This document shows, one piece after another, positions 1 to 64,000 of a DNA stretch of 64,000 nt. The notes under the pieces are model-generated. The model was not told where the DNA came from and ran no database searches. It saw only the letters and a program-made list of their open reading frames with translations. Position numbers and translations under genes: made by a program. This DNA comes from a virus (lineage: Duplodnaviria; Caudoviricetes). Location of the stretch: the IMG/VR virus record IMGVR_UViG_3300033066_000493, positions 3,067 through 67,066 of that record; one strand, 5' to 3'. Within the stretch, counting starts at the first letter, position 1. Every line of letters begins with the position of its first letter.

Positions 1-1648
1 TTGCAGTTTCATCTCTAAGAATTGAATCATCTGGACTTTTTTGCGGAATTGATACTACTATACCATTTGGATTACCAAACTCCTCTTCTACTAAGTCTGG
101 TAAATTTAACATCAAATATTGAGCAATTGGTTCATTTTTATTATATCTTAATCTTCTAATATAAAATTTACCAAATCTCGCATGTATACCAGAAGATGTA
201 CCTAATGCTGTAGAAGTTGTACCTTCTGGTTTAATTGTTGTTATTCTGCTTGCTGGATTAACACCTATCAATTTAGCAGTTTCTTCATTTACTTGTGTGA
301 TATATTGTGTTATAGATTTCCAATCAAAATTTTTGTAATTTTTATTATCGCCTATACCTGTTAATGATACACCAAGTAATGCATCCTTTTCTGTATTATC
401 TTTCCATTTTGTCGAAAGATAATGAAAATCTGTATAACCTGTTTGTAATGTTCCTATAAATGTAGCAGCCCAAGCTCGTTCTTTAAAATCTTCATCATCA
501 ACAATAGTTGAAAAGTTAATGGATGTTAGATTACAAAACTGTCTGGATTTTAAACTTATTTCTAAGCATGGATTACCACATATATCAATATTATTTGTCC
601 AGAAGAAGCCTGGTTCTCCAGAACCAGAATTTTTAACTATTGTCCATAAATCATCAAATTCTTCTTTTGTAACATTTTTTCTTAAAAGTACAACTGAATT
701 GTTTGATCTTGCTCTTTGTGGTTCAAACCAGTACCAAGGTAAAGATTTCGATTCTACAAAAGTATCGAATTGTTTTTGTTGTAATGAAATGTAATGTGCT
801 TTATTTTTATAAAGAACTTCACCTTCCCAAACTTTAGTTTTTTCATTAAAATGGAAACCTCCATTCAAAACATCAACTTTAAAATTACCTTTACAATTCA
901 ACATTTCTGTATCATCTTTATCAAAAAATGAAATTAATGCTGCACGTCTAATACCACCTGATAAAACTGCATCAGCAATTAAGCATATTATATCATGTAC
1001 TTCTAATGTTGTTAATTTAGAACCATCTTCTTTTTGATCTAAAATTGATTTTATTTTATTTAAACAACGTTCTAATGGTTCAGGTCCTGGGGCTTTACCA
1101 CCAGCTGTAATTAATTGAGACCCTTTTGCTCTAATATCAGAATAATCAAACAATGGTAAGTATCCATTATTCATATAAGCTTTAAATAAAGCTCTAACTG
1201 AATCAGCCCACCCTTCAATCGAATCACCAATTAAAAATTTCTTTGTTTTCTTTGGTGTATTAATTGCTGGTAATTTATTTATGTGTGCTGTTTGTACAGA
1301 GAAACCAACACCAGAGCCACCTAACAATAATAACATTACTTCTGAAAAATCTTTCCATGTCTGTATTGCTGTAAATGCACAATTAAAAATTCTAGAATTA
1401 TTAAGTTCAATAGGTTTACCTGCAAATTGCATAGAACGCATTGAAGGTACAACTTTTTTATCTTTTACAAATTTAAATGCTTTTTTAATATCATTTTTTA
1501 ATAAAGGATATTTTTTAATATGCATTTGTTCTACTCTATAACATATTTCTTCCCAAGTTTCACGTCTTTTTACATCCGGTATAAATTTTGAATATTTACT
1601 AAATATAGTCAATTTACTTAATACATTAGATGACAAATCATTACTCAT
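1..1648 (-). CDS. nrdJ: Class II (adenosylcobalamin-dependent) ribonucleotide reductase; 3' end runs off the window
   Basis: Absent from the ORF track (no stop in window). Manual translation from ATG at 1648: MSNDLSS...RRETWEEI...PSMRSMQFAG...FNCAF...LLGGSGVGFSVQ...GGIRRAALIS...GEPGF...GNPCLEISL...QFCNL...LLGVSLTG...TTIKPEGTTS, typical monomeric NrdJ motifs including NPCxE. Confidence 0.92.
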   Translation of the reverse strand, partial: MSNDLSSNVLSKLTIFSKYSKFIPDVKRRETWEEICYRVEQMHIKKYPLLKNDIKKAFKFVKDKKVVPSMRSMQFAGKPIELNNSRIFNCAFTAIQTWKDFSEVMLLLLGGSGVGFSVQTAHINKLPAINTPKKTKKFLIGDSIEGWADSVRALFKAYMNNGYLPLFDYSDIRAKGSQLITAGGKAPGPEPLERCLNKIKSILDQKEDGSKLTTLEVHDIICLIADAVLSGGIRRAALISFFDKDDTEMLNCKGNFKVDVLNGGFHFNEKTKVWEGEVLYKNKAHYISLQQKQFDTFVESKSLPWYWFEPQRARSNNSVVLLRKNVTKEEFDDLWTIVKNSGSGEPGFFWTNNIDICGNPCLEISLKSRQFCNLTSINFSTIVDDEDFKERAWAATFIGTLQTGYTDFHYLSTKWKDNTEKDALLGVSLTGIGDNKNYKNFDWKSITQYITQVNEETAKLIGVNPASRITTIKPEGTTSTALGTSSGIHARFGKFYIRRLRYNKNEPIAQYLMLNLPDLVEEEFGNPNGIVVSIPQKSPDDSILRDETA

Positions 1649-1666
1649 ATTTTATTATATTATTTT

Positions 1667-3049
1667 TTATTTATTTTTAATTATTGTTTCTAAATAATTT
1701 ATTTCAGTTTCAACTTCTCCGGCAGTATGTTTAGCCTTTACTCTTCTATTAAACAAATCTGTCAATAATGTTTTTAACACACCATCTTCATTTTTTCTAA
1801 AAACTGCACCTGATGCTGTTGTTATTGTTTCTGATGTTACTTTAAAATTTTTATCTTTTTTAATAAAAACATCTGGTGATAAATTCCATTGTCTAATATT
1901 AGTAGGATATTCTGAACTATAATCAAATGTTGCTAAATAATTATGAAATCCTACTATAGGTTCCATAACAAATGCCCCTGCATATTTTTCAGTTTTTACA
2001 TTTTTATCAAATGTTTTAACAAAAACTCTTTTTTTATCTTTCCATAGCTGCTGTATCATGATATTTTCTACCATATGTACTGGTGAAAATACTCTATTTT
2101 GTTCACATGAAGTTAAATGTGCTAGTGTAAAAAATGGCACGAGGGTATTTAATTTTTCATCTATCAATTTAACTAAATAACTATCGACAGCATTGTAATA
2201 TACAAATCCTTCATAATCATTATTATATAAATCCGTTAATGAGCCATTATATTTTATTTTTTTAACATTCAAAGCTGCTGATGCTACGAAATCTAAAGAA
2301 TTAAAGTCCTTCATCTGAACTATTCTATCCCATTTTCTATAGACTTCCATATAATCTACTACTAATTTATGTAATGGTAGATTATCTTTTGTGAATTTTT
2401 TTGTTGGCGAAGCTACACTAACATCTATATTTAGAAAAGTTGCTCTACCTACCAAATAAGCCCAATCAAAATCTATAAAATTCCAACCAGTTAAAAATGG
2501 TATATTTTTAATAGCTCTATTAAAAAATGAATATAACATATCATATTCACTTTGAAAATACATATATTTAAATGTTATATTCTTATTAAATTTTTCAAAA
2601 TATGAATTTAATTTAATTTGAATACTATCTTGAATCTCCTTTGTTATTTCTCTTGTACCTAAAACCATTATTAAATCTTTATCATTTGCAATAGCTATTG
2701 TTTGTATTGCTGATTTTGGATTTTCAGGATCTGGAAAAACATCTAATATTTCAGTTTCTATATCACAGAAATATTTTTTAGGTATATTATTTTCAAATAT
2801 TTCATCTTGGTCTCTTTGTGGAATTGTCATTAAAAATTCGGCAATTCTATAAGAATTTAATGTGTTAGTTGATTTTTTTCTAACCCTTTTATCATCCCAA
2901 GATCTAACTATAGGGTCACAATCTTTCGAAGAGTACACCCACTCAAATAATTCAGATTCTGGTATTTTAAATCTTTTAAAATCTATAATACCTTCTTTAT
3001 TGATATAACTAACTATCAATTCATTTTTATTTTGTTCTACACTTACCAT
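1667..3049 (-). CDS. Family B DNA polymerase, N-terminal half (3'-5' exonuclease plus motif A); gp43A-like
   Basis: ExoI CDIETE, ExoII GWNFIDFD, ExoIII YNAVDS, YAGAFVMEP and motif A variant FDYSSEYP. The ORF ends in the fingers; no KxxxNSxYG or DTDS. Confidence 0.85.
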   Translation of the reverse strand: MVSVEQNKNELIVSYINKEGIIDFKRFKIPESELFEWVYSSKDCDPIVRSWDDKRVRKKSTNTLNSYRIAEFLMTIPQRDQDEIFENNIPKKYFCDIETEILDVFPDPENPKSAIQTIAIANDKDLIMVLGTREITKEIQDSIQIKLNSYFEKFNKNITFKYMYFQSEYDMLYSFFNRAIKNIPFLTGWNFIDFDWAYLVGRATFLNIDVSVASPTKKFTKDNLPLHKLVVDYMEVYRKWDRIVQMKDFNSLDFVASAALNVKKIKYNGSLTDLYNNDYEGFVYYNAVDSYLVKLIDEKLNTLVPFFTLAHLTSCEQNRVFSPVHMVENIMIQQLWKDKKRVFVKTFDKNVKTEKYAGAFVMEPIVGFHNYLATFDYSSEYPTNIRQWNLSPDVFIKKDKNFKVTSETITTASGAVFRKNEDGVLKTLLTDLFNRRVKAKHTAGEVETEINYLETIIKNK

Positions 3050-3121
3050 ATTATACTTTCAATAAATAATGTCAAAACGTATATTTTTTACGTAAAAAAT
3101 TTAAAATGTTTAGTGGTTTAT

Positions 3122-3751
3122 TTATTTTAAATATTTTAAATGTACTGGTTCTACAAATAACTCTTTTTCTGTGAGTCTTTCTTCCTCTTTATATGTTCTG
3201 ATGTTGGATTCGTGTATATGATTTATTATAATATCATAACAAGGATTATAAATATTATATCCAGATTCTTCGAATACAGCAGCTATATAATTATCACATC
3301 CTGGAATACCCAATTGTATTTTTGAATTTTCTATCAATTTATCATTAACATTTTTAAATATCCATGCATCTTGAGTTACTTCTGGTCTATCATGTAATTC
3401 TCCATTATCATATCTAGTTAAAGCATAGCATTCATCATATTTTATATTTAAAGAATTTAATATACTATTATCAAAATAAATATCAGCATTTGATATTATA
3501 TTAATATCTTTTTCCATTTTATTTTTTTTTACAAATAAAAACATATCTGAATATGTTGATCTAATATTTGTTGATATTAATTCTATTTTATCTGAACAAT
3601 TAAAGTAATCTTTATCAAATTTATATTCTGAAAATAGATATATTTTATTTATAAATTCTAAATCTATATTCTTAACTAACGAAGTTTCTATCTCATAATT
3701 TCTCTGATTATTATCAGATATAAAATATGATACCAATAAGTTTATCTTCAT
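3122..3751 (-). CDS. Hypothetical protein, probable GT-A-like glycosyltransferase
   Basis: NADIYFD (DxD-like), CYALTR, QDAWI, GIPGCDN, HIH; paralog of the next ORF; lies in the glycosylation island. Confidence 0.5.
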   Translation of the reverse strand: MKINLLVSYFISDNNQRNYEIETSLVKNIDLEFINKIYLFSEYKFDKDYFNCSDKIELISTNIRSTYSDMFLFVKKNKMEKDINIISNADIYFDNSILNSLNIKYDECYALTRYDNGELHDRPEVTQDAWIFKNVNDKLIENSKIQLGIPGCDNYIAAVFEESGYNIYNPCYDIIINHIHESNIRTYKEEERLTEKELFVEPVHLKYLK

Positions 3752-3757
3752 TTTAAT

Positions 3758-4384
3758 TTATTTTATATCATTAATTGAACATGCAAATACATCCATATAT
3801 TCACCTTTAATGATATCACTATCATTGTATGATCTAAATTCAGAAGAATGTAAATGATTGATTACTATACTATGGGATGGATTATATATTTCATATCCAG
3901 ATTTATTAAATACATGAGCTATTCTATTATCACACCCAGGTTGACCCATTTCTATATTAGAATTCAATAATAAATCATTTCTAATATTTTTTAATATCCA
4001 AGCATCTTGTGATGAATGAGATGCTATATGGAATATTCCACTATCCCATCTTGATAATGCATAACATTGATTAGGTTTTATTCTATTACAAAGTTCTATT
4101 GTATCATTAAAATAAATATCAGCATTTGATATTATATTTATATCATCTTCTAAATTATTATATTTTATAAAATTAAAAAAATCAAAATATTTTGGTCTAT
4201 GATCTAATTTAATGTATTTAATTTTATATCTATTTATAAAATCATGTAAATTATCTTTTTGCTCACTAAAAAGATAAATTTTATTTATAAATTTCAAATC
4301 TATATTTTTAAATAAACATCTTTCAATTTCTTGATTTCTATCATAATTATTAGATTCAAAATACGAAACAAATAAATTAATCAT
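3758..4384 (-). CDS. Hypothetical protein, probable GT-A-like glycosyltransferase (paralog of 3122-3751)
   Basis: Same motifs: NADIYFN, CYALSRW, QDAWI, GQPGCDN, HLH. Confidence 0.5.
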   Translation of the reverse strand: MINLFVSYFESNNYDRNQEIERCLFKNIDLKFINKIYLFSEQKDNLHDFINRYKIKYIKLDHRPKYFDFFNFIKYNNLEDDINIISNADIYFNDTIELCNRIKPNQCYALSRWDSGIFHIASHSSQDAWILKNIRNDLLLNSNIEMGQPGCDNRIAHVFNKSGYEIYNPSHSIVINHLHSSEFRSYNDSDIIKGEYMDVFACSINDIK

Positions 4385-5166
4385 AAATCTATATCATTTA
4401 TTTTTGTACAACTGTAAACATTTTTATAAGAATATTTAATTGCTTCTTTTCTTATAATTATCCATCTTTTAATAGAATCTATTGACCATTTATTAAAGGT
4501 TGGTATTAATGGTGAAGTATGTATAGCTATAACATTTTTTACATATAATGATAATTGACCTATACCTAATAATGATAAATTATAATCACTAGTACATTCA
4601 TAACCTTCAATTTTTTTAGTAGTTATTATTTTACCAGTCATTCGTTTAAGTAATTTTAAAAATTCTGAATCTATTTTATCAGCAGGATATTGACCACTAT
4701 ATGGCACTGAATTAACTATAAGGTAATCATATTTATCAAAAATTCTATATTTTAATTTTTCATTATCCAATAACATATCATTTTCATTTTGTATTGGACA
4801 ACCTATTCTAGCAATATCACTCAACTGTTTAAAAAATTTAACATAAAATGTATCATAATTCATATCATGTTTATATTCTTTGTGAAAATTTATAGGATAA
4901 GATGGTTCACCAATCCATGAATTTATAGAATCATATGGTTTATATTTTAAATCATAAAAATGTATTCGTTCTTTATAAAATGAATCATTATTATAATTTT
5001 GTAATTCATTAATATAGTTTGGATTAGTATAAAGGTTTACAGTAACATCATTTTGTTCTACAAGTTTTCTCATATAATGATTTTGCAAATATGAATCACC
5101 TAGGTGGTAATGATTGTGAAAATTTATATTTCTCATATAATTTACATTTTTATTTTTATAAATCAT
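4381..5166 (-). CDS. Putative glycosyltransferase (GT-B/GT9-like)
   Basis: N-terminal HLGD motif and C-terminal IAIHTSP resemble GT9-like enzymes; island context. Confidence 0.35.
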   Translation of the reverse strand: MIYKNKNVNYMRNINFHNHYHLGDSYLQNHYMRKLVEQNDVTVNLYTNPNYINELQNYNNDSFYKERIHFYDLKYKPYDSINSWIGEPSYPINFHKEYKHDMNYDTFYVKFFKQLSDIARIGCPIQNENDMLLDNEKLKYRIFDKYDYLIVNSVPYSGQYPADKIDSEFLKLLKRMTGKIITTKKIEGYECTSDYNLSLLGIGQLSLYVKNVIAIHTSPLIPTFNKWSIDSIKRWIIIRKEAIKYSYKNVYSCTKINDIDL

Positions 5167-5831
5167 TATAGAATATCTATTTTATTTATTAGTTTATATT
5201 TTTTCCATTTTTTGTGTTTAAAAATAGAATTACTACATCCTATTAAATCCATCACAGCTTGCCTACCAATAATTTCTATAATTTTAGAATCCGGTGTTTC
5301 TATAATATATTTTATTTTGAATTTACCTATATGAGATTCACTCATTTTAATTTTGGCATCATTTGTACGTTTTTGACCAGTATTAGATTTATTTCTTCTT
5401 TTTACAGATTCAATATCTTTAGGTTTATTTTTTTGAGCTTTACTTTTTTTAAGTAAAGTTTCCTTTGAATCTTTTTTACCAATTTGAGATTCAATAGCAG
5501 CATTTTTTAACAATGTGAAATTTTTAGGATTATATCTTTGTTTTTTATTTTTCATATTCATAGCATGAAATGCATATGCCATTTTTCTTGTATAATTATC
5601 ACTTTGTCCATATTTAAATCTTAATCCTCGCCACAAAAGTAAATGCACAATATAATGTTCTTTAGCTGTTAATTTAACTAAATCCTTATTCTGTCCATAA
5701 ATGGATTTTGGATAAATATGATGATATTCTATATAAATATCAGGAGAAAGTATTCTATCTTTAGCTCTATTACAAATAGACCAATACCATTTAAAATATT
5801 TATTACCTTCTAATAAATCTTGTTCTATCAT
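5166..5831 (-). CDS. Free-standing HNH homing endonuclease with NUMOD3-type repeats
   Basis: EYHHIYPKS...LTAKEHYIVHLLL; basic repeats such as KKDSKETLLKKSKAQ and KRTNDAKIKMSESHIG. Confidence 0.85.
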   Translation of the reverse strand: MIEQDLLEGNKYFKWYWSICNRAKDRILSPDIYIEYHHIYPKSIYGQNKDLVKLTAKEHYIVHLLLWRGLRFKYGQSDNYTRKMAYAFHAMNMKNKKQRYNPKNFTLLKNAAIESQIGKKDSKETLLKKSKAQKNKPKDIESVKRRNKSNTGQKRTNDAKIKMSESHIGKFKIKYIIETPDSKIIEIIGRQAVMDLIGCSNSIFKHKKWKKYKLINKIDIL

Positions 5832-5846
5832 TATTTTTGAATTATT

Positions 5847-6341
5847 TTATACTTCTCCCATATTAGTTATACTAATTCTATCTTGGTATACTGTCATATC
5901 AAAATAATCTGCTATATCTAAAATATCATTATTATAATTATTCCAAGGTGAAATAAAATATTTTGGTTTATATCCTATTTCATTATTTATAATTTTATTA
6001 GCCGTATAAATTTCATGAAAAATTTCATGTTTAGTTAAATTTAATAAATTGTAATGATTATGTGTATGATTACCTATTATATGTTTTTCTGATATTTTTT
6101 TAACTTGTTTCCATGTTAAATAACCATCAGTACCAATTAAATTAGTAGGTATAAATAATATACATTGTTTATTATATTTATCTAAAATTTCACAAGCTTT
6201 TAATGTTGAAAAATAACCATCATCTATAGTTATTAGATCATAATTTGAATTTAAAATATCATTTTTAAATTGTTGATAAGTTCTAGAATATAAATATTCG
6301 TTAAAACTATAATAAAATTTATGATAAGAAAGTACTTTCAT
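5847..6341 (-). CDS. Polysaccharide deacetylase (CE4/NodB-like)
   Basis: ITIDDG, GNHTHNH, PKYFISPW motifs. Confidence 0.8.
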   Translation of the reverse strand: MKVLSYHKFYYSFNEYLYSRTYQQFKNDILNSNYDLITIDDGYFSTLKACEILDKYNKQCILFIPTNLIGTDGYLTWKQVKKISEKHIIGNHTHNHYNLLNLTKHEIFHEIYTANKIINNEIGYKPKYFISPWNNYNNDILDIADYFDMTVYQDRISITNMGEV

Positions 6342-7104
6342 ATTTTTTAATTATTCCATTTTGGGATTGTTGTCCTGTGAATAGTTCACTTAATAATCTA
6401 GGAAATTCTATTTGTGTTTGTAATTTTTTCCATCTATTAAAAAAATCTTCTCCATAACCGTAATAAATACTTTTAAAAAGAACTTCTTCTTCATATACAT
6501 ATGAATAATGATGAAATTTCTTAGGCATAAGCATTCTTCCACCTTCATTTTCTAAAATGGAAGGCGCATGTGAAATAAATTTTTCACCATTCCAATTCCA
6601 TAATCTCACACATGTATTATCACCCCAATTAGGACCAACAGCTATTATATCTTTACCAATATATTGATAAAATTTAGATTCTCCAACTTTACAATTATTA
6701 GATAATAAAAATTTTTCATTTTCTATCATATCTTCTAATACCCATTGTTCATCAACATCAATTCCATACAACCAACCATTATTATATTTTAATTTAATAT
6801 AATCTATAGCAGTATTAACCATTTCATCTTTACTATTCCAGATACCTTCTTTTCTTACAATTTTAACTTTATCGGGATATTTTCTTTCTAAAGAATCTAA
6901 TATTAAATTTGTATTATCTATAGATCTACCATTTACATGATAATTATCATTATTACCTGGACAATGTTTGGATGAATTATTTTTTACAGCACCTTCGCAT
7001 ATAACCCAATAATCTAAAACATTATTTGCCAAATAATTAGCATAATCATTATGTAATAAATGTTTTTCGGCATTTAATGCTATTGTGAATGCTAATCTTT
7101 TCAT
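6319..7104 (-). CDS. GT2-like glycosyltransferase
   Basis: YWVICEG, KDEMVN, GIDVDEQW (DxD), late HHYSY. Confidence 0.6.
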   Translation of the reverse strand: MKRLAFTIALNAEKHLLHNDYANYLANNVLDYWVICEGAVKNNSSKHCPGNNDNYHVNGRSIDNTNLILDSLERKYPDKVKIVRKEGIWNSKDEMVNTAIDYIKLKYNNGWLYGIDVDEQWVLEDMIENEKFLLSNNCKVGESKFYQYIGKDIIAVGPNWGDNTCVRLWNWNGEKFISHAPSILENEGGRMLMPKKFHHYSYVYEEEVLFKSIYYGYGEDFFNRWKKLQTQIEFPRLLSELFTGQQSQNGIIKKYESTFLS

Positions 7105-7686
7105 CTATACATCATATTTAGTTTTATATGTATACCAAACATATCCTATGGTATAATAATTATCGTGTCCATTAAATTTTAAATTAACAGCATCTATTAC
7201 ACCTTGATGATTTGGATCATAATCATGACCAGAAATCAAACCACCATATTTTAATTTTGGTAACCAGACATCTATATCTTCACAAACAGATTCAAATGAA
7301 TGATTTGCATCAATAAATATAAAATCTAAAGATTCATCTTCAAATAATTTGGAAGCTTCTACTGAAGTCATTTTTAATGATTTGTAATTTACTTTACCAT
7401 CTAATGGCTTCATATTTTCTAAATACTTTGCATAAATATCATCCGTTTTTACTATTTCTGAATGATTGGGTGAACCTTCCCATGTATCAACAACATTTAA
7501 TGTGACATTCTTACCAGAATTAAATATTTCTACACCTAAATATGCAGTAGAAGAACCTTTCCATGCACCAACTTCTACTATATTTGCATCTTGGGGTAAT
7601 AATGTAACAACATTTCTATAAAAATCTTGATAATTAAACCAACCGTCTTCGTTTTTGTAATAATGTTCCATTTTATATTTTATCAT
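7105..7686 (-). CDS. Class I SAM-dependent methyltransferase (Methyltransf_24-like)
   Basis: VEVGAWKGSS, VVDTW, IFIDANHSF, GGLISGHDY. Confidence 0.85.
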   Translation of the reverse strand: MIKYKMEHYYKNEDGWFNYQDFYRNVVTLLPQDANIVEVGAWKGSSTAYLGVEIFNSGKNVTLNVVDTWEGSPNHSEIVKTDDIYAKYLENMKPLDGKVNYKSLKMTSVEASKLFEDESLDFIFIDANHSFESVCEDIDVWLPKLKYGGLISGHDYDPNHQGVIDAVNLKFNGHDNYYTIGYVWYTYKTKYDV

Positions 7687-8557
7687 TTACTATATTTAAA
7701 ATAAATTCTTCCAAATCATTTATATAAATTCTAGTTTTTTGTTCATCTGTTAACCATTGTCTTGAATACACACTTTCATATAAATCATCATCAGTATCTA
7801 ATCTTTTAATAAATGATAAAATATCATTAAATCCTGATAAATCATTTTGGTCTTTAAAATCACAATTTATAAAACTATCGACATTAAAATCATTATTTAC
7901 ACTTGGATCACCATAATAAATTGGTATAGTATTACACAACATTGCATCTATTAATTTTTCTGTTGTATAACCAGAATGTTTTGAATTTTCAAAACACATT
8001 GCAAATTTATATGGATTATTTCTAAAGTATTCTATTTTTCTTTTTTGCCAAGTATAACTATCTTCTCTATGTCGTACTATATCAGGTTTATTATTAAATA
8101 ATTTACCAAATGAATCTACTTGTTTATAATTATTAGTATAATGGAAAAAATTATTTCTAACTAAACCATTTGGACTACTAACTGTAAATGACATAAAATT
8201 TGGTCTATTCTTTATAGTAGTATCCTTATTTACCAGTTCGTCAATATAATGCCGTCTATTATCCAAGTGTAAATAGTATTTCCATAGAGGGAAACGAAGA
8301 TATCTACTATCCTGAATATAATCGTAACCTATTACATATTCAAAATCATTTAAATGTGGTCTAACATTTTCACCAATCCAAAGTAATTTCTTTTTAGCTC
8401 TTATACTGTAACGACTATTACCAAAAATACTACATAATAATATATCAGGATTATCCTGAGTAAATTCTATTCTAAAATATTTAGAAAGTATTTGTACGAA
8501 TAAGTCTTCATTACTACAATCTAAATCTGCATAACCAACTGTCAATAAAGATTTCAT
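7673..8557 (-). CDS. GT10 alpha-1,3/4-fucosyltransferase-like protein
   Basis: GT10 signature YKFAMCFENS..GYTTEKLIDAM...IPIYYG; WIGEN; SNP-like SSPN..RNNFF. Confidence 0.88.
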   Translation of the reverse strand: MKSLLTVGYADLDCSNEDLFVQILSKYFRIEFTQDNPDILLCSIFGNSRYSIRAKKKLLWIGENVRPHLNDFEYVIGYDYIQDSRYLRFPLWKYYLHLDNRRHYIDELVNKDTTIKNRPNFMSFTVSSPNGLVRNNFFHYTNNYKQVDSFGKLFNNKPDIVRHREDSYTWQKRKIEYFRNNPYKFAMCFENSKHSGYTTEKLIDAMLCNTIPIYYGDPSVNNDFNVDSFINCDFKDQNDLSGFNDILSFIKRLDTDDDLYESVYSRQWLTDEQKTRIYINDLEEFILNIVNDKI

Positions 8558-9150
8558 TTTTTCTCCGCCATGACCATAAATGAATTGTTGAGGTCTACAC
8601 CTGATACATAAATTTTATCCATATCTGATTTAGCTTCTAAATATTCTCTAATTATTTTTCTACCAAATGAATGTATATGTTTTCTATTTGAAAAAGGAGA
8701 CCAGTATTTTTGAGAATGATGTGGTAAATATAAAAATAAAGTTCCTCCTATTTTTAATTTACTAATCCAATAGTCTAAAGCATCAACCCAATTATTCAAG
8801 TGCTCCAAACAATGGCTAGAGAAAACGTACTCTACCTGGTTAATAGGTATAATATTTGATGGTAGTGATGTATAATCTTTTAAAATTTTAGTTGGTATTT
8901 TTTTACCATCTTTTTCAAAATAATAATTTGGCAAATTCATAGCGTGCCATTCACCATCATAGAATGAACTATCAACTCCAATTGAACCAGGATATTGCCA
9001 TTCTTCTTTTGAAAATCCAATGTCAAAGCCAATTCCTTGGCAAACTTCTTTAGCAAATGGCAAAGCAAATCTTGCTGCGTTACCAGAAGCTTGATATTTA
9101 GGGTAAAATGTACCCTTAAAGTATATTTGTTCTATCATATTTTTATCCAA
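8554..9150 (-). CDS. SAM-dependent methyltransferase (type 11-like)
   Basis: GFDIG, VFSSHCLEH, KIGGTLFLYLP. Confidence 0.75.
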   Translation of the reverse strand: MDKNMIEQIYFKGTFYPKYQASGNAARFALPFAKEVCQGIGFDIGFSKEEWQYPGSIGVDSSFYDGEWHAMNLPNYYFEKDGKKIPTKILKDYTSLPSNIIPINQVEYVFSSHCLEHLNNWVDALDYWISKLKIGGTLFLYLPHHSQKYWSPFSNRKHIHSFGRKIIREYLEAKSDMDKIYVSGVDLNNSFMVMAEKK

Positions 9151-9971
9151 TTATTCGGGATTAAATCCCTTGTATTTAAGTTATTATGTTTTGTACCAAA
9201 CCAGATTTTCGGAGCAATTGTTATATGATCTGATTTTTGGAGAAAACTGCCCCACCAGCTGTAACTTGAATTTGCAATTATATGATGGTCACACATAGAC
9301 ATTAAGCAAAGGTCAGTATATGTATCATTATTAACAAATTCTATATTTTTATAATCTTTAAACATTTCTTTACAGTAAGAAATATCATCAGAAAATACAA
9401 TTAAAGTAAAATTGTCATTTATTTTAGATTTTATATATTCTATTCCATTATTATAGTATTCTAATGTGCATAATGGGTGATGTTCTGGCAATAAAGTATA
9501 ATCACCACGTCTAACATGTAATGATACTAAAGTGTTATTGTTATTATTAGTTTTTAAACCATAATATAACTGCATAGCTTTTAATATTATTTCATTTTTA
9601 AAAGTAAATTCTTTTAAAACATCACTTTTATATTCTTTAAAATATAATTCTGATTGGAAATATCCTATTATATCTGTATTATCTTGTATCTTTAATATAT
9701 CAGGATTATAATTAAAATCAATTTGTGAATATTGGTAAGAAGGCCTAAAGTTAGAAGAATCTTTGGCTGATATATTGAAACAATTATCAAGTTCCAAATT
9801 ATATAAAAAAGCACCCCTTGGATCATTAACGTGATATTTATATTTTTTATTTTCTGTTAATGGTATACCAAAATCATACCCATTATAACGTGCAGTATTA
9901 TAAAGTACGGAGTATTGAAATAATTGATTTCCTAATCTACCCATAGATCCACAAATATTACATGTAATCAT
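9135..9971 (-). CDS. GT11 alpha-1,2-fucosyltransferase-like protein
   Basis: GRLGNQLFQY, GYFQSELYF, SLHVRRGDY, FSDD, IIANSSYSWWG. Confidence 0.92.
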   Translation of the reverse strand: MITCNICGSMGRLGNQLFQYSVLYNTARYNGYDFGIPLTENKKYKYHVNDPRGAFLYNLELDNCFNISAKDSSNFRPSYQYSQIDFNYNPDILKIQDNTDIIGYFQSELYFKEYKSDVLKEFTFKNEIILKAMQLYYGLKTNNNNNTLVSLHVRRGDYTLLPEHHPLCTLEYYNNGIEYIKSKINDNFTLIVFSDDISYCKEMFKDYKNIEFVNNDTYTDLCLMSMCDHHIIANSSYSWWGSFLQKSDHITIAPKIWFGTKHNNLNTRDLIPNNWIKI

Positions 9972-10705
9972 TATTTATTTAATTTAATAGTTTTAATTAA
10001 TTTATATTTTTTATATCTACCAATCCTGAAAAAATTATCACTTTTACAATTTAAAAATTCTTTAACAAGTTTTCTACCTATTATAATTATTATATCATTA
10101 GATGGTGTTTGTATACTATATTCACTTATATTTGGATGGTTTATACCTTTTATTTCATCCCTTTCTTTACCTTTTTTAATCAGACTCATCTTATTTATAG
10201 TTGATTTAGCATGTTTTTTACCAAACATACCATTTTTATCACCTATTTTATTTTTTGCATAATCACTCATCTTATTTCTAATTTCAATCTTTTTATTTTC
10301 ACTCAGATAATCCCATGTATTACCACCATTACCACCATCATTTAAATTAGTTAATGGTCCTAATTTAGAATTATGTCTACCAATTAATTTTATTAATTCT
10401 ATTTCATTTTCTAAAGATGTTTTTTCATCTAATTTTTCATAAATTTTTAAAATGATAGGTTCTAGGCCATCTTTTAAAATTTTTTTAATCTTATTAACTT
10501 TTTTTCTATTTTTTTCCTTAATTTTATATTCTTTATTAAGTTCCTTTTTGGCACTGTTTAAATGATCATTACATCTATAACTATGTCCTTTACCAATATA
10601 AAATGGTTCATAGTCAAAGTGTAAATCACCATAATTATAATTGCCCGGTTTACGTGGGTCAAGGTAAACGTAATTGTAAAAAATATTTTCTTCTATCATT
10701 ATCAT
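9971..10705 (-). CDS. Free-standing GIY-YIG-type homing endonuclease with NUMOD3 repeats
   Basis: YVYLDPR...PFYIGKG..RCNDH, E..LIKLIGR...LTNLNDGG; NGMFGKKHAKSTINKMS. Confidence 0.8.
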   Translation of the reverse strand: MIMIEENIFYNYVYLDPRKPGNYNYGDLHFDYEPFYIGKGHSYRCNDHLNSAKKELNKEYKIKEKNRKKVNKIKKILKDGLEPIILKIYEKLDEKTSLENEIELIKLIGRHNSKLGPLTNLNDGGNGGNTWDYLSENKKIEIRNKMSDYAKNKIGDKNGMFGKKHAKSTINKMSLIKKGKERDEIKGINHPNISEYSIQTPSNDIIIIIGRKLVKEFLNCKSDNFFRIGRYKKYKLIKTIKLNK

Positions 10706-11739
10706 TTGTTGTAAATCTTATAATCTGAATATTTGAAATTTAATTTTGAATAATCAAAAAGTTTAGTATCAAATTTCTTTTCACCGTTTTTAATTATTCC
10801 ACTATTTAATATATTTATTTCTGTTTTGCCATTTTCTTCTACTTTACTTTCTGTTAAATAATAATTAACATGATTTACTTCACCATAATTATTAATATTA
10901 ACATTTAGTATTAAACCCTTTTCGGTTGGTTTATCTTTTAAAATCCAATGCATCTGGTCTGATATAAAATTACCTAATGAATATGCTATAAGACTATTAT
11001 CATATTGTTTAATACTTTGTGGACAATGACTATGAGCACCCAATACAACATCGAATCCTTTTTTTATTAAAGTATCAGCTATTGTAATTTGTTCTTCATT
11101 TTCAACTTTCATTTCATCTCCAAAATGGAGAGTGATGATATTTATATTATTTTCTATTGGATTTAAATCATTTATACCTGGAAATATAGAAAGTAATTTA
11201 TAATCTTTAGGTAGGTGGTAATATCTAGCAGTTTTTAAAATGTTTAAATCATTTTTAATAGGGAAATAATCTGATAGTAAAGTATAATTATGGAAAACAA
11301 CATTACTATTATTTATTTTAAATTGTCTATCATGTAAATGTTTACTTATACCAACATATTTTAGATCATTCTCTATCAAAACTTCTTCAGTTTTTAATAA
11401 ACCTTTTTCACCATAATCTAATACGTGGTTTTGTGCAACATTTAATAAATTAAATCCTAATTTTTTAAGTTGTTTAGCAAATATATCAGGTGTGGATAAT
11501 TTATAATTTTTACCTTCTTTTGGATATTGAGAAGTATATGGTGTACCATTAAATGTAGTTTCTAAACAGCCTACTAAAAAATCTGATTTATCAAAAATTG
11601 GTTTAACATTTTTGAAAACATCTTTCATATTATAACCATTTTTAGAATAATATTCTATCTGATTATAATGTTGCATAATATCACCAACAAAAGTTATATC
11701 TATATTTTCATGCGTACCATACTCTTTAATATACTTCAT
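10702..11739 (-). CDS. CapA/PgsA-family metallophosphoesterase-fold protein
   Basis: FVGDIM, LETT, NHVLDYGEKG, LHFGDE, GAHSHCPQ, YSLGNFISDQ; leader MKYIKEY. Confidence 0.85.
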   Translation of the reverse strand: MKYIKEYGTHENIDITFVGDIMQHYNQIEYYSKNGYNMKDVFKNVKPIFDKSDFLVGCLETTFNGTPYTSQYPKEGKNYKLSTPDIFAKQLKKLGFNLLNVAQNHVLDYGEKGLLKTEEVLIENDLKYVGISKHLHDRQFKINNSNVVFHNYTLLSDYFPIKNDLNILKTARYYHLPKDYKLLSIFPGINDLNPIENNINIITLHFGDEMKVENEEQITIADTLIKKGFDVVLGAHSHCPQSIKQYDNSLIAYSLGNFISDQMHWILKDKPTEKGLILNVNINNYGEVNHVNYYLTESKVEENGKTEINILNSGIIKNGEKKFDTKLFDYSKLNFKYSDYKIYNK

Positions 11740-11747
11740 ACATGATA

Positions 11748-12875
11748 TTATTTTAAAAGTTTTATTCCAGAATCTGTCAATACTTTCACATTAAGATTAT
11801 TAGCAATATTCTGTAAATTTAAATATAACATTTTACGAATTGTATTAAATTCTTTAGTTTTATTACCAATAACATGTAAATAGTGATTAAATGTATTTGA
11901 TGGTGTATTTGGTTTACTTGATTTTGCAACTATATCTATAGCAACAGAAATATCAGGATTATGCATTAATAATTCAGATGTTATTGATGTAACATCTACG
12001 GCAAATTCTTCTCTTGATAAATCATGTCTTAGTGTTACATCTAACTCAGCTTGTATTAAATATTTAAACACATTTTGTTCATCTTTATTATATTTAGTAA
12101 ATACCTTTTTATATTTATCTAAAGTGAATGGACCTTTTTTAAAGTCAACTATAGATTTTATAGAATATCCTTCTTTTCTAATATCTCTAATAACTTTGTG
12201 TGAATCAATAATCATATCATTCATCAAATCAGAATTTAAAAATAATTCATATTTTAAGTTTTTTGTATCAGGGGTATTAAGATTTTTTATTTTATAAGCA
12301 TGTATAAACTTATCAGTATCCTCTGTAACATTTAAATTATTAGAATCGGGATTACTTAAAAAATAATTATCAATATATTTATGTATAATTTTTTTAAATA
12401 CTATAGCATGACCCAATTCATGTTTAATTGCATTTTCTAAAGTACTTAAAGTTTTAGAATCATTATAAATCAATAAAAAATTAGGATTAATTATAATATC
12501 AATACTTGATTTTGTTTTTATACCCCTTGTACCATTTCTCTTTGCTAATATAGCAATTTCACCACCATAATCAAATCCGGCATCATCTATACAAGTATCA
12601 TAAGATATGGAATTTTTTGTATTATGTGACATACCTTTAAAATCATCTTCATCATTAGGAACTTCTTTTATATTAGGTGTAATAGACATTACTATTTTAC
12701 ATGGAAAATCAGAATTTTCCATTATATTATTAAATGATTCTATTAATTCATTTATATCATTGTAATCTCCATCTGCAAATGTAATTAAAGATCTACGCAA
12801 ATCCTTTAAAACATCATTTGGAACATCAACATAACCTTCATTTATAAATTCATAATACTCTTTAATATATTTCAT
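11748..12875 (-). CDS. Putative zinc metallopeptidase, probable virion protein
   Basis: IKHELGH (HExxH) with downstream REE; leader MKYIKEYYEFINE. Confidence 0.5.
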   Translation of the reverse strand: MKYIKEYYEFINEGYVDVPNDVLKDLRRSLITFADGDYNDINELIESFNNIMENSDFPCKIVMSITPNIKEVPNDEDDFKGMSHNTKNSISYDTCIDDAGFDYGGEIAILAKRNGTRGIKTKSSIDIIINPNFLLIYNDSKTLSTLENAIKHELGHAIVFKKIIHKYIDNYFLSNPDSNNLNVTEDTDKFIHAYKIKNLNTPDTKNLKYELFLNSDLMNDMIIDSHKVIRDIRKEGYSIKSIVDFKKGPFTLDKYKKVFTKYNKDEQNVFKYLIQAELDVTLRHDLSREEFAVDVTSITSELLMHNPDISVAIDIVAKSSKPNTPSNTFNHYLHVIGNKTKEFNTIRKMLYLNLQNIANNLNVKVLTDSGIKLLK

Positions 12876-13588
12876 TACATAATGATATTTTTATATTTTA
12901 TTGGTTTAAAGAAATACATACCTATGTTAAAATTTACATTCCAACCAACTGGTAACCAACATTCAACATCAATATTTGCTTTAAATCTTGATATAGCAGA
13001 AGCCAAAACTTGTCCACCAGAATCTAAACATAAGAATTTTTTACATGAGTATATTAAATCACAATATTCAAAAATATCATTAAACTGGTATTGCTCAAAT
13101 TGATTTAAAGAATAATAGTTAAAAGAATTCTTTTTAGATTTAATAACTATACATTCTTGTTTATTCTGTATATCATCCGTTATATATTTTATTGAATCAT
13201 CATTATATCTATCTTTTGCTGATATAGCACTAAAATCTATAATTGTTTTATCAGAAAATTCTTTTTTGATTTTTGGATAGTAATAAATTATAGGTAAATG
13301 ATTTTTAAATCCGAATCCATGATAATCTTCCATAGCATCAACTATAGAAGAAGCTCCTCTATATCCACCTGGATGTCTACAACTACCAGCATTTGGAACG
13401 TCTGGCGAGTAACCATTAACGTAAGGATTACAATCCCACACAAGTTCTTTTATTTCTGGATTACGATAAACATTCTTATCTGATATAAAACAAGGAATAT
13501 TAGCATGATAACATAATTCTGGGATTGTGGAAAATTGTAAATTGTCGCCAAGGCCGCCAAAATCTTGATGTATAATATATCTATTCAT
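12875..13588 (-). CDS. Putative glycosyltransferase (GT-B/GT9-like)
   Basis: GGLGDNLQFS at the N-terminus, FLCLDSGGQVLA near the C-terminus; island context. Confidence 0.45.
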   Translation of the reverse strand: MNRYIIHQDFGGLGDNLQFSTIPELCYHANIPCFISDKNVYRNPEIKELVWDCNPYVNGYSPDVPNAGSCRHPGGYRGASSIVDAMEDYHGFGFKNHLPIIYYYPKIKKEFSDKTIIDFSAISAKDRYNDDSIKYITDDIQNKQECIVIKSKKNSFNYYSLNQFEQYQFNDIFEYCDLIYSCKKFLCLDSGGQVLASAISRFKANIDVECWLPVGWNVNFNIGMYFFKPIKYKNIIM

Positions 13589-14208
13589 AGTTTAATGTTA
13601 TGTTCTATATAATATCGAAAAGCTGTATAGCTCATTTTTGTATTATTATCATGATTAATCATTTTAAGTATAGTATTAAGGGGTATATCATACTCTAAAT
13701 GTTTTTCTATAAAACTTTTATGTTTTTCGAATGGACTAATTTTTAAACTTTTTGAACCTTTTGGTCTACCTAATTTTACACCTTTAAGTTTAGCTGCTTC
13801 TAAACCTGCATGTGTTCTATCAATTATAAATTTTCGTTCTAATTCTGCAAATTGTGAATATAATGGTATAAGTAATTCTCTTTTTTCACTTGTTATAGAT
13901 AATTCGGGTTGCATTATAAATATAATATTTACATTATTTTTTGTAAGATTATCAATTATATTTAAAATTTCAAATGTATTTCGTCCCAATCTTGAAAGTT
14001 CAGAAATAATTAATGTACCGCCTTCTGATAATTTCTCCAATAAGGTATCTATCATTCTTTTTTTATTTGATGCTATGCCAGATATTTCAATTTCTATTAT
14101 TTCATCTAATTCTATTTTATTTTGTTTAGAATATTCTAAAATCATATTTCTCTGTACATCTAAATTTTGAGATTTTGATGATACACGTACATAACCTATA
14201 TTTTTCAC
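13585..14208 (-). CDS. Serine recombinase (resolvase/invertase family)
   Basis: IGYVRVSS..Q (catalytic Ser), ISG, SELSRLGR, AELER..I..RT.AGL..A...G..LGRP; GTG start overlaps the upstream stop. Confidence 0.92.
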   Translation of the reverse strand: MKNIGYVRVSSKSQNLDVQRNMILEYSKQNKIELDEIIEIEISGIASNKKRMIDTLLEKLSEGGTLIISELSRLGRNTFEILNIIDNLTKNNVNIIFIMQPELSITSEKRELLIPLYSQFAELERKFIIDRTHAGLEAAKLKGVKLGRPKGSKSLKISPFEKHKSFIEKHLEYDIPLNTILKMINHDNNTKMSYTAFRYYIEHNIKL

Positions 14209-14870
14209 GTATACTCCGGATAAAGTTCTTGAAATCTTTTATATTCATTTATTAAAAATTCGGTAGGATTTATTGCTCTACATGGATTATCATATGAAGA
14301 ATGTATTCCTCTCCACCCAAGGTGTTCACAATAACTAGTTTTTGATATTACAAAATTATCAAATGCGTGTGATATTTGCCAATCCCAATTATCGCATGGC
14401 AACCTATCATTAGTTATAGAATTATAAACATTCAATGCATATTTTCTATTAAAAAAAATTGAATTACCTGTTATAACCTTTTTAACTAATAAATTTTCAT
14501 TATATTCTGATTCTGTTTTATGAAAATCTGTATTAAATATTGATGATATACCATTAAATTGTTCATAAATTTCTAATAGTTTATCTATAAAAAATTCATC
14601 ATGTATAGTATCATTATCAGTTAAGTAGCAAAAATCTGAATTTGAATCTATAAAATGTTTTATTTGATGTTTTCTTATTTTTGCTATACCAGTTTTTTCT
14701 TTATATGATATTACATTAGTTGTGAATTGTTTTAAAAAACTTAAATCATAATCTGTAGAATTATCATCATATAAAAATAATTTAGAATCTTTTTTATATT
14801 GATTTATATTATTTAATGTGAATTCTGTTATATCTTTTCTATTTAATGTGGTAATATAAATATTTATCAT
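14205..14870 (-). CDS. GT2-like glycosyltransferase
   Basis: YITTLNR, LYDDNSTD, YLTDND, CEHLG. Confidence 0.7.
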   Translation of the reverse strand: MINIYITTLNRKDITEFTLNNINQYKKDSKLFLYDDNSTDYDLSFLKQFTTNVISYKEKTGIAKIRKHQIKHFIDSNSDFCYLTDNDTIHDEFFIDKLLEIYEQFNGISSIFNTDFHKTESEYNENLLVKKVITGNSIFFNRKYALNVYNSITNDRLPCDNWDWQISHAFDNFVISKTSYCEHLGWRGIHSSYDNPCRAINPTEFLINEYKRFQELYPEYT

Positions 14871-14875
14871 ATAAA

Positions 14876-15373
14876 TTAATTTTTAATATAAAAACCTATA
14901 ATATTATCAGAATTAACACATTTAAGTTCTGGATATCTTTGATGCATTAATTGTGGTGTTAAATCATCCTGTAAATGTATCTCATAAATATTATCTTCAT
15001 GGATACCTTGTCTATATCTATATGGTACAGAAACTATAATTTCTTTACATCTGTTATATGCATATTTTAATACTTTTTGGGCATCAGGCACTGATAAATG
15101 CTCTAATATATCACCAAAAATAATTATATCATAATATTCATATTCAAAATCTACAATATTTGCATTGTATGTTTTTCTATAAACTTTTGATAAATTATAT
15201 CTATCAATATATGGTTGGAATATCTCAACACAATCTATATTATCATATTCTCGTAATAATGTAGCATATGTTCCTATACCAGGACCAACATCTAATATAG
15301 ATGAATCTACATTAAAATTATTTATTATGTATTCTCTAATTTCTTTTTTAAAATTTGTATAGCTTTCAGGCAT
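14876..15373 (-). CDS. SAM-dependent methyltransferase
   Basis: ILDVGPGIG, DCVEI, FGDILEHL, VSVP. Confidence 0.8.
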   Translation of the reverse strand: MPESYTNFKKEIREYIINNFNVDSSILDVGPGIGTYATLLREYDNIDCVEIFQPYIDRYNLSKVYRKTYNANIVDFEYEYYDIIIFGDILEHLSVPDAQKVLKYAYNRCKEIIVSVPYRYRQGIHEDNIYEIHLQDDLTPQLMHQRYPELKCVNSDNIIGFYIKN

Positions 15374-15388
15374 AGTTTTATTTATTAA

Positions 15389-16102
15389 TTATTCATAATC
15401 ATTTGGACCTTTACCCATAAATGATTTCATATGTGGATATACATTAATTACAGCATTTGGATCAGGATTAATAGTTGATTTATTTATAGGTTGACTGCAT
15501 AAATTTGGCACCAAAGAATAGATATTATATTTAAATGTTTTTTGTAATTTACTACAATAATTATCAGCTATCTGGAAACATTCATCCATACCTTCTAAAT
15601 ATGCATCATACATATCAGATTTAATACCATATGCTATACATCCGGTAACATCATAAGTAGTGAATATTTTATTTTCGGCACCATATATCCACCTATGTTG
15701 ATGACTCCAACGCCATAATCCAGAATACAAATATATTAAATTCCAATTGTTTGGAATTAAATCTAAATATGATTGTATTATATCATTAAAATTTTTCAAA
15801 AAAACAACATCATCTTCTAGAATTAATATAGATTTATAGCCACGTTCTTTTGCTATCCTTATACATGAGTAATGACTAATACTACAATTTATTTCATTTT
15901 TATTACCAAAATCGTGACCATTATATTTGTGTTTATAAAATAAATCAAACATATATTTATTAAAACCATATCTAGTAGCATTAAAAAATTCTACATCAAT
16001 ACCGAGTTTAACAAATCTATCATTTACAGATTGCCTACGTTCTTTAGACTCTACTAAATTGATACAAAAAACATGGTCAAAAAAAATATTAATTGTATGC
16101 AT
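15389..16102 (-). CDS. GT25 family glycosyltransferase
   Basis: CINL...ERR, C.ISHY, ILILEDD, WNLIYL, AYGI. Confidence 0.8.
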   Translation of the reverse strand: MHTINIFFDHVFCINLVESKERRQSVNDRFVKLGIDVEFFNATRYGFNKYMFDLFYKHKYNGHDFGNKNEINCSISHYSCIRIAKERGYKSILILEDDVVFLKNFNDIIQSYLDLIPNNWNLIYLYSGLWRWSHQHRWIYGAENKIFTTYDVTGCIAYGIKSDMYDAYLEGMDECFQIADNYCSKLQKTFKYNIYSLVPNLCSQPINKSTINPDPNAVINVYPHMKSFMGKGPNDYE

Positions 16103-16253
16103 TCTTTTGGTTTATAATTTCTTTTATAGAATAATACATAAATTTACAATAAGCTATAGGATAATATAATATATCACTCATAGTAAATGGTGATATAAAT
16201 CTATAACTTTCCAAATAGAAAAATCTATTTAACTCTATTAATTTCTTTATCAT
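16089..16253 (-). CDS. Small hypothetical protein (54 aa, below ORF-track cutoff)
   Basis: Open frame MIKKLIELNRFF...NAYN fills the gap; its start forms an ATGA overlap with the stop of 16250-16954. Confidence 0.4.
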   Translation of the reverse strand: MIKKLIELNRFFYLESYRFISPFTMSDILYYPIAYCKFMYYSIKEIINQKNAYN

Positions 16254-16954
16254 ATATAATCTTCTCTTTCATTTACTCCAAATGTTGAAACCCAAGAAAA
16301 ATAATCCAATTTTGTTTTACCATCACCTCTAATATTAGAGATATCAGATTCTTGTCCACACAAATTAGGAAATACAGAGTATATATTCAAATCTGGATAA
16401 TCCATAAATAATCTATATCTAGAATCTATTATACGGAAATCATTATCAAGTGAGTCTATTATAGTATCATACATATTAGAATTTATAGCATATGAGCTTG
16501 CACAATGTGCTTCTGTTGGTTTAAATAACATTATATCACTATCATTATATGATATATTTTCGCGACATTTATTATGATACATCATTGTATAAAAGAAAAG
16601 CATATTCCAATATTCTGGTAATATGCTCATGTATTTTGGTAACAAATTATTAAAATCTTTGTGAAAAACACAATCATCTTCAAATATAAAAATATTTTTA
16701 TAATTCCGTTCTTTTGCTATTTTAATGATACTGTAATGTGCGATTGCACAGGAGATTTCGCCAGGATTAACAAGATCATGTCCGGCACGTTGTAATAACT
16801 GTAATAATTTATCAGCAAACCCAAATTCTACTGTTGTAAAGAATTCAACATTTTTTATTCCAAATTTATCAAAACGTTTTATCATTTTTTGTTTTCTATC
16901 AGGCCTATTTATAAGGTTGATACAAAAAATATGATCAAAATAATTATGCAGCAT
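16250..16954 (-). CDS. GT25 family glycosyltransferase
   Basis: CINLINRPDR, GEISCAIAH, IFEDD, ASSYAIN. Confidence 0.82.
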   Translation of the reverse strand: MLHNYFDHIFCINLINRPDRKQKMIKRFDKFGIKNVEFFTTVEFGFADKLLQLLQRAGHDLVNPGEISCAIAHYSIIKIAKERNYKNIFIFEDDCVFHKDFNNLLPKYMSILPEYWNMLFFYTMMYHNKCRENISYNDSDIMLFKPTEAHCASSYAINSNMYDTIIDSLDNDFRIIDSRYRLFMDYPDLNIYSVFPNLCGQESDISNIRGDGKTKLDYFSWVSTFGVNEREDYI

Positions 16955-17294
16955 AACCAGTTATTGTAAATTTATAAATTTTATTTTTAATACAATTAAT
17001 ATCTCTAAACCCATCTAAATCAAATAAATCAGCTTTATCTGGATACCATAATTCTATTTCTATCTCACAAGAATAATATGAATCCTGTATCAGATTTTTC
17101 ATACTTAATTTACTTTTTATTTTAACATCATTATCAAAATATTTTCTAAGATATCTATGCATTTTAGATTTAAAAACTCTAAGGTTTTCTCTACTTTCAG
17201 TTTCAAATACATGATCAGATATAACTTTTTTATAAAATTTTGATTGAGTATTTAATGAAATATCATCATCAAATTCTTGTATTTTTTTGTTCAT
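16944..17294 (-). CDS. Hypothetical protein
   Basis: 116-aa ORF coupled to the downstream gene; no motif recognised. Confidence 0.6.
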   Translation of the reverse strand: MNKKIQEFDDDISLNTQSKFYKKVISDHVFETESRENLRVFKSKMHRYLRKYFDNDVKIKSKLSMKNLIQDSYYSCEIEIELWYPDKADLFDLDGFRDINCIKNKIYKFTITGYAA

Positions 17295-17349
17295 TTTTGT
17301 ATGAAAAATAATTCGGTAATATTGTTAATTAACTATAGTGAATGATGTG

Positions 17350-18045
17350 TCATTCATAATCTGTAAAATTCTTACCAGCATATGATAAAATACCTGTGTG
17401 CCAATAATCTGTCTCAGATTTGATCAAATTGGAGTAGGAAAATCCTTGTCTTGTCAGATTCGGGGATGCAAAATACATTTTATTATTAGTATCATGCTGA
17501 AGTTTCATATAAAAAACATCAATTATATCAATTCTTTCATCTAAACCATTTAATATTTTATCGTAAAATTTAGAATGTACCGCATAAGCTGCTGCTGCAT
17601 TACAATGACAAGCTTTTCTCCAAAATGGTTCTACTGCCCAATCATTTCGTTCATCCATTTTCCAAATATTACAAGTAAAGTAGGCTAGATCGTAATCAAC
17701 AGGAAGAGCATCTAAATAAGATTGAATTATATCATTAAAATTCTTTAAGAATTCTGTATCATCCTCAAGTATTAAAATTGATTTATAACCATTCACTTTT
17801 GCATTATAAATGCAAGCATAATGTGATGACATACATGAAAATTCTCCAGCATTTTTAAATCGCAAATCATTATTATTTGCCATATACATTAATAATTGAT
17901 TAGCCCATGGATATTCAACAGCAGTATAAAATTCAGCTACTATACCTAATTTATTCAATCGTTCTTGTATTTTAGTTTTTCTATCAGGTCTGTTTACAAG
18001 ATTAATGATATAAATTTTTTCAAAGAAAATATTTAAAGGATGCAT
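17350..18045 (-). CDS. GT25 family glycosyltransferase
   Basis: IINLVNRPDR, GEFSCMSSH, LILEDD, AAAYAV. Confidence 0.82.
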   Translation of the reverse strand: MHPLNIFFEKIYIINLVNRPDRKTKIQERLNKLGIVAEFYTAVEYPWANQLLMYMANNNDLRFKNAGEFSCMSSHYACIYNAKVNGYKSILILEDDTEFLKNFNDIIQSYLDALPVDYDLAYFTCNIWKMDERNDWAVEPFWRKACHCNAAAAYAVHSKFYDKILNGLDERIDIIDVFYMKLQHDTNNKMYFASPNLTRQGFSYSNLIKSETDYWHTGILSYAGKNFTDYE

Positions 18046-18105
18046 ATTTATATTATTTTTTAAAATAAGAATTATACGAAGATACTAAAAAATGTTTAAC
18101 AATCT

Positions 18106-20025
18106 TTAAATATAATCTTTTCTGTCACTATATTCGGTATTTATAAAATTATCCCAATTAGCATGTTTACCTTTAAAATTATCACTAAATTCTTCTCCAT
18201 TTTGTATGACCAATTGTGGGTAACTTATTAAAGCTTTATATTTTTCTGGATATGGAAAAATATTATTTAAAAGAAATCTATCTAATTCCCATTCAAATTT
18301 ATCTTTATAATAATCTAAAATTACTTGGTAAAATTTAAAATTTATACAATACATCGAACATCCCCAACTATTATGTGCTGGTTGTAATGGTGAATCATAT
18401 TTTTTAATTGTTGTTTGATATCTCATTTCTCCATTTTTTTCTTTTTCAAATTGATAGTGACCATCGAAGGTAGCATGACCGAATAAAATAATATCAAAAT
18501 CTTTATGATTGGTTTCTAAATCAACAATTATATCATGAAACGCTGGCTGTAGGTTATTATAAAACAAATTATCATCCTCCATAATTAAGATATTACGCCA
18601 TCCATTTTGTTTAGCTTGCCATATCAAATCCAAATGCGAGATTAAACATCCGAGATATCCACCAGTTCTTTTAACTAAAACATTTTCATCTACTAAAGGT
18701 TTTAGTATTTCACCATTGATTCCGTAGTAGCGTTCAGCTTTATATATTCCAAACTTCTCTAAACGTTCTTTACATTTAATCCATCTGTCTTCCCGTTGAC
18801 GTAGGTTAATAACAAACACACGCTCAAAGTAATTGTCTATTGTATGAAAAACAGGCATTAGGCTTCGTTTCTGTTCGTTTTCTATTTCAACTTGTTCTAG
18901 GAATAATTGTTTATTTTTTTTAATTCGTATTTTATCATTTTCACTAATATACTTACTGTTTAAAAATTTATCAATATATGTACAACCTTCTTTATATTCT
19001 TTTGTTTCCCAACATATTAATGATAAAATATCTAATGGATATTCAAAATGATATTTAGGATCAAAAAATAATATAACATCATCAGGTGGTGGCAATTTAA
19101 AAGCTGTTTTTGCATAATCTTTTGATTTTTCAAGATCTTTTATCTTATCATTATAAAGATAAAGTTTTGATAAAAGAACATATGCATCTGCTCTTCTAGG
19201 ATCTATTTTAGTGGCACAATCTAAGCAATAAATAGCTTTGCTTATATCATTTTTTTCAACATAACATGTAGAAGCATCCAACATTGTAAGGTATTGTTCA
19301 TCTTTCCAATAATAATTTATCTTTTTTGCAACTTCTAAATATTGATGATAATTTTTTAATGCATCATCCCATTTTTGCATATCTTTATAAGTTCTGGCTA
19401 AATAAAACCACCCTCTAGTATCATCTGGGTTTTCTTGTAAGTGTTCTGTTAAATTTTTAACATAAAAATCAAATGTTTTATGGTAATTCTTACCTTTCAA
19501 TTTATGTTTATGCCATACTACTATATTTTTATCAACAACTCTTTTATTGGACGGAATAAACATAGCTTCATGAATTCTTGGACCAACAAATTTCCAACCA
19601 TTATTATAATTATGGTTTTTCCAAATTCTATTTCTTGTATAATTTATAGTTTTCTTATCATCCAAGGTTATATCTGATATGAATGTTTCAAAATAATCTA
19701 CATCAGGATTATCAATAACATGTTTTAATAAGTCGGTTGGATTTTCTTTTAAAAATTCATCAGCATCCATCCAAAGTATATAATCTATATCTGGTAATGA
19801 ATCAACAAATTCTAAAACTTTATTTTTAGTATCAACAAAATTAGTGAATTGTGTTTCATACACTTCACCATATTTTTTAATTATTTTTTTTGTAGAATCT
19901 GTAGAACCTGTATCAAAAATGATAAATTTATCAACCATAAACTCAACTGACTTTATCATTCTTTCTAAAACTTCTTCTTCATCTTTAACTATAGCACAAC
20001 ATGCTATTCTAGGCTTATCTGACAT
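18106..20025 (-). CDS. Multidomain glycosyltransferase: GT2 + TPR + GT25
   Basis: N-terminal IVKDEE, DTGSTD, WMDADE, IHE (GT2); central FYLARTY...A...Y and PRRADAY (TPR); C-terminal VINLRQREDR, GCLISHL, IMEDD (GT25). Confidence 0.85.
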   Translation of the reverse strand: MSDKPRIACCAIVKDEEEVLERMIKSVEFMVDKFIIFDTGSTDSTKKIIKKYGEVYETQFTNFVDTKNKVLEFVDSLPDIDYILWMDADEFLKENPTDLLKHVIDNPDVDYFETFISDITLDDKKTINYTRNRIWKNHNYNNGWKFVGPRIHEAMFIPSNKRVVDKNIVVWHKHKLKGKNYHKTFDFYVKNLTEHLQENPDDTRGWFYLARTYKDMQKWDDALKNYHQYLEVAKKINYYWKDEQYLTMLDASTCYVEKNDISKAIYCLDCATKIDPRRADAYVLLSKLYLYNDKIKDLEKSKDYAKTAFKLPPPDDVILFFDPKYHFEYPLDILSLICWETKEYKEGCTYIDKFLNSKYISENDKIRIKKNKQLFLEQVEIENEQKRSLMPVFHTIDNYFERVFVINLRQREDRWIKCKERLEKFGIYKAERYYGINGEILKPLVDENVLVKRTGGYLGCLISHLDLIWQAKQNGWRNILIMEDDNLFYNNLQPAFHDIIVDLETNHKDFDIILFGHATFDGHYQFEKEKNGEMRYQTTIKKYDSPLQPAHNSWGCSMYCINFKFYQVILDYYKDKFEWELDRFLLNNIFPYPEKYKALISYPQLVIQNGEEFSDNFKGKHANWDNFINTEYSDRKDYI

Positions 20026-20070
20026 GACTTAAACAAAATAATGAATAAAACTTTATCTATATATTTAAAC

Positions 20071-20096
20071 AAAAAAATAGGGTCTATCGACCCTAT
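20071..20096 (-). terminator. Intrinsic terminator downstream of the Hsp20 gene
   Basis: ATAGGGTC-TATC-GACCCTAT hairpin (20077-20096) next to an A-run that gives a U-tail on the minus strand. Confidence 0.8.
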
Positions 20097-20101
20097 CTAA
20101 A

Positions 20102-20440
20102 CTATTCTATTTTTATATCATATTCATGTCTGGAATTTTTACTCAGTTCACATTTTATAGTTAGAATACCATCTTCTAATTTTGAACTTATTGAATCTAT
20201 AGGATTATCAGGTAAATATAATTTATAAGTTTTTTCTCTATCTTTTCTCTTTACCTTTATAATTAAGATATCATCTTTTCTTTTTAAAGAAATATCTTCC
20301 CTTTTACAACCAGGTAAAATATAATCAATACTATATCCATCACCAGTAGGATACCAATTACTATCATGCCAATTAGAGAAAAAGTTATCAAACAAATCAA
20401 AATTTAATCTAGACAAATCTAATTCAATAAATCTACGCAT
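20102..20440 (-). CDS. Small heat-shock protein (Hsp20/alpha-crystallin)
   Basis: LPGCKREDISL, LPD...ISSKLEDGILTI; clear SD AAAGGAG 5 nt before the ATG. Confidence 0.8.
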   Translation of the reverse strand: MRRFIELDLSRLNFDLFDNFFSNWHDSNWYPTGDGYSIDYILPGCKREDISLKRKDDILIIKVKRKDREKTYKLYLPDNPIDSISSKLEDGILTIKCELSKNSRHEYDIKIE

Positions 20441-20582
20441 AAAAACTCCTTTATATTATTTTTAAATTATTATATCATTTATATTACAAATACCATGCTA
20501 ATTTTTAAACATAATGATATTTTTTTATCATCTATGACATCTTTACATGTATTATTTTATTTTTTATATCAATCATGATATT

Positions 20583-20611
20583 TTGTCATATTAAATTTTA
20601 GATTATATAAA
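20583..20611 (+). promoter_or_regulatory. Near-consensus sigma70-type promoter pointing into the G-rich repeat element
   Basis: TTGTCA (20583-20588), 17-nt spacer, TATAAA (20606-20611). Confidence 0.45.
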
Positions 20612-20770
20612 AGGAGGTTGGCAGGAGTCTTAAATCAGGTTGATAAAAGGAGGTTGGAATCTGGTTGGTAGGAGGTTTGGTAGGAGGCTTAAATCAGGTT
20701 GGTGGAAGGAGGCCCTTTAAGTACCTTTAAGTTAGTTCTAAGTTTTCGGAGGGTGACATCAAGGATTACG
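20607..20770 (+). repeat. G-rich, C-poor mosaic repeat with multiple AGGAGG/GGA motifs (non-coding)
   Basis: ATAAAAGGAGGTTGG at 20607 and 20643; CTTAAATCAGGTTG at 20629 and 20688; GGTAGGAGG at 20667 and 20679; further GGA motifs to ~20765. Confidence 0.85.
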
Positions 20771-20879
20771 AGATTTTTAAAATTTGTTTAAAATTATTTT
20801 TAAGGAATCAAAAATAAATTTTAATTGGTATTTTTAAAAATATCAATAAACAAATTTAATGATTTTTTGTATTATAAAT

Positions 20880-20909
20880 AAAAAAAGCCATACACGTATG
20901 TATGGCTTT
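20880..20909 (-). terminator. Intrinsic terminator (possibly bidirectional)
   Basis: AAAGCCATACA-CGTA-TGTATGGCTTT perfect 11-bp stem (20884-20909); long U-tail on the minus strand, short one on plus. Confidence 0.85.
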
Positions 20910-20967
20910 AAATATAGGATATGCTCAGTCGTACCGGAATTGCCAGTGGAACCAAATATATTTAATC

Positions 20968-21204
20968 TTATGAGAAAATAGCCAAAACTTTTTGTTCAGC
21001 TAAAATAATAGCTTCAGTTGCTTTTTCTACATCTTCTGCAATAGCAGAAGGTAAACCATATAAAGTGTGAGCTGATCTATCATCAACTTCATTACCATAT
21101 TGGTATAAAGATGGACCAGAAGGCCCTAAAGTTGTTTTAAGAGCATTTGCCTTTGCGATTAAAATATCTAATTTAGTATTAACCGTATTGTGTGTTGTAG
21201 CCAT
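20968..21204 (-). CDS. Hypothetical protein
   Basis: 78 aa; weak similarity in layout to the adjacent 102-aa ORF (helix, central Y.(L/V)PS, helix). Confidence 0.6.
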   Translation of the reverse strand: MATTHNTVNTKLDILIAKANALKTTLGPSGPSLYQYGNEVDDRSAHTLYGLPSAIAEDVEKATEAIILAEQKVLAIFS

Positions 21205-21236
21205 TTTGATTATATTTTTTTATATTTTAAATTATA

Positions 21237-21545
21237 TTAAGGACCCCAAGGACCCATATTACCAGTAGGACCGAAATCTATGTATGGTTGATAACCTGTA
21301 GGTCCTAAACCGTAAGTTATTCCATCTAATTTTAATTTTAGTAATACTAATAGTTGATTGACGGAATCTAATTCGTTTTCTAGAGAAGTTACCAAAGAAG
21401 ATGGTACACTATATACAACACTACGAGGGTTTGTTGCATTTGCACCTAATTCTTCGGAACGGTAACTTATAGCTGTTAATAAATTATCAGCATTACTCTT
21501 TAACGTTGTAATCTTATTAGTAAGTAATTGTAAATTATAAGACAT
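21237..21545 (-). CDS. Hypothetical protein with C-terminal GPTG motifs
   Basis: Ends GLGPTGYQPYIDFGPTGNMGPWGP. Confidence 0.6.
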   Translation of the reverse strand: MSYNLQLLTNKITTLKSNADNLLTAISYRSEELGANATNPRSVVYSVPSSLVTSLENELDSVNQLLVLLKLKLDGITYGLGPTGYQPYIDFGPTGNMGPWGP

Positions 21546-21548
21546 CTT

Positions 21549-22112
21549 TTATTTATTTTTAAATTTCTTTTTCTTTACTTTAGGAGTAATACTTCCGATT
21601 GCATTATCAAAATTATCACCGCTACCTTCTTTACCTGGTCCTGGAGGATTAACAGCTTTCATTCCTAATGTATTAGTTAATGTTGATATACCAGAACCAG
21701 AAACTTGTCCGGTAGTTGGTCCAGCTGCTAAATTTTCCCAAACTTTTTTTAAACCTATTTTATTAATATAATTTAATAATTGTAATTGATCTTCTTTTTC
21801 TAGATCATAACTATTAAGTATTTCAAATTCATTATCAGGTTTATTTTCTATAAAATTTATATTTTTACCAGTTAACCAATCTTTTAACATTGAAAAAACT
21901 GTATCGTTAGGATTACCTATTTTATAAACTACACCTTCTCTGATTCTATGTGGTAAACCATCATGTTTAGTTTTTGCAAACTCTTCTAAATCAGATTTAG
22001 ACATAGAATCCGCAATTCTTTGTATTTTTGGTGGACAATAATCAGATTTACCAGTTTTACACGCTAAAGCTTTAGCCATTATCCTTTGTTGTGCGATTGA
22101 TTTAGCTGGCAC
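21549..22112 (-). CDS. DUF3008-like N-terminal domain protein
   Basis: MPAKSIAQQRIM...MSKSDLEEFAKTKHDGLP matches the DUF3008-type motif as I recall it from T4-like phages. Confidence 0.65.
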   Translation of the reverse strand: MPAKSIAQQRIMAKALACKTGKSDYCPPKIQRIADSMSKSDLEEFAKTKHDGLPHRIREGVVYKIGNPNDTVFSMLKDWLTGKNINFIENKPDNEFEILNSYDLEKEDQLQLLNYINKIGLKKVWENLAAGPTTGQVSGSGISTLTNTLGMKAVNPPGPGKEGSGDNFDNAIGSITPKVKKKKFKNK

Positions 22113-22284
22113 GTTTGTTAATATTTTTTAATGCTTTATAATCCTTTTTCATTAATGTTTTAGCAGCTTTAGTTTCAGAATTAATTTTTCTAACAGGAGA
22201 ACGAACTATATGGCGGATAGCTAATTTTGTAGCTAATCCGCCTAATAATTCATTTAATTCATCATATTCTAATAAATGTAACAT
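22102..22284 (-). CDS. Small probable internal-head protein: acidic leader + cationic amphipathic peptide
   Basis: MLHLLEYDELNE followed by LLGGLATKLAIRHIVRSPVRK...KRAS. Confidence 0.55.
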   Translation of the reverse strand: MLHLLEYDELNELLGGLATKLAIRHIVRSPVRKINSETKAAKTLMKKDYKALKNINKRAS

Positions 22285-22805
22285 TAGTAACGATTATTTG
22301 CTGTAGATGATAATTTAGCATAATTATCAAAACCACCAGCAGCAGTTTTACCTGATAATTTAGCCATCTTATAATCATGTTTCATCAAATTTTTCTGTTT
22401 TTTCACACCTGCTTTATGACCAGCAGCAGCAGCTTTACCATGAGCTTTAGCTACACTACCAATTATACTAGATGCATGACCCATAAATCCTTCTGGCTCT
22501 TTCTTTTTGAATGGACCGAAAAATTCATTAATAGCATCATCAGTTAAAGTATAAGAATATTCATCATTTTCATCTATACTTTCTGAAACATACGAATCTA
22601 ATAAGGATGATAATGATTGAACATATGCATCTGTATCAGTTACTTCGTATCCGTAAAATTCTGCCACTTCTTCAAATAAAGATACCATTTCATCATATGA
22701 AAGACTACCATGTTCATTTAAAGATTCTATAACAGATTTTATAAATAATGATGCATCTACACCATCATTATTTAATTCTCTATATTGAGAGTATGTTAAA
22801 ATCAT
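22284..22805 (-). CDS. Probable internal-head protein: acidic N-half + basic Gly/Ala-rich C-half
   Basis: Acidic to DAINE, then FFGPFKKK...AKAHGKAAAAGHKAGVKK. Confidence 0.6.
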   Translation of the reverse strand: MILTYSQYRELNNDGVDASLFIKSVIESLNEHGSLSYDEMVSLFEEVAEFYGYEVTDTDAYVQSLSSLLDSYVSESIDENDEYSYTLTDDAINEFFGPFKKKEPEGFMGHASSIIGSVAKAHGKAAAAGHKAGVKKQKNLMKHDYKMAKLSGKTAAGGFDNYAKLSSTANNRY

Positions 22806-22829
22806 ATCTGTTTATTTTTTAAATTTAAA

Positions 22830-23492
22830 TTATTTAGCAGGTTGTCCGGCAGCAGCTTTTTTGGCAGCACTACGAGCTTTTAAAGCTTTGATACCTTTGT
22901 ATGCACCATAACCAGCACCAGCAGCTAATGCGGCACCACCAGCAGCAACACCTAATTTCTTATTACCGCTTAATTTATTAAATGCACCAGCAGCTTTACT
23001 AGTTCCACCAATATTTAATTTGCTACCAATAGCACCTGTTTTGCCAGCTACTGCACCAGCACCTTTAGCTATTGCTCCACCAGCTTGACCAACCTTTTGT
23101 TTAAGGAAAGATGCTGCACCTTTGATTGCACTACCACCTGCTGCTCTTTTATGTACGGCGTAAGGATTATTTTTTTCTAAAAGATCTTCACCTCTACGTG
23201 TTAGAGCAAATAATAATTCGCTTTCATCTTCATTAATTCCTTCATCAATGAATTGTGACCAATCAGCAATCCATTCTGCATAGCTTTCATACACTTCTGT
23301 ATTTAAATCATAACCAGTTTCATCCAATACATTGTCTAAAAATGTTACAACTTCTGATTCAGATAAGACTTCGCGTTCTTGCATTACTGTAAGTAATGCT
23401 TCCATGACTTCAATACCATTGCTATATTCATCTTGTCCTAAACCATTTGATGATTCATACAGATCGTTAAATTCGCTAAAACTTAGTATCAT
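22830..23492 (-). CDS. Probable internal-head protein: acidic N-half + basic Gly/Ala-rich hydrophobic C-half
   Basis: MILSFSEFNDLYES leader; acidic to DLLE; then KLGVAAGGAALAAGAGYGAYKGIKALK. Confidence 0.65.
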   Translation of the reverse strand: MILSFSEFNDLYESSNGLGQDEYSNGIEVMEALLTVMQEREVLSESEVVTFLDNVLDETGYDLNTEVYESYAEWIADWSQFIDEGINEDESELLFALTRRGEDLLEKNNPYAVHKRAAGGSAIKGAASFLKQKVGQAGGAIAKGAGAVAGKTGAIGSKLNIGGTSKAAGAFNKLSGNKKLGVAAGGAALAAGAGYGAYKGIKALKARSAAKKAAAGQPAK

Positions 23493-23519
23493 ATTATATT
23501 ATTATTTTTAATTTATTTT

Positions 23520-23861
23520 TTATATATTCTTATTTAAATAGTAAACTAGTTCATGTTGAAGATCTAGTTCATTATCATACAAATTATCATCCGATTCTTT
23601 CAATTTCTGCAATAATTTTTGACCTCTATCAGTTAATTTTAATGTATCGGCTGTAATCATTTTTATTAAATGTTTATTATCCAAAAGCCATCTTTTTGTT
23701 ACACCTATTTTTTCTAAAGATTTAATATCAATGGCTCCACCATTTTTAGCAATAGCATCTAAAATAATACTTCTAACAGGTGCATGTGTACTATGTTTAT
23801 GCGCTGGATGATTATCAGTATATTTCCGTTTTGTTATTAATATTTTCTCATTTAAATTCAT
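23520..23861 (-). CDS. Hypothetical protein (possible winged-helix, probable virion protein)
   Basis: MNLNE leader, KRKYTDNHPA motif, C-terminal LKES/acidic tail. Confidence 0.55.
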   Translation of the reverse strand: MNLNEKILITKRKYTDNHPAHKHSTHAPVRSIILDAIAKNGGAIDIKSLEKIGVTKRWLLDNKHLIKMITADTLKLTDRGQKLLQKLKESDDNLYDNELDLQHELVYYLNKNI

Positions 23862-23912
23862 CTTAAAAAATATTTTTTATTGTATTAATAGTTAACATTT
23901 TTTTGGTAAATT

Positions 23913-24350
23913 TTAAGCCTTGCCATGACCACCTATACCATAATCATTTTTACCTCTATAGTTGATGGATATTTTTTTACCATGATGTTTTGATAAGAAA
24001 TCGTTAACACCATCGTCAACTCCAGCTGCGTGTCCATGACTATGACCTACGGCAAATCCAGATTTTTTACCAGCTTTATGCCCTAAATATGCCGCACCAC
24101 CAACAGCACCTGCAACGGCAGCACCAGCAGCATATTTTTTCCAATGCTTTTTAAAGTGGTCTTTAACTTTACTACCAGTTGATGCTTTAGGAGCTTCAGC
24201 TTCGTTAAGTTCATTATAGTATAAATCTATATCAAAATCAAGACCATGATACTCATAAAGATAATCGGCTACGTCCTGGAGTATACCACCTTCTTTTGCT
24301 ATAATGTTTACATCAGAAACTATAGCTTCTGGAAAATTTAAAATACTCAT
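23913..24350 (-). CDS. HWKKY-family protein (acidic pro-region + cationic Gly/Ala-rich segment)
   Basis: ELNE|AEAPKASTGSKVKDHFKKHWKKYAAGAAVAGAVGGAAYLGHK. Confidence 0.7.
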   Translation of the reverse strand: MSILNFPEAIVSDVNIIAKEGGILQDVADYLYEYHGLDFDIDLYYNELNEAEAPKASTGSKVKDHFKKHWKKYAAGAAVAGAVGGAAYLGHKAGKKSGFAVGHSHGHAAGVDDGVNDFLSKHHGKKISINYRGKNDYGIGGHGKA

Positions 24351-24491
24351 TCGTTTTATTTTAATTTTATTTTACTTTTCATATCATGTAATGATTTTAA
24401 AAATCTTTATGAAATTATAAATTTCAATGGTCAATACACTCGACCTCTACAACTTAGAGTTTATATAATTTGAATTATATCTTATCTGTTG

Positions 24492-26396
24492 TTACTTTAA
24501 ATTATTTAATTCATCTTTCATAGATGAAAAATAACCATGTATACACTCTGGTATATATTTTTTAAATGAAAGATAGTCATCATTTTTTATATTTTCGACT
24601 ATATTTTTATTTAAAATATGTTTATCATTATTTATATATTTTTTAAATTCTATAAATTCTATTTTTTTATCATCATTTTCATTCAATTGTTGATTTTTCT
24701 TAAAGAATCTAATAAAATTTTCATTACCGGCTAGTGTTATTGGATAATATTTACCATCCAATTTTTCATTTATTAGTTGTTGTGAACTATTTTTTACTAT
24801 ATGGTAACCGACAAACATTTTATTATCTTCAACAATTTTAGTTAACATTTTTTCTGATAAATCTTTACTAAATGGTCTGCTTTCACCATTTACACCATTA
24901 TGTACTTGAAATATCATTATTGGCTTTTTATTACTCTCATATATTTTTTTACATGATTCCATATGACCATTATTAAATGGTTGAAATTTACCAATAACAA
25001 CATTCACACCTTTACCAGAAACAACTTTCTGTTCTTCCGTATTACTTTCTAAGGCTCTTTTCCAAAAAGAGACAATTCTCATAGAGTCAAGACTTTCTTC
25101 GTTTTCGAGTATTAGTTCGTCTTTTTGAATTAGACGCTCTGGTATGTCTGGTATTGCGTAATTTGACGTGTTTAGAGTGTCGTTAAGAGAGAATTCTTCT
25201 ATATAAGTTTCATATATTTCTTCGAAATTACCTTCATCAATACTTGTAATTTTTTTATATATCTGGTCTACTATATTATTTTGATATTTAGCAATAGATG
25301 GTGAAAGAAATTCTTTTGTTTTATTTCTTTTCTTTCTAAATAATGAAATAAACATTTTATAAATTTCTTTCCATGAAACTGATTTATTTACAAATAATAA
25401 TGTTTTTTTATTTTCTATTAAATCAAGGTTTAAATCAAATTTTGGTTGTTTTAAATATGATGGTAAATTTAAATCTAGAGTTTCATACTTATGTCCAAAA
25501 TTATCTATAAAATTATTATATACCCTGGATATCAATTCTATATATCTATCATTTACACCAATTTTATATAATTTCATCTTTCTCCATCTATCATCTTGTT
25601 CCATAAATTCTATAATATCAGAAAAAATAATCGATACTATATCATTTTTTTCTGTAGGAACATTTGTAGTTTTTGACATTTGTTCAAAATATGGATCTAT
25701 CATTTTTGCCAAAACTTGGTAGTTTTTATCTCCAAATGAAAATACAACACCTTCCATTTTATAATCAGAATTTGGATCAATTAATTCTGGTTTAAGTGCT
25801 GGGTTTAAAATACCTATTAAAAATTTAGAAAAACTATCAGTTTTAAACTTTTTTAAAATATCTTCTTTAGACATTCTAATATATTCCATCAGAGAATCTT
25901 TTTGTTTATCTGATAATCTGCCTTCGAAAATTATTGGTGGATAACCAACACCAAATTTATCAGCCCAACTATACAATTCATCTTTAGATGATATAACATA
26001 TTCTTCAGATTTTAAATCCTTATCATCCCTCTTAACTAAAATATGTGTTAAAACAAGTTTATTCTTTGGTATTACATTATAAGATTGTATATTTGTGTTA
26101 TCAGGAAAATATTGAAAATGAAATCTATAATTTGGTTTTATACCACTCAAAGTATCTGGTGTAAAAGTTTCAATATATTCTATAGCATCATCATAATATT
26201 TGGATAATATTCTGTCAATTTTAGATATTGGATTAGTAGTATCACGTTTAAAAAATAACAACTTTTCGCCATTATACTCAAATGAAAATTTAGAGGATGA
26301 TATTTTTTCGGATACTCGGCAATCCAGATTAAGCAAATTAGATATAAATTCTGAACCTTTTTTATCAAAAATATCTTGTAATATTTTTATTGACAT
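24492..26396 (-). CDS. Fusion of an RNA ligase 2-like adenylation domain and a HIGH-type nucleotidyltransferase-like domain
   Basis: VSEKISSSKFSF (cf. Rnl2 motif I EKIHGTNFS), EGVVF (motif IV), AKMID (motif V); C-terminal VIGKFQPFNNGH. Confidence 0.6.
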   Translation of the reverse strand: MSIKILQDIFDKKGSEFISNLLNLDCRVSEKISSSKFSFEYNGEKLLFFKRDTTNPISKIDRILSKYYDDAIEYIETFTPDTLSGIKPNYRFHFQYFPDNTNIQSYNVIPKNKLVLTHILVKRDDKDLKSEEYVISSKDELYSWADKFGVGYPPIIFEGRLSDKQKDSLMEYIRMSKEDILKKFKTDSFSKFLIGILNPALKPELIDPNSDYKMEGVVFSFGDKNYQVLAKMIDPYFEQMSKTTNVPTEKNDIVSIIFSDIIEFMEQDDRWRKMKLYKIGVNDRYIELISRVYNNFIDNFGHKYETLDLNLPSYLKQPKFDLNLDLIENKKTLLFVNKSVSWKEIYKMFISLFRKKRNKTKEFLSPSIAKYQNNIVDQIYKKITSIDEGNFEEIYETYIEEFSLNDTLNTSNYAIPDIPERLIQKDELILENEESLDSMRIVSFWKRALESNTEEQKVVSGKGVNVVIGKFQPFNNGHMESCKKIYESNKKPIMIFQVHNGVNGESRPFSKDLSEKMLTKIVEDNKMFVGYHIVKNSSQQLINEKLDGKYYPITLAGNENFIRFFKKNQQLNENDDKKIEFIEFKKYINNDKHILNKNIVENIKNDDYLSFKKYIPECIHGYFSSMKDELNNLK

Positions 26397-27538
26397 TTTA
26401 CATCCTCCAATCTATTATAAAACCACTTAAAACCACCAGCAGTTTTTGTTTTACCAGAACAACATTTAGATATATTTCCAGAATGTATATTTGTTTCTTT
26501 CATAGCATTTTTTATAGATTTATATTCTTTAATAAAATTGCAATCTAAATCATATTGATATACATTTCTTGAATAATGTTTATAATATTTATTTGAAATT
26601 TTTTCTTTAATTTCGTTTTTATCTATTTTTTTAAAACTCCAAAAAAATCCACCAGCAGTTTTATTTTTATTACTACAGCAACTACAAATATTACTGATAT
26701 TTACATTTGTAATATTACTAGCTTCTGTTATAGATTTATATTCTTTAATTAAATTACCATTTAAATCATATTGATATATCATTTTTTTGTTTACAGAATA
26801 TAGATATAATCTATAATTAATCTCATCTTTATTTAATTCAGTATATGACCAAAAAAAATTCTTAGCAGTTTTTAGTACATTATTACATGATATAAAAAGT
26901 AAATTAGAATTGATATTATTATATTTTGATGCATCTGTTATAGATTTGTATTTTCTAATAAATGTACCATTTAAATCATATTGATATATCATTTTTTTTA
27001 TAGTTTTTCTACCATTTATGATTTTTTTAATATTAAAAATTTCATCATCAGATAATTTATGATCCATCCAAATATAATTATCAATAATTTTAATATAATT
27101 ATTCGAAATACGTATTACATCTATATTTGTTTTTCTCTGTGTTTCTTTAATTGAAGGATATTCCTTAATAAAATTGCAATCTAAATCATATTGATATACA
27201 ATTTTAGATGTTTTAGCTTTCGATTCATCAGTATGATGACATCCTAGCCAAAAATTTTTACCGGTTTTTTTGGAAACATTATAGCCTATTTCCGGATTAG
27301 TTGCATCATATTTTTCTATCCAATACTCTTCTTTTTTATTTAATTCATCAAAATCATCAGAATAATCTATAATTTCTCTTTTAAAATTTTCTTTTCCTAT
27401 AGATTTAATATCTTCCTTTAATTTTTTATTTGAACCATAATAATTGGAATTTAATAATTCTTTTTCCGTTTTCATTATTTGTTTTTGACCTATATAAATC
27501 TTATTATTTATAAGATTTGTTGTTTTATAAATTAACAT
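26387..27538 (-). CDS. Free-standing GIY-YIG homing endonuclease with 4 NUMOD1-type repeats
   Basis: LIYKTTNLINNKIYIGQ, EEYWIEKY...GYN; four YQYDL..NFIKEY.SI repeats. Confidence 0.9.
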   Translation of the reverse strand: MLIYKTTNLINNKIYIGQKQIMKTEKELLNSNYYGSNKKLKEDIKSIGKENFKREIIDYSDDFDELNKKEEYWIEKYDATNPEIGYNVSKKTGKNFWLGCHHTDESKAKTSKIVYQYDLDCNFIKEYPSIKETQRKTNIDVIRISNNYIKIIDNYIWMDHKLSDDEIFNIKKIINGRKTIKKMIYQYDLNGTFIRKYKSITDASKYNNINSNLLFISCNNVLKTAKNFFWSYTELNKDEINYRLYLYSVNKKMIYQYDLNGNLIKEYKSITEASNITNVNISNICSCCSNKNKTAGGFFWSFKKIDKNEIKEKISNKYYKHYSRNVYQYDLDCNFIKEYKSIKNAMKETNIHSGNISKCCSGKTKTAGGFKWFYNRLEDVKCQ

Positions 27539-27602
27539 ATATTGACTATTTAAAAATATGAATATATAAAATAAAGTTTTTGTTATTTAATCTGGAAATG
27601 AT

Positions 27603-27944
27603 ATGAATTTAAATTATAAAATACTATCAAAAAACAAAAAATCTAAAACTGGTGTATGCTATGTTTTGAATGAATACACTTATATTTTGACAGAATGTAA
27701 ATTTTCAATTTCTAAAATGAAAATTGAAAATAAATATCATAGAACTGTTTTATTTACTGAATGGTCTCATACAACATTCGATGGTAAAACTAAAGAATTA
27801 GAAAAGTTTATAATTGATAATATAGAGAATGATATTTATGTTATGTGTATTTATAATCAAAATATACATTCAAATTTAATAGAAAAGGAAATTAAAGGTG
27901 ATATATCAAAAAGGATATTAGAATTTACCAATTCTACAAAGTAA
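27603..27944 (+). CDS. Hypothetical protein
   Basis: 113-aa ORF, one of only two credible plus-strand genes; fills a gap. Confidence 0.55.
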   Translation: MNLNYKILSKNKKSKTGVCYVLNEYTYILTECKFSISKMKIENKYHRTVLFTEWSHTTFDGKTKELEKFIIDNIENDIYVMCIYNQNIHSNLIEKEIKGDISKRILEFTNSTK

Positions 27945-28167
27945 TCATCCTATCTTCTATATCACTTACAACATCGCCAACAGTTTGCCAATTTGTATAT
28001 GCCATTTCATTAAATGGTGAACCATAGTTATGTTGAATAAGATTTTTAAAATTTCTTAATCTATCACCAGTTATACCTAAATCAGATAGTTTAATATCAT
28101 CTTTAATTTTGCATGTACACGTTTGTAAAAATGCTGCAATCATTGAGTGTATTTGATTTTTTAACAT
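27934..28167 (-). CDS. Acyl-carrier-protein-like protein lacking the phosphopantetheine serine
   Basis: Aligns by eye to ACP: DLGITG in place of DLGxDS, and WQTVGDVVSDIE like xTVxDxxxYI. Confidence 0.55.
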   Translation of the reverse strand: MLKNQIHSMIAAFLQTCTCKIKDDIKLSDLGITGDRLRNFKNLIQHNYGSPFNEMAYTNWQTVGDVVSDIEDRMITL

Positions 28168-28177
28168 TTTTTAATCC

Positions 28178-29017
28178 TTAATTTAATAATTTTTGAATAG
28201 AATTTCTTTCTTTGTATATATTTAAAATGGAATCATACACAAAATCTATAATTTTATTAAAACCATCAATTTTTTGCTTTCTTTCTTTACCAAAATATGA
28301 CATTTTTATACCATTTATAGATTTTTGTATATTACCAAATTTAATATCCTTGAGTATATTAGTTAATCCTGGATGTTCATGCTCTAAACTTTTACAATGC
28401 TGTTCTAATTGATTGACTTTATCATACATCTCAGCTTGTATTTTCCACTCCTCATCACTTCTACTCCATGTCATTGGTGGTTTAGAATCATAATTTACAC
28501 CAACATTAGTTTTAATAGCATTTTCATAATTTTTAATGTCTAATAACCAATTATCAATATCTTGACCAGTTTTAATTTTAAATTCTATAGCTCTTTTGAA
28601 TTTTTTAATCAAATCTTTATGTCTTTTATCATTAACATCTAAATTATTATCTTCTATAAAATCATTAATGGTTGAATTAATATCACGTTTATCAAAACGT
28701 TTGATTGGTATTTTTAAATCTTTTAAATCTTTTATTAATTCTTTATATTTATTATCTGATTCTTCTTGATGTTTTAAGATTTTTAAATATATTGATATTA
28801 TAATACTCAATACTGAAATAGAACCTATAGTTATTAATATTGGATTTTTATTAATTTTAACCCACGATATTATTTTTTGCCATTTAGTTAATTCCTTTTT
28901 TTCTTCTTTTTTTAAATCAGATTCTGATTCAATATTATCGGATTCTAATAGATAATTGAAAAATGATAAATTGGAATTATATAAATTATATGAATTAAAA
29001 TCTAAAGTATGTTTCAT
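28178..29017 (-). CDS. Probable virion protein with a single TM segment (HWKKY-family related)
   Basis: Leader to YLLE, acidic linker, KWQKIISWVKINKNPILITIGSISVLSIIISIYLK. Confidence 0.55.
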   Translation of the reverse strand: MKHTLDFNSYNLYNSNLSFFNYLLESDNIESESDLKKEEKKELTKWQKIISWVKINKNPILITIGSISVLSIIISIYLKILKHQEESDNKYKELIKDLKDLKIPIKRFDKRDINSTINDFIEDNNLDVNDKRHKDLIKKFKRAIEFKIKTGQDIDNWLLDIKNYENAIKTNVGVNYDSKPPMTWSRSDEEWKIQAEMYDKVNQLEQHCKSLEHEHPGLTNILKDIKFGNIQKSINGIKMSYFGKERKQKIDGFNKIIDFVYDSILNIYKERNSIQKLLN

Positions 29018-29029
29018 TTAATTGATTTT

Positions 29030-29560
29030 TTAAGAAATAGCTTTCAGTGTATGATGTTGTGCTCTGTTTGATACATTACGTAATGTAGTTGCCATTTTTA
29101 ATTTTTTGACTGGATCCTTTTCGGTATCCATTTTATTTAATATCTTATCTTGCAAATCACTATATCTATTAGCTTGTTTTTCATGATCTATACCTACAGA
29201 TTTTGGCATATGTTTGGCTAAAGAAGATGTAGACGTTTTGGTAACATTAGATGCTGATTTGCCATTAAATAAACCTTTTTTATGTCCTAAATATGCTGCT
29301 CCACCAATAGCTGCTGCACCTGCCGCGCCAGCTGCATATTTTTTCCAATGTTTTTTAAAATGTCCTTTAATTCCACCACCTGATGTTTTTGGATCATCAG
29401 CTTCATTTATTATTTGGTATAATTCATCATCTAAAAAAATACCGTATTCTTCTAAAATATATTCTTCTAAAATATACGGGTCTATTTCTGATATTATTTC
29501 AACATCACAAGATATTCTTTCTTGTATTAGAAAATCATTAAAACTTAATATATTTAACAT
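29030..29560 (-). CDS. HWKKY-family protein
   Basis: QIINE|ADDPKTSGGGIKGHFKKHWKKYAAGAAGAAAIGGAAYLGHKK. Confidence 0.7.
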   Translation of the reverse strand: MLNILSFNDFLIQERISCDVEIISEIDPYILEEYILEEYGIFLDDELYQIINEADDPKTSGGGIKGHFKKHWKKYAAGAAGAAAIGGAAYLGHKKGLFNGKSASNVTKTSTSSLAKHMPKSVGIDHEKQANRYSDLQDKILNKMDTEKDPVKKLKMATTLRNVSNRAQHHTLKAIS

Positions 29561-29579
29561 TTTTTTATTTTTTTATTTT

Positions 29580-31049
29580 TTAGGTTAACCATTTTTTTGC
29601 AATAGCTTTTGCATAATCTACAGCTATTACAGTTTTATCATAATCTGCCATCAAAAGAATATCATTTCTATTATTAAATTTAATATTATGTAATCTTTTA
29701 TTCATTTCATCTAAATAAGTATTATATATTAGATCCATACATTCTTTACCACTATGAATTTCCGGTATAATACCTTTACTAAATATATTATTTTTATCTA
29801 AAGTTTTTATTAAGCCTCTAACACCCTTTAATAAAATATGTAAATTTATATTATCTCTACTCATACCAGGATTAAGATGTAATAACGAATCTATTTTCAT
29901 TTGACCTTCTTCTATACCGGCTACAGTACCCAACCAATTTGCAATATCTAATAGACATGTTTGGTAATTCCTACTTATATTATGTATTTGTTTAGAACCA
30001 GTATCAAATCTGGATTTTAAAGTATTGCTTCTTGGTGTTAACCAAGCATGAACTCCAGTATCTCCTATTTCTATCAAAAGATGTTTTTCTATAGCAGTAT
30101 AAACTCTACCATATGTTATACCTTTATAATTTTGTTCTGGTGTTAATCTATCAATTGTCCATTCTCTATATGGTCCAAATGTTGGTATAAAATCTACTAA
30201 TAATGTCATACCATCATTTATAAATACTGCAACAGAAATACCTCTAATCATTTTTTTATTCAATTTATTTCTGTTTAGATGAAATGTTAAATTCGCATCT
30301 ATATAATTTGGTTGAATATCTTGTATAAATTTTAAAATGATATTATTATAAAGTTCTAATGTTTTTTCTTCATCTAAATTTTTAGCTTTCATTTCACCAC
30401 TAAATTGTAATAATGGTAATGTTATTATAGCATCTATATCACCATAACGTTTATTAGGATTATCATGTATATCTTTATTCCAATAAAAAGCTGAACCAGT
30501 TATATCAAAATTCTCAACAGGTAACATTTTTTGATCATTCAGATATTTATTAATATCTGTAAATAATTCTTTTAATATACCATCAAACTCTTTTACATTA
30601 TGAGGTGTTACTTGATAATTTAAATCTCCTCTGAATGAAACCATATTTAATGCCTTATATTGCTCTGGTTTTAATTTAGTTTTTATATAATTATCACATT
30701 GTTCCATTAAATATTTTTTTTCATCATCAGAATGAGCAGCATTAATTTTTTTAATGTATGATTGTAAAACATTATCTGAATAAAATGTTTGAAATAATTC
30801 ATCCAATTCTTTTTTATCGAACTTACTTTCCAGTGAATCCTCGTAATTTTTTATTTTATTTTGAAGTACGGGATCAAAAGTACCTAATAATTTTTTACCA
30901 AGATTAGATTTAAATCTTTTTATAAAAATAATTATCAGTTTACCAAGTAATGTTGAAATACCAACAACAAGAATAAGTTTTAATATATCTATATTAAAAT
31001 CTATACCCTCATTTATATAATCATCATATTTTTGGATATATTTCATCAT
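29580..31049 (-). CDS. Pol-beta-superfamily nucleotidyltransferase-like protein with N-terminal hydrophobic segment
   Basis: ITGSAF...YGDIDAII...LLVDFI (GS, DxD, third Asp); leader MKYIQKYDDYINE then ILKLILVVGISTLLGKLIIIFIKR. Confidence 0.6.
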   Translation of the reverse strand: MMKYIQKYDDYINEGIDFNIDILKLILVVGISTLLGKLIIIFIKRFKSNLGKKLLGTFDPVLQNKIKNYEDSLESKFDKKELDELFQTFYSDNVLQSYIKKINAAHSDDEKKYLMEQCDNYIKTKLKPEQYKALNMVSFRGDLNYQVTPHNVKEFDGILKELFTDINKYLNDQKMLPVENFDITGSAFYWNKDIHDNPNKRYGDIDAIITLPLLQFSGEMKAKNLDEEKTLELYNNIILKFIQDIQPNYIDANLTFHLNRNKLNKKMIRGISVAVFINDGMTLLVDFIPTFGPYREWTIDRLTPEQNYKGITYGRVYTAIEKHLLIEIGDTGVHAWLTPRSNTLKSRFDTGSKQIHNISRNYQTCLLDIANWLGTVAGIEEGQMKIDSLLHLNPGMSRDNINLHILLKGVRGLIKTLDKNNIFSKGIIPEIHSGKECMDLIYNTYLDEMNKRLHNIKFNNRNDILLMADYDKTVIAVDYAKAIAKKWLT

Positions 31050-31552
31050 TTATAATTAGTTTTGATACTCTGTATTCCCTTTTCATCAAATAATTGTTCT
31101 ACTGAAAATTCTTTACCAAATGCTACATTACCATGCGATACAGAAAACTTTTTATCACCAGAACCACCAAATTTTTGAGCATTTTTAATCATATCATACT
31201 CATCAGTTAATGATGATGATATAATACTAAGTATTCTATCTGTATCGAAATCTTTTTTCCTTAGTTCTGTTTCCATTTTTTTATCGCCAATTTTTTTAGC
31301 AATAAGATAACCAGTTAAAAATGATAATGATATTCCTAATCCTAATGCATATTTTTTCCAATGATTTTGAAAATGTGATTTTATTTTACCAAAGAAACCA
31401 CTATTATCTTTATCATGAAACTCTTTCTTTTTATCATCTGGTAAAGAATCCCATTCCTTTTTAATTTCATCAGTCATATCTGTAGATTCAGTTAATAAAA
31501 TAAATGAATCATAAGATTCCATTTCATATATAAATTCATTAAGTTTTTTCAT
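31046..31552 (-). CDS. HWKKY-family protein with TM-like segment
   Basis: MKKLNEFIYE leader; KIKSHFQNHWKKYALGLGISLSFLTGYLIAKK. Confidence 0.65.
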   Translation of the reverse strand: MKKLNEFIYEMESYDSFILLTESTDMTDEIKKEWDSLPDDKKKEFHDKDNSGFFGKIKSHFQNHWKKYALGLGISLSFLTGYLIAKKIGDKKMETELRKKDFDTDRILSIISSSLTDEYDMIKNAQKFGGSGDKKFSVSHGNVAFGKEFSVEQLFDEKGIQSIKTNYK

Positions 31553-31639
31553 ATGTGTATTTTTTTTAAGATGCTCCTGTAAATGAAAATTTGTTAAGAA
31601 TTAGATTTTTCAATTTGAATTATATTTTCCATAGTTTAT

Positions 31640-32089
31640 TTATTTTAAAAATCTTAATTTATATAATGTACTTGCTAATAAATCTAAAATTTCATCTACA
31701 GTATTCTGTAGGTTGGAATCTTTAAAAAGTTTTCTAGCATCCTTAACTTCTTGTATAAATGTTTGGAAATAATCTAAAGGATCTTGGTAACATGATGATG
31801 GTATTTTTATTTGTACAAGACCATACATTCCTTGATATTGTTCTATTAGAGAGTCTGTTATATCAACTATTGCATCATAATAATCATTTAATGCTTTATG
31901 AATTTCAAAACTCTTTGTTGCCAAATGTATTATATGTGCAGTATCTCTACTCTGGAACAACTTACCAAAAAATTCTGTTATTGGACTCATAAATACACTT
32001 TCATCACCAGTCACTATTGGTACTGAAGGTGCAACCTTTATTATAGGATTTTCTAATATTTCATGTAAAGGTTTAATAGTCATTTTCAT
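31640..32089 (-). CDS. Ferritin/Dps-like protein (DUF5856-type)
   Basis: HIIHLATKSFEIHKALNDYYD...DSLIEQYQG...LQNTVDEI...LYKLRFLK. Confidence 0.75.
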   Translation of the reverse strand: MKMTIKPLHEILENPIIKVAPSVPIVTGDESVFMSPITEFFGKLFQSRDTAHIIHLATKSFEIHKALNDYYDAIVDITDSLIEQYQGMYGLVQIKIPSSCYQDPLDYFQTFIQEVKDARKLFKDSNLQNTVDEILDLLASTLYKLRFLK

Positions 32090-32594
32090 TTAATTTTTTA
32101 TATTCTAAATCTTCTTTATATTGCTCAAATGTTACCATATGCGCACCACATAATTTTTTATTATATTCCATAGCTAAGGTTTTATTCTCAGATTTTATTC
32201 TCATCATTTGTTTTTGTGGTTTCCAATTTTCGATAGCTTTAGAAGAATTAAAATCATCCTTACCAACATAAACTATAGCTTCTTTCATGGGTATATCCTT
32301 TTTATCACCCCTAAAAGAAACCATAACGTTTAATTTATTTCTATCATTTGGATATTTCTCAATCTTATCAATTTTACTTAAATCTTTTTCATCTATTAAA
32401 AATGACATACCTTGTACAAAGTTATTAATATCTTCTTTTAAAAAAGAATCTGTTATATTTATTTCATTAATACTACGTTTATGTTCCATAGTATAACCAT
32501 TTAAAGTTGAAACTTTGGAATCATATATTTTTATATTTTTACTTCTAAGTAAATTCTCATCAATAATAGATGAAAAATAATAAACTTGTGCCAT
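32073..32594 (-). CDS. Divergent gamma-glutamylcyclotransferase-like protein
   Basis: YYFSS...TLNGY...VQG...IDEKDLSKIDKIE.YP...V...AIVYV pattern of the GGCT/AIG2 fold; the usual YG(S/T) loop is altered. Confidence 0.45.
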   Translation of the reverse strand: MAQVYYFSSIIDENLLRSKNIKIYDSKVSTLNGYTMEHKRSINEINITDSFLKEDINNFVQGMSFLIDEKDLSKIDKIEKYPNDRNKLNVMVSFRGDKKDIPMKEAIVYVGKDDFNSSKAIENWKPQKQMMRIKSENKTLAMEYNKKLCGAHMVTFEQYKEDLEYKKLNENDY

Positions 32595-32595
32595 A

Positions 32596-32943
32596 TTATT
32601 TTAAAATAAATTTTTTAATTTCTGGATGTTCTTTTCTAAAACTATTTATAATCCATTGCTTGGTATTAATAAATTTTACCAATTCTTTTGGTGCTAATAG
32701 TATATCCAAATCTAGAGGATTTCCTTCTGCATCTGATATAGATGATGACATTTTTGATATACCATTTTGAGTTACAACTGATATAACACAACGTTGAGGT
32801 TTAACTTCATTAACATAAAAACGATAAATTACTTTTAAAATTATACCCTTTTTTGTTGCAATATTTGTAACTTTCTTTTCCTTTATTTCAAATATATCAT
32901 CCTTTGTCATAATGTTAAAGGTGTAATGTTTAATTTCATACAA
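32596..32943 (-). CDS. Hypothetical protein
   Basis: ORF in operon; no motif recognised. Confidence 0.55.
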   Translation of the reverse strand: MYEIKHYTFNIMTKDDIFEIKEKKVTNIATKKGIILKVIYRFYVNEVKPQRCVISVVTQNGISKMSSSISDAEGNPLDLDILLAPKELVKFINTKQWIINSFRKEHPEIKKFILK

Positions 32944-33767
32944 TTTTTATAAAATCTAGATTTTATTTGATGTAATTTATTATAAAATTTATAATCTTGA
33001 TCTTTTATAATATCAAGAATATTTTCAAACGTCATTAGATCATCCTTAGTTATATCATCTCCAAATAATATATTGACGAATTTATCAGGATTAGATGTTA
33101 TAAGTTTTCTACTACCTTTAACTTCATATGCTTTTGTTAAAGTGCCATGTGGTCCTAAAAATGATTTATGTATAATATACATTCCTCTATTTCTATCAAA
33201 AATAAGTTTAGAATATTCTCTTACATTATCATTTTGATCATCATATGACACTATCTTCTTATTAATTGATTCGGTTATTGCTGATAACATAGCTTCTCTA
33301 TATTTACCATTGTATTCACTTTCACCATTTAATATATCAGGACAATATCTTGTAAATTTAATCCAATCATAATTTAAACTAGGATGTATTATAACATCTA
33401 TATTCATATCATTAAATGGCCAATCTACTAATAAAGAATCATTATCTTTTATTACAGAATTATATTTTAATCTATCGACTTGGTATTTTAAAAAATCTAA
33501 AATACCAATATCAAAATTGTTAGAATCTGATAATGATTTAGAATCTATAATTATATTTATATTTTTGCTTATATCTTCTGGATCTGATAATTTACCAGCA
33601 GAACCTGCAAAAAATAAATCTTCTTCCTTTAATAATAACAAAGGAAGAAGATTTTTAATTATATCATCTTTTATGATGTGTACATCTTTTTGTTTTATTC
33701 CTGATAATAAAACATAATCTTCACTTTCTAATATTGAAAAGGAATTATACTCTAAAATATATTTCAA
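32907..33767 (-). CDS. Degenerate nucleotidyltransferase-like protein
   Basis: AGSAGK followed by NIN where DxD is expected; leader MKYILEYNSFSILES. Confidence 0.4.
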   Translation of the reverse strand: MKYILEYNSFSILESEDYVLLSGIKQKDVHIIKDDIIKNLLPLLLLKEEDLFFAGSAGKLSDPEDISKNINIIIDSKSLSDSNNFDIGILDFLKYQVDRLKYNSVIKDNDSLLVDWPFNDMNIDVIIHPSLNYDWIKFTRYCPDILNGESEYNGKYREAMLSAITESINKKIVSYDDQNDNVREYSKLIFDRNRGMYIIHKSFLGPHGTLTKAYEVKGSRKLITSNPDKFVNILFGDDITKDDLMTFENILDIIKDQDYKFYNKLHQIKSRFYKNCMKLNITPLTL

Positions 33768-33787
33768 AAGATTTATTATTTTTATTA

Positions 33788-34528
33788 TTATCTAAAATCA
33801 TCTGGATGTTTACCTTCGGCTTTATTAGCACCAGCTCTCTTTTTGTCTATATGTCTACCTATTAGTGCACCAGCACCAGTTAATATTTTACCAGGACCTT
33901 TTACAGAATCACCTTTTTTAAAGGATTTATTTTTTAATGCCATACTAGTTGCTGCACCAATGCCTGCGCCTATATAAGCTCCACGATTCCTTTTAAAATG
34001 CGACTTTATGCTATCGCCGAATGATTTTTTTTTTTCTTGCTCTCCAGATTCTAAAATTTTTCTATAATCATCAGTTATTGAGAAGTAGGTTTCACCATCT
34101 TCTTCATTAATTAATGCAACAAATATGTCATCCAAACTTTCTAGTAATTCTTCAACATTTATTTCCAAATCAGAATCATTTTCATATAATACTTGTGAAA
34201 TATATTCGGTTATTTGTTCTAACGATTTAGGTTCCTCTTGTAAACCTTCGGCTATAGAATGTACTATTTCTTCTATTAAATCACCATCATTATTTTCTTC
34301 AGATTCTTGCGTTTTCGCACCTTTACCACCTTTCCATTCAGCCTTTATTTCTCCAAAAAATTTCTTTTTACCAGCATTATCTAATTTAGCTGGGCTTTCA
34401 ACCCCATGTTGCTGGAGTTTATTATTAAAAAACTTTTTATATTCTTTTTGCTTTGCACTATCTTCTTCGTTAATTTGTAAATCTCTCTCTAAACGAAAAG
34501 TTAGATAATCATTTAAAATCTCAGACAT
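33788..34528 (-). CDS. Probable prohead core/internal protein (acidic) with a C-terminal cationic Gly-rich segment
   Basis: YKKFFNNKLQQHGVESPAKL...KKKFFGEI motif (recalled from T4-like head proteins); KILE|...SIKSHFKRNRGAYIGAGIGAA. Confidence 0.6.
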   Translation of the reverse strand: MSEILNDYLTFRLERDLQINEEDSAKQKEYKKFFNNKLQQHGVESPAKLDNAGKKKFFGEIKAEWKGGKGAKTQESEENNDGDLIEEIVHSIAEGLQEEPKSLEQITEYISQVLYENDSDLEINVEELLESLDDIFVALINEEDGETYFSITDDYRKILESGEQEKKKSFGDSIKSHFKRNRGAYIGAGIGAATSMALKNKSFKKGDSVKGPGKILTGAGALIGRHIDKKRAGANKAEGKHPDDFR

Positions 34529-34605
34529 AGATTATTTTTTTATTTTTATGTTTTATATTTTTAACAAATATATATATTATTAGAAAAATTTTAAATATAA
34601 AAAAC

Positions 34606-35916
34606 ATGAAATACATAAAAGAATATAATAATTTTGAAGAATTAGATTTTTTAAATGAAGAGCAAAAATTAAATGTTGTTTGGAGAGATGCCATAGGCGA
34701 TCATTTTATGAATTATATAAGTAAAACATCGAATAATGTTATACATGGTGTTACACAAATAACTGATGATTATCTTAGAAAATCTTATGAAATTTTTCTA
34801 AAAAACAATAAAAAAGTTAGTGGTGATACAGATTTAAATTCGATAAAAAAAGATGCAGAGGATCACGCATCTGATGCTGTTAAAAACATCAAAGATGAAG
34901 ATAAAAAAAATGAAAGATACAAAAAGGAGTATGATAAGTATATAAAGGATAGGAAAAAAGAGCAAGAAGAAGGTGATACTATATCATTTGAAGAATTCAA
35001 GGAAACTGTAAATGATAGATTAAAACAAGAAAAAATATTAGAAGTTAGGAAAAAATTAAGTACGTTATTATTAGCTATAAGTATAGGATTAATAATTATA
35101 GGTGGTATAGGTGGGGCTATAATGTCACTAAGAGCAGTTATAGTGGCTCATGAAAAAAGGAAAAACAAGAAAAAAACAGGTAGTGATAAATTATCAGAAA
35201 AACAAGAGGATACTCTTTATAAGATTCTTGTAATATCAAAAGTTATGGTTGTTATTGGTGGTATAGGTGGAGCACTACGTTCATTTAAATTTTTAATAAA
35301 AACAAAGCAAGATTATACAGGATTTGAAGATGATCATGGATTTATGGGTGATATAGATTCTAGAAATGAATCCGTGGATTACAAAAAATTAGGCGAAAAC
35401 ACATATAATCTTATTAAAAATTCTAAAACATTTAATTCAATATTAAATAAATTAGGGGTAATAAAAGGTTTAAATAGTATTATGCAATCAGCAACAGAAT
35501 ATGCTTCAGGATTAGAAGAAGATATAATTATAAATGTTGCAAAAATGAATATGTTTTTTGATAGATATTTGACAAAATCAGAACAAAAAGAAATAATGAA
35601 ATTAAGTGGGTATGCTATTTCAATCATACATGAAAAAGAAATTTATAATAATTTTTATACATTAAATGAAGCTAGTGATAAAGATATTGAAAATATGTAT
35701 AATATGGCTATAAATTTAATTGGTCAAAATAAAATTGATAGTATTGTAGAAAAGGTGTGGGATAAAAATGTAGAGAATGGTTTAAAAGAATTGGAAAAAA
35801 TAAAAGATAACAATAAAGCTGCAATTAAAATTGCAGAAATAAAGAAAACTATCGATATGAAATTAGATTTTCACGAAAAACAAGAATTAATTAAACTTGG
35901 CGAAAAACTACTTTAG
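34606..35916 (+). CDS. Probable virion protein with two Gly-rich hydrophobic helices
   Basis: MKYIKEYNNFEE leader; LLLAISIGLIIIGGIGGAIM and ILVISKVMVVIGGIGGAL. Confidence 0.7.
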   Translation: MKYIKEYNNFEELDFLNEEQKLNVVWRDAIGDHFMNYISKTSNNVIHGVTQITDDYLRKSYEIFLKNNKKVSGDTDLNSIKKDAEDHASDAVKNIKDEDKKNERYKKEYDKYIKDRKKEQEEGDTISFEEFKETVNDRLKQEKILEVRKKLSTLLLAISIGLIIIGGIGGAIMSLRAVIVAHEKRKNKKKTGSDKLSEKQEDTLYKILVISKVMVVIGGIGGALRSFKFLIKTKQDYTGFEDDHGFMGDIDSRNESVDYKKLGENTYNLIKNSKTFNSILNKLGVIKGLNSIMQSATEYASGLEEDIIINVAKMNMFFDRYLTKSEQKEIMKLSGYAISIIHEKEIYNNFYTLNEASDKDIENMYNMAINLIGQNKIDSIVEKVWDKNVENGLKELEKIKDNNKAAIKIAEIKKTIDMKLDFHEKQELIKLGEKLL

Positions 35917-36876
35917 TCTTTCGCCGAAAGTTTTTTTAATTTTTTTATAAGGAAAACCTTGAGTTTTATATATCTCTTCTCTTTCGTAAGAGTGTTTTAA
36001 TGAATAATTTTGAAAACCTTTAAATGAAAAATCATCTACAAAATCTATAATATTTACAACTTCTTTACCTTCAAACAATCTCATACCTCTACCAATACTT
36101 TGAAGTATTATCTTTTCTGATTTGAAACTTTCTGTAAAGAAAATATAACTTAAATTATTTATAGAAATACCAGTAGAGAATGTACCAAATGATGCTACCA
36201 TTATCTTGATAGTTTTAGTATTTCTATCCATTTGAGTTATGTAATGTTTTCTTAAATCTTGTTTAGTATCACCATCAACATAATAAATTTCATAATTTGC
36301 TGGTAAAACATGCTTTAATGCATCACATATTTGTTTACCGTAACCATCTTGTACATTGTGGAATAATACTAATGAATTATTTTGTACTTTTGATATAACA
36401 TCTACAATAAAATTTAATCTATCTTTATTGTCTACAATCAATTTTTTTTCTAAGGCTAACATAGTTGAACCATCGAATTCAACTCTTTTTGCTTTTAGTT
36501 TTAAAATATCATTTCTTTTATCATATGGTAAATAATCCATCATTATCTGACGAATATAAACTGGTGTAGCATACTGTTTATTTTCTTCATTATTACCAAA
36601 TAAAAACTTAGCACTAACTTTATTAACACATGGTCCTATTAATGATAGTAATGTGTAAGCATCAGCATCATCTTTATCTATACCTATAGTACCACTAAGA
36701 CCAAACCTAATATCGGCATTTTTACATTTAGAAAGAACCTTTTTAACAGATGTTGTTTTTGCTGTATGACAATTAGATACACATAAATCATTAGCAAAAT
36801 AGTTATGATTATCTTCTATTCTTAAATTATAAACATCTTCTTTATAATCTATTTTAGTTATTTTCTTTATTTTCAT
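35908..36876 (-). CDS. uvsW: UvsW-like SF2 helicase, C-terminal part preceded by split-intein C fragment
   Basis: IntC ...NHNYFANDLCVSN then CHTAK, FGLSGT (motif III), GTFSTGISI, QSIGRGMR (motif VI). Confidence 0.88.
   Translation of the reverse strand: MKIKKITKIDYKEDVYNLRIEDNHNYFANDLCVSNCHTAKTTSVKKVLSKCKNADIRFGLSGTIGIDKDDADAYTLLSLIGPCVNKVSAKFLFGNNEENKQYATPVYIRQIMMDYLPYDKRNDILKLKAKRVEFDGSTMLALEKKLIVDNKDRLNFIVDVISKVQNNSLVLFHNVQDGYGKQICDALKHVLPANYEIYYVDGDTKQDLRKHYITQMDRNTKTIKIMVASFGTFSTGISINNLSYIFFTESFKSEKIILQSIGRGMRLFEGKEVVNIIDFVDDFSFKGFQNYSLKHSYEREEIYKTQGFPYKKIKKTFGERLK
36772..36876 (-). mobile_element. Split intein C fragment (35 aa)
   Basis: MKIKKITKIDYKEDVYNLRIEDNHNYFANDLCVSN; terminal Asn followed by +1 Cys (36769-36771). 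Confidence 0.92.
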
Positions 36877-37708
36877 ATTTTAAAAATTGTTTTAAATTTT
36901 TATTCATTTTTTCAAAATCCGGATTATTAATTAAAATATTCTCATCATAATTTTTAAAAAACCAATCATCACTAATAACATTATAATCGTATCCATTAAT
37001 TAATGACCATTCATTCGCATACTTTTCTTTTATTATATTTTTTTCATTGGAAAACCTTGAACTATTTGGTTTAATTTCATATAATATTTTATTATTTAAA
37101 TCTACAAAATCTACAATATAATTATGTAAATTATTTTTATAAATATAAGGTATTCTTATTTTTTCATATAAAAATGTTGGATTTTTTAATTGAAAAAAGG
37201 CTTCCCATGTCGATCTATATACACATATTTTACCATTTAAAAATATTTTTGTTCTACTTTTAGCCCATGAATTTGTAACACAAGGAGTAAAACTACCTTC
37301 TGCTATTAATTTTTTCATTTTTATTGAATTTTTAATTTTCATATTATTTTTTGTAATATCTGTCATTTTATGACAATAATTATTATCTCCCATTCTTGAT
37401 ATTGATAATAATTTATTATTACAAGGTTTAGAACATGTTACCCTATATGATCTTTTATATTGATTATATTCTAATTTTTTAGAACATATTGGACATAATG
37501 GATTTTCACTTATATCATTAAAATAATTAAATATGGATTGTTCAGTTATTAAATCAATTGGTATTAAATCTCTAATATTATTTATTATTAACCATTTTTC
37601 TAATTTAGATTCATGATCTTTTACTTTTAATTGACCATAAAATTTTTTATTTTCTATTATAAAATTATATAAGTCTTTTTTATCCATTTTACTATAATCT
37701 ATATACAT
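36854..37708 (-). CDS. Free-standing endonuclease (PD-(D/E)xK/TnsA-like) with Zn-binding motif, between the intein halves
   Basis: CPIC...CSKPC; YRSTWE...YEKIRIPY...YIVDFVD...YEIKP. Confidence 0.75.
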   Translation of the reverse strand: MYIDYSKMDKKDLYNFIIENKKFYGQLKVKDHESKLEKWLIINNIRDLIPIDLITEQSIFNYFNDISENPLCPICSKKLEYNQYKRSYRVTCSKPCNNKLLSISRMGDNNYCHKMTDITKNNMKIKNSIKMKKLIAEGSFTPCVTNSWAKSRTKIFLNGKICVYRSTWEAFFQLKNPTFLYEKIRIPYIYKNNLHNYIVDFVDLNNKILYEIKPNSSRFSNEKNIIKEKYANEWSLINGYDYNVISDDWFFKNYDENILINNPDFEKMNKNLKQFLKYENKENN

Positions 37709-37735
37709 ACAGGTAGCTTTTATTTTTATGTGCCT

Positions 37736-38731
37736 CTATATATTTATTATATTATCATTTTCATTCAAATCTTCAACTTTTTTCCATAATCCATTATTCA
37801 ATAAAACTTTATGATTTCCTGTTATTTTTACAGTTGTGCCATTTTCCATTTCTAATTCATACATTTGAACATTTTTATTTAAATTTTTATAAACATATTC
37901 AACCTTTTTATGTTCAATTTGATTGGTAGTTTCATTATATGTTAATACTATATCATTAATTTTAATATCATTAATTTTTTTATAAGTATTATCAGACATT
38001 TTTATATTTGTATCTGGATGTAGGCATTCATCTACTGTAACAACATTAAATTCTGTAAAGAATTCATCTGGTAATTCTCTCAAAGTTTGGAATGTACCTA
38101 TAACAACATCTACATCTTTTTTCTCTTTACTTGCACCATCACCTATAGGTTGCATTTTAAAATTTATCAGTTGTTTATATTTTGAATATTCCTCAAAATC
38201 ACTTATACCTTGTATAACTAAAGAGTTATTAGGCACAATGATTAACATTCTATTTAGCTTACCATGAGTTTTTAAATAAGCGAACACCATGAAGACGATA
38301 AGAGTCTTTCCTGCACTTGTAGCAAGTTCATTAGAAGACCAACCATACTTTAATATGTTCATAGCAGTATTAATCTGATAATCGTAAGGTTTTTTATCAG
38401 ATTTTTCAAAAAAATTCTCTTGCCATTTTACAAACTCTTTACTATCAAAATCCTCATCTATTATAGCATTTAATCCAAAAATATCACATTCAAAATTATA
38501 TTTTTCACACATATTCATGACTTCTTGCCATAAACCAATAGGAATTTTATTGTTTTTAAAATATGATACTTTACCAGTCCATCCCCATTGTTTTAATTTT
38601 GGATTCTTTTTTAATAAGATCCAATAATTTCTAACCATTTTTGTAAATGTTATTTCTATTTGTCGTAGTTCTAATTCATCTGCTTCAATAAGTTTTAAAT
38701 ATTTTTTATCGGATGTTACTTCGAATTTCAT
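37736..38731 (-). CDS. uvsW: UvsW-like SF2 helicase, N-terminal part ending in split-intein N fragment
   Basis: PYDYQ (Q motif), ATSAGKT (Walker A), IIVPNNSL, TFQTL, VTVDE then CLHPDT. Confidence 0.9.
   Translation of the reverse strand: MKFEVTSDKKYLKLIEADELELRQIEITFTKMVRNYWILLKKNPKLKQWGWTGKVSYFKNNKIPIGLWQEVMNMCEKYNFECDIFGLNAIIDEDFDSKEFVKWQENFFEKSDKKPYDYQINTAMNILKYGWSSNELATSAGKTLIVFMVFAYLKTHGKLNRMLIIVPNNSLVIQGISDFEEYSKYKQLINFKMQPIGDGASKEKKDVDVVIGTFQTLRELPDEFFTEFNVVTVDECLHPDTNIKMSDNTYKKINDIKINDIVLTYNETTNQIEHKKVEYVYKNLNKNVQMYELEMENGTTVKITGNHKVLLNNGLWKKVEDLNENDNIINI
37739..38026 (-). mobile_element. Split intein N fragment (96 aa)
   Basis: CLHPDTNIKM (block A)...KITGNHKVL (block B TxxH)...WKKVEDL. 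Confidence 0.92.
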
Positions 38732-38745
38732 ATATTCTTTTATTT

Positions 38746-39237
38746 TTATAATAATTCATCAAACTTTATTTTATTTTTTATTTGGTAAATTAAATGATCT
38801 AATGATTTCAAAGTTTCATTTAGAAATTTAATATGATTAACCAATAAATTATAAAACTGTTCAGTTTCGGCAACTAATCCATCTATTTGTAGATAAATTG
38901 CCTGATATGATTTAAATTTGCCAACATTATCATCATAACACTGTTTTTTTTCTTGTTTTAATTGTCTTAAAGTTTTTTCAACATGGTCTTGTATTGCAAA
39001 TGTTTCTTCTATTAATCTTTGTCTATCTGATATTATTTTAGTATTTGATATTTGTTTTAAATCTTTAAATGATTCATCATGTTCAATTATTATTTCTGTC
39101 CATTTATTACGCATAGTAGCTAAGGATTTCTTTAATCTAGAAACCTTTGCACTATCTTTTTTATCAAAAAGATTGACATTAAAAGATTTCCCTAACTCTT
39201 CCTGTATTTCCACATCTTCGAGATCTGAATTTTTCAT
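38746..39237 (-). CDS. UvsY-like recombination mediator (tentative)
   Basis: Helical, ends FLNETLKSLDHLIYQIKNKIKF resembling the UvsY C-terminus; adjacent to uvsW as in T4. Confidence 0.45.
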   Translation of the reverse strand: MKNSDLEDVEIQEELGKSFNVNLFDKKDSAKVSRLKKSLATMRNKWTEIIIEHDESFKDLKQISNTKIISDRQRLIEETFAIQDHVEKTLRQLKQEKKQCYDDNVGKFKSYQAIYLQIDGLVAETEQFYNLLVNHIKFLNETLKSLDHLIYQIKNKIKFDELL

Positions 39238-39397
39238 TATTATCTCTTAAATTTGTTATTATAATTTCTTCTTTATCATGTATTTTTTTAGGTTTAGATA
39301 GAACCATATTTTGTTCTATACTTAGAATACCATCAAATATTAATTCGAATGGCATAATCTTTTTATTTATAAAAACTAAATCTTGGTGTTTAAACAT
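39179..39397 (-). CDS. Hypothetical protein
   Basis: 72-aa ORF filling the gap between primase and UvsY-like genes. Confidence 0.4.
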   Translation of the reverse strand: MFKHQDLVFINKKIMPFELIFDGILSIEQNMVLSKPKKIHDKEEIIITNLRDNNEKFRSRRCGNTGRVREIF

Positions 39398-40469
39398 GTA
39401 TTATATTTAATTTATTATTTGAAAAATAATTATCAAAAGGTAGCAATTTTATACCATTATTTTTACTGTATATAATCAAATCGTTTAAATCTTTTATATG
39501 TTCTAATATAGAATTATCATTTAGATATTTTTTCCATAAAAAGATTTTATTACCTTCTTTTATTTTTGAAATTGCTTTCTTTTTACCAGTTTCATCATTA
39601 TCAAACCAATATTGCATATTTTCTATTTCAAAATCCAAAACATTATGTGCTCCAGATAATGCTATTGAATTGTCATATAAAAAACTATCCATTGGGCCTT
39701 CAAACACTGTTACATTTCTATCAAAATTTATATTTAAAATATTAAATATACTTGATATATTATCCAATTTGGATACCGAATCATTTATATCTAAATCGCA
39801 TTCTTTATATATTGTACTTAATTTATACGTAAAATATTTTTTTTGTTTAAGTGGACGAATTTGATAACCAATAATAATATCATCTATACCATTTAATATA
39901 ACTAAAGAATTTGTTTTTGGTTGATATAAAAAATTATTATTATTATTTTGGTACCTATTTAATAGGAACGTTTCACAATTGGTATTATTTATTTCTGTAA
40001 AACCTAAATATTCTTTTAATTTTTCTTTTGTTAAAGAATATTTTCGTATATCATCTAAATCTAGAAAATTTAATCTAACAGTTGATATATTTCTAAAATC
40101 TACATCTGATTGAAAATTTCTAATTGCATATAAATCTACATCATTTAAATCACATTTATCTTTATATTCTTTTATGAAAGAATAAAGACTCATTTTTATA
40201 CCACAATTAAAACACTTGTAACTCATATTTTTAAAATATAAATTACCACGTTTTTTAAAACTATCTGTTGTGCTATCACCACAATAAGGACATGCAAAAT
40301 TAAATCTAGAATTAAAATCTTCTATTTTTCTTTTGTTTGGATTTACAAAAGTCTGATCTAAGACACATTGAATATGTGTTTTTATTTTATCTAAACTTAA
40401 TACTTCTCTATTTTTATTTAAATTTTCTAACGAAAATGTAAAATTTATATCAAATAAATCACTATCCAT
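39390..40469 (-). CDS. DNA primase (T4 gp61-like)
   Basis: FACPYCGDS...KRGNLY...CFNCG Zn ribbon; TOPRIM VFEGPMDS, FDNDETG, KDLND. Confidence 0.88.
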   Translation of the reverse strand: MDSDLFDINFTFSLENLNKNREVLSLDKIKTHIQCVLDQTFVNPNKRKIEDFNSRFNFACPYCGDSTTDSFKKRGNLYFKNMSYKCFNCGIKMSLYSFIKEYKDKCDLNDVDLYAIRNFQSDVDFRNISTVRLNFLDLDDIRKYSLTKEKLKEYLGFTEINNTNCETFLLNRYQNNNNNFLYQPKTNSLVILNGIDDIIIGYQIRPLKQKKYFTYKLSTIYKECDLDINDSVSKLDNISSIFNILNINFDRNVTVFEGPMDSFLYDNSIALSGAHNVLDFEIENMQYWFDNDETGKKKAISKIKEGNKIFLWKKYLNDNSILEHIKDLNDLIIYSKNNGIKLLPFDNYFSNNKLNIIHV

Positions 40470-40490
40470 TTTATTTCAAATAATAAAATT

Positions 40491-40527
40491 AAAAAAAAAT
40501 GGGGATAAAATTAAATTTATCCCCATT
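40491..40527 (-). terminator. Intrinsic terminator after the ssDNA-binding protein gene
   Basis: AATGGGGATAAA-ATTAAA-TTTATCCCCATT 12-bp stem (40498-40527) plus A-run. Confidence 0.85.
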
Positions 40528-40532
40528 ATCAT

Positions 40533-41564
40533 TTATAAATCTTTGTATAAATCGTCATCATCGTCATCATCGGGGATAGTAACCTTTGATTTTTTAGAAG
40601 GTTTCATTTGTGGTATATCTTCATCTTCAAACATATCATCTAAAGAATCTCTAGTAGGAGAATATTCCGCTCTATCAACAACTTTTTCTTTTTGTATAGA
40701 ATTTTTTACTTTTGAAGTAATTGATGAAATTTTTGATTCTTCTTTAGAATATGAACCATCGCCAAATATTTTAGATTTAATTTTACCAGATGGTAAAATA
40801 GACTCAATCGATTCTAATACAAATGTTTTTGTATCATCATCCCAAGGTTTAAAATTATATTTATTTAAATCTGGAGAATTATCTTCTAAATATTTTTTGA
40901 TAATAGACATATCTTCTTTTGTTCTTTCCATTGCTCTACCATCTATTTCAATTGGCTTAGAATCTCCAATAAATTGAGAATCATCATAATTGTTATAGTT
41001 TGATACAGTTTTGATATGTAACATGAATAATTTACCAGTAAACAAATCAAATGGTTTATTGGTATTTGATATACCATCCATACCATCTGGACTCATTATA
41101 TTTTTAATTTTATCATGTACTTTTTTACCATATTTAAAAATCTTAATTTTACCTTCTAATTCTGGGTGATTAGGATCTTTAACTATTTGAATTAAAGAAT
41201 AAAAACTTTCACGTCTTGTAAATTGAGATGCTAAATCTTCTTCTCTAGCATTATCAGATTTTTTTAACATGAAATATATATCTTGAAGAATTGATTTTTC
41301 TTTAATAGAACTAGGACAATCAATCATTCTTGATTGATCGGTATTTTGGTTTGTCAACCAAACAGTCCATTTAGATTTAATAGATTCTTGTGGATTTTTT
41401 ACAAAAGGTAAAAAACGTATTACTGATTTGTAAACACCGTCTTTACCTTCTTTTGCGGAAGGTCTGTATAAATCATCATAAGCTGATGATTTTTTATCAT
41501 CCTTAAATAAGTCGGATGAATCAATATTGAATAGTGCATCGTCGATGCTAAAGTTGTTTGCCAT
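40533..41564 (-). CDS. Single-stranded DNA-binding protein (T4 gp32-like)
   Basis: VIRFLP, DCPSSI, GKIKIFKYGKK, PFDLFTG, NYDDS, acidic tail DDDDDDLYKDL; SD AAGGAG. Confidence 0.88.
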   Translation of the reverse strand: MANNFSIDDALFNIDSSDLFKDDKKSSAYDDLYRPSAKEGKDGVYKSVIRFLPFVKNPQESIKSKWTVWLTNQNTDQSRMIDCPSSIKEKSILQDIYFMLKKSDNAREEDLASQFTRRESFYSLIQIVKDPNHPELEGKIKIFKYGKKVHDKIKNIMSPDGMDGISNTNKPFDLFTGKLFMLHIKTVSNYNNYDDSQFIGDSKPIEIDGRAMERTKEDMSIIKKYLEDNSPDLNKYNFKPWDDDTKTFVLESIESILPSGKIKSKIFGDGSYSKEESKISSITSKVKNSIQKEKVVDRAEYSPTRDSLDDMFEDEDIPQMKPSKKSKVTIPDDDDDDDLYKDL

Positions 41565-41653
41565 CTTTTACTCCTTGATTTTTTTAAAATATTTGAACTG
41601 TTTGTAATTATTGTACGTTTGTATCTTAAATTTGTTTAAATTAAATTTAAACT

Positions 41654-42271
41654 TTATTTTATTTGAACTGTTTTGGCTGTAAAGTATGCATCTATAAGAT
41701 CATCTATAGGTTTAATCCAGTGTCTATTTATAAATAATGTATCTTTATTATCATTTAAAAATACCCTTAATTCATCATCATCAATGATATTTAAATATGA
41801 TTCAGCTATTTGATCTTTATTATAATTTCCATTACCAGCAATAGATTTTATAGTTTTTGGACTGTATATTGAAAAATTATAATTATTTTTTATTAATTTG
41901 TGTCGTAATAAATAGTTATATCCAGCTAATTCTGCTAAACGATTTCCAGTGGAACCATACGAGAACCCTTCTAAACCTATCTTAACTTCACTGTCTTTAA
42001 TTTTACTTTGTATATATTCTATTATTGAATCTGTTAAAAATTCTGCTTCTATTAGATTATTATTTTCTCTTACTTGATAATTTTTACTTTCTACTATCGG
42101 TTTGTTTATATTTAAACTTAAATTTTTAAATTCTTTTAAAACATCTATACCTATCACTTCTTTTTTTGTTAATTTACCAGGCCTATATAAACTATAATAA
42201 TTAAATATATTATCATTATTTACACAAACTGCTGGCGATGAAATGGAAAAATCTATACCTATAAATATCAT
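41654..42271 (-). CDS. RuvC-like Holliday junction resolvase
   Basis: IGIDFSISSPAV, LEGFSYGS, PKTIK..A.G.GN..K, DDLIDAY. Confidence 0.75.
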   Translation of the reverse strand: MIFIGIDFSISSPAVCVNNDNIFNYYSLYRPGKLTKKEVIGIDVLKEFKNLSLNINKPIVESKNYQVRENNNLIEAEFLTDSIIEYIQSKIKDSEVKIGLEGFSYGSTGNRLAELAGYNYLLRHKLIKNNYNFSIYSPKTIKSIAGNGNYNKDQIAESYLNIIDDDELRVFLNDNKDTLFINRHWIKPIDDLIDAYFTAKTVQIK

Positions 42272-43065
42272 AGTTTTAAGTTACTCATAAAGTGATTTAA
42301 ATGAGTTATAGTAACACCACCTTTTTTACCCTTTTCCTTTAACGAAGATGTTAAAGTGATATGAAGTGCTGGTATCTTAGTTCTGTGTTTAATTAAATCT
42401 GGATATGTTTTGAAAAATTCAGAAAGAGCAATATTACCTTTTATTCTACTTGTAATTTTTCTTTTGAAACTCAAATAATTCGCAGCATTTTTTATAACGT
42501 ATATATTATTTTTACTAGGAGACTTATCATTTAATTTAAAATCACTATACTTAACTGTTAATGGATTTTCTTCAAAATTTCTATCTTTATTTTTATTTAA
42601 AAATTCAATAGTTTTACCTAAATCTGCATTTACTTCATCAAATTTTGAAATATATTTATTTGATATAATAGATGCAAATTCAGTTATATTTGTTATTGAT
42701 TTTTCTGGTGTATTATCTTTTAATATATTTATAACTTCTATTTGGCTACCTATATCATTTGATAAATCTTTATCAGACATTATTGAATTTATAATATCTT
42801 TAGTTGCATCTTGTTTTTGTTTATCAAATATATCATTAACATCTACTACTTTAGAATTACTTTTATATTTTTTAAATAGAACAGCAGCGGTTATACCAAC
42901 AGCAGCAGAACCTAATAATATTGCTATTTTTTTCCAATGTTTTTCTAAAAATGATTGTACCTTTTTATCATCCGGTTTAGAATCATTTATAATTTCATCT
43001 TCTATACCAGTTTCATTATCATCAGATTCTAATAGATATTGATTGTATTCTAAAATATATTTCAT
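42268..43065 (-). CDS. HWKK-family protein with TM-like segment
   Basis: MKYILEYNQYLLE leader; KVQSFLEKHWKKIAILLGSAAVGITAAVLFKKYK. Confidence 0.65.
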   Translation of the reverse strand: MKYILEYNQYLLESDDNETGIEDEIINDSKPDDKKVQSFLEKHWKKIAILLGSAAVGITAAVLFKKYKSNSKVVDVNDIFDKQKQDATKDIINSIMSDKDLSNDIGSQIEVINILKDNTPEKSITNITEFASIISNKYISKFDEVNADLGKTIEFLNKNKDRNFEENPLTVKYSDFKLNDKSPSKNNIYVIKNAANYLSFKRKITSRIKGNIALSEFFKTYPDLIKHRTKIPALHITLTSSLKEKGKKGGVTITHLNHFMSNLKL

Positions 43066-43655
43066 TGTTTTTCGAATTTTATTTGTGATCCAGAACTTTT
43101 AAATGATACAGAAAATGTTCTAAATTCCGGAACATTACTGGCATAACTTAATTCTAATTCTGATATACCTGTCATTATTATTTCATAATAAATTTTTGTA
43201 GCTATAAGGTATCCAGTATGATCTAATAATTGCAACTGAACGTGCCCTAAATTAGGTTCGTTACTTGGTCCATAACTTAAAAATTTTTCAAATTGTCTAT
43301 GCATTATAAAATAATTTAAAAAACCTTCAGTAGTTTTAAATATTACTGTAAATTCTCTTAAAGAACTTAATTCCATATCAAATCCACCAACATATTCCCT
43401 ACTTGGTGATTTACCATAATCTTTACCAGATCTAACATGTGATCTTTTTTGTGTTACAGTTTGACTAACTGTTTCGACATCTATAGCAGGCCATGATATA
43501 GATTGTATAGTTGCATTAATATAAGAAGTTGCACTTTTATATGGAAATGTTGCTCTTTTGAAAATAGGAGAAAATTCTTCTTCAACATCCGGATATATCC
43601 ATTTAGATGGAAAAGAAAAAATAAAATTTGAAAATTTAGAATTTAATAAACTCAT
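43062..43655 (-). CDS. Tail tube-like / baseplate tube protein (gp19/gp54 fold, tentative)
   Basis: TIQSISWP, FTVIFK, LQLLD, ISELELSY, FSVSF beta-strand pattern; head of the structural block. Confidence 0.5.
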   Translation of the reverse strand: MSLLNSKFSNFIFSFPSKWIYPDVEEEFSPIFKRATFPYKSATSYINATIQSISWPAIDVETVSQTVTQKRSHVRSGKDYGKSPSREYVGGFDMELSSLREFTVIFKTTEGFLNYFIMHRQFEKFLSYGPSNEPNLGHVQLQLLDHTGYLIATKIYYEIIMTGISELELSYASNVPEFRTFSVSFKSSGSQIKFEKQ

Positions 43656-43658
43656 ATA

Positions 43659-45797
43659 TTATAATACTTTAGCGTTATCTATTATTTTTGACCAACTAGA
43701 TCTAAATTCTTCTACTGAAGATTGTTGTGTTGTATCTAATTTTAGATCTTTTATACTATTAATAAATGAATCATAATCATTTTTCAATGTTTGTAATTTA
43801 TTATTTTCTAATTTTATATTATCTACAATAGATGATAATATTTTGGTTTTTAAATCATAATCTATTTGTTCTATTTGATTGTAATTCGTCAATTTAGACC
43901 ATTTACCAGAATATAATATAGTTTCAAAATCTTTTTTTGAATTCCATGCATTTGTACCAGTAACCTTACCAGATATTTTATTTTCAATAGTTATATAAAA
44001 ATCACTAGTTGCACTATTTATTATTTTTTGTGAATTTATAGAATTTATTTTAAATATTAAAACACCATCTTCTTCGGATTGTATATTTATATTTTCTACC
44101 TTTTTAAATTCATTAATACGAATTTCTTCACCATTAGATGTTTTAAATATAAGATAAAGATTTAAATTATCTCCAGATTTTAAATCTTTAAATACTTCTG
44201 GAACTCCATTTTTTTTATCTATGTATTTATAAATTTTAAATTTTAGAAAATTATCATATTCATTTATAAATATTCTACAATCACCCTGACCATATATAAC
44301 ATTACTATTATTAAAATCCTCGAAATTTAATTTATTAGTATCAATAATTGTATTTGGTATATTTTCAAATAAAACTTTTGTAGTTAATTTGGAAGAAGAA
44401 TCTACAAATAAAGTGTAGGAATTGACACTGATGTCTTTAAATTGAAATGGCACTATGGTAGAAGTCGATGATTGCTGTATTATAGTATTATTAACTTTAC
44501 TTAAATTGTATGTATTAGAGCCAGTATTTGAATCTATATTTTTAATTATTTTATTTACAATTTTAATTGGTTGATATCCAATAGGTATATTTAATTTTTG
44601 CATCCATCTACCATATTTTGAAGCATTTGGAAAAGTATAAGTCGCTCTTCTCATAACTTGAGAGTTATCAACTTTATCTAATAATCTAAATGTATATTCT
44701 ATTGTAAATGTAACTGCATTTGCATTTTCTATAACAGGTCTAAATTTAAATACTTGGTCAAAACCATTTTCTTGAAAAAATGATTGCTTGTGTGTTAATA
44801 TTTCATCATAATCACCAAATGATGATATTTGCTCGTATAATTCTATATCATGTATACCAATATAATTGTGACCTAATTTTGCTTGATCTACTATGAAATC
44901 TTCTAAAAAATCTCCATTATACATAGGAAATATTTCAAAATAATCACCAACTACACTTTCTTGTATATTAGCTACTAAATTTGCAAAATTATCATAATTT
45001 AAAATTTCTGTACGTACAACACCTTGAGTATCATTACCTAATGGTAATGCTGTTCTAATCATTATCTGGCCATTATCAGATACATAATAATCATGTATCT
45101 CATAAAAAACTATATTAATTTTAGAATTATTATAATCTGGTATATCAAATAAATTTTTATAAATTATATTATTACCATAATTTATAACAGAATTAAAAAT
45201 TTCTTTAGTTTGTAAATCAGAGTCAGTTATTGATTTTAAACTTGGTATTTTTACTTCAATATATTTATCATAAATTCTATCACCTATCAACATAGGTGTT
45301 TTATTTAAAATTATATGTGTATCTTCTTTTAAATATGCAATATTAGCAGCAAATGTTTGTTTGAAATTTTTATTATCAACATAGGATGCTCTTATAATAA
45401 ATCCACCTAAATTATCAAAATTATAACCGGATACTATATGAACTTTTATCGAATCATATACAACATTTATTTCTGTACTTCTACCTAAATAAATTGGTTG
45501 AAAAAACAAAGCTTCATTCTGTTGTTCAAAGTATTTTAATGGTCTATCAGTATCTAAATGAACCCATAAATTATCATCAACAGGCATTACAGTATAATCT
45601 ATAGAGTTACCAGTTAATTTTTTTGGTAAAGAATAATCAGATTGATTATAATTTACATATGATAAATTACCACTGAATGCATTTATTATTCTATAAAAAT
45701 CAACATCCTTAGTATTTATAACATCAGAGTTATATGTAAATTCTAATAATGCGTATGGCGTTAACTGTATAAACCTACTGCTTGATGTTAAATTCAT
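43659..45797 (-). CDS. Large virion structural protein
   Basis: 712 aa, beta-rich, in the tail/baseplate block. Confidence 0.5.
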   Translation of the reverse strand: MNLTSSSRFIQLTPYALLEFTYNSDVINTKDVDFYRIINAFSGNLSYVNYNQSDYSLPKKLTGNSIDYTVMPVDDNLWVHLDTDRPLKYFEQQNEALFFQPIYLGRSTEINVVYDSIKVHIVSGYNFDNLGGFIIRASYVDNKNFKQTFAANIAYLKEDTHIILNKTPMLIGDRIYDKYIEVKIPSLKSITDSDLQTKEIFNSVINYGNNIIYKNLFDIPDYNNSKINIVFYEIHDYYVSDNGQIMIRTALPLGNDTQGVVRTEILNYDNFANLVANIQESVVGDYFEIFPMYNGDFLEDFIVDQAKLGHNYIGIHDIELYEQISSFGDYDEILTHKQSFFQENGFDQVFKFRPVIENANAVTFTIEYTFRLLDKVDNSQVMRRATYTFPNASKYGRWMQKLNIPIGYQPIKIVNKIIKNIDSNTGSNTYNLSKVNNTIIQQSSTSTIVPFQFKDISVNSYTLFVDSSSKLTTKVLFENIPNTIIDTNKLNFEDFNNSNVIYGQGDCRIFINEYDNFLKFKIYKYIDKKNGVPEVFKDLKSGDNLNLYLIFKTSNGEEIRINEFKKVENINIQSEEDGVLIFKINSINSQKIINSATSDFYITIENKISGKVTGTNAWNSKKDFETILYSGKWSKLTNYNQIEQIDYDLKTKILSSIVDNIKLENNKLQTLKNDYDSFINSIKDLKLDTTQQSSVEEFRSSWSKIIDNAKVL

Positions 45798-45810
45798 TAA
45801 ATTCTATTTT

Positions 45811-46578
45811 TTAAAAATGTATACCGAAAACTTTAATAGTCATACCAGCACCTAAAAAAAAATTCCAAGAATTATTGGAATTTCCAAAACCAAATTGTGG
45901 TCCAAAAATTATCCAATCTTTATCTTTATTATCAAATAAAGTAGGATCTAAAATTGCACCTTCTATATTATCAAATGATATATTTTTATTATCATCCTTA
46001 GTACGTATAAAAATCTTATATATACCATTTGATTCTTCTTTTACACCAGTTATAATTTTAAATGAAAATTTATAATCCGTTAAACTACTTCTAATCTTAT
46101 TTAATTCTCGAATAGAATCATTCGTCAATATAAATGTAGTATTGCCACTTATAGATTTATAAAAACCAAATTGCTCATCTTCAAAATTCCATGGCAAATA
46201 ATAAGTACTATCATCCAATTTTTTATATTTAGATGTAGAATCTATTATGGTAATTGTATCATGTATAATTACCTCTGCACCTGTTATTATTTTAATATTA
46301 CCCTTTTCTTTATCTAATTCTTTCTTTAAATCAGCATTATACTTTTCTAATTCACCTTTTTCTAAAAGGTACATTTTTCTTTCATACTCAAATTGACCAT
46401 TTTTTAAAATTAATTTATGAGTAGAATCCTTATATGTTTCAAAATTATTACTACTTCTATCTAAATCATTTTTATATGAATTACAACTTTGTATCCATAA
46501 AAAAATACAAATAATTAATGCAGAAAATAACAGCAGTCGTTGGACTGCTGTATTTTTAAGAAATATAAGTATATTCAT
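45811..46578 (-). CDS. Membrane-anchored coiled-coil protein, possible spanin-like lysis accessory
   Basis: N-terminal hydrophobic helix ending IQSC, coiled coil, C-terminal FGPQFGFG...FLGAGMTIKVFGIHF. Confidence 0.4.
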   Translation of the reverse strand: MNILIFLKNTAVQRLLLFSALIICIFLWIQSCNSYKNDLDRSSNNFETYKDSTHKLILKNGQFEYERKMYLLEKGELEKYNADLKKELDKEKGNIKIITGAEVIIHDTITIIDSTSKYKKLDDSTYYLPWNFEDEQFGFYKSISGNTTFILTNDSIRELNKIRSSLTDYKFSFKIITGVKEESNGIYKIFIRTKDDNKNISFDNIEGAILDPTLFDNKDKDWIIFGPQFGFGNSNNSWNFFLGAGMTIKVFGIHF

Positions 46579-46590
46579 ATATAATATTTT

Positions 46591-47118
46591 TTATAATGAT
46601 AAATTCGCTCCAACAAATACTTCTGAACCATTAGAAGGTGGTGAGCCTGGAGTTGTATATGGCGTTATATCATAAAAACTTGGACCAGAACCAGATGTAG
46701 ATGAAAATTCCAATACAACAGTAGAAGGCACTTGTGAATATGTAATAGGTGGTATTTGTTTAGCATAATTAGCCACAATAAGAACTTTACCATTAGCCCC
46801 AATACTTGTATCTTTAGCAATTAGACAACTGGATGCATTATATGGTGCAGGATAAACAGGTGTTGGAAATTCCAAAACTAATTTATTATTTATCTGGGTA
46901 AGTGTTTTTCCATTTAAATCATATACTTGATCCCTTGCCGTGCCAATCAAAGAAGATATAGTATTACCATTTACCTTAACCGAAGTTAAAGTATCTAATG
47001 CTGGATCTGCTAAATATCTTATAAAAGTATAAGAATATTGTATAGAACCAGGAACAGAAAGATATTGAGCATTGCCCTCTATTATTGTATTTGTAATAGT
47101 AAATCTTGTAGTTGACAT
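46591..47118 (-). CDS. Virion structural protein, tandem paralog B
   Basis: 175 aa, highly similar to 47134-47661. Confidence 0.75.
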   Translation of the reverse strand: MSTTRFTITNTIIEGNAQYLSVPGSIQYSYTFIRYLADPALDTLTSVKVNGNTISSLIGTARDQVYDLNGKTLTQINNKLVLEFPTPVYPAPYNASSCLIAKDTSIGANGKVLIVANYAKQIPPITYSQVPSTVVLEFSSTSGSGPSFYDITPYTTPGSPPSNGSEVFVGANLSL

Positions 47119-47388
47119 TTTTGATTAATTATTTTATAAAGATACAGTTGCACCTACGAACACAGCCTCACCTGATGCAGGAGGAGCACCTGGAGTTGTA
47201 TATGGAGTTATATCATATAAACTAGGACCTGCGCCAGATGTTGATGAAATTTCTAATACAACAGTAGAAGGCACTTGTGAATATGTAATAGGTGGTATTT
47301 GTTTAGCATAATTAGCCACAATAAGAACTTTACCATTAGCCCCAATACTTGTATCTTTAGCAATTAGACAACTGGATGCATTATATGG
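46712..47388. repeat. 134-bp identical direct repeat shared by the tandem paralogs (46712-46845 and 47255-47388)
   Basis: Base-by-base comparison; offset 543 nt; flanks carry many synonymous differences. Confidence 0.85.
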
Positions 47389-47661
47389 CGCTGGATAAAC
47401 AGGTGTTGGAAATTCTAAAACAAGTTTATCATTTCTTTGAGTTGGTGTTTTTCCACTAAAATCGTAAGTTTGTTCTCTTGCTGTACCAATTAAAGAAGAT
47501 ATAGTATTACCATTAATCTTTACGGCAGTTATTGTATCTAATGCGGAATCTGATAAATATCTTATAAAGATATATGAATATTGTATAGTACCAGTTATAG
47601 CAAGATATGCAGCATTTCCTTCTACAACTGTATTTGTTACTGTTAATGTAGTCGTTGACAT
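47134..47661 (-). CDS. Virion structural protein, tandem paralog A
   Basis: 175 aa, same length and leader (AATAATTAATCAAAAATG) as paralog B. Confidence 0.75.
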   Translation of the reverse strand: MSTTTLTVTNTVVEGNAAYLAITGTIQYSYIFIRYLSDSALDTITAVKINGNTISSLIGTAREQTYDFSGKTPTQRNDKLVLEFPTPVYPAPYNASSCLIAKDTSIGANGKVLIVANYAKQIPPITYSQVPSTVVLEISSTSGAGPSLYDITPYTTPGAPPASGEAVFVGATVSL

Positions 47662-47692
47662 TTTTGATTAATTATTTTTTATATATATTATT

Positions 47693-49537
47693 TTAACTTA
47701 TAATCCCACCAGGCATATTTATAAATACTGGGGAAAACTCGACTAGTACCGTTTTTGTTGGAGTAGAATTAAATTTAGGAACAAACTCTGTATATATTTC
47801 TAATTCTGGATAAATAATAAATGTTGGAGTATATGGTTTTTGTTCATAACCTATAGGATTACTACCATTGAATATAGGTGTAAACTCTACAGTTCTAATA
47901 TCTATTGGTCCAGTTATAAATACAGGTGTAAATTCTGAAACTATAACAATTGTTGGTGCATAAATAAATGTTGGACTATAAGATGGTTGCTCATAACCAA
48001 ATGGTCCAGTTACAAATATAGGTGTAAAATCTATAGTTTTTGTATCTGTTGGACCAGTTATAAATACAGGTGTAAATTCTGAAACTATAACACTTGTTGG
48101 TACATAAATAAATGTTGGACTATAAGATGGTTGTTTATATCCAACAGGCTCATCTATAAATACAGGTTCATAACTTATAATTTTTGTTTTTACAGGACCA
48201 GTTATAAATAAAGGAGAATATTCCACATATACAGTACTGGTAGGACTATATATAAATGTTGGAGAATGTATAACATCTCTTGTTTTAATAGGTCCAGTTA
48301 TAAAAATAGGTGAATATTCAGTACTGCCAGTACTGCCAGTACTATTTAAACCAAATGGTTGATATAAAAATGTTGGTGTGTATGTAATATCATGAACTTT
48401 TGATGGTTCGAGTCTAAATATTGGAACATAAGTTACACTCCTATCACCATCTGGATGATCTATAAATTCTGGAACATATGATAGAGCTTCCCATTTAAAA
48501 TCTAATGATACTGTTTTTTCTACTCTACATGTAACATCTGTATTGCTTACAACTTGTGGTTTAAATTTGAATCTATATCTATCAGGCGATAAACTATTTG
48601 GTAATGTATATTGTCTAACATAAATATTAGAAGAACCTGATATATTTCCAATTCTTGTATTATCTGCTGTTAAAATTTCTGTCGTCCAATCATAACTTAA
48701 ATCATTATTTATTGGACCAGTTGTATTATGGTGTCCAATGTATAAATTATAAATTATATTATAATCTGGATTAAAGGACCTCATATTGTTTACCATGAAG
48801 TTAAAAATAGCTTCGCCACTATTAACTTCTTTTGTCGTTAAACCATCTATATCAGCAAAAATTGATGGTGATGGGTAAGTTGTCAATATTTCAATAGGTG
48901 AAGTATTTCCACTAATATCAACACCATACGCACTTATATTATGTGTAGAACCATCTAACCAATTGACCGATATTGTTGAATTGCCTTGAGAATCTGTAGT
49001 GGAAGAATATGGACCATATATTAGAGTATTACCAGGCTGTACTCTTATTTTACCATTTACAACATTCCATATTATATTTTTTGCACCAATTGATTTAGCA
49101 TGATATGTGACATCAGTATCGACTGTATTATCTCCGACTTTTATACAAGCCCCGGTTGCTCCCCATATATCAGTATTTAAATTTACAATACTTTCACCAA
49201 CACTAACGTTTATACTTTCAATAGATATACAATTTAATCCAAAACAATCTTCAGCATCAGTTACAATTTCACACTTTAATTTAAATGGACTACCAGGAGT
49301 TGATGCTTCATTCCATTGAACTATGACAGTTGGAAATCCAGTACTAATACTTTTAAATTCAGCATTAACTCCTTCTGGCAATATCCAAGTATATTTCCAT
49401 AATGGATAAGGTTTAACAGGTTGACCATCAACATTATGTACTCTATAGCTTGCTGGTACACCTTTAACTGCTGTTACTTGTTTTATAACTGACATTACGT
49501 TTTTTATTTTTAACCAATTATTTCTAAATAAGGACAC
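47693..49537 (-). CDS. Fibre/structural protein with Ig/PKD-like N-terminus and Pro/Thr-rich ~16-aa repeats (likely start 49495)
   Basis: VQWN, ISVNW beta-sandwich-like motifs; 16 copies of (Y/F/H)xPxF in the C-terminal part. Confidence 0.65.
   Translation of the reverse strand: MSLFRNNWLKIKNVMSVIKQVTAVKGVPASYRVHNVDGQPVKPYPLWKYTWILPEGVNAEFKSISTGFPTVIVQWNEASTPGSPFKLKCEIVTDAEDCFGLNCISIESINVSVGESIVNLNTDIWGATGACIKVGDNTVDTDVTYHAKSIGAKNIIWNVVNGKIRVQPGNTLIYGPYSSTTDSQGNSTISVNWLDGSTHNISAYGVDISGNTSPIEILTTYPSPSIFADIDGLTTKEVNSGEAIFNFMVNNMRSFNPDYNIIYNLYIGHHNTTGPINNDLSYDWTTEILTADNTRIGNISGSSNIYVRQYTLPNSLSPDRYRFKFKPQVVSNTDVTCRVEKTVSLDFKWEALSYVPEFIDHPDGDRSVTYVPIFRLEPSKVHDITYTPTFLYQPFGLNSTGSTGSTEYSPIFITGPIKTRDVIHSPTFIYSPTSTVYVEYSPLFITGPVKTKIISYEPVFIDEPVGYKQPSYSPTFIYVPTSVIVSEFTPVFITGPTDTKTIDFTPIFVTGPFGYEQPSYSPTFIYAPTIVIVSEFTPVFITGPIDIRTVEFTPIFNGSNPIGYEQKPYTPTFIIYPELEIYTEFVPKFNSTPTKTVLVEFSPVFINMPGGIIS
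47720..48480 (-). repeat. Coding tandem repeat, ~16-aa unit with 48-aa (144-nt) super-period
   Basis: 39-bp exact repeat at 47910-47948 and 48054-48092. Confidence 0.8.
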
Positions 49538-50865
49538 AGATCATCTTGTTCAATTGTCAATTGAATGCATGAAGGATCTTCTGATAATTCAGTTCCCCAT
49601 ACTTGTCCTGATAACCAATAATCTTCTTCTAATCTAGAACTTATAAATGGTAACATTTCATTTTTTTTAAATTTTAAAGAAAGTAAAAATGTATTATTTA
49701 TACCAGAATCTATATCAGTTGGTGTTAATTTAAAATAACCATGATTAGTATATTCCAAATCATCTTCAAAACTTTCACTACCTAATATTGAGAATGGATA
49801 CCAACCAATAGTTCTTGCACCTAAAGAAGGTATATTAACTTTAAATTGTAAATTTTTAATAAAAAAATCATCAAATTCTTCTATTCTTCTAATTCCTATA
49901 TGGAAATCTACAATTATAAAACTATTTAATCTTTTAAATCTAATTTCAGAATTTTCATCTTTGTATATCTGATGATTTGTTTCTCTGGCTTCATCAGAAT
50001 CATTTATAAAATATCTAGCATAAACTATATTTATATCATCGTTACTTATAACTTCCCAAGTTTCTCCATTACTTAATGTATCTTCCCATACACCAATATA
50101 ACCTGTTCTATCTGGAATAGTTCTTGAATTATTTTTAGTTAATGTTTTTTGTTCAAGAGTTCCTATAAATTCTGTACCATTACCAGCATCAATTTGTAAA
50201 ATTTGTTTATCAGTATCTCTTGTTATATTTATTTTATCAGATAAAAGATCTATATTATGTTTATGGTTTATAATATTATTATTTTTTTGACCTTGTATTT
50301 TTAAAGTTTCAGAATTACCTAAAATATTTAAATCAAAAGTAAAACCAGATTTACATAAATATTCATCATCTAATGTTATGGCTTTAGAATTTAATAAATG
50401 TATATGTTTACCATTATACTCATTATCTGAATTATAAATTTTCATTTTATAATCAGAAAAGGTATTAGATACTATTGGTGATGTATAACCTTCATCATAT
50501 ATTTGTTTTATTGTAAAGATGCCATCTAATTCTGATAGATTACTGAGTAGAAATGTTTTATTGATATGTTTATTTATAATAACATCATCACTTCCATAAT
50601 TTTCTAATAAATTACAGCCCAATGATATTCTACTAGACCATTCATCTAAAACATTTTCACCATCTTTACCAGGTGGTCCTGATTGACCTCGTGCACCAGG
50701 TACACCCATAGGACCCATAGGTCCCATTGGACCACCACCATTATTTATAATTTCTAAAAAATTAAAATTTAATTTATGTATCATTTGACCAATAGTATCT
50801 GTTGGTTCAACTGTATATAAATTTAATGATTCTTTATCTTTTAATCTTATTCTTGAATTTGGCAT
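49510..50865 (-). CDS. Tail fibre/baseplate protein with short collagen-like segment
   Basis: KLNFNF...GGGPMGPMGPMGVPGARGQSGPPGKDG. Confidence 0.6.
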   Translation of the reverse strand: MPNSRIRLKDKESLNLYTVEPTDTIGQMIHKLNFNFLEIINNGGGPMGPMGPMGVPGARGQSGPPGKDGENVLDEWSSRISLGCNLLENYGSDDVIINKHINKTFLLSNLSELDGIFTIKQIYDEGYTSPIVSNTFSDYKMKIYNSDNEYNGKHIHLLNSKAITLDDEYLCKSGFTFDLNILGNSETLKIQGQKNNNIINHKHNIDLLSDKINITRDTDKQILQIDAGNGTEFIGTLEQKTLTKNNSRTIPDRTGYIGVWEDTLSNGETWEVISNDDINIVYARYFINDSDEARETNHQIYKDENSEIRFKRLNSFIIVDFHIGIRRIEEFDDFFIKNLQFKVNIPSLGARTIGWYPFSILGSESFEDDLEYTNHGYFKLTPTDIDSGINNTFLLSLKFKKNEMLPFISSRLEEDYWLSGQVWGTELSEDPSCIQLTIEQDDLCPYLEIIG

Positions 50866-50898
50866 TTAATGTTTATCTTTTGTGTGTTCTATATATTA

Positions 50899-53355
50899 TT
50901 AGAAAATTTCAACATCTAAAATATTCAATTTCATAATCTCTGGTTTATATTTATAACTTATAGAAATCATATTATTATTATCTTTAATAATATCATCATT
51001 TTTATCTTTAATTTGATATACAATATATTTATCTATATTATTATATGTTATTTTATTATTATTTATAAAATATTCATCTAAATAATTAGAATGATATATT
51101 ACTTGATTATCGATATAATTTTTTTCAAATCCTATTTTACCATTTTTAGTTTTTACTAATTCTGTACCATTTAAATTTAATTTTTCTGATACTGGTATAT
51201 AAAATCTAGATTTATTGTTTAAATTATTTGTATATCCAAATAAAACTGTTTTACCTCTATTTCTTAAAAATATAAGTCTATTATTATAATCAAATAATTT
51301 AGTACCTGTGGCTTCTATATCATTTATAATTAAATGATTTGCAGGAGTATTACTATTTGCAAAATTATAAACAAATTCATAATTAGCAAAGCTATTTGAT
51401 TCATATTTAGATCTAAATATTATAGTATCATTAATAATACTAACGTATAATAAAAAATCATCAAATAAATCAAAAGATTTTACTATATTATTAGTAACAG
51501 TTTGTATTGAACCTCTAGGATCAAAAAATGTATATTTATATGATTTTTCTTTATATTCTATAAGTATATAATCCCATGATTTCCAGTCTTTAAAATAATT
51601 ACCATTATTATCAATAATAGTTATTATATTTTCATCTGTATCATAATTGTATGATATTCTTTCTATTTTATATTCTTTATTAGTAAATGACTTTGTAGAA
51701 ACTGATATATAATCACCTTCATATAAGTTTAAACGTCTATTACAATTTATACTTAATAATTTTGTTTTATTGTGGTTCTCTATTGTAAAATATTGAGTAT
51801 TTAATTTTATTTTTCTACCATTATATTGATATGTAGAATTATAACAACACGTATCATCATTAGCTATTATTCTCCATTCATATTCACTATTTGAAGATAA
51901 TGGTTTAATTGAAAAATAATCACCATTTTCAAAAATAGTAGATTTAGTTCTTGTTTTTTGAAGTTTTATTTTTAAATTACTATAACCTTTTGTTTCTAGT
52001 ATTGTACCATTAATACTATAGCCTTTTTTAATTTGTGAACCTATAAAATTTGAAAAATCTAAAGTTTTTGATGATAATGAGATTTCTTTAATAGAAGAAT
52101 ACATATTAACATCTGAATATATGCTTACTATTGGATGTAATATATCTATTTTATCCTTTATTGTTAAAATTTGAAATGGTCCGGTTGGTCCAGTTGGTCC
52201 AGTAATACCTGTTGGATTTAATGGTCCGGTTGGTTCTAGTAATGAAAAAATACCTGTTGGTCCAGTTGGATTATAAATACCTGTTGGTCCAGTTATTTCA
52301 TCTATAAATATTGTACCATATGAGAATTCCTTTAGTTGATTATCTATATCATTAATATAAAGTTTGACACCATTTATATCATTTATTATATAAGATTCAT
52401 CGGATACATTTTCATAATTACCATCTTGTATTTTATATTTTAAAAATTCATTGTGCTTGGTTATATCTATATTTAGATTATATAAATCTTCAATATTTAA
52501 ATACACACCATAATATACTGAAGGATCATCATCAATATTATTTATATCATCAAAAACATATTCAAAATTGAATAAATTGCTAGATATTAATTTATTTTTA
52601 AAATAATTTCTAACTTTTATAATATTTAATGTATTATTTTTTATATCATCAGATAATAAATATTTTCTAGAAAAATGACCTTCGAATGGATCTATACCAT
52701 ATATCCAACCACCACCAACACTTGATGAGAAATCCTTTTCGATTAATGATCTTGATATAGAATCTTTAAAATTATTAAAAAATTTACCAATATTACCAGT
52801 TCGTATATTTGTATAATACACACATTCAGAATTTTTAATTTGCTCTGAAAAATTTAAAGAATGAAAATCATAATATTGATTATCAAATTTATAATTAGGC
52901 ATTTTAAATATTGCAAATATATCAGGTAATTCATTTATTGCTCCATCAATATTTTGTTGTATATGTAATGGTGCGAAATAACTAAACTTATTATTAAAAC
53001 CATCCAATATAGGTGGATTATATGTGTTAATTAGATTATTATATGATGTGTTTAATTTTGGACCAGTAGTATAAATACTTACATCTTCATTAAGACTCCA
53101 TATAGAATCTCTTAATTGTAGAGTACTATTTCTAAAATATCCATATAATATAGAATTCCATGTACTATTTAAATTTATATTATATTTTTTAAAACATGAC
53201 GCATTAATATCATTATTTGCATTTATACTTTGCAAATATAATTTGCCATCCAAATCTATAATAATTTTTAAATTACCGGTTAGTTCAGGATATATTATAG
53301 ATGGTATAAATGTTTTATTATAATCACCTAAATTTAATGAATATGAAAATGCCAT
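50899..53355 (-). CDS. Large virion structural (baseplate-region) protein with GPTG repeats
   Basis: 818 aa; [14 protein letters not shown]...[12 protein letters not shown] insert. Confidence 0.55.
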
Positions 53356-53368
53356 TCATAATTTTTTT

Positions 53369-55711
53369 TTAAAATATGTAAATAACATTATTGAATGTTA
53401 TTTTATCACCACCAACCAGCTTATTTTCCCATTCATAATGTTGCCATACTAATCTACCATCTGCTAATACTTCATAATCAATAGCTCTTACACCTCTAAG
53501 ACCACCATTAACATATACGCTAAATGCATCTGGACCAGCCCAATCTGTTTTTAAAATATTAGCTAATGTTATATAACCATTAGATATATCAGTATCAGTT
53601 AATGTGTATGTAACAGTACTTCCTTCCGAGGCATGATTTAATGAACTTATGATATCAATCTTATCAGTTAAATACTTTAATTGTTTCATGATAACATCTA
53701 TATCATCATTTCTTCTATCTATTTCATAATAATATTTTAATTTAGTATCTATTGATTCATCTAATTCTAATTGTGGTTTAATATCATTTGGAACTTCTAT
53801 AATTATAGGTGAACTCCAATCAGAACATACTTCATTATTTAATGATTGAATACATGATTGTACTTCTATTTGTACCTTTTCACCAGAAAATACATCTATT
53901 GGTATACCTTGAGGTAATTGATTAATAGATCTATTATTTGGATCAGATAAATCAAAATTTTCTTGTATTATATTACCATTAGAATCTATATAATTTTTTC
54001 TTTTATGAGTTTCATATAAATTAAATATTGGTATCTGTAGTGTTGTAGTGTTACCAGATGATGTTGTAAATGTTTTTAAAGGTATAACATTAGTTTCACC
54101 AGATGCATTTAAATATGTAGCTTTAATTTTAAAATGGGTTGGATATTGCTCGATATTATCACTTGTTATTCTAGGTTCTGGTATATCCCATGCACCATCA
54201 ATAGCAAATTTATGTTTTATAGCAACACCCTTATTTATTTTATCCATTTCTATTTGAAAATCTTTCTTAATGCTTAAAATAAGATCCATATTTTTAATCT
54301 TATCTTCCATTATAGAATTCATTGTTGATACTATACTGGCTCTCTCTTCATCTGTTAATTCTGTATTAGTTTGTAAAATTTTATCGTAAGTATTATAATT
54401 TTCATTATAAGTTATATTTGCTTGCTCTAATAAATCTCGTCTTTGTATTAATATAGCTCTACGCTTAAAATCATCATTAGCTATTGTTTGTCCATTTATA
54501 AGATTAATAAAAAAATTATCTTTATTTAAAGTAGGTGTATTTGGTTTTAATATAGAGGTTATCGGTAATATTTTTTCATCTTTAATACCATTAAATAGTT
54601 TAGAATAATCATTCACTTGTTTAGTATAATATTCTTCTAATAATATATCACCAGAATCCGTTTTAATACTTAAATCAGATGACCAAAATCCAACACCTTC
54701 ACTCCATTTTTGAGTAGTTATATGATCATATGCATCTATAGATTTTAAAAATATAATTTGTTTTTCATTAGAACCTATAGTTACATGAAAAAATTTATCA
54801 CCATATAGTTTAGATGATATTCTAAGTGCATCTTCCTTTTGTTCTATTAAATCATAACCATATAATAATCCTAAATCTACAGTTTTTGCATCTTGATCTA
54901 CAGATATAACTTTATAATGTGTTTCACCATTTGTAGTTATTAAAGTTTCGCCATCTTTACCACCCTTTAAAATCTTTTTTACAATATTACCATTTTCTAA
55001 ATTTTCATTATATTCTAAACTATCTAATGTATAACGTCTTACAGATGAATATAATGGATCCTTTATAATTTCCGAACCTATTTTTGTTACTGTAAAACTA
55101 CCACTATATTGCAATATAATTGGTGGTAAATTTAGTATTTCATCATCCAAAGTATAACTAATACCTTGAGTTTTAAGAAGTTCTAATAGACTGAAATATT
55201 CTAAATCGTTTTTTTTATTTATATTGGATTCAAAATATTGTTGTTTAGAATCTGTATCTATATTTAAAATGATACGTCTACTTAAAATTTGTTTAGAATT
55301 TTCTGTTACTAAATCATTTATAGGTATTTTAATGTATAATAATGGATTTAATAAATTTTCAAAAAAATAATTAGGTTTAGAATAAAAATAATTAGGTACA
55401 TTTATACCTGTTATATGATTAGGTTCATGTACTAATTCATTTCCAAATATATTCTTATAATTATCTTTATCACGTATAAGATAAATTTTTCGAAGTTGTT
55501 TATCTATTTCATTTATTCTTCTATCTAAATTATTAAATGATGGTATTTTATAATCAAAAAATGCACCTTCCGAATTTTGTAATTGTATAGTTACAGAATC
55601 ATCAGAAGATACCATTGCTTGATTTAATTTCAATAAAATTTGTGTGGCATATTTATTTAATTTTATCAAATATGCTAAAGTTTCACCAATACTATTATAT
55701 CTATCGCTCAT
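53369..55711 (-). CDS. Large virion structural protein with coiled coil
   Basis: 780 aa in structural block; central coiled coil, C-terminal VYVNG domain. Confidence 0.5.
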   Translation of the reverse strand: MSDRYNSIGETLAYLIKLNKYATQILLKLNQAMVSSDDSVTIQLQNSEGAFFDYKIPSFNNLDRRINEIDKQLRKIYLIRDKDNYKNIFGNELVHEPNHITGINVPNYFYSKPNYFFENLLNPLLYIKIPINDLVTENSKQILSRRIILNIDTDSKQQYFESNINKKNDLEYFSLLELLKTQGISYTLDDEILNLPPIILQYSGSFTVTKIGSEIIKDPLYSSVRRYTLDSLEYNENLENGNIVKKILKGGKDGETLITTNGETHYKVISVDQDAKTVDLGLLYGYDLIEQKEDALRISSKLYGDKFFHVTIGSNEKQIIFLKSIDAYDHITTQKWSEGVGFWSSDLSIKTDSGDILLEEYYTKQVNDYSKLFNGIKDEKILPITSILKPNTPTLNKDNFFINLINGQTIANDDFKRRAILIQRRDLLEQANITYNENYNTYDKILQTNTELTDEERASIVSTMNSIMEDKIKNMDLILSIKKDFQIEMDKINKGVAIKHKFAIDGAWDIPEPRITSDNIEQYPTHFKIKATYLNASGETNVIPLKTFTTSSGNTTTLQIPIFNLYETHKRKNYIDSNGNIIQENFDLSDPNNRSINQLPQGIPIDVFSGEKVQIEVQSCIQSLNNEVCSDWSSPIIIEVPNDIKPQLELDESIDTKLKYYYEIDRRNDDIDVIMKQLKYLTDKIDIISSLNHASEGSTVTYTLTDTDISNGYITLANILKTDWAGPDAFSVYVNGGLRGVRAIDYEVLADGRLVWQHYEWENKLVGGDKITFNNVIYIF

Positions 55712-55722
55712 TGTTTATTATT

Positions 55723-57972
55723 TTAATTTAAATAGTCGATTATAAAATCCATTTTAACATCATCAACACAGATTATTTCTATTATTGGTCTGTTATTATG
55801 CTGACTAAATTCAAAACTAGTTATAGTAGAAATTCCTTTCCATGCAGGTAGATTTTTACCAGTATAAATATAAAAATTAAAACTACCATACTGATTTTTC
55901 ATCAAATATTCTTGTTTTGGATAAATTCTAAAAGTTTGACCTTTTGTCCAACGTACATTATCATCTATAATGTATAATGATATATTTTTATTAGGTAACC
56001 ATAAAATTGGTTCTTCCAATCTTAGATAATTAACACCAGTTCTTAATTTAATTTGACAAGAATAATCTTTTTCATTGACTATAAAATCATTTTTTACAGA
56101 ATATATGTATTTATCAGCTAAATTAAAATTTTTACTAGTTGTTGATATTTTAATACTTTTACCATCACTTTTATCTAAATTTATACCATCACCAGTTTTC
56201 AATAAATCAATATCTATAGCTAATTTAGATGGTACTTTACCATTTATAATATCTTGTAATAAATCATAATTAGTTTTTATAGAATTTAAAATATCAGTTC
56301 TCTGTGTTGCCAATTCTATATTTTTTTCATTTATTAAAGTATCTTCTATTGATTTTAATTTAACTTGTAATTCTGTTAATGAAATATATTTATCATTTAA
56401 AATGTATTTTTCTAAAGTATTTAATCTACTATTTAATAATGCATTATCATATGCCATATTTTGAATTTGAATTACCGTATTCTTCATTTCATTCAATGCT
56501 TCTGCATATATGTCCATTGATAATGTATTGCTAGTACTTATAAATGTTTCAACATTTACACCACTATTTATAGGACTAGTATCAAGTTTTAAGTTTAATT
56601 TAAATCCATACGCATTACCATTTAAATTAGTTGTAGAATTAGGTTTAGATTTTTTAAATCTAGGTATATAACCACCATCTATAGATGGTGAATTTTCTAC
56701 ATTATCTAAAAATAAAATACCAAATAAATTGGTTGATAATATTTCAAATGGAGTAAAAAATGGTACAGTATTATCTTCTAAAAAGTAACCTATATCATCA
56801 ACTGTACCTTTGTATAAATCATAATAAATTAATACAGCATTAAATTCAAAATCTTTTGAATTTGGTAATCTAGCAACATCAATTAAACTATCAATACCAT
56901 AATCATTAGTATTATAAATTACTTCATCGAAATCAATTTCTATACCGTCGAGCCTGCTTCGTTTAAATCTTGTAGCTTGAATATTTGGACTAACAGCACT
57001 TCTTTCATGTATAGCTAAGTTATCATTAGTTGGATCGTCAAACCTTAACGGTTCAGTATAATAACAATTAGAATCAGTTGTCGAATAAAACCACCAAGAA
57101 TCTTTATCATAATCTATATCACATAAATTATCGCCATCACATAATGTTAATTCGGAATCTTTTTTACCAACTTTTTGTTTATATAATCTTGTTCCACTTA
57201 ATGCATTATCAGATTCTTGTAAACCTGTATCATTATCAAAAAATGCATGTATATCTAAACCAGCTGGATGTATATCATTATAATGTCTACCGTATAAAAA
57301 TTCATCATCTAAACCTTGATTATATCTACACATTGCCATACCAGGATAATAATTATCATCACTAGTAGTTTTAAAGTAAACTTTATCAAAATTACCAACT
57401 TCTGTTGGAACATGAACATACACTTCAGAATATGAATTATCTTTACCAGAATAATTGTTTACAAAATCTATATTACCAATATACTGTACAACTTTTTTAT
57501 ACTTTTCAGTTTCTTTTTCTTCAATATAACGAGTACTCAAAGCAGATTGTGGAGTATCTTCCTGAAATCTTATAGCTGATATTTCTTTTAGCCATTTAAA
57601 AAAAACTCTTTCTGATACAGTTTTACTATTAGTATTATTATAACTATCTTTTGATATAATAGATGTTTCTAGGTTTAGACAATAGTTTTGGAAGGATTCT
57701 GCTAAGTGGTTATTCCAATCAGTAGTTCTATTGAAATTAACAGAATTGTATGCACCAGGAATAGCATTTAACTTTACAGTATTTGCTAATGGTTCATTTT
57801 GAATATCTGGAATATTAATAAGCGCAAATTTCGAAAATTTAAATTTGCGCTCACTATTTTCATTAAATGATAATGATAAATCTTCAGAAGCGGAACTAAA
57901 CGTATAGAAAGTTCCGCCTGCTAAATTTATTGGACGAATAAATGGAGTTACTCTACTAATTTTATTAGACAT
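55723..57972 (-). CDS. Large virion structural protein
   Basis: 749 aa; GGTFYTFSSASED, ERVFFKWLKE, EFNAVLIYYD, NLFGILFLD motifs; coiled coil. Confidence 0.55.
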   Translation of the reverse strand: MSNKISRVTPFIRPINLAGGTFYTFSSASEDLSLSFNENSERKFKFSKFALINIPDIQNEPLANTVKLNAIPGAYNSVNFNRTTDWNNHLAESFQNYCLNLETSIISKDSYNNTNSKTVSERVFFKWLKEISAIRFQEDTPQSALSTRYIEEKETEKYKKVVQYIGNIDFVNNYSGKDNSYSEVYVHVPTEVGNFDKVYFKTTSDDNYYPGMAMCRYNQGLDDEFLYGRHYNDIHPAGLDIHAFFDNDTGLQESDNALSGTRLYKQKVGKKDSELTLCDGDNLCDIDYDKDSWWFYSTTDSNCYYTEPLRFDDPTNDNLAIHERSAVSPNIQATRFKRSRLDGIEIDFDEVIYNTNDYGIDSLIDVARLPNSKDFEFNAVLIYYDLYKGTVDDIGYFLEDNTVPFFTPFEILSTNLFGILFLDNVENSPSIDGGYIPRFKKSKPNSTTNLNGNAYGFKLNLKLDTSPINSGVNVETFISTSNTLSMDIYAEALNEMKNTVIQIQNMAYDNALLNSRLNTLEKYILNDKYISLTELQVKLKSIEDTLINEKNIELATQRTDILNSIKTNYDLLQDIINGKVPSKLAIDIDLLKTGDGINLDKSDGKSIKISTTSKNFNLADKYIYSVKNDFIVNEKDYSCQIKLRTGVNYLRLEEPILWLPNKNISLYIIDDNVRWTKGQTFRIYPKQEYLMKNQYGSFNFYIYTGKNLPAWKGISTITSFEFSQHNNRPIIEIICVDDVKMDFIIDYLN

Positions 57973-57992
57973 TATTTTCTTTTATTTTCTTT

Positions 57993-58814
57993 TTATGATA
58001 TTGTTGCTCCATTAACGTTTAAAATAAGCCAATTCAAGCCGTCAAAAATAAGCTCTGCGGTTTGATAACTTGCCGTAAATTTAATACCTGTACTTATAGG
58101 GTTACCATCACTATACGCAAGCGTATCTCTTAGAACCCAATAACCACTTTGCTCTGAACTATAATGTGGTAAAGTTAAATCTTCATTTATTTTAGCAATT
58201 ATTAAAATTCTTTGTCCTACTCTTGTAGTTGGTAAAGTTTTTAATAAAATTCTGTGTAAATAATATTGACTATCATTTGTTGCTACAAAATTTGACCATG
58301 ATAGAGTTATAACACTTCTACCAGTTAAATCTACTTTACCAGCAATAGCAGTATTACCATTATAAATTAAATTTGTAGTATTTGTATTTGAAAAATATAA
58401 TTCATTAGATGCATCAACAGATGCAGAAGTAGCATCTGTTTGTACAAATTCTCCATCTAATAATAAATTACCATTATTTATTAAATTTGATGAACTTGAT
58501 GATATTGTTATATCACCATTACTAATAGTTTGACCATTAGTTAATGTTATTGAAGTTGCAGAAATAGCACCACTAGCTACAATATTACCACCAACCGAAA
58601 TACTACCATTAGTATCGAATAAAGTTTCAGTTATATTGGAAGTACCTCGCTTTACTGTTAATTTCTCTATATTAGAGATAGTTTTATCTGAAATATTAAC
58701 GTATGTTGATAGATTATTTATTGCATCTGATAATACAGAAAAATTTTGGTTTAGAATTATCCTACTTCCAGCGACCGTGTCGAATCCCTTTATCTCTGTT
58801 ATTGATATAGACAT
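57993..58814 (-). CDS. Virion structural protein (fibre-like)
   Basis: SRIILNQNF N-terminal motif, Gly/Ser/Thr-rich beta repeats, C-terminal ELIFDGLNW. Confidence 0.55.
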   Translation of the reverse strand: MSISITEIKGFDTVAGSRIILNQNFSVLSDAINNLSTYVNISDKTISNIEKLTVKRGTSNITETLFDTNGSISVGGNIVASGAISATSITLTNGQTISNGDITISSSSSNLINNGNLLLDGEFVQTDATSASVDASNELYFSNTNTTNLIYNGNTAIAGKVDLTGRSVITLSWSNFVATNDSQYYLHRILLKTLPTTRVGQRILIIAKINEDLTLPHYSSEQSGYWVLRDTLAYSDGNPISTGIKFTASYQTAELIFDGLNWLILNVNGATIS

Positions 58815-58822
58815 TACATTTT

Positions 58823-59884
58823 TTATTTATTTTTATTTTTATATTTCCAAATAAAACCATTTGCTGATTTTATATAACCTTTGCAACATCTATTTATACT
58901 TTGTATATGTGTTTTGGTTTCTTTTGCTGCTAAGGTTTGTGATTTATATTCGTTAATCAAATTATTATTTAAATCATATTGTAATACTATAATATTTTTA
59001 CTACTATGCATATTATTAATATTATTTATTTTTCCTGTTATTTCGGAATCATCCAATTCATGATAACTCCATATATAACCACCTGCTGTTTGAATTTTAT
59101 TTTTACAACATGAGCTTATATCATTAGAATTTGTTTCATATCCTGCAATATGAATAGAATCCCATTTTTTAATAAAGTTACCTTCTTTTGTGTATTGATA
59201 TACTGGAATAGAATAACCAAAATTTTGTCTACATTTTATTTGTTTTTTAATATATTCTATTTTATCAATATCAGTTATAAATTCATATGACCAGAAAAAA
59301 TTACCAGCAGTTTTTCTATAATTATTACAACATTTATTTATATGTGATATTTTAGTTTGTCTATATGCATCTCTTACAGATTTATATTCTTTTATAAAGA
59401 GCATATTTAAATCATATTGGTATATTTTTCTAGATACTTTTTGGTGCCACTCATTAGTATTTTTCATACCTAATCGTAATGATCCACCACCACTAACTTT
59501 ACACAAATTATAACCTTTTTCAGGATTTGTAGCATCTAATTTATCTATCCAATATTCTTCTTTTATTTTCAGTTCATCTACAGAATTGCAATATTCTATT
59601 ATTTCTTTTGTAAATAAAAATTTACCATATTTTCTAATTTCTGTTTTAAATTTACCATTTTTTGTAAATGATTCCCCTAAAACATCCTCTATATAATTTT
59701 TAATTCTTTTACGTTGAACTGATTTAAACCATTTGCCAGATCCATAATAATATTGATCATTATATAAATCTCTACCAACATATATCATACCATTTTTCAA
59801 ATCGGTAGTTTTATATACAATCATATATTTGTTAATTTTAGTTTTTTTTATATATTCAAAATTTGAAAATGTGTAAAAAATCAA
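58823..59884 (-). CDS. Free-standing GIY-YIG homing endonuclease with 3 NUMOD1-type repeats (likely start 59824)
   Basis: IVYKTTDLKNGMIYVG, EEYWIDKL...GYN; YQY..N..FIKEY repeats. Confidence 0.88.
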   Translation of the reverse strand: MIFYTFSNFEYIKKTKINKYMIVYKTTDLKNGMIYVGRDLYNDQYYYGSGKWFKSVQRKRIKNYIEDVLGESFTKNGKFKTEIRKYGKFLFTKEIIEYCNSVDELKIKEEYWIDKLDATNPEKGYNLCKVSGGGSLRLGMKNTNEWHQKVSRKIYQYDLNMLFIKEYKSVRDAYRQTKISHINKCCNNYRKTAGNFFWSYEFITDIDKIEYIKKQIKCRQNFGYSIPVYQYTKEGNFIKKWDSIHIAGYETNSNDISSCCKNKIQTAGGYIWSYHELDDSEITGKINNINNMHSSKNIIVLQYDLNNNLINEYKSQTLAAKETKTHIQSINRCCKGYIKSANGFIWKYKNKNK

Positions 59885-60640
59885 TTAAACAAAATCTTTT
59901 ATTTTTTTGAATATTTTCATACAGACATCTACATCTTTTTTACAATATGTAGATATTCTTTCAACATTTTCAATCCTCTCATCTTCATTGTTCCAGTACA
60001 CTTCGCTAATTTTACTACCATCCAAATCAGATTTAGAAGTTTCAAATCCTAAATAATTAGCAACCATATCCAGCGTTGGTACAAATGAATATCTAGTACC
60101 TTGCCATTTAAGCATTATATCAACGACCTTCATTTCCCAAGGTTTAACTATTCTAGTATTTAATTGTTTCGGAATTTCAATTCCGTATAATATCATTTTT
60201 TTCCATATAACATCTATATCAAAATTAATAATATTATATCCAACTAATATACCATTTGGTGCAAATCGTATTAATGTTTTTGAAAAAACTTCCAACATTT
60301 CTTTTTCTGTATAATCATTCAAAGTTAAGGATGATACTAAATTATTACCTTCATGATCATAAACTCCCAATGAAATACACGCTATAGTTAAATATTCTGG
60401 ATATAATCCGGCGCGTTCTTCGTATATTTCACTAGGTGGTATATCATTCTTTTTATATGATTCAAATTCTTTATGTTTTTCTGTAACATTATACCATAAA
60501 TCTTGAGATCTATCATCTAAATCTTCAAATGTTTTAGTTTTTCTTATTGTTTCTATGTCAAATATGATATATGATTCATTATAACAAGATGTTTTGTTTT
60601 TTAAGTTAAGAGCAATATCTCTCATTTGTACATCAATCAT
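59885..60640 (-). CDS. DnaQ/PolB-type 3'-5' exonuclease
   Basis: FDIET, GYNIINFD, YCKKDV (DEDDy). Confidence 0.85.
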   Translation of the reverse strand: MIDVQMRDIALNLKNKTSCYNESYIIFDIETIRKTKTFEDLDDRSQDLWYNVTEKHKEFESYKKNDIPPSEIYEERAGLYPEYLTIACISLGVYDHEGNNLVSSLTLNDYTEKEMLEVFSKTLIRFAPNGILVGYNIINFDIDVIWKKMILYGIEIPKQLNTRIVKPWEMKVVDIMLKWQGTRYSFVPTLDMVANYLGFETSKSDLDGSKISEVYWNNEDERIENVERISTYCKKDVDVCMKIFKKIKDFV

Positions 60641-60667
60641 TTAATTGTCTTTCAATAGTTATAAAAA

Positions 60668-61399
60668 TTATTTTTTACCATACAAATAAACAAATTCGGA
60701 TTCTGTGTCTTTTGATATATTTGAATCCATATTATATGTTTTGGAATCTATAATTGAAAAATTATATCGATTTAACAAAAGACATAATTCGTTTGGTTTG
60801 AATCTATAAATGCCACCACTTCTTCTTTTTTCTATACCTTTAAAATTATAATTTGCGGTATTTATCCATAATTGGCCATTTTTAGAAACTAAAGATGATA
60901 GTACATCAAATGTTTCATATATTTTATCTAAATCTAAAACTTGCAAAACACCAGATAATGTTACCAAATCAAATTTTTCTATTATATTTATATCATGTAT
61001 TGAACTATGTATTTTTCTAATAGAAATATTAGAATTTATTCTATTTATTTTATTAGATGTTATTTCAGTAAATTCTTTTACTGCATCCACACATGTAATG
61101 TTTTTTATATTTTTATATTTTGGTAAAATATATTCGAAAAAATTACCAGTACCACAACCAATATCTATCCAGGAATTTATAGATTTATAATCTATAACCT
61201 TTTCAGACATTTTAATACCAGAATACATTTGTTTATTACTATTCCATCTATTTTTTTGATAATCTAATGGTTTTTTAGAAGATATATCTCTGTAATGCTC
61301 TATATTTTTATCATTTTTTATAATGACTTTCATATTTTTAATATCTTCTGATAAGATATCCAAATCATCTATTCCTATATCTAAAATTTCTTTTAACAT
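60668..61399 (-). CDS. Class I SAM-dependent methyltransferase
   Basis: WIDIGCGTG, CVDA, FDLVTLSGVLQ, NGQLWI. Confidence 0.8.
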   Translation of the reverse strand: MLKEILDIGIDDLDILSEDIKNMKVIIKNDKNIEHYRDISSKKPLDYQKNRWNSNKQMYSGIKMSEKVIDYKSINSWIDIGCGTGNFFEYILPKYKNIKNITCVDAVKEFTEITSNKINRINSNISIRKIHSSIHDINIIEKFDLVTLSGVLQVLDLDKIYETFDVLSSLVSKNGQLWINTANYNFKGIEKRRSGGIYRFKPNELCLLLNRYNFSIIDSKTYNMDSNISKDTESEFVYLYGKK

Positions 61400-61400
61400 T

Positions 61401-62207
61401 TTATATTATTTGTTTAATATTGTTTTTTATTAAATTATTTTCTATTGTAATATCATATAAATTATACGAATCGCTTATATTAAAATTTGATGTTTTATAT
61501 TGTTTTATTTTTTTATCACCACCATCATCACCAATATTTAAATAAAAATTTCCATATTTTTTATAAACAGATTCAAATGATTTAAAATCTATAAATTCTG
61601 ATAAGTGCGAATAATCTAAATTAGATTTTCTAAAAAAAGAATTAAATAATCCATTTTCTAACCTTTCATAAATACTATATCCTATAAGATTATTATTATC
61701 ATAATAAAAATGAGATACAAAATCTTTATCATTAAAATAATTATTCAGAAAATATTCTTCACTGGATGTAATAAATAAAAAATATCTATCTTTTCTTTGT
61801 TTTTTCCATAATTTCATTAGATTTATAACTTCTGTAATATTATTACATTTTTCTTTTATTGTTATTTTATCTTTATATTTATTTACAGAATTTCTAATAT
61901 TTCTATATTTTTTACCAAATAATTTAAAATATTCTTCATCAAAATAATATACATATGTTTGTCTATATTGATCTCTTTTATATTTTACATTACTTTTTTT
62001 TATAATATCTAATTGGTTTTCGGATAAATAACTAAATTTTATTTTATCATATGTTGTTAGATATTTTTCAAAATCTTTACATGTTTCAACATAATGTAAT
62101 ATATTTTTTTTCCTATCTATATAGGCTGTATATTCATCATTTAATGGTATATTATTTTTACATTTCATTTTTCTAAATTGAAATGAATTAAAATCTTCAT
62201 ATGTCAT
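61401..62207 (-). CDS. DUF2156-like (MprF/aaPGS C-terminal, aminoacyl-tRNA-dependent transferase fold) protein
   Basis: LFGKKYRNIRNSVNKY, W, LIGYSI.E, FRKS, LNIGDDGG...KQYK. Confidence 0.65.
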   Translation of the reverse strand: MTYEDFNSFQFRKMKCKNNIPLNDEYTAYIDRKKNILHYVETCKDFEKYLTTYDKIKFSYLSENQLDIIKKSNVKYKRDQYRQTYVYYFDEEYFKLFGKKYRNIRNSVNKYKDKITIKEKCNNITEVINLMKLWKKQRKDRYFLFITSSEEYFLNNYFNDKDFVSHFYYDNNNLIGYSIYERLENGLFNSFFRKSNLDYSHLSEFIDFKSFESVYKKYGNFYLNIGDDGGDKKIKQYKTSNFNISDSYNLYDITIENNLIKNNIKQII

Positions 62208-62215
62208 ATTTTATA

Positions 62216-63139
62216 TTAAAAAATTGTTTTTACATTGTTGTTTATAAATTTTATATGAAATGATTTAAATTGTGAATGATTTGGAAATCTTTTCAACTTA
62301 TAATCACATCTTTTGCCACTCTCGTAACCTATATTTACATAAAAAGGTATTTTATATGTTTCCCAAATTTTTCTATATGCGAAAATATCAATATACAAAT
62401 TTAAATTTGAATAATCATTACTATTACATTTTCTAGAATGTATTATCCAAAAATCATTATAACTTCTTTCCATAGTTGTAAAACCTATTAATATATCATT
62501 ATGATAAAAAAACAATGATAAAAAGTTATCGCCTAATATAGTCTTTACATCTTTAAAATATTGGTTAAAAAAGTTTTTATCATATCCATGCATGGATACA
62601 CCTCCACTTTTCCTCTTTTTTTCACCCCATGAATCCAATAATTTTATAACATCATCAATATTTTTATATTCTGTTAAAATTTCAAAATTCATCTTATCAT
62701 AATGATTTTTATTCCATCTTTCAACTCTATATTTTTTCCCACTAAAATTCAAAACATTATCATCTATATACTTTATCCTATGATACATAGAACTTTTTGT
62801 AAAAATCTTATTGCTGATCAAACCATTTTCTATATCTTTTTTTAATCTATCTATAGTTTTTTTGGTTACATGATTTAATCTAACAGTTTCAAAATTATTG
62901 AAATAATATTTATTATTATTTAAAAAATCATCATAATCATATAATGCTATATCTTTATCATATTTTAAAGTATATAAAATTTTATCATCTTTATAGGAAG
63001 GTATATTTACTTTAGATATTAAAGCCTTGATATAAGTATCAGTTTTTATCAATCTATCATAATTTTCATCCATGTATTCTTCATCATATATCATGTTATT
63101 ATTAAATAATTGTTGTAATAATATTTTTTTTCTTTTCAA
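62216..63139 (-). CDS. DUF2156-like protein (likely start 63094)
   Basis: FSGKKYR..R, IGFTTME, IHSRKC, VNIGYESG...YK; MIYDEEYM start shared with the paralog. Confidence 0.55.
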   Translation of the reverse strand: MKRKKILLQQLFNNNMIYDEEYMDENYDRLIKTDTYIKALISKVNIPSYKDDKILYTLKYDKDIALYDYDDFLNNNKYYFNNFETVRLNHVTKKTIDRLKKDIENGLISNKIFTKSSMYHRIKYIDDNVLNFSGKKYRVERWNKNHYDKMNFEILTEYKNIDDVIKLLDSWGEKKRKSGGVSMHGYDKNFFNQYFKDVKTILGDNFLSLFFYHNDILIGFTTMERSYNDFWIIHSRKCNSNDYSNLNLYIDIFAYRKIWETYKIPFYVNIGYESGKRCDYKLKRFPNHSQFKSFHIKFINNNVKTIF

Positions 63140-63986
63140 ATTTTAAATGAAATGATTTAAATTCAGAATAAGTTTCAAACCTTTTAGATTTATATAAACA
63201 TCTTTTCCCAGTTTCAAAACCTATATTAACATAATATGGTATTTTATATTTTTCTAATATCATTCTAAATCCATATATATCAGCATATAATGTTAAATTT
63301 GGATAGTTTATTCTATCACATTTTCTGGTATGTAATATCCAAAAATCATTAGACGTTCTCTCTAATAATTCCAAACCAACTAATCTATTATTATGATAAA
63401 AAAACAATGATATAAAATCATCACCTAATTTTTCTTTGTTATTTTTATAATATTGATTGAAAAAATTTTTATCATAACCATGAAAAGACATACCACCATT
63501 TTCTTTAGCTTTATTTTTTCCCCAAAAATCCAATAATTCTATAACATCATCAAGTTTTTTATATTCTGTTAAAATTTCAAAATTAATTTTATCGTGATTA
63601 TTCTTTGTCCATCTTTCAATTTTTCTATTTTTACCTTTGAATTCAAATCTCTCATCATCTATTATCTTTAAAATGTGAATCATTCTTATCTGACTAGATA
63701 TTGTATTTTTTAAACCATTTTTAATATCTAATTTTACTTTATCTACAGTATTTTTAGATATATGATTTAATCTAACATTTTCAAAATTATTAAAATAATA
63801 TTTATTATTCTCTATATAATCTTCATAATCATAAAGTGCTATATCTTTACCAGATTTAACAGTAGCTATCATTTTACCATCTTTATAGATTGGTACATTA
63901 ACTTTAGAAATGAATGTTTTAAGATATGTATCGGTTTTTATTAATCTATCATAATTTTCATTCATGTATTCTTCATCATATATCAT
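63102..63986 (-). CDS. DUF2156-like protein (tandem paralog of 62216-63094)
   Basis: FKGKNRK, VGLELLE, LHTRKC, VNIGFETG...YK. Confidence 0.55.
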   Translation of the reverse strand: MIYDEEYMNENYDRLIKTDTYLKTFISKVNVPIYKDGKMIATVKSGKDIALYDYEDYIENNKYYFNNFENVRLNHISKNTVDKVKLDIKNGLKNTISSQIRMIHILKIIDDERFEFKGKNRKIERWTKNNHDKINFEILTEYKKLDDVIELLDFWGKNKAKENGGMSFHGYDKNFFNQYYKNNKEKLGDDFISLFFYHNNRLVGLELLERTSNDFWILHTRKCDRINYPNLTLYADIYGFRMILEKYKIPYYVNIGFETGKRCLYKSKRFETYSEFKSFHLKFEKKKNIITTII

Positions 63987-64000
63987 GTAAATCTTTCTAA

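Follow-up and report, generated by a model that had tools for sequence, protein, structure and literature searches.

In bacteriophage T4, proteins destined for the head carry a capsid-targeting sequence (CTS), MKTYQEFIAE, in which targeting depends on residues 4 and 7, and cleavage, by gp21 after L/I-X-E, on residues 8 and 10 (PMC9026906). The known T4 cargo comprises basic internal proteins and the enzyme Alt; membrane-inserting proteins are not among them. The ejection proteins of podophages (T7 gp14, gp15 and gp16; P22 gp7, gp16 and gp20) are likewise internal to the virion, but they carry predicted transmembrane helices, are soluble within the particle, and insert in the envelope upon ejection (PMC8954989; PMC8402733).

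The stretch of 64,000 nucleotides considered here (‘the window’) comes from an uncultured giant phage of the T4 type. It encodes a T4-type gp32 (PF08804, 52.7 bits) and is collinear along about 40 kb with the 462-kb uncultured phage LR756500.1, whose S77 protease (gp21-type) and capsid protein (Gp23-type) both score above their Pfam cut-offs; Lak-C1 also encodes a Peptidase_S77 that scores above the cut-off. The capsid open reading frame of LR756500.1, when read from its first ATG, itself opens with MIKLINE|A. Neither head genes nor a gp21-type (Peptidase_S77) protease were found in the 67-kb record, because that contig is only about 24% complete; we infer that the phage possesses such a protease from relatives whose proteins are 25-40% identical.

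A set of minus-strand genes in the window encodes proteins that, judged by sequence pattern, begin with T4-type capsid-targeting leaders (about 10 residues, with aromatics at T4 positions 4 and 7 and an (I/L)-x-E end). The likeness to the T4 internal proteins (IPI, IPII, IPIII and Alt) extends from the short leader, with its two aromatics three residues apart followed by (I/L)-x-E, to the use of one leader on unrelated proteins dispersed over the genome, to basic mature parts, and to the presence of the gp21-type protease and Gp23-type capsid protein in the lineage. The differences are that the leaders here are 12-14 residues long and of two variants, whereas that of T4 has 10, and that many of the candidate cargo proteins contain two things absent from the T4 internal proteins: a membrane-length hydrophobic helix, and an acidic domain in which a second site may be cut. 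No internal-head-protein family in Pfam or PHROGs was matched at E <= 0.1. The reading that we tentatively prefer, while giving it somewhat less than an even chance, is that these proteins are packaged in the head, trimmed by the protease, and inserted in the host membrane at entry.

The HWKKY module and its members in the window

A sequence-only reading of the window had described at least nine genes of a single design: an acidic N-terminal region ending in (I/L)-x-E, a Lys/His-rich amphipathic helix, and a Gly/Ala-rich hydrophobic helix. The motif at its centre, HWKK(Y/I), is found exactly at 24132-24146, 29336-29350, 31349-31363 and 42925-42939, each time in a minus-strand gene, and these four copies compare with 0.04 expected from composition (72 window proteins, 20,097 residues; Poisson P 1e-7). 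An HMM built from 79 copies of the surrounding module gives a 45-residue consensus, K-h-K-x-H-F-K-K-H-W-K-K-Y followed by about 20 uncharged Gly/Ala-rich residues and then G-(H/K)-K, in which 20 columns contain no charge at all. Four window proteins match this HMM at E 1e-14 to 1e-18; the protein at 33788 ranks fifth at E 0.29, which is not significant, and those at 22102, 22284, 22830 and 28178 lie at noise level. Fusion proteins of other phages nevertheless link 33788 (via P0019, E 9e-16) and 22830 (via P0092, E 7e-20) to the module. By these similarities the family in the window has four to six members, not nine: four are clear, two are linked through fusions, and 22102, 22284 and 28178 share only a leader or charge layout.

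Protein B (176 amino acids; 29030-29560, minus strand; HMM E 1.5e-18) is composed of a leader, MLNILSFNDFLIQE (residues 1-14), an acidic helical domain (residues 15-53) that ends in INE|A, the module (residues 59-105; 29246-29386, minus strand), which reads TSGGGIKGHFKKHWKKY, then an uncharged Gly/Ala helix, then GHKKG, and a C-terminal helical hairpin (residues 126-175). Its AF2 model places helices at residues 7-39 (pLDDT 77-86) and the hairpin at pLDDT >90, with the module at low confidence, and its homologs (33-94% identity) retain the leader, a YL.E.YGI.LD domain, the (I/L)NEA site and the module. Protein A (145 amino acids; 23913-24350, minus strand; HMM E 9e-18) has the leader MSILNFPE, an acidic domain ending in LNE|A (residues 48-50), the module (24042-24182) and a His/Gly-rich basic tail. 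The near-identical continuation of the motif that had been noticed in two copies is borne out by these two proteins, which align along 136 residues at 42% identity (E 1e-25); within the module they share 29 identical residues versus 19 identical codons, which indicates selection at the protein level rather than recent gene conversion.

Protein C (168 amino acids; 31046-31552, minus strand; HMM E 5e-18) begins with the leader MKKLNEFIYE and continues with an acidic/polar part, the motif HFQNHWKKY, a clearly hydrophobic helix ALGLGISLSFLTGYLIA (Kyte-Doolittle 1.57; module 31259-31399) and an 80-residue C-terminal part. Protein D (265 amino acids; 42268-43065, minus strand; HMM E 1.2e-14) has a type-1 leader, MKYILEYNQYLLE|S, then FLEKHWKKI, a transmembrane helix AILLGSAAVGITAAVLF (Kyte-Doolittle 2.38; module 42835-42975) and a 200-residue C-terminal domain. 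The gene shares 4 nt at its start with the stop of 43062-43655 and runs at its stop into the start of a RuvC-like gene; in LR756500.1 the corresponding slot is occupied by two proteins built on this plan.

The degenerate member at 33788-34528 (246 amino acids, minus strand) has a leader-like start, a phrog_28651 module at residues 27-66 (E 3.7e-8), a long acidic domain ending in ILE|S and, where the HWKKY module would be, SHFKRNRGAYIGAGIGAATSMALKNK; P0019 has the same order with a true HWKKY module. Like the glycine-zipper families Gly-zipper_Omp (PF13488) and Gly-zipper_YMGG (PF13441), it has a small-residue-rich helix, but the scores, seen for 33788 only, fall below cut-off (19.0 bits against 25 and 15.7 bits against 28.9, respectively), and the HWKKY juxtamembrane motif is absent from both families. 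The associated protein at 22830-23492 (220 amino acids, minus strand) has the leader MILSFSEFNDLYE|S, an acidic domain (net -25) ending in LLE|K, and a Lys/Gly/Ala-rich tail with a basic-flanked helix, LGVAAGGAALAAGAGYGAY; its Gly+Ala content is 30%, versus 8% in the proteome, and its homolog P0092 combines the same leader and acidic domain with a true N-W-K-K-Y module.

More loosely related are a 173-residue protein (22284-22805, minus strand), with the leader MILTYSQYRELNND, an acidic domain ending in INE|F and a basic tail, and a 60-residue protein (22102-22284, minus strand), with the leader MLHLLEYDELNE|L and a basic tail weakly similar to the end of its neighbour; both lack a hydrophobic helix. 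The 279-residue single-pass protein at 28178-29017 (minus strand) bears LLE|S at residue 25 and a strong transmembrane helix at residues 58-78, with no sequence similarity to the HWKKY module. Another leader-bearing protein with a strongly hydrophobic helix is encoded at 29580.

The acid/base layout is real: in 22102, 22284, 22830, 23913, 29030 and 33788 the best split coincides with an [IL]-x-E or is no more than 5 residues away from one, leaving N-terminal parts of -4 to -25 and C-terminal parts of +11 to +20. The amphipathic helix survives in weaker form, since the hydrophobic moment of the HWKK stretch is only 0.30-0.41, versus 0.58 for the N-terminus of cecropin A in what we take to be its sequence. 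Cecropin-type and other anionic-propiece peptides are similar in their order (acidic pro-region, cationic helix, Gly/Ala-rich hydrophobic helix) and in precursor charges that roughly cancel (net 0 to +1 in 23913 and 29030); they differ in that the hydrophobic part here is a full 20-residue span, basic on both flanks. Kinship with cecropins or bacteriocins found no support: there is no Pfam match, the N-termini are acidic leaders rather than signal peptides, and the proteins are not secreted. The hydrophobic part looks like a membrane-length helix, more akin to a membrane anchor than to a lytic peptide, because the charge-free stretch of 20 residues has membrane-spanning length and Lys on its flanks.

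Leaders and candidate cleavage sites

All members share a T4-CTS-like leader core, aromatic-x-(E/D)-aromatic-(I/L)-x-E, and most have an acidic helical domain between leader and module; the type-2 leaders (MLNILSFNDFLIQE, MILSFSEFNDLYE) keep the scheme aromatic-x-x-aromatic ... (I/L)-x-E. A position-specific scoring matrix trained solely on 23 N-termini from LR756500.1, where at least 23 proteins have the same leader, identified five window proteins at >=12 bits (0.0 expected), among them protein D at 24.1 bits, and a looser regular expression matched 11 of 72 window genes, against 0.16-0.2 expected. The leader is present on all eight window proteins that have a basic-flanked uncharged helix and on none of 57 others (Fisher P 5e-7), and on both of the proteins with such a helix among the 677 of LR756500.1. 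Since the majority of LR756500.1 leader proteins have no hydrophobic helix, the leader is a general tag rather than a feature of membrane proteins.

A second candidate site, (I/L)-N-E|A, lies directly before the basic module and occupies the same column in 10 of 14 aligned HWKKY-subfamily homologs, the others having hydrophobic-x-E within 8 residues of that column. The Glu of this internal site is absent in three to four of the 14, which counts against packaging and trimming. More broadly, a hydrophobic-x-E falls within 30 residues upstream of the module in 54 of 66 cases, versus 40.2 +/- 3.4 in shuffled sequences.

These same leader and protease data would serve equally well for proteins that are packaged and processed with no membrane role, their Lys/Gly/Ala-rich mature parts binding the very long DNA and helping to condense or organise it, in the manner of the T4 internal proteins, or acting as core or scaffold, with the Gly/Ala helix used for oligomerisation. 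The T4 head contains about 1000 molecules of basic internal proteins embedded in its DNA (PMC3012670), and the mature parts here would be strongly basic (+11 to +20) and of low complexity, as in the AKKAAAG-type tail of 22830; the marginal hydrophobicity of the two HWKKY paralogs (Kyte-Doolittle 1.1-1.2) also fits. We nonetheless regard such a role as unlikely, in that a charge-free length of about 20 residues is preserved across 79 copies and is fully hydrophobic in 31046 and 42268, and a helix of this kind has no evident use in a DNA binder.

The module in other phages

Of 1.84 billion proteins, 96 clusters match the module. The suggestion that this is not a described family holds: no match to it turned up in Pfam or PHROGs, among cultured phages or in published papers. 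Among prokaryotes (one genome for each of about 185,000 species) a single contig of a metagenome-assembled genome carries the module, which thus does not belong to a protein common in prophages or cell membranes.

The module occurs in the head or structural modules of three other, unrelated phage lineages. Multi-module proteins of 600-811 residues flank the portal gene in L001; on a podovirus-like contig (L026/L007) it is found three genes past that for the capsid, with tail genes on the other side; and in L018 it adjoins, on the upstream side, a terminase-like open reading frame that was named by eye from its sequence, with no family search. For L001 and L026 these positions are comparable to those of the T7 and P22 ejection proteins. 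The window phage differs from those podophages in being T4-type, presumably with a contractile tail, and its proteins are much smaller, with a single helix; Pfam-A and PHROGs scans of ten proteins listed no ejection-protein family (the presence of the P22_gp7 model in the library copy being unconfirmed), and in Pfam-A no family reached its own cut-off at E <= 0.1.

In the window, the HWKKY-type genes have replication genes and homing endonucleases for neighbours instead of a head module, which counts against packaging; the exception is protein D, which adjoins an operon of large proteins (43062-57972) whose structural nature is suggested by weak PHROG matches only. An early-type setting of this kind would suit ordinary membrane proteins that are made and inserted in the infected cell, for superinfection exclusion, membrane remodelling or enzyme anchoring, with the module as a signal-anchor and the leader unrelated to the capsid. 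Twenty uncharged residues behind a Lys-rich N-flank are hallmarks of a single-pass anchor; the C-flanks are acidic in many homologs and in the protein of G001. It counts against packaging that G001 encodes an S77 protease and uses a tag of its own, MKIIITE, which its HWKKY protein lacks. Some homologs have no leader or acidic part and resemble plain small membrane proteins (P0088, 39 residues), so that an acidic propiece is no inherent feature of the module. Against this stand the fit of the leader to the T4 CTS pattern and its place at the head of many soluble LR756500.1 proteins, the structural positions in L001 and L026, and the near absence of the module from prokaryotes; in addition, the window copies are basic on both flanks, which by the positive-inside rule would disfavour insertion from the cytoplasmic side. 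On balance we consider this explanation improbable, if still to be taken seriously.

The position in L018, which also suits ordinary membrane proteins of the infected cell, bears on lysis, as lambdoid phages carry their lysis genes upstream of terminase. Small size, a single hydrophobic helix, charged tails and a faint match of 42268 to an Rz-like spanin PHROG (E 0.056) would agree with holin- or antiholin-like proteins. That identity is very improbable, given that no holin family in Pfam or PHROGs was matched, no endolysin was recognised among the scanned neighbours, four to six paralogs within 20 kb far exceed the needs of a lysis system, and relatives of 600-800 residues contain several modules.

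A possible route from prohead to host membrane

The earlier proposal that head maturation releases membrane-active peptides has, apart from its cecropin/bacteriocin kinship, partial backing of a comparative kind from the T4-CTS-like leaders, the conserved (I/L)-N-E|A, the S77 protease of LR756500.1 and the structural synteny. On the packaging-and-insertion reading, the leader would dock the precursor in the prohead core and be cut off after (I/L)-x-E by the lineage's own S77 protease, which is of gp21 type. A second cut, at (I/L)-N-E|A in the two HWKKY paralogs, would separate a basic fragment (+11 to +16) from the acidic domain (-11 to -15), which until then may keep this weakly hydrophobic helix in solution and away from the membrane of the producer cell. 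The mature proteins would leave the head along with the DNA and insert in the host inner membrane, the membrane potential drawing the Lys-rich side inward, there either to help form or stabilise the path by which a very large genome enters, or to anchor C-terminal domains (42268, 31046). A precedent is set by ejection proteins that are packaged in the virion, have predicted transmembrane helices and stay soluble until they are ejected (PMC8954989). It counts against packaging that the membrane-insertion machinery of the producer cell would be prone to take up the strongly hydrophobic helices of 42268 and of the leader-bearing proteins 28178 and 29580.

The subject touched upon is the passage of several hundred kilobases of giant-phage DNA across the inner membrane, together with the roles of many head proteins. 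If the proteins are packaged, the T4 capsid-targeting system would have been used to load membrane-inserting proteins, and a protease-removable acidic domain could serve as a ‘safety catch’. A wider conjecture, which we hold to be doubtful, is that the module is a mobile membrane-insertion cassette for virion-delivered proteins, common to T4-type giant, podovirus-like and SPP1/Mu-type-portal phages; in the giant phages its acidic pro-domain would hold it latent until the prohead protease cut at (I/L)-N-E|A and so armed it, and the capsid would carry voltage-driven membrane peptides, primed for insertion, that open or condition the inner membrane for a genome of at least 300 kb. Because unrelated phage types conserve the 45-residue module and annotation libraries lack it, it is usable as a metagenome marker for candidate ejection proteins; as a short peptide it also lends itself to tests of how such segments insert in membranes. 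In many homologs, a start of the form M-x(6-10)-hydrophobic-x-E-(S/G) runs directly into the module.

The HWKKY module and its carriers

The four HWKK(Y/I) motifs picked out in a sequence-only reading of the window lie precisely where that reading had placed them, in minus-strand genes at 23913-24350, 29030-29560, 31046-31552 and 42268-43065. Composition predicts 0.04 copies (P 1e-7), and these statistics, together with conserved homologs, rule out chance or a low-complexity artefact. The first two genes, whose motifs were noted there to continue almost identically, are clear paralogs (E 1e-25), and their modules have 29 residues but only 19 codons in common, indicating selection on the protein; recent gene conversion between them is ruled out by the synonymous differences.

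An HMM built from 79 copies of the module recovers these four proteins (E 1e-14 to 1e-18) and no other significant match in the window. Two more can be linked through fusion proteins from other phages: P0019 combines the N-terminal module of 33788-34528 with an acidic domain and a true HWKKY module (E 9e-16), and P0092 combines the leader and acidic domain of 22830-23492 with an NWKKY module (E 7e-20). Genes 22284, 22102 and 28178 have in common only the leader and charge layout or a hydrophobic helix, so the family numbers four to six here and not the ‘at least nine’ originally counted. Residues 27-66 of 33788-34528 form a small Lys-rich unit (…KKFF..K…G…P..LD.AGKKKFFGEIK.EWK), corresponding to phrog_28651, that recurs in P0019 and at 269766-270629 of LR756500.1, an uncultured relative of the window phage.

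Across the 79 copies, the consensus K-(V/I)-K-x-(H/F)-(F/L)-K-K-(H/N)-W-K-K-(Y/I)-A is followed by about 20 Gly- and Ala-rich columns without a single charged residue, and G-(H/K)-K closes the module; its length and flanks are those of a predicted membrane-spanning helix. The helix is plainly hydrophobic in 31046 and 42268 (Kyte-Doolittle 1.6 and 2.4) and marginal in the two HWKKY paralogs (1.1-1.2), and Gly plus Ala make up 16-30% of the family proteins versus 8% of the AT-rich window proteome. Structure prediction for the 29030-29560 protein yielded no confident helices outside the acidic domain and a C-terminal hairpin, with the module poorly modeled; a fold search of this model against BFVD returned nothing below E 0.5. 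The 42268 model reached a pLDDT of 42, and an ESM Atlas search (best score 0.78) was uninformative. In four long proteins (P0012, P0015, P0022 and P0042), whose origin may not be phage, a related unit made up of G(K/R)GI.DFLKKHKKKI and a Gly/Ala helix is repeated three to five times; AT-hook-like GRGRPKK stretches and a His run are also present.

The suspicion that this is not a described family has held: no Pfam or PHROG family matches the module, tblastn found no match in cultured phages even at E 10 with the module alone, no paper in the literature matches it, and the proposed profile search assigned it to no known family. That search found 96 clusters among 1.84 billion representatives, the proteins being mostly 40-350 aa long. 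Among prokaryotes, sampled as one genome per species (about 185,000 species), the module occurs in only one MAG contig. Scans with family and module alignments added a single viral contig and two short metagenome contigs, and nothing from prokaryote genome contigs, while of the hits in DNA-pattern scans 5 of 24 were true viral loci and 1 of 6 was a MAG contig. A close-relative search with a 780-aa protein as query gave no match; the close relatives P0006/P0101 and P0005/P0100 sit on 110-kb and 50-kb contigs.

Leader, acidic domain and candidate cut site

The T4 capsid-targeting sequence, MKTYQEFIAE, uses residues 4 and 7 for targeting and residues 8 and 10 to direct processing, with gp21 cleaving after L/I-X-E, as initially shown at a Glu-Ala bond (PMC9026906). 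Its core is matched by two leader variants. A PSSM for the first (consensus MKYIKEYEEFILE), trained on 23 LR756500.1 N-termini alone, gives scores of 12-29 bits to five window proteins where 0.0 are expected, among them the HWKK protein 42268. The second, M-x-ILNF-x-(E/D)-(F/W/Y), is found on the remaining members, their homologs and the matching LR756500.1 protein.

A leader heads every one of the eight window proteins that have a basic-flanked uncharged helix, against 0 of 57 others (P 5e-7, with a leader list compiled partly by inspection), and both such proteins of LR756500.1 are likewise tagged. In the slot of 42268 in that genome, between the 43062 homolog and RuvC, stand two similarly designed proteins that lack HWKK. 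Of the roughly 30 tagged proteins in LR756500.1, most are without a hydrophobic helix, and the leader is thus a general tag rather than a feature of membrane proteins.

Homologs of the HWKKY subfamily, 31-94% identical, retain three elements: the leader (M-x-I-L-N-F-x-E-W/F...), an acidic helical domain marked by the motif YL.E.YGI.LD and, a few residues ahead of the module, (I/L)-N-E-(A/S). This last element stands at the same column in 10 of 14 homologs, the remaining four having a hydrophobic-x-E at most 8 residues away. Over all hits, a hydrophobic-x-E falls within 30 residues upstream of the module in 54 of 66 cases versus 40.2 +/- 3.4 in shuffles. In one entire subclass, the module comes straight after a leader of 10-12 residues with (I/V)-x-E-S at its end; a few homologs are without any leader.

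Genomic setting

Gene context was read in three other phage lineages and one T4-like phage. In L001, the module occurs twice in a 600-aa protein and once in a 163-aa protein, placed on either side of the portal gene and downstream of the large terminase gene; in L026/L007, the module gene lies three genes past the capsid gene and ahead of virion structural genes; and in L018 it adjoins an ORF judged terminase-like by visual inspection of its sequence. The 195-kb T4-like phage G001 (IMGVR_UViG_3300042197_002234), unrelated to the window phage, encodes an S77 protease at 89690-90115, and its HWKKY gene is far from the head genes. At 170-186 kb it has a tag of its own, MK(I/L)(I/V)ITE(S/N), on about 13 small proteins; the HWKKY protein does not carry this MKIIITE tag. 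A peptidoglycan-binding domain considered for the C-terminal part of the latter was not confirmed by Pfam and was dropped.

The window is nearly the entire 67-kb IMG/VR contig, has a GC content of about 24% and holds almost all of its genes on the minus strand. It encodes a T4-type gp32 (PF08804, 52.7 bits; also phrog_224) and a RuvC-like resolvase; no head genes lie within it, the contig being 24% complete (CheckV). The best GenBank phage matches to gp32 are the 462-kb LR756500.1 (40% identity; GC 24%, deposited without annotation) and Prevotella Lak megaphages. By blastp, window 1667-57972 is collinear with LR756500.1 262-304 kb, where polymerase, the 24492 and 33788 homologs, UvsW, primase, gp32, RuvC and the large proteins of 43062-57972 keep their order at 24-47% identity. 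The head module of LR756500.1 comprises a Gp23-type capsid protein (225025-226677; E 2e-34), an adjoining Peptidase_S77 ORF of T4 gp21 type (226725-228623) and a portal-like gene (228664-230346); an S77 protease is encoded by Lak-C1 as well. Pfam gave no match for the large proteins at 43062-58814, and only weak PHROG matches hint at a structural operon.

The window contains 20 minus-strand and 3 plus-strand copies of the element AATATATA (minus-strand examples at 23521-23528, 34571-34578, 47682-47689 and 50890-50897), and eight gene starts have a copy 20-47 nt upstream. The element may belong to promoters, without restriction to a single class of genes; as it precedes family and non-family genes alike, it carries no information on expression class and was rejected as a marker of one. 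Tandem paralogs are found at 46591-47118 and 47134-47661 (81% identical) and at 62216-63094 and 63102-63986 (64%).

Proposed packaging and action of the proteins

The comparative evidence favours family proteins that are addressed to the capsid and trimmed by protease, and the physical character of the module points to a membrane as its site of action. There is precedent for packaged ejection proteins with predicted transmembrane helices (PMC8954989). Taken together, these points make packaging in the head followed by membrane insertion at entry the leading, though still tentative, proposal with somewhat less than an even chance. The precursor would be cut internally ahead of the module, the acidic domain might act as a chaperone, and the proteins would be ejected and affect the membrane. 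The analogy with cecropins and bacteriocins drawn in the sequence-only reading describes the layout of the proteins, and does not extend to a family relationship.

Proteins that are packaged and associate with DNA or the core would be equally compatible with a general capsid tag; with the module pointing to a membrane, this alternative appears improbable. A role in lysis seems very remote.

That the proteins are ordinary membrane proteins of the infected cell is unlikely, if a little less so than a DNA or core association: it would suit the helix, and the capsid-type leader speaks for packaging instead.

Capsid loading of proteins with strongly hydrophobic helices would be unusual, and such helices follow soon after the predicted cut site in further leader-bearing window proteins (29580-31049, 28178-29017 and, on the plus strand, 34606-35916). 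One of these three is a nucleotidyltransferase-like protein of 489 aa, and the plus-strand gene encodes two Gly-rich helices.

Follow-up and report, generated by a model that had tools for sequence, protein, structure and literature searches.

A UvsW-type helicase gene of a large uncultured phage is fractured in its DECH box by a probably functional split intein, with a TnsA-like nuclease gene between the halves

How could a phage obtain an intact helicase from a gene that is broken inside its ATPase motif? The question arises from a 64,000-nt stretch of viral DNA (hereafter the window) in which the UvsW-type repair helicase of a large uncultured phage is encoded as two genes, with intein halves at the end of the first and the start of the second and a nuclease gene between them. 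All three ORFs are on the minus strand: an N-part (38731..37736; 331 aa, stop TAG), the nuclease (37708..36854; 284 aa, stop TAA), and a C-part (36876..35908; 322 aa, stop TAG). The locus has the features that define a fractured gene, namely two co-oriented ORFs of one enzyme, an intein half on each, and an endonuclease ORF between them. It is probably a functional one, with a split intein in motif II of a UvsW-like helicase and a putative homing endonuclease separating the halves.

The first-pass annotation placed a split intein at DE|CH of a UvsW-like helicase, and the ORFs, Pfam, and alignment to T4 UvsW all support that placement. The 235-aa N-extein (38027..38731, minus strand), from a UvsW-like SF2 helicase, contains motifs I (TSAGKT) and Ia and breaks off after the VDE of motif II; the 287-aa C-extein (35911..36771, minus strand) opens with the Cys+1-His of motif II (CHTAK) and continues through motif III (LSGT), motif V, and motif VI (QSIGRGMR). 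Pfam detected ResIII on the N-part (4.7e-12) and Helicase_C on the C-part (6.9e-9), and the helicase matches phrog_16 ("DNA helicase"), though the UvsW N-terminal domain PF21241 scored 19.6 bits versus a cut-off of 25.3. Residues 41-238 of the N-part match chain residues 37-235 of T4 UvsW (PDB 1rif/2oca; E 1.7e-19 to 3.4e-19), the alignment running to ...NDEC-H at chain residue 235, while C-part residues 34-310 match 2oca chain residues 232-495 (E 1.7e-20), beginning at DECHLATGKS (chain residue 232). The two parts together span T4 UvsW chain residues 37-495 and SF2 motifs I-VI, as expected of a UvsW family member, and from these alignments it follows that the exteins meet exactly in motif II (DE|CH). 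A terminator-like hairpin (35899..35925, minus strand) extends across the C-part stop codon (35908-35910) and is common to a convergent plus-strand gene (34606..35916).

The intein halves appear complete. IntN (37739..38026, minus strand) follows ...VVTVDE on the N-part and runs from CLHPDT, supplying Cys1, through block B (T69-G-N-H72) to NIINI, while IntC (36772..36876, minus strand) runs from MKIKK to NHNYFANDLCVSN with block F (NHNY), block G (...CVSN), and a terminal Asn35, directly followed by CHTAK. The initial reading of a 96-aa IntN with C1 and TxxH and a 35-aa IntC ending in VSN before Cys+1 was therefore accurate. The Pfam Intein_splicing model covered N-part residues 244-329 at 37.7 bits (cut-off 35.8); its C-terminal end covered C-part residues 2-35 at 25.7 bits, below the cut-off because IntC is only 35 aa long. 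C1, T69, N71, and H72 of IntN are invariant in 45/45 distinct relatives, as are N23, H24, N25, Y26, and N35 of IntC in 43/43. Most of the family also has the penultimate Ser34 (..VSN; 39/43 distinct relatives), and the junction ..N|CH, i.e., Cys+1, occurs in every locus. Among solved inteins, the IntN profile matched the DnaB mini-intein 1mi8 (1.1e-9) ahead of NrdJ-1 (2.1e-7), DnaE (4.8e-4), and gp41-1 (5.9e-3). IntN is closed by a stop codon and IntC opens with a separate ATG; the break falls between blocks B and F, and the break point lies at the corresponding place in contiguous intein homologues. Judged by its sequence, the window intein is a naturally split class-1 (HINT) intein with all splicing residues, and it would be expected to splice in trans.

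Alternatively, the intein halves might only dock the two helicase halves non-covalently, with no peptide bond formed. Split phage enzymes can function without ligation, as is reported for the intein-free split NrdA of phage Aeh1 (PMC3045599). However, C1, TxxH, the block F His, the terminal Asn, and Cys+1 are all present in the window and invariant in 43-45 distinct relatives, a mark of purifying selection on a splicing chemistry that mere docking would not need. Furthermore, with the break inside the DECH box, an unligated insert of 96 aa plus 35 aa would occupy the ATPase site. We consider docking improbable and favor trans-splicing.

The ORF between the halves had been read as a PD-(D/E)xK-type nuclease, an assignment now backed by a TnsA-like fold and invariant catalytic residues. 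The 284-aa free-standing protein (36854..37708, minus strand) comprises an N-terminal helical region, a Cys4 zinc ribbon (C72, C75, C92, and C96), and a TnsA-like PD-(D/E)xK domain, and it matches phrog_15427 ("endonuclease") at 7.6e-32. Its predicted structure (pLDDT 92) best matched TnsA (1t0f_A; Z 9.2, 138 residues aligned, rmsd 3.9; next hit 6.4), and Foldseek paired the model with TnsA 1f1z at probability 1.0 (E 0.013). None of the residues E182, D200, D203, E211, and K213 varies across 38 homologues, the window protein included. Pfam returned no PF08722 (TnsA-like_N) match at E <= 0.1 for the window nuclease, only weak matches to Tox-REase-9 and Phage_endo_I; its relatives score 31-35 bits for PF08722 (cut-off 26.5), and many homologues have a precomputed PF08722 match. 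The predicted model thus assigns the nuclease a restriction-endonuclease fold closest to that of TnsA. We also considered a Vsr-like homing endonuclease such as I-Bth0305I, with the composite EDxHD motif and its catalytic His (PMC3239194), and rejected it: the 38-sequence alignment contains no invariant or near-invariant His, Pfam found no Vsr match in the window nuclease, and the model scored only Z 6.1 against Vsr and Z 5.7 against I-Bth0305I. The nuclease is presumably a homing endonuclease.

This interpretation is consistent with the distribution of the cassette. A search of genomes for the same insertion site, proposed in the first-pass annotation, recovered the cassette in uvsW of Salmonella phage S16, Proteus phage PM2, Prevotella Lak-B megaphages, and >40 distinct IMG/VR loci. 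The five-part layout (N-extein, IntN, nuclease, IntC, C-extein) was found again in 55 loci, which include 45 distinct intein sequences, placing the split-intein arrangement well past chance; S16 (gp114 / gp114.1 / gp115), Lak-B4, and 52 further IMG/VR loci have a matching layout at the matching site. The split-intein UvsW has its own PHROG families (16259 and 9690), and UvsW is not the only host of this intein and nuclease cassette, which interrupts XPD-like and PhoH-like ATPases as well, at VDE|C. The impression that a UvsW host is unfamiliar holds for the literature searched but not for sequence databases, where such hosts are common (S16, STP4-a, PM2, Lak-B, and dozens of IMG/VR loci). Relatives include intein-less uvsW alleles (T4, LR756500), contiguous mini-intein alleles (P0162, P0171, P0201, P0269, P0193), and single-ORF fusions of N-part and nuclease (P0143, P0177). 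The natural series is complete, from empty site through contiguous mini-intein and fractured gene to IntN-nuclease fusion, and is in keeping with the gene-breaking model of how split inteins arose. Lak-B4 carries the cassette and Lak-B5 an intact intein-less gene, with flanks 98.6% and 99.2% identical; 1717 nt in Lak-B4 replace 63 nt of Lak-B5, and diverged tracts reach ~10 nt upstream and ~53 nt downstream of the insertion point. Given the near-identical flanks, this presence/absence polymorphism reads as a homing signature, observed in Lak-B relatives rather than in the window phage's own lineage.

The stop codon that ends the N-part raises another possibility. This TAG (37736..37738, minus strand) and the nuclease ATG nine codons downstream lie in one frame, and if the TAG were decoded, by a suppressor tRNA or as Gln, the N-extein, IntN, and nuclease would form one protein, with IntC and the C-extein separate. 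TAG is rare as a stop in the window (3/62 minus-strand ORFs), TAG=Q occurs in Lak relatives, and the single-ORF fusions noted above show that the combined protein exists elsewhere. Against this, reading TAG as Gln lengthens total ORFs by only ~3% where coding is already dense under code 11, no tRNA was found on the 67-kb contig, and TAG also terminates the C-part at the natural end of the helicase, just ahead of the terminator-like hairpin. Among homologous loci, N-parts stop with TAA, TGA, or TAG, most with TAA or TGA, and Lak-B4, itself a TAG=Q phage, uses TGA. The three frame relationships between N-part stop and nuclease start occur 18, 15, and 12 times, so that the in-frame layout (18/45 versus 15 expected) is not enriched. 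Decoding of the TAG is accordingly very unlikely, and we retain the reading of three separate proteins. At the other nuclease junction, the last 23 nt of the nuclease gene (..KYENKENN*) are shared with the beginning of IntC (36854..36876, minus strand), with the IntC ATG within TATGAAAAT, a junction also present in Lak-B4. Overlap of the nuclease 3' end by the IntC start is seen in 41/45 loci, and since IntC and the C-extein begin within the nuclease stop region, their translation is likely coupled to that of the nuclease. Upstream of the N-part ATG by 5 nt lies the 13-mer ATAAAAATAAAAG (38737..38749, minus strand), whose only other exact copy in the window (37717-37729) is 8 nt upstream of the nuclease ATG; with one mismatch allowed, the window contains eight matches versus 4.4 expected, which is not significant.

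The sequence itself appears sound. Sequencing runs of nine studies contain the stretch, and Logan contigs from an independent activated-sludge run cover 35835-38800 without indels but with unbridged gaps at 36862-36902 and 37754-37802, which answers the earlier concern about misassembly only in part. That the stops reflect assembly error, or a helicase pseudogene broken by a selfish element, is hardly credible even for a metagenome assembly of a contig ~24% complete (CheckV) with both junctions unbridged by independent contigs: the architecture is identical in cultured-phage genomes and >40 distinct metagenomic loci, all motifs of the helicase, blocks of the intein, and catalytic residues of the nuclease are intact, the independent contigs lack indels, and another contig (P0001) encodes a nuclease of equal length (284 aa) and 98% identity.

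A fractured gene of this kind could work as follows. The homing-endonuclease gene would sit within a class-1 mini-intein, in the loop where endonucleases canonically insert, and the mini-intein would in turn interrupt the DECH box (motif II / Walker B) between its Glu and its Cys. With the endonuclease gene inside the intein of the helicase, one minus-strand unit would yield three proteins: N-extein plus IntN, the nuclease, and IntC plus C-extein. IntN and IntC would then associate and splice in trans through an N-S acyl shift at Cys1, transesterification to Cys+1, and cyclisation of Asn35, joining ...VDE to CHTAK... and so restoring the native DECH box in a helicase of 522 aa. In co-infections, the nuclease would presumably cut uvsW alleles that lack the intein, close to the codons for VDE|CH, and recombinational repair would copy the whole IntN-nuclease-IntC cassette into the cut allele.

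Taken alone, the window locus is ordinary: it adds one member to a large family with representatives in cultured phages, and its kind is already known (the fractured genes of Dassa et al. 2009). The family itself is large, sequence-diverse, and apparently undescribed: in the literature searched, we found no description of a UvsW split intein or of a TnsA-like nuclease family in fractured genes. Its nuclease points to a homing endonuclease aimed at Walker-B codons of several phage ATPases. We find the case evenly balanced for a broader proposal, that the cassette is a third, undescribed homing-endonuclease lineage of fractured genes, TnsA-like with a zinc ribbon, which has spread among unrelated phage P-loop NTPases (UvsW-like, XPD/DinG-like, and PhoH-like) by way of their Walker-B "(I/V)VDE|C" sites, and whose nuclease family breaks TerL as well, at YIDE|C, where the intein is atypically split. 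In that case, dozens of naturally occurring "..SN" split inteins with Cys1 and Cys+1, divergent from one another and only remote relatives of DnaE, gp41-1, and NrdJ-1, would be available as possible new orthogonal ligation tools. The fastest split inteins used in engineering (gp41-1, NrdJ-1) come from fractured genes, and with intact class-1 chemistry and a native Cys+1 in the DECH box, this family could give further orthogonal trans-splicing pairs. The window intein is a plausible candidate for a new orthogonal split intein given its weak IntN profile match to gp41-1 and DnaE, but it has dozens of close relatives.

The nuclease shares its restriction-endonuclease fold with TnsA, the nuclease subunit of the Tn7 transposase (PDB 1f1z/1t0f), but it is not a transposase subunit, it is missing the C-terminal domain of TnsA, and the helical and zinc-ribbon region at its N-terminus is its own. 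Compared with the EDxHD homing endonuclease I-Bth0305I (PDB 3r3p), it lacks the conserved His and is structurally more remote, although like the Vsr-like endonucleases of the Dassa fractured genes it is located between intein halves. The early comparison with metagenomic fractured genes (gp41, NrdJ, IMPDH) was apt. Those genes (gp41-1..8, NrdJ-1, IMPDH-1, NrdA-2, DnaE, ligase, and terminase; PMC2677866) resemble the window in their phage origin, in having a host 5' half with IntN, a free-standing endonuclease ORF, and IntC with the 3' half on one strand, in the position of the intein break at the canonical endonuclease-insertion region, and in overlapping endonuclease and IntC coding frames. 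The window differs in its host, since a UvsW-like SF2 helicase (motif II) is absent from the eight listed (PMC2677866), and in its endonuclease, which is TnsA-like with a Cys4 zinc ribbon and neither GIY-YIG nor Vsr-like/EDxHD. Closer counterparts are the homologous cassettes at DE|CH, with a nuclease of the window nuclease's family, in S16 (NC_020416), STP4-a, PM2, and Prevotella Lak-B2/4/7/8, which are 46-53% identical to the window in IntN and 46-58% in IntC but only 28-34% in the exteins, and whose ORFs are annotated only as "DNA helicase", "hypothetical protein", or "UvsW". The penultimate IntC residue is His in S16 (..AHN) and Ser in the window, whose ..SN terminus matches that of the Npu DnaE IntC, which ends in ..ASN. 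Npu/Ssp DnaE, gp41-1, and NrdJ-1 are the workhorse split inteins of protein engineering; by the IntN profile values given above their sequence relationship to the window intein is distant, yet they share with it class-1 chemistry with Cys1 and Cys+1, a split between blocks B and F, and halves of similar size (96 + 35 aa in the window).

The uvsW-like helicase gene in the window is a genuine fractured gene, and its first reading as such was correct. Its two pieces and a nuclease gene lie on the minus strand: the N-part ORF (38731..37736; 331 aa, stop TAG), the nuclease ORF (37708..36854; 284 aa, stop TAA) and the C-part ORF (36876..35908; 322 aa, stop TAG). The N-part reads ...FNVVTVDE, followed by a 96-aa IntN (CLHPDT...KITGNHKV...NIINI), and Pfam assigns to it ResIII, Intein_splicing (37.7 bits, above the cut-off) and Hint domains. 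The C-part begins with the 35-aa IntC MKIKKITKIDYKEDVYNLRIEDNHNYFANDLCVSN followed by CHTAK, and in the Pfam search its residues 2-35 match the C-terminal end of Intein_splicing, with Helicase_C thereafter. Alignment of T4 UvsW structures to the N-part runs up to ...NDEC-H (chain residue 235), while alignment to the C-part starts at DECHLATGKS (chain residue 232) and continues as far as residue 495; since one alignment ends and the other begins within DECH, the break lies exactly between the Glu and Cys of motif II. The +1 Cys of the C-part is the native cysteine of the DECH motif. The first-pass annotation, which had placed a split intein at DE/CH of a UvsW helicase, was right to the residue, including its 96-aa IntN with C1 and a TxxH motif (Cys1; Thr69 and His72 of block B) and the 35-aa IntC that precedes CHTAK in the C-part ORF.

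Equivalent intein segments were aligned from 55 loci (45 distinct sequences). Across these related loci, Cys1 and block B residues Thr69, Asn71 and His72 of IntN are invariant, as are Asn23-His24-Asn25-Tyr26 of block F and the terminal Asn35 of IntC, and Cys-His directly follows IntC in every locus. The penultimate Ser (..VSN) is the norm of this intein family (39/43). The window intein is catalytically complete and is a bona fide HINT domain of class 1, whose split falls at the canonical endonuclease-insertion region. Alternatively, the two halves might serve merely as a docking clasp that holds the helicase pieces together. We infer real trans-splicing, because such strong conservation of the splicing chemistry argues for it over a clasp.

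The intervening ORF matches the PHROG family phrog_15427 ("endonuclease"; 7.6e-32) and has at least 175 metagenomic homologues, many with a match to PF08722 (TnsA-like N-terminal nuclease), a level that the window's own copy did not reach in the Pfam search. Ten residues are invariant in an alignment of 38 nuclease sequences (C72, C75, C92, C96, W168, E182, D200, D203, E211 and K213), and the window's copy retains every one. Its AlphaFold model is confident (pLDDT 92), and TnsA is the best match by both Foldseek (probability 1.0) and VIA-align (Z 9.2 over 138 residues); the VIA-align runners-up, Vsr (6.1) and I-Bth0305I (5.7), score well below. From the invariant residues, the model and the structural match, the product is a TnsA-type PD-(D/E)xK nuclease whose N-terminal region is helical and bears a zinc ribbon, in agreement with the PD-(D/E)xK-like nuclease proposed from the sequence at the outset. 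An EDxHD/Vsr-like assignment was ruled out, as the 38-sequence alignment contains no conserved histidine and TnsA fits the structure clearly better. A LAGLIDADG assignment, from an I-CreI profile match on YIVDFVD, is noise (E = 1).

The source record is a linear 67-kb IMG/VR virus contig, 64 kb of which make up the window, with about 24% G+C and about 24% completeness (CheckV). A T4-like replication module surrounds the locus, which is adjoined by genes for a primase and a gp32-like SSB, and a family-B polymerase gene is located elsewhere on the contig. Near-identical sequence occurs in sequencing runs of nine studies, among them metagenomes of wastewater, activated sludge, fresh water and rivers. 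The assembly was checked with Logan contigs from four runs, three of which gave only short fragments, their long records having been filtered out. The fourth, an independent run, tiles the region without indels, leaving 36862-36902 and 37754-37802 uncovered and the two ORF junctions unbridged; the contig joints, whose sides measure 22-25 nt, resemble unrelated contigs. The Logan contigs thus neither prove nor disprove the junctions. Because contigs of that one independent run tile the region yet leave both junctions unbridged, we consider assembly error excluded by the comparative evidence, not by reads.

The gene arrangement also bears on expression. The IntC ATG sits 23 nt within the 3' end of the nuclease gene, in TATGAAAAT, and this junction is identical in the Prevotella megaphage Lak-B4. 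Such an overlap, typically ATGA, is present in 41 of 45 loci, which suggests translational coupling of the nuclease and the C-part. A terminator-like hairpin (35899-35925) spans the C-part stop and is shared with a convergent gene at 34606-35916. This gene (436 aa), the sole long plus-strand gene nearby, overlaps the C-part at its final 9 nt and has no PHROG match. An exact 13-mer, ATAAAAATAAAAG, occurs on the minus strand just upstream of the N-part ATG (38737-38749) and of the nuclease ATG (37717-37729), with no third copy in the window. It could be an initiation or promoter element common to the two genes, or a chance repeat in AT-rich DNA, and is statistically unconvincing; a sigma-70 promoter scan returned fewer matches than shuffled sequences did.

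Read-through of the N-part TAG into the nuclease was considered because the nuclease ATG lies in frame with it and Lak relatives use TAG as a glutamine codon. TAG stops are also rare in the window: of 62 long minus-strand ORFs, 3 end in TAG, and two of these belong to the fractured helicase. Several observations disfavor this explanation: coding is dense under code 11, with a gain of only about 3% under TAG=Q; no tRNA genes were found on the 67-kb contig; homologous loci mostly have TAA or TGA at this position, Lak-B4, itself a TAG=Q phage, having TGA; and the N-part/nuclease frame classes across loci (18/15/12) show no enrichment of the in-frame class. We therefore rejected recoding or read-through as the main reading and retain that of separate ORFs.

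The first-pass annotation had proposed searching genomes for the same insertion site, and it is indeed found elsewhere. Fractured uvsW genes are present in Salmonella phage S16 (annotated simply as DNA helicase gp114, hypothetical gp114.1 and UvsW gp115), in STP4-a and relatives, in Proteus phage PM2, in Prevotella megaphages Lak-B2/4/7/8 and in dozens of IMG/VR contigs. PHROG families already exist for both halves (phrog_16259 and phrog_9690). Among 1.84 billion cluster representatives, IntN had 210 matches at E <= 1e-10, most of them proteins about 320-350 aa long that carry IntN C-terminally. Scanning viral contigs with the single nuclease sequence recovered one locus only; an alignment-based scan was needed for the rest.

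Other host genes carry related cassettes (IntN, nuclease gene and IntC). In nine IMG/VR loci (L014, L015, L021, L028-L030, L043, L063 and L072), a homologous split intein and a nuclease of the window nuclease's family interrupt an XPD/DinG-like helicase (Cys-rich N-part, Helicase_C_2 and HBB) at ..IVDE|CH..; compared with the window's halves, identity reaches 70% for IntN and 86% for IntC. XPD-hosted inteins fall within the UvsW-hosted ones in the intein tree, with two inferred label changes, a count with which a single origin would still be compatible. In Campylobacter phage CPt10 (L084; NC_027996 57667-60642), a PhoH-like ATPase is split at ..VIVDE|CQN: the N-part reads ..VIVDE|CLHED..TGNHK.. 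and is followed by a 373-aa nuclease of the window nuclease's family and then by IntC (..LSKN|CQN). This gene, annotated as a disrupted pseudogene, is actually a fractured gene. The T4-type terminase large subunit of Salmonella phage SG1 (L083; NC_054936 39544-42396) is split at ..IYIDE|C, and the 199-aa nuclease between its halves again belongs to this family; here the intein is split atypically, its N-piece measuring about 35 aa and its C-piece, which ends ..SHN|CAFIPNF, about 107 aa.

Intein-less uvsW alleles are the rule (e.g., T4 and LR756500). Some UvsW alleles carry a contiguous mini-intein and no nuclease (P0162, P0171, P0201, P0269 and P0193), and in others N-extein, IntN and nuclease are fused into one ORF (P0143 and P0177); together with the intein-less alleles, these forms make up a full evolutionary series. 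Lak-B4 (L001) and Lak-B5 (L087) share 98.6% identity on one side of the insertion site and 99.2% on the other, and Lak-B5 uvsW is intact and intein-less (..CICDE|CHHAGG..). Instead of 63 nt, Lak-B4 has 1717 nt, made up of the cassette and of extein sequence that has diverged over about 10 nt upstream and about 53 nt downstream of the insertion point. This polymorphism with changed flanks, seen in the Lak-B relatives rather than in the window's phage, is the footprint that would be expected of endonuclease-driven homing with co-conversion.

Interest in the fractured uvsW is moderate and rests mostly on the large, apparently undescribed cassette family that it represents. Literature searches found no description of an intein in UvsW or of the split uvsW of S16, which is weak evidence since most subscription journals lay outside their scope, and none, with incomplete coverage, of fractured genes that contain a homing endonuclease of the TnsA-like type. 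Fractured genes have been described for gp41, IMPDH, DnaE, NrdA, NrdJ, ligase and terminase (Dassa et al., 2009; PMC2677866). The endonucleases known from them are GIY-YIG or Vsr-like/EDxHD enzymes, whereas the window nuclease belongs to neither family. The IntN-half profile matches solved inteins (DnaB mini-intein, 1.1e-9; NrdJ-1, 2.1e-7; DnaE, 4.8e-4; gp41-1, 5.9e-3) at E-values that indicate only a distant relationship to the engineered split inteins.
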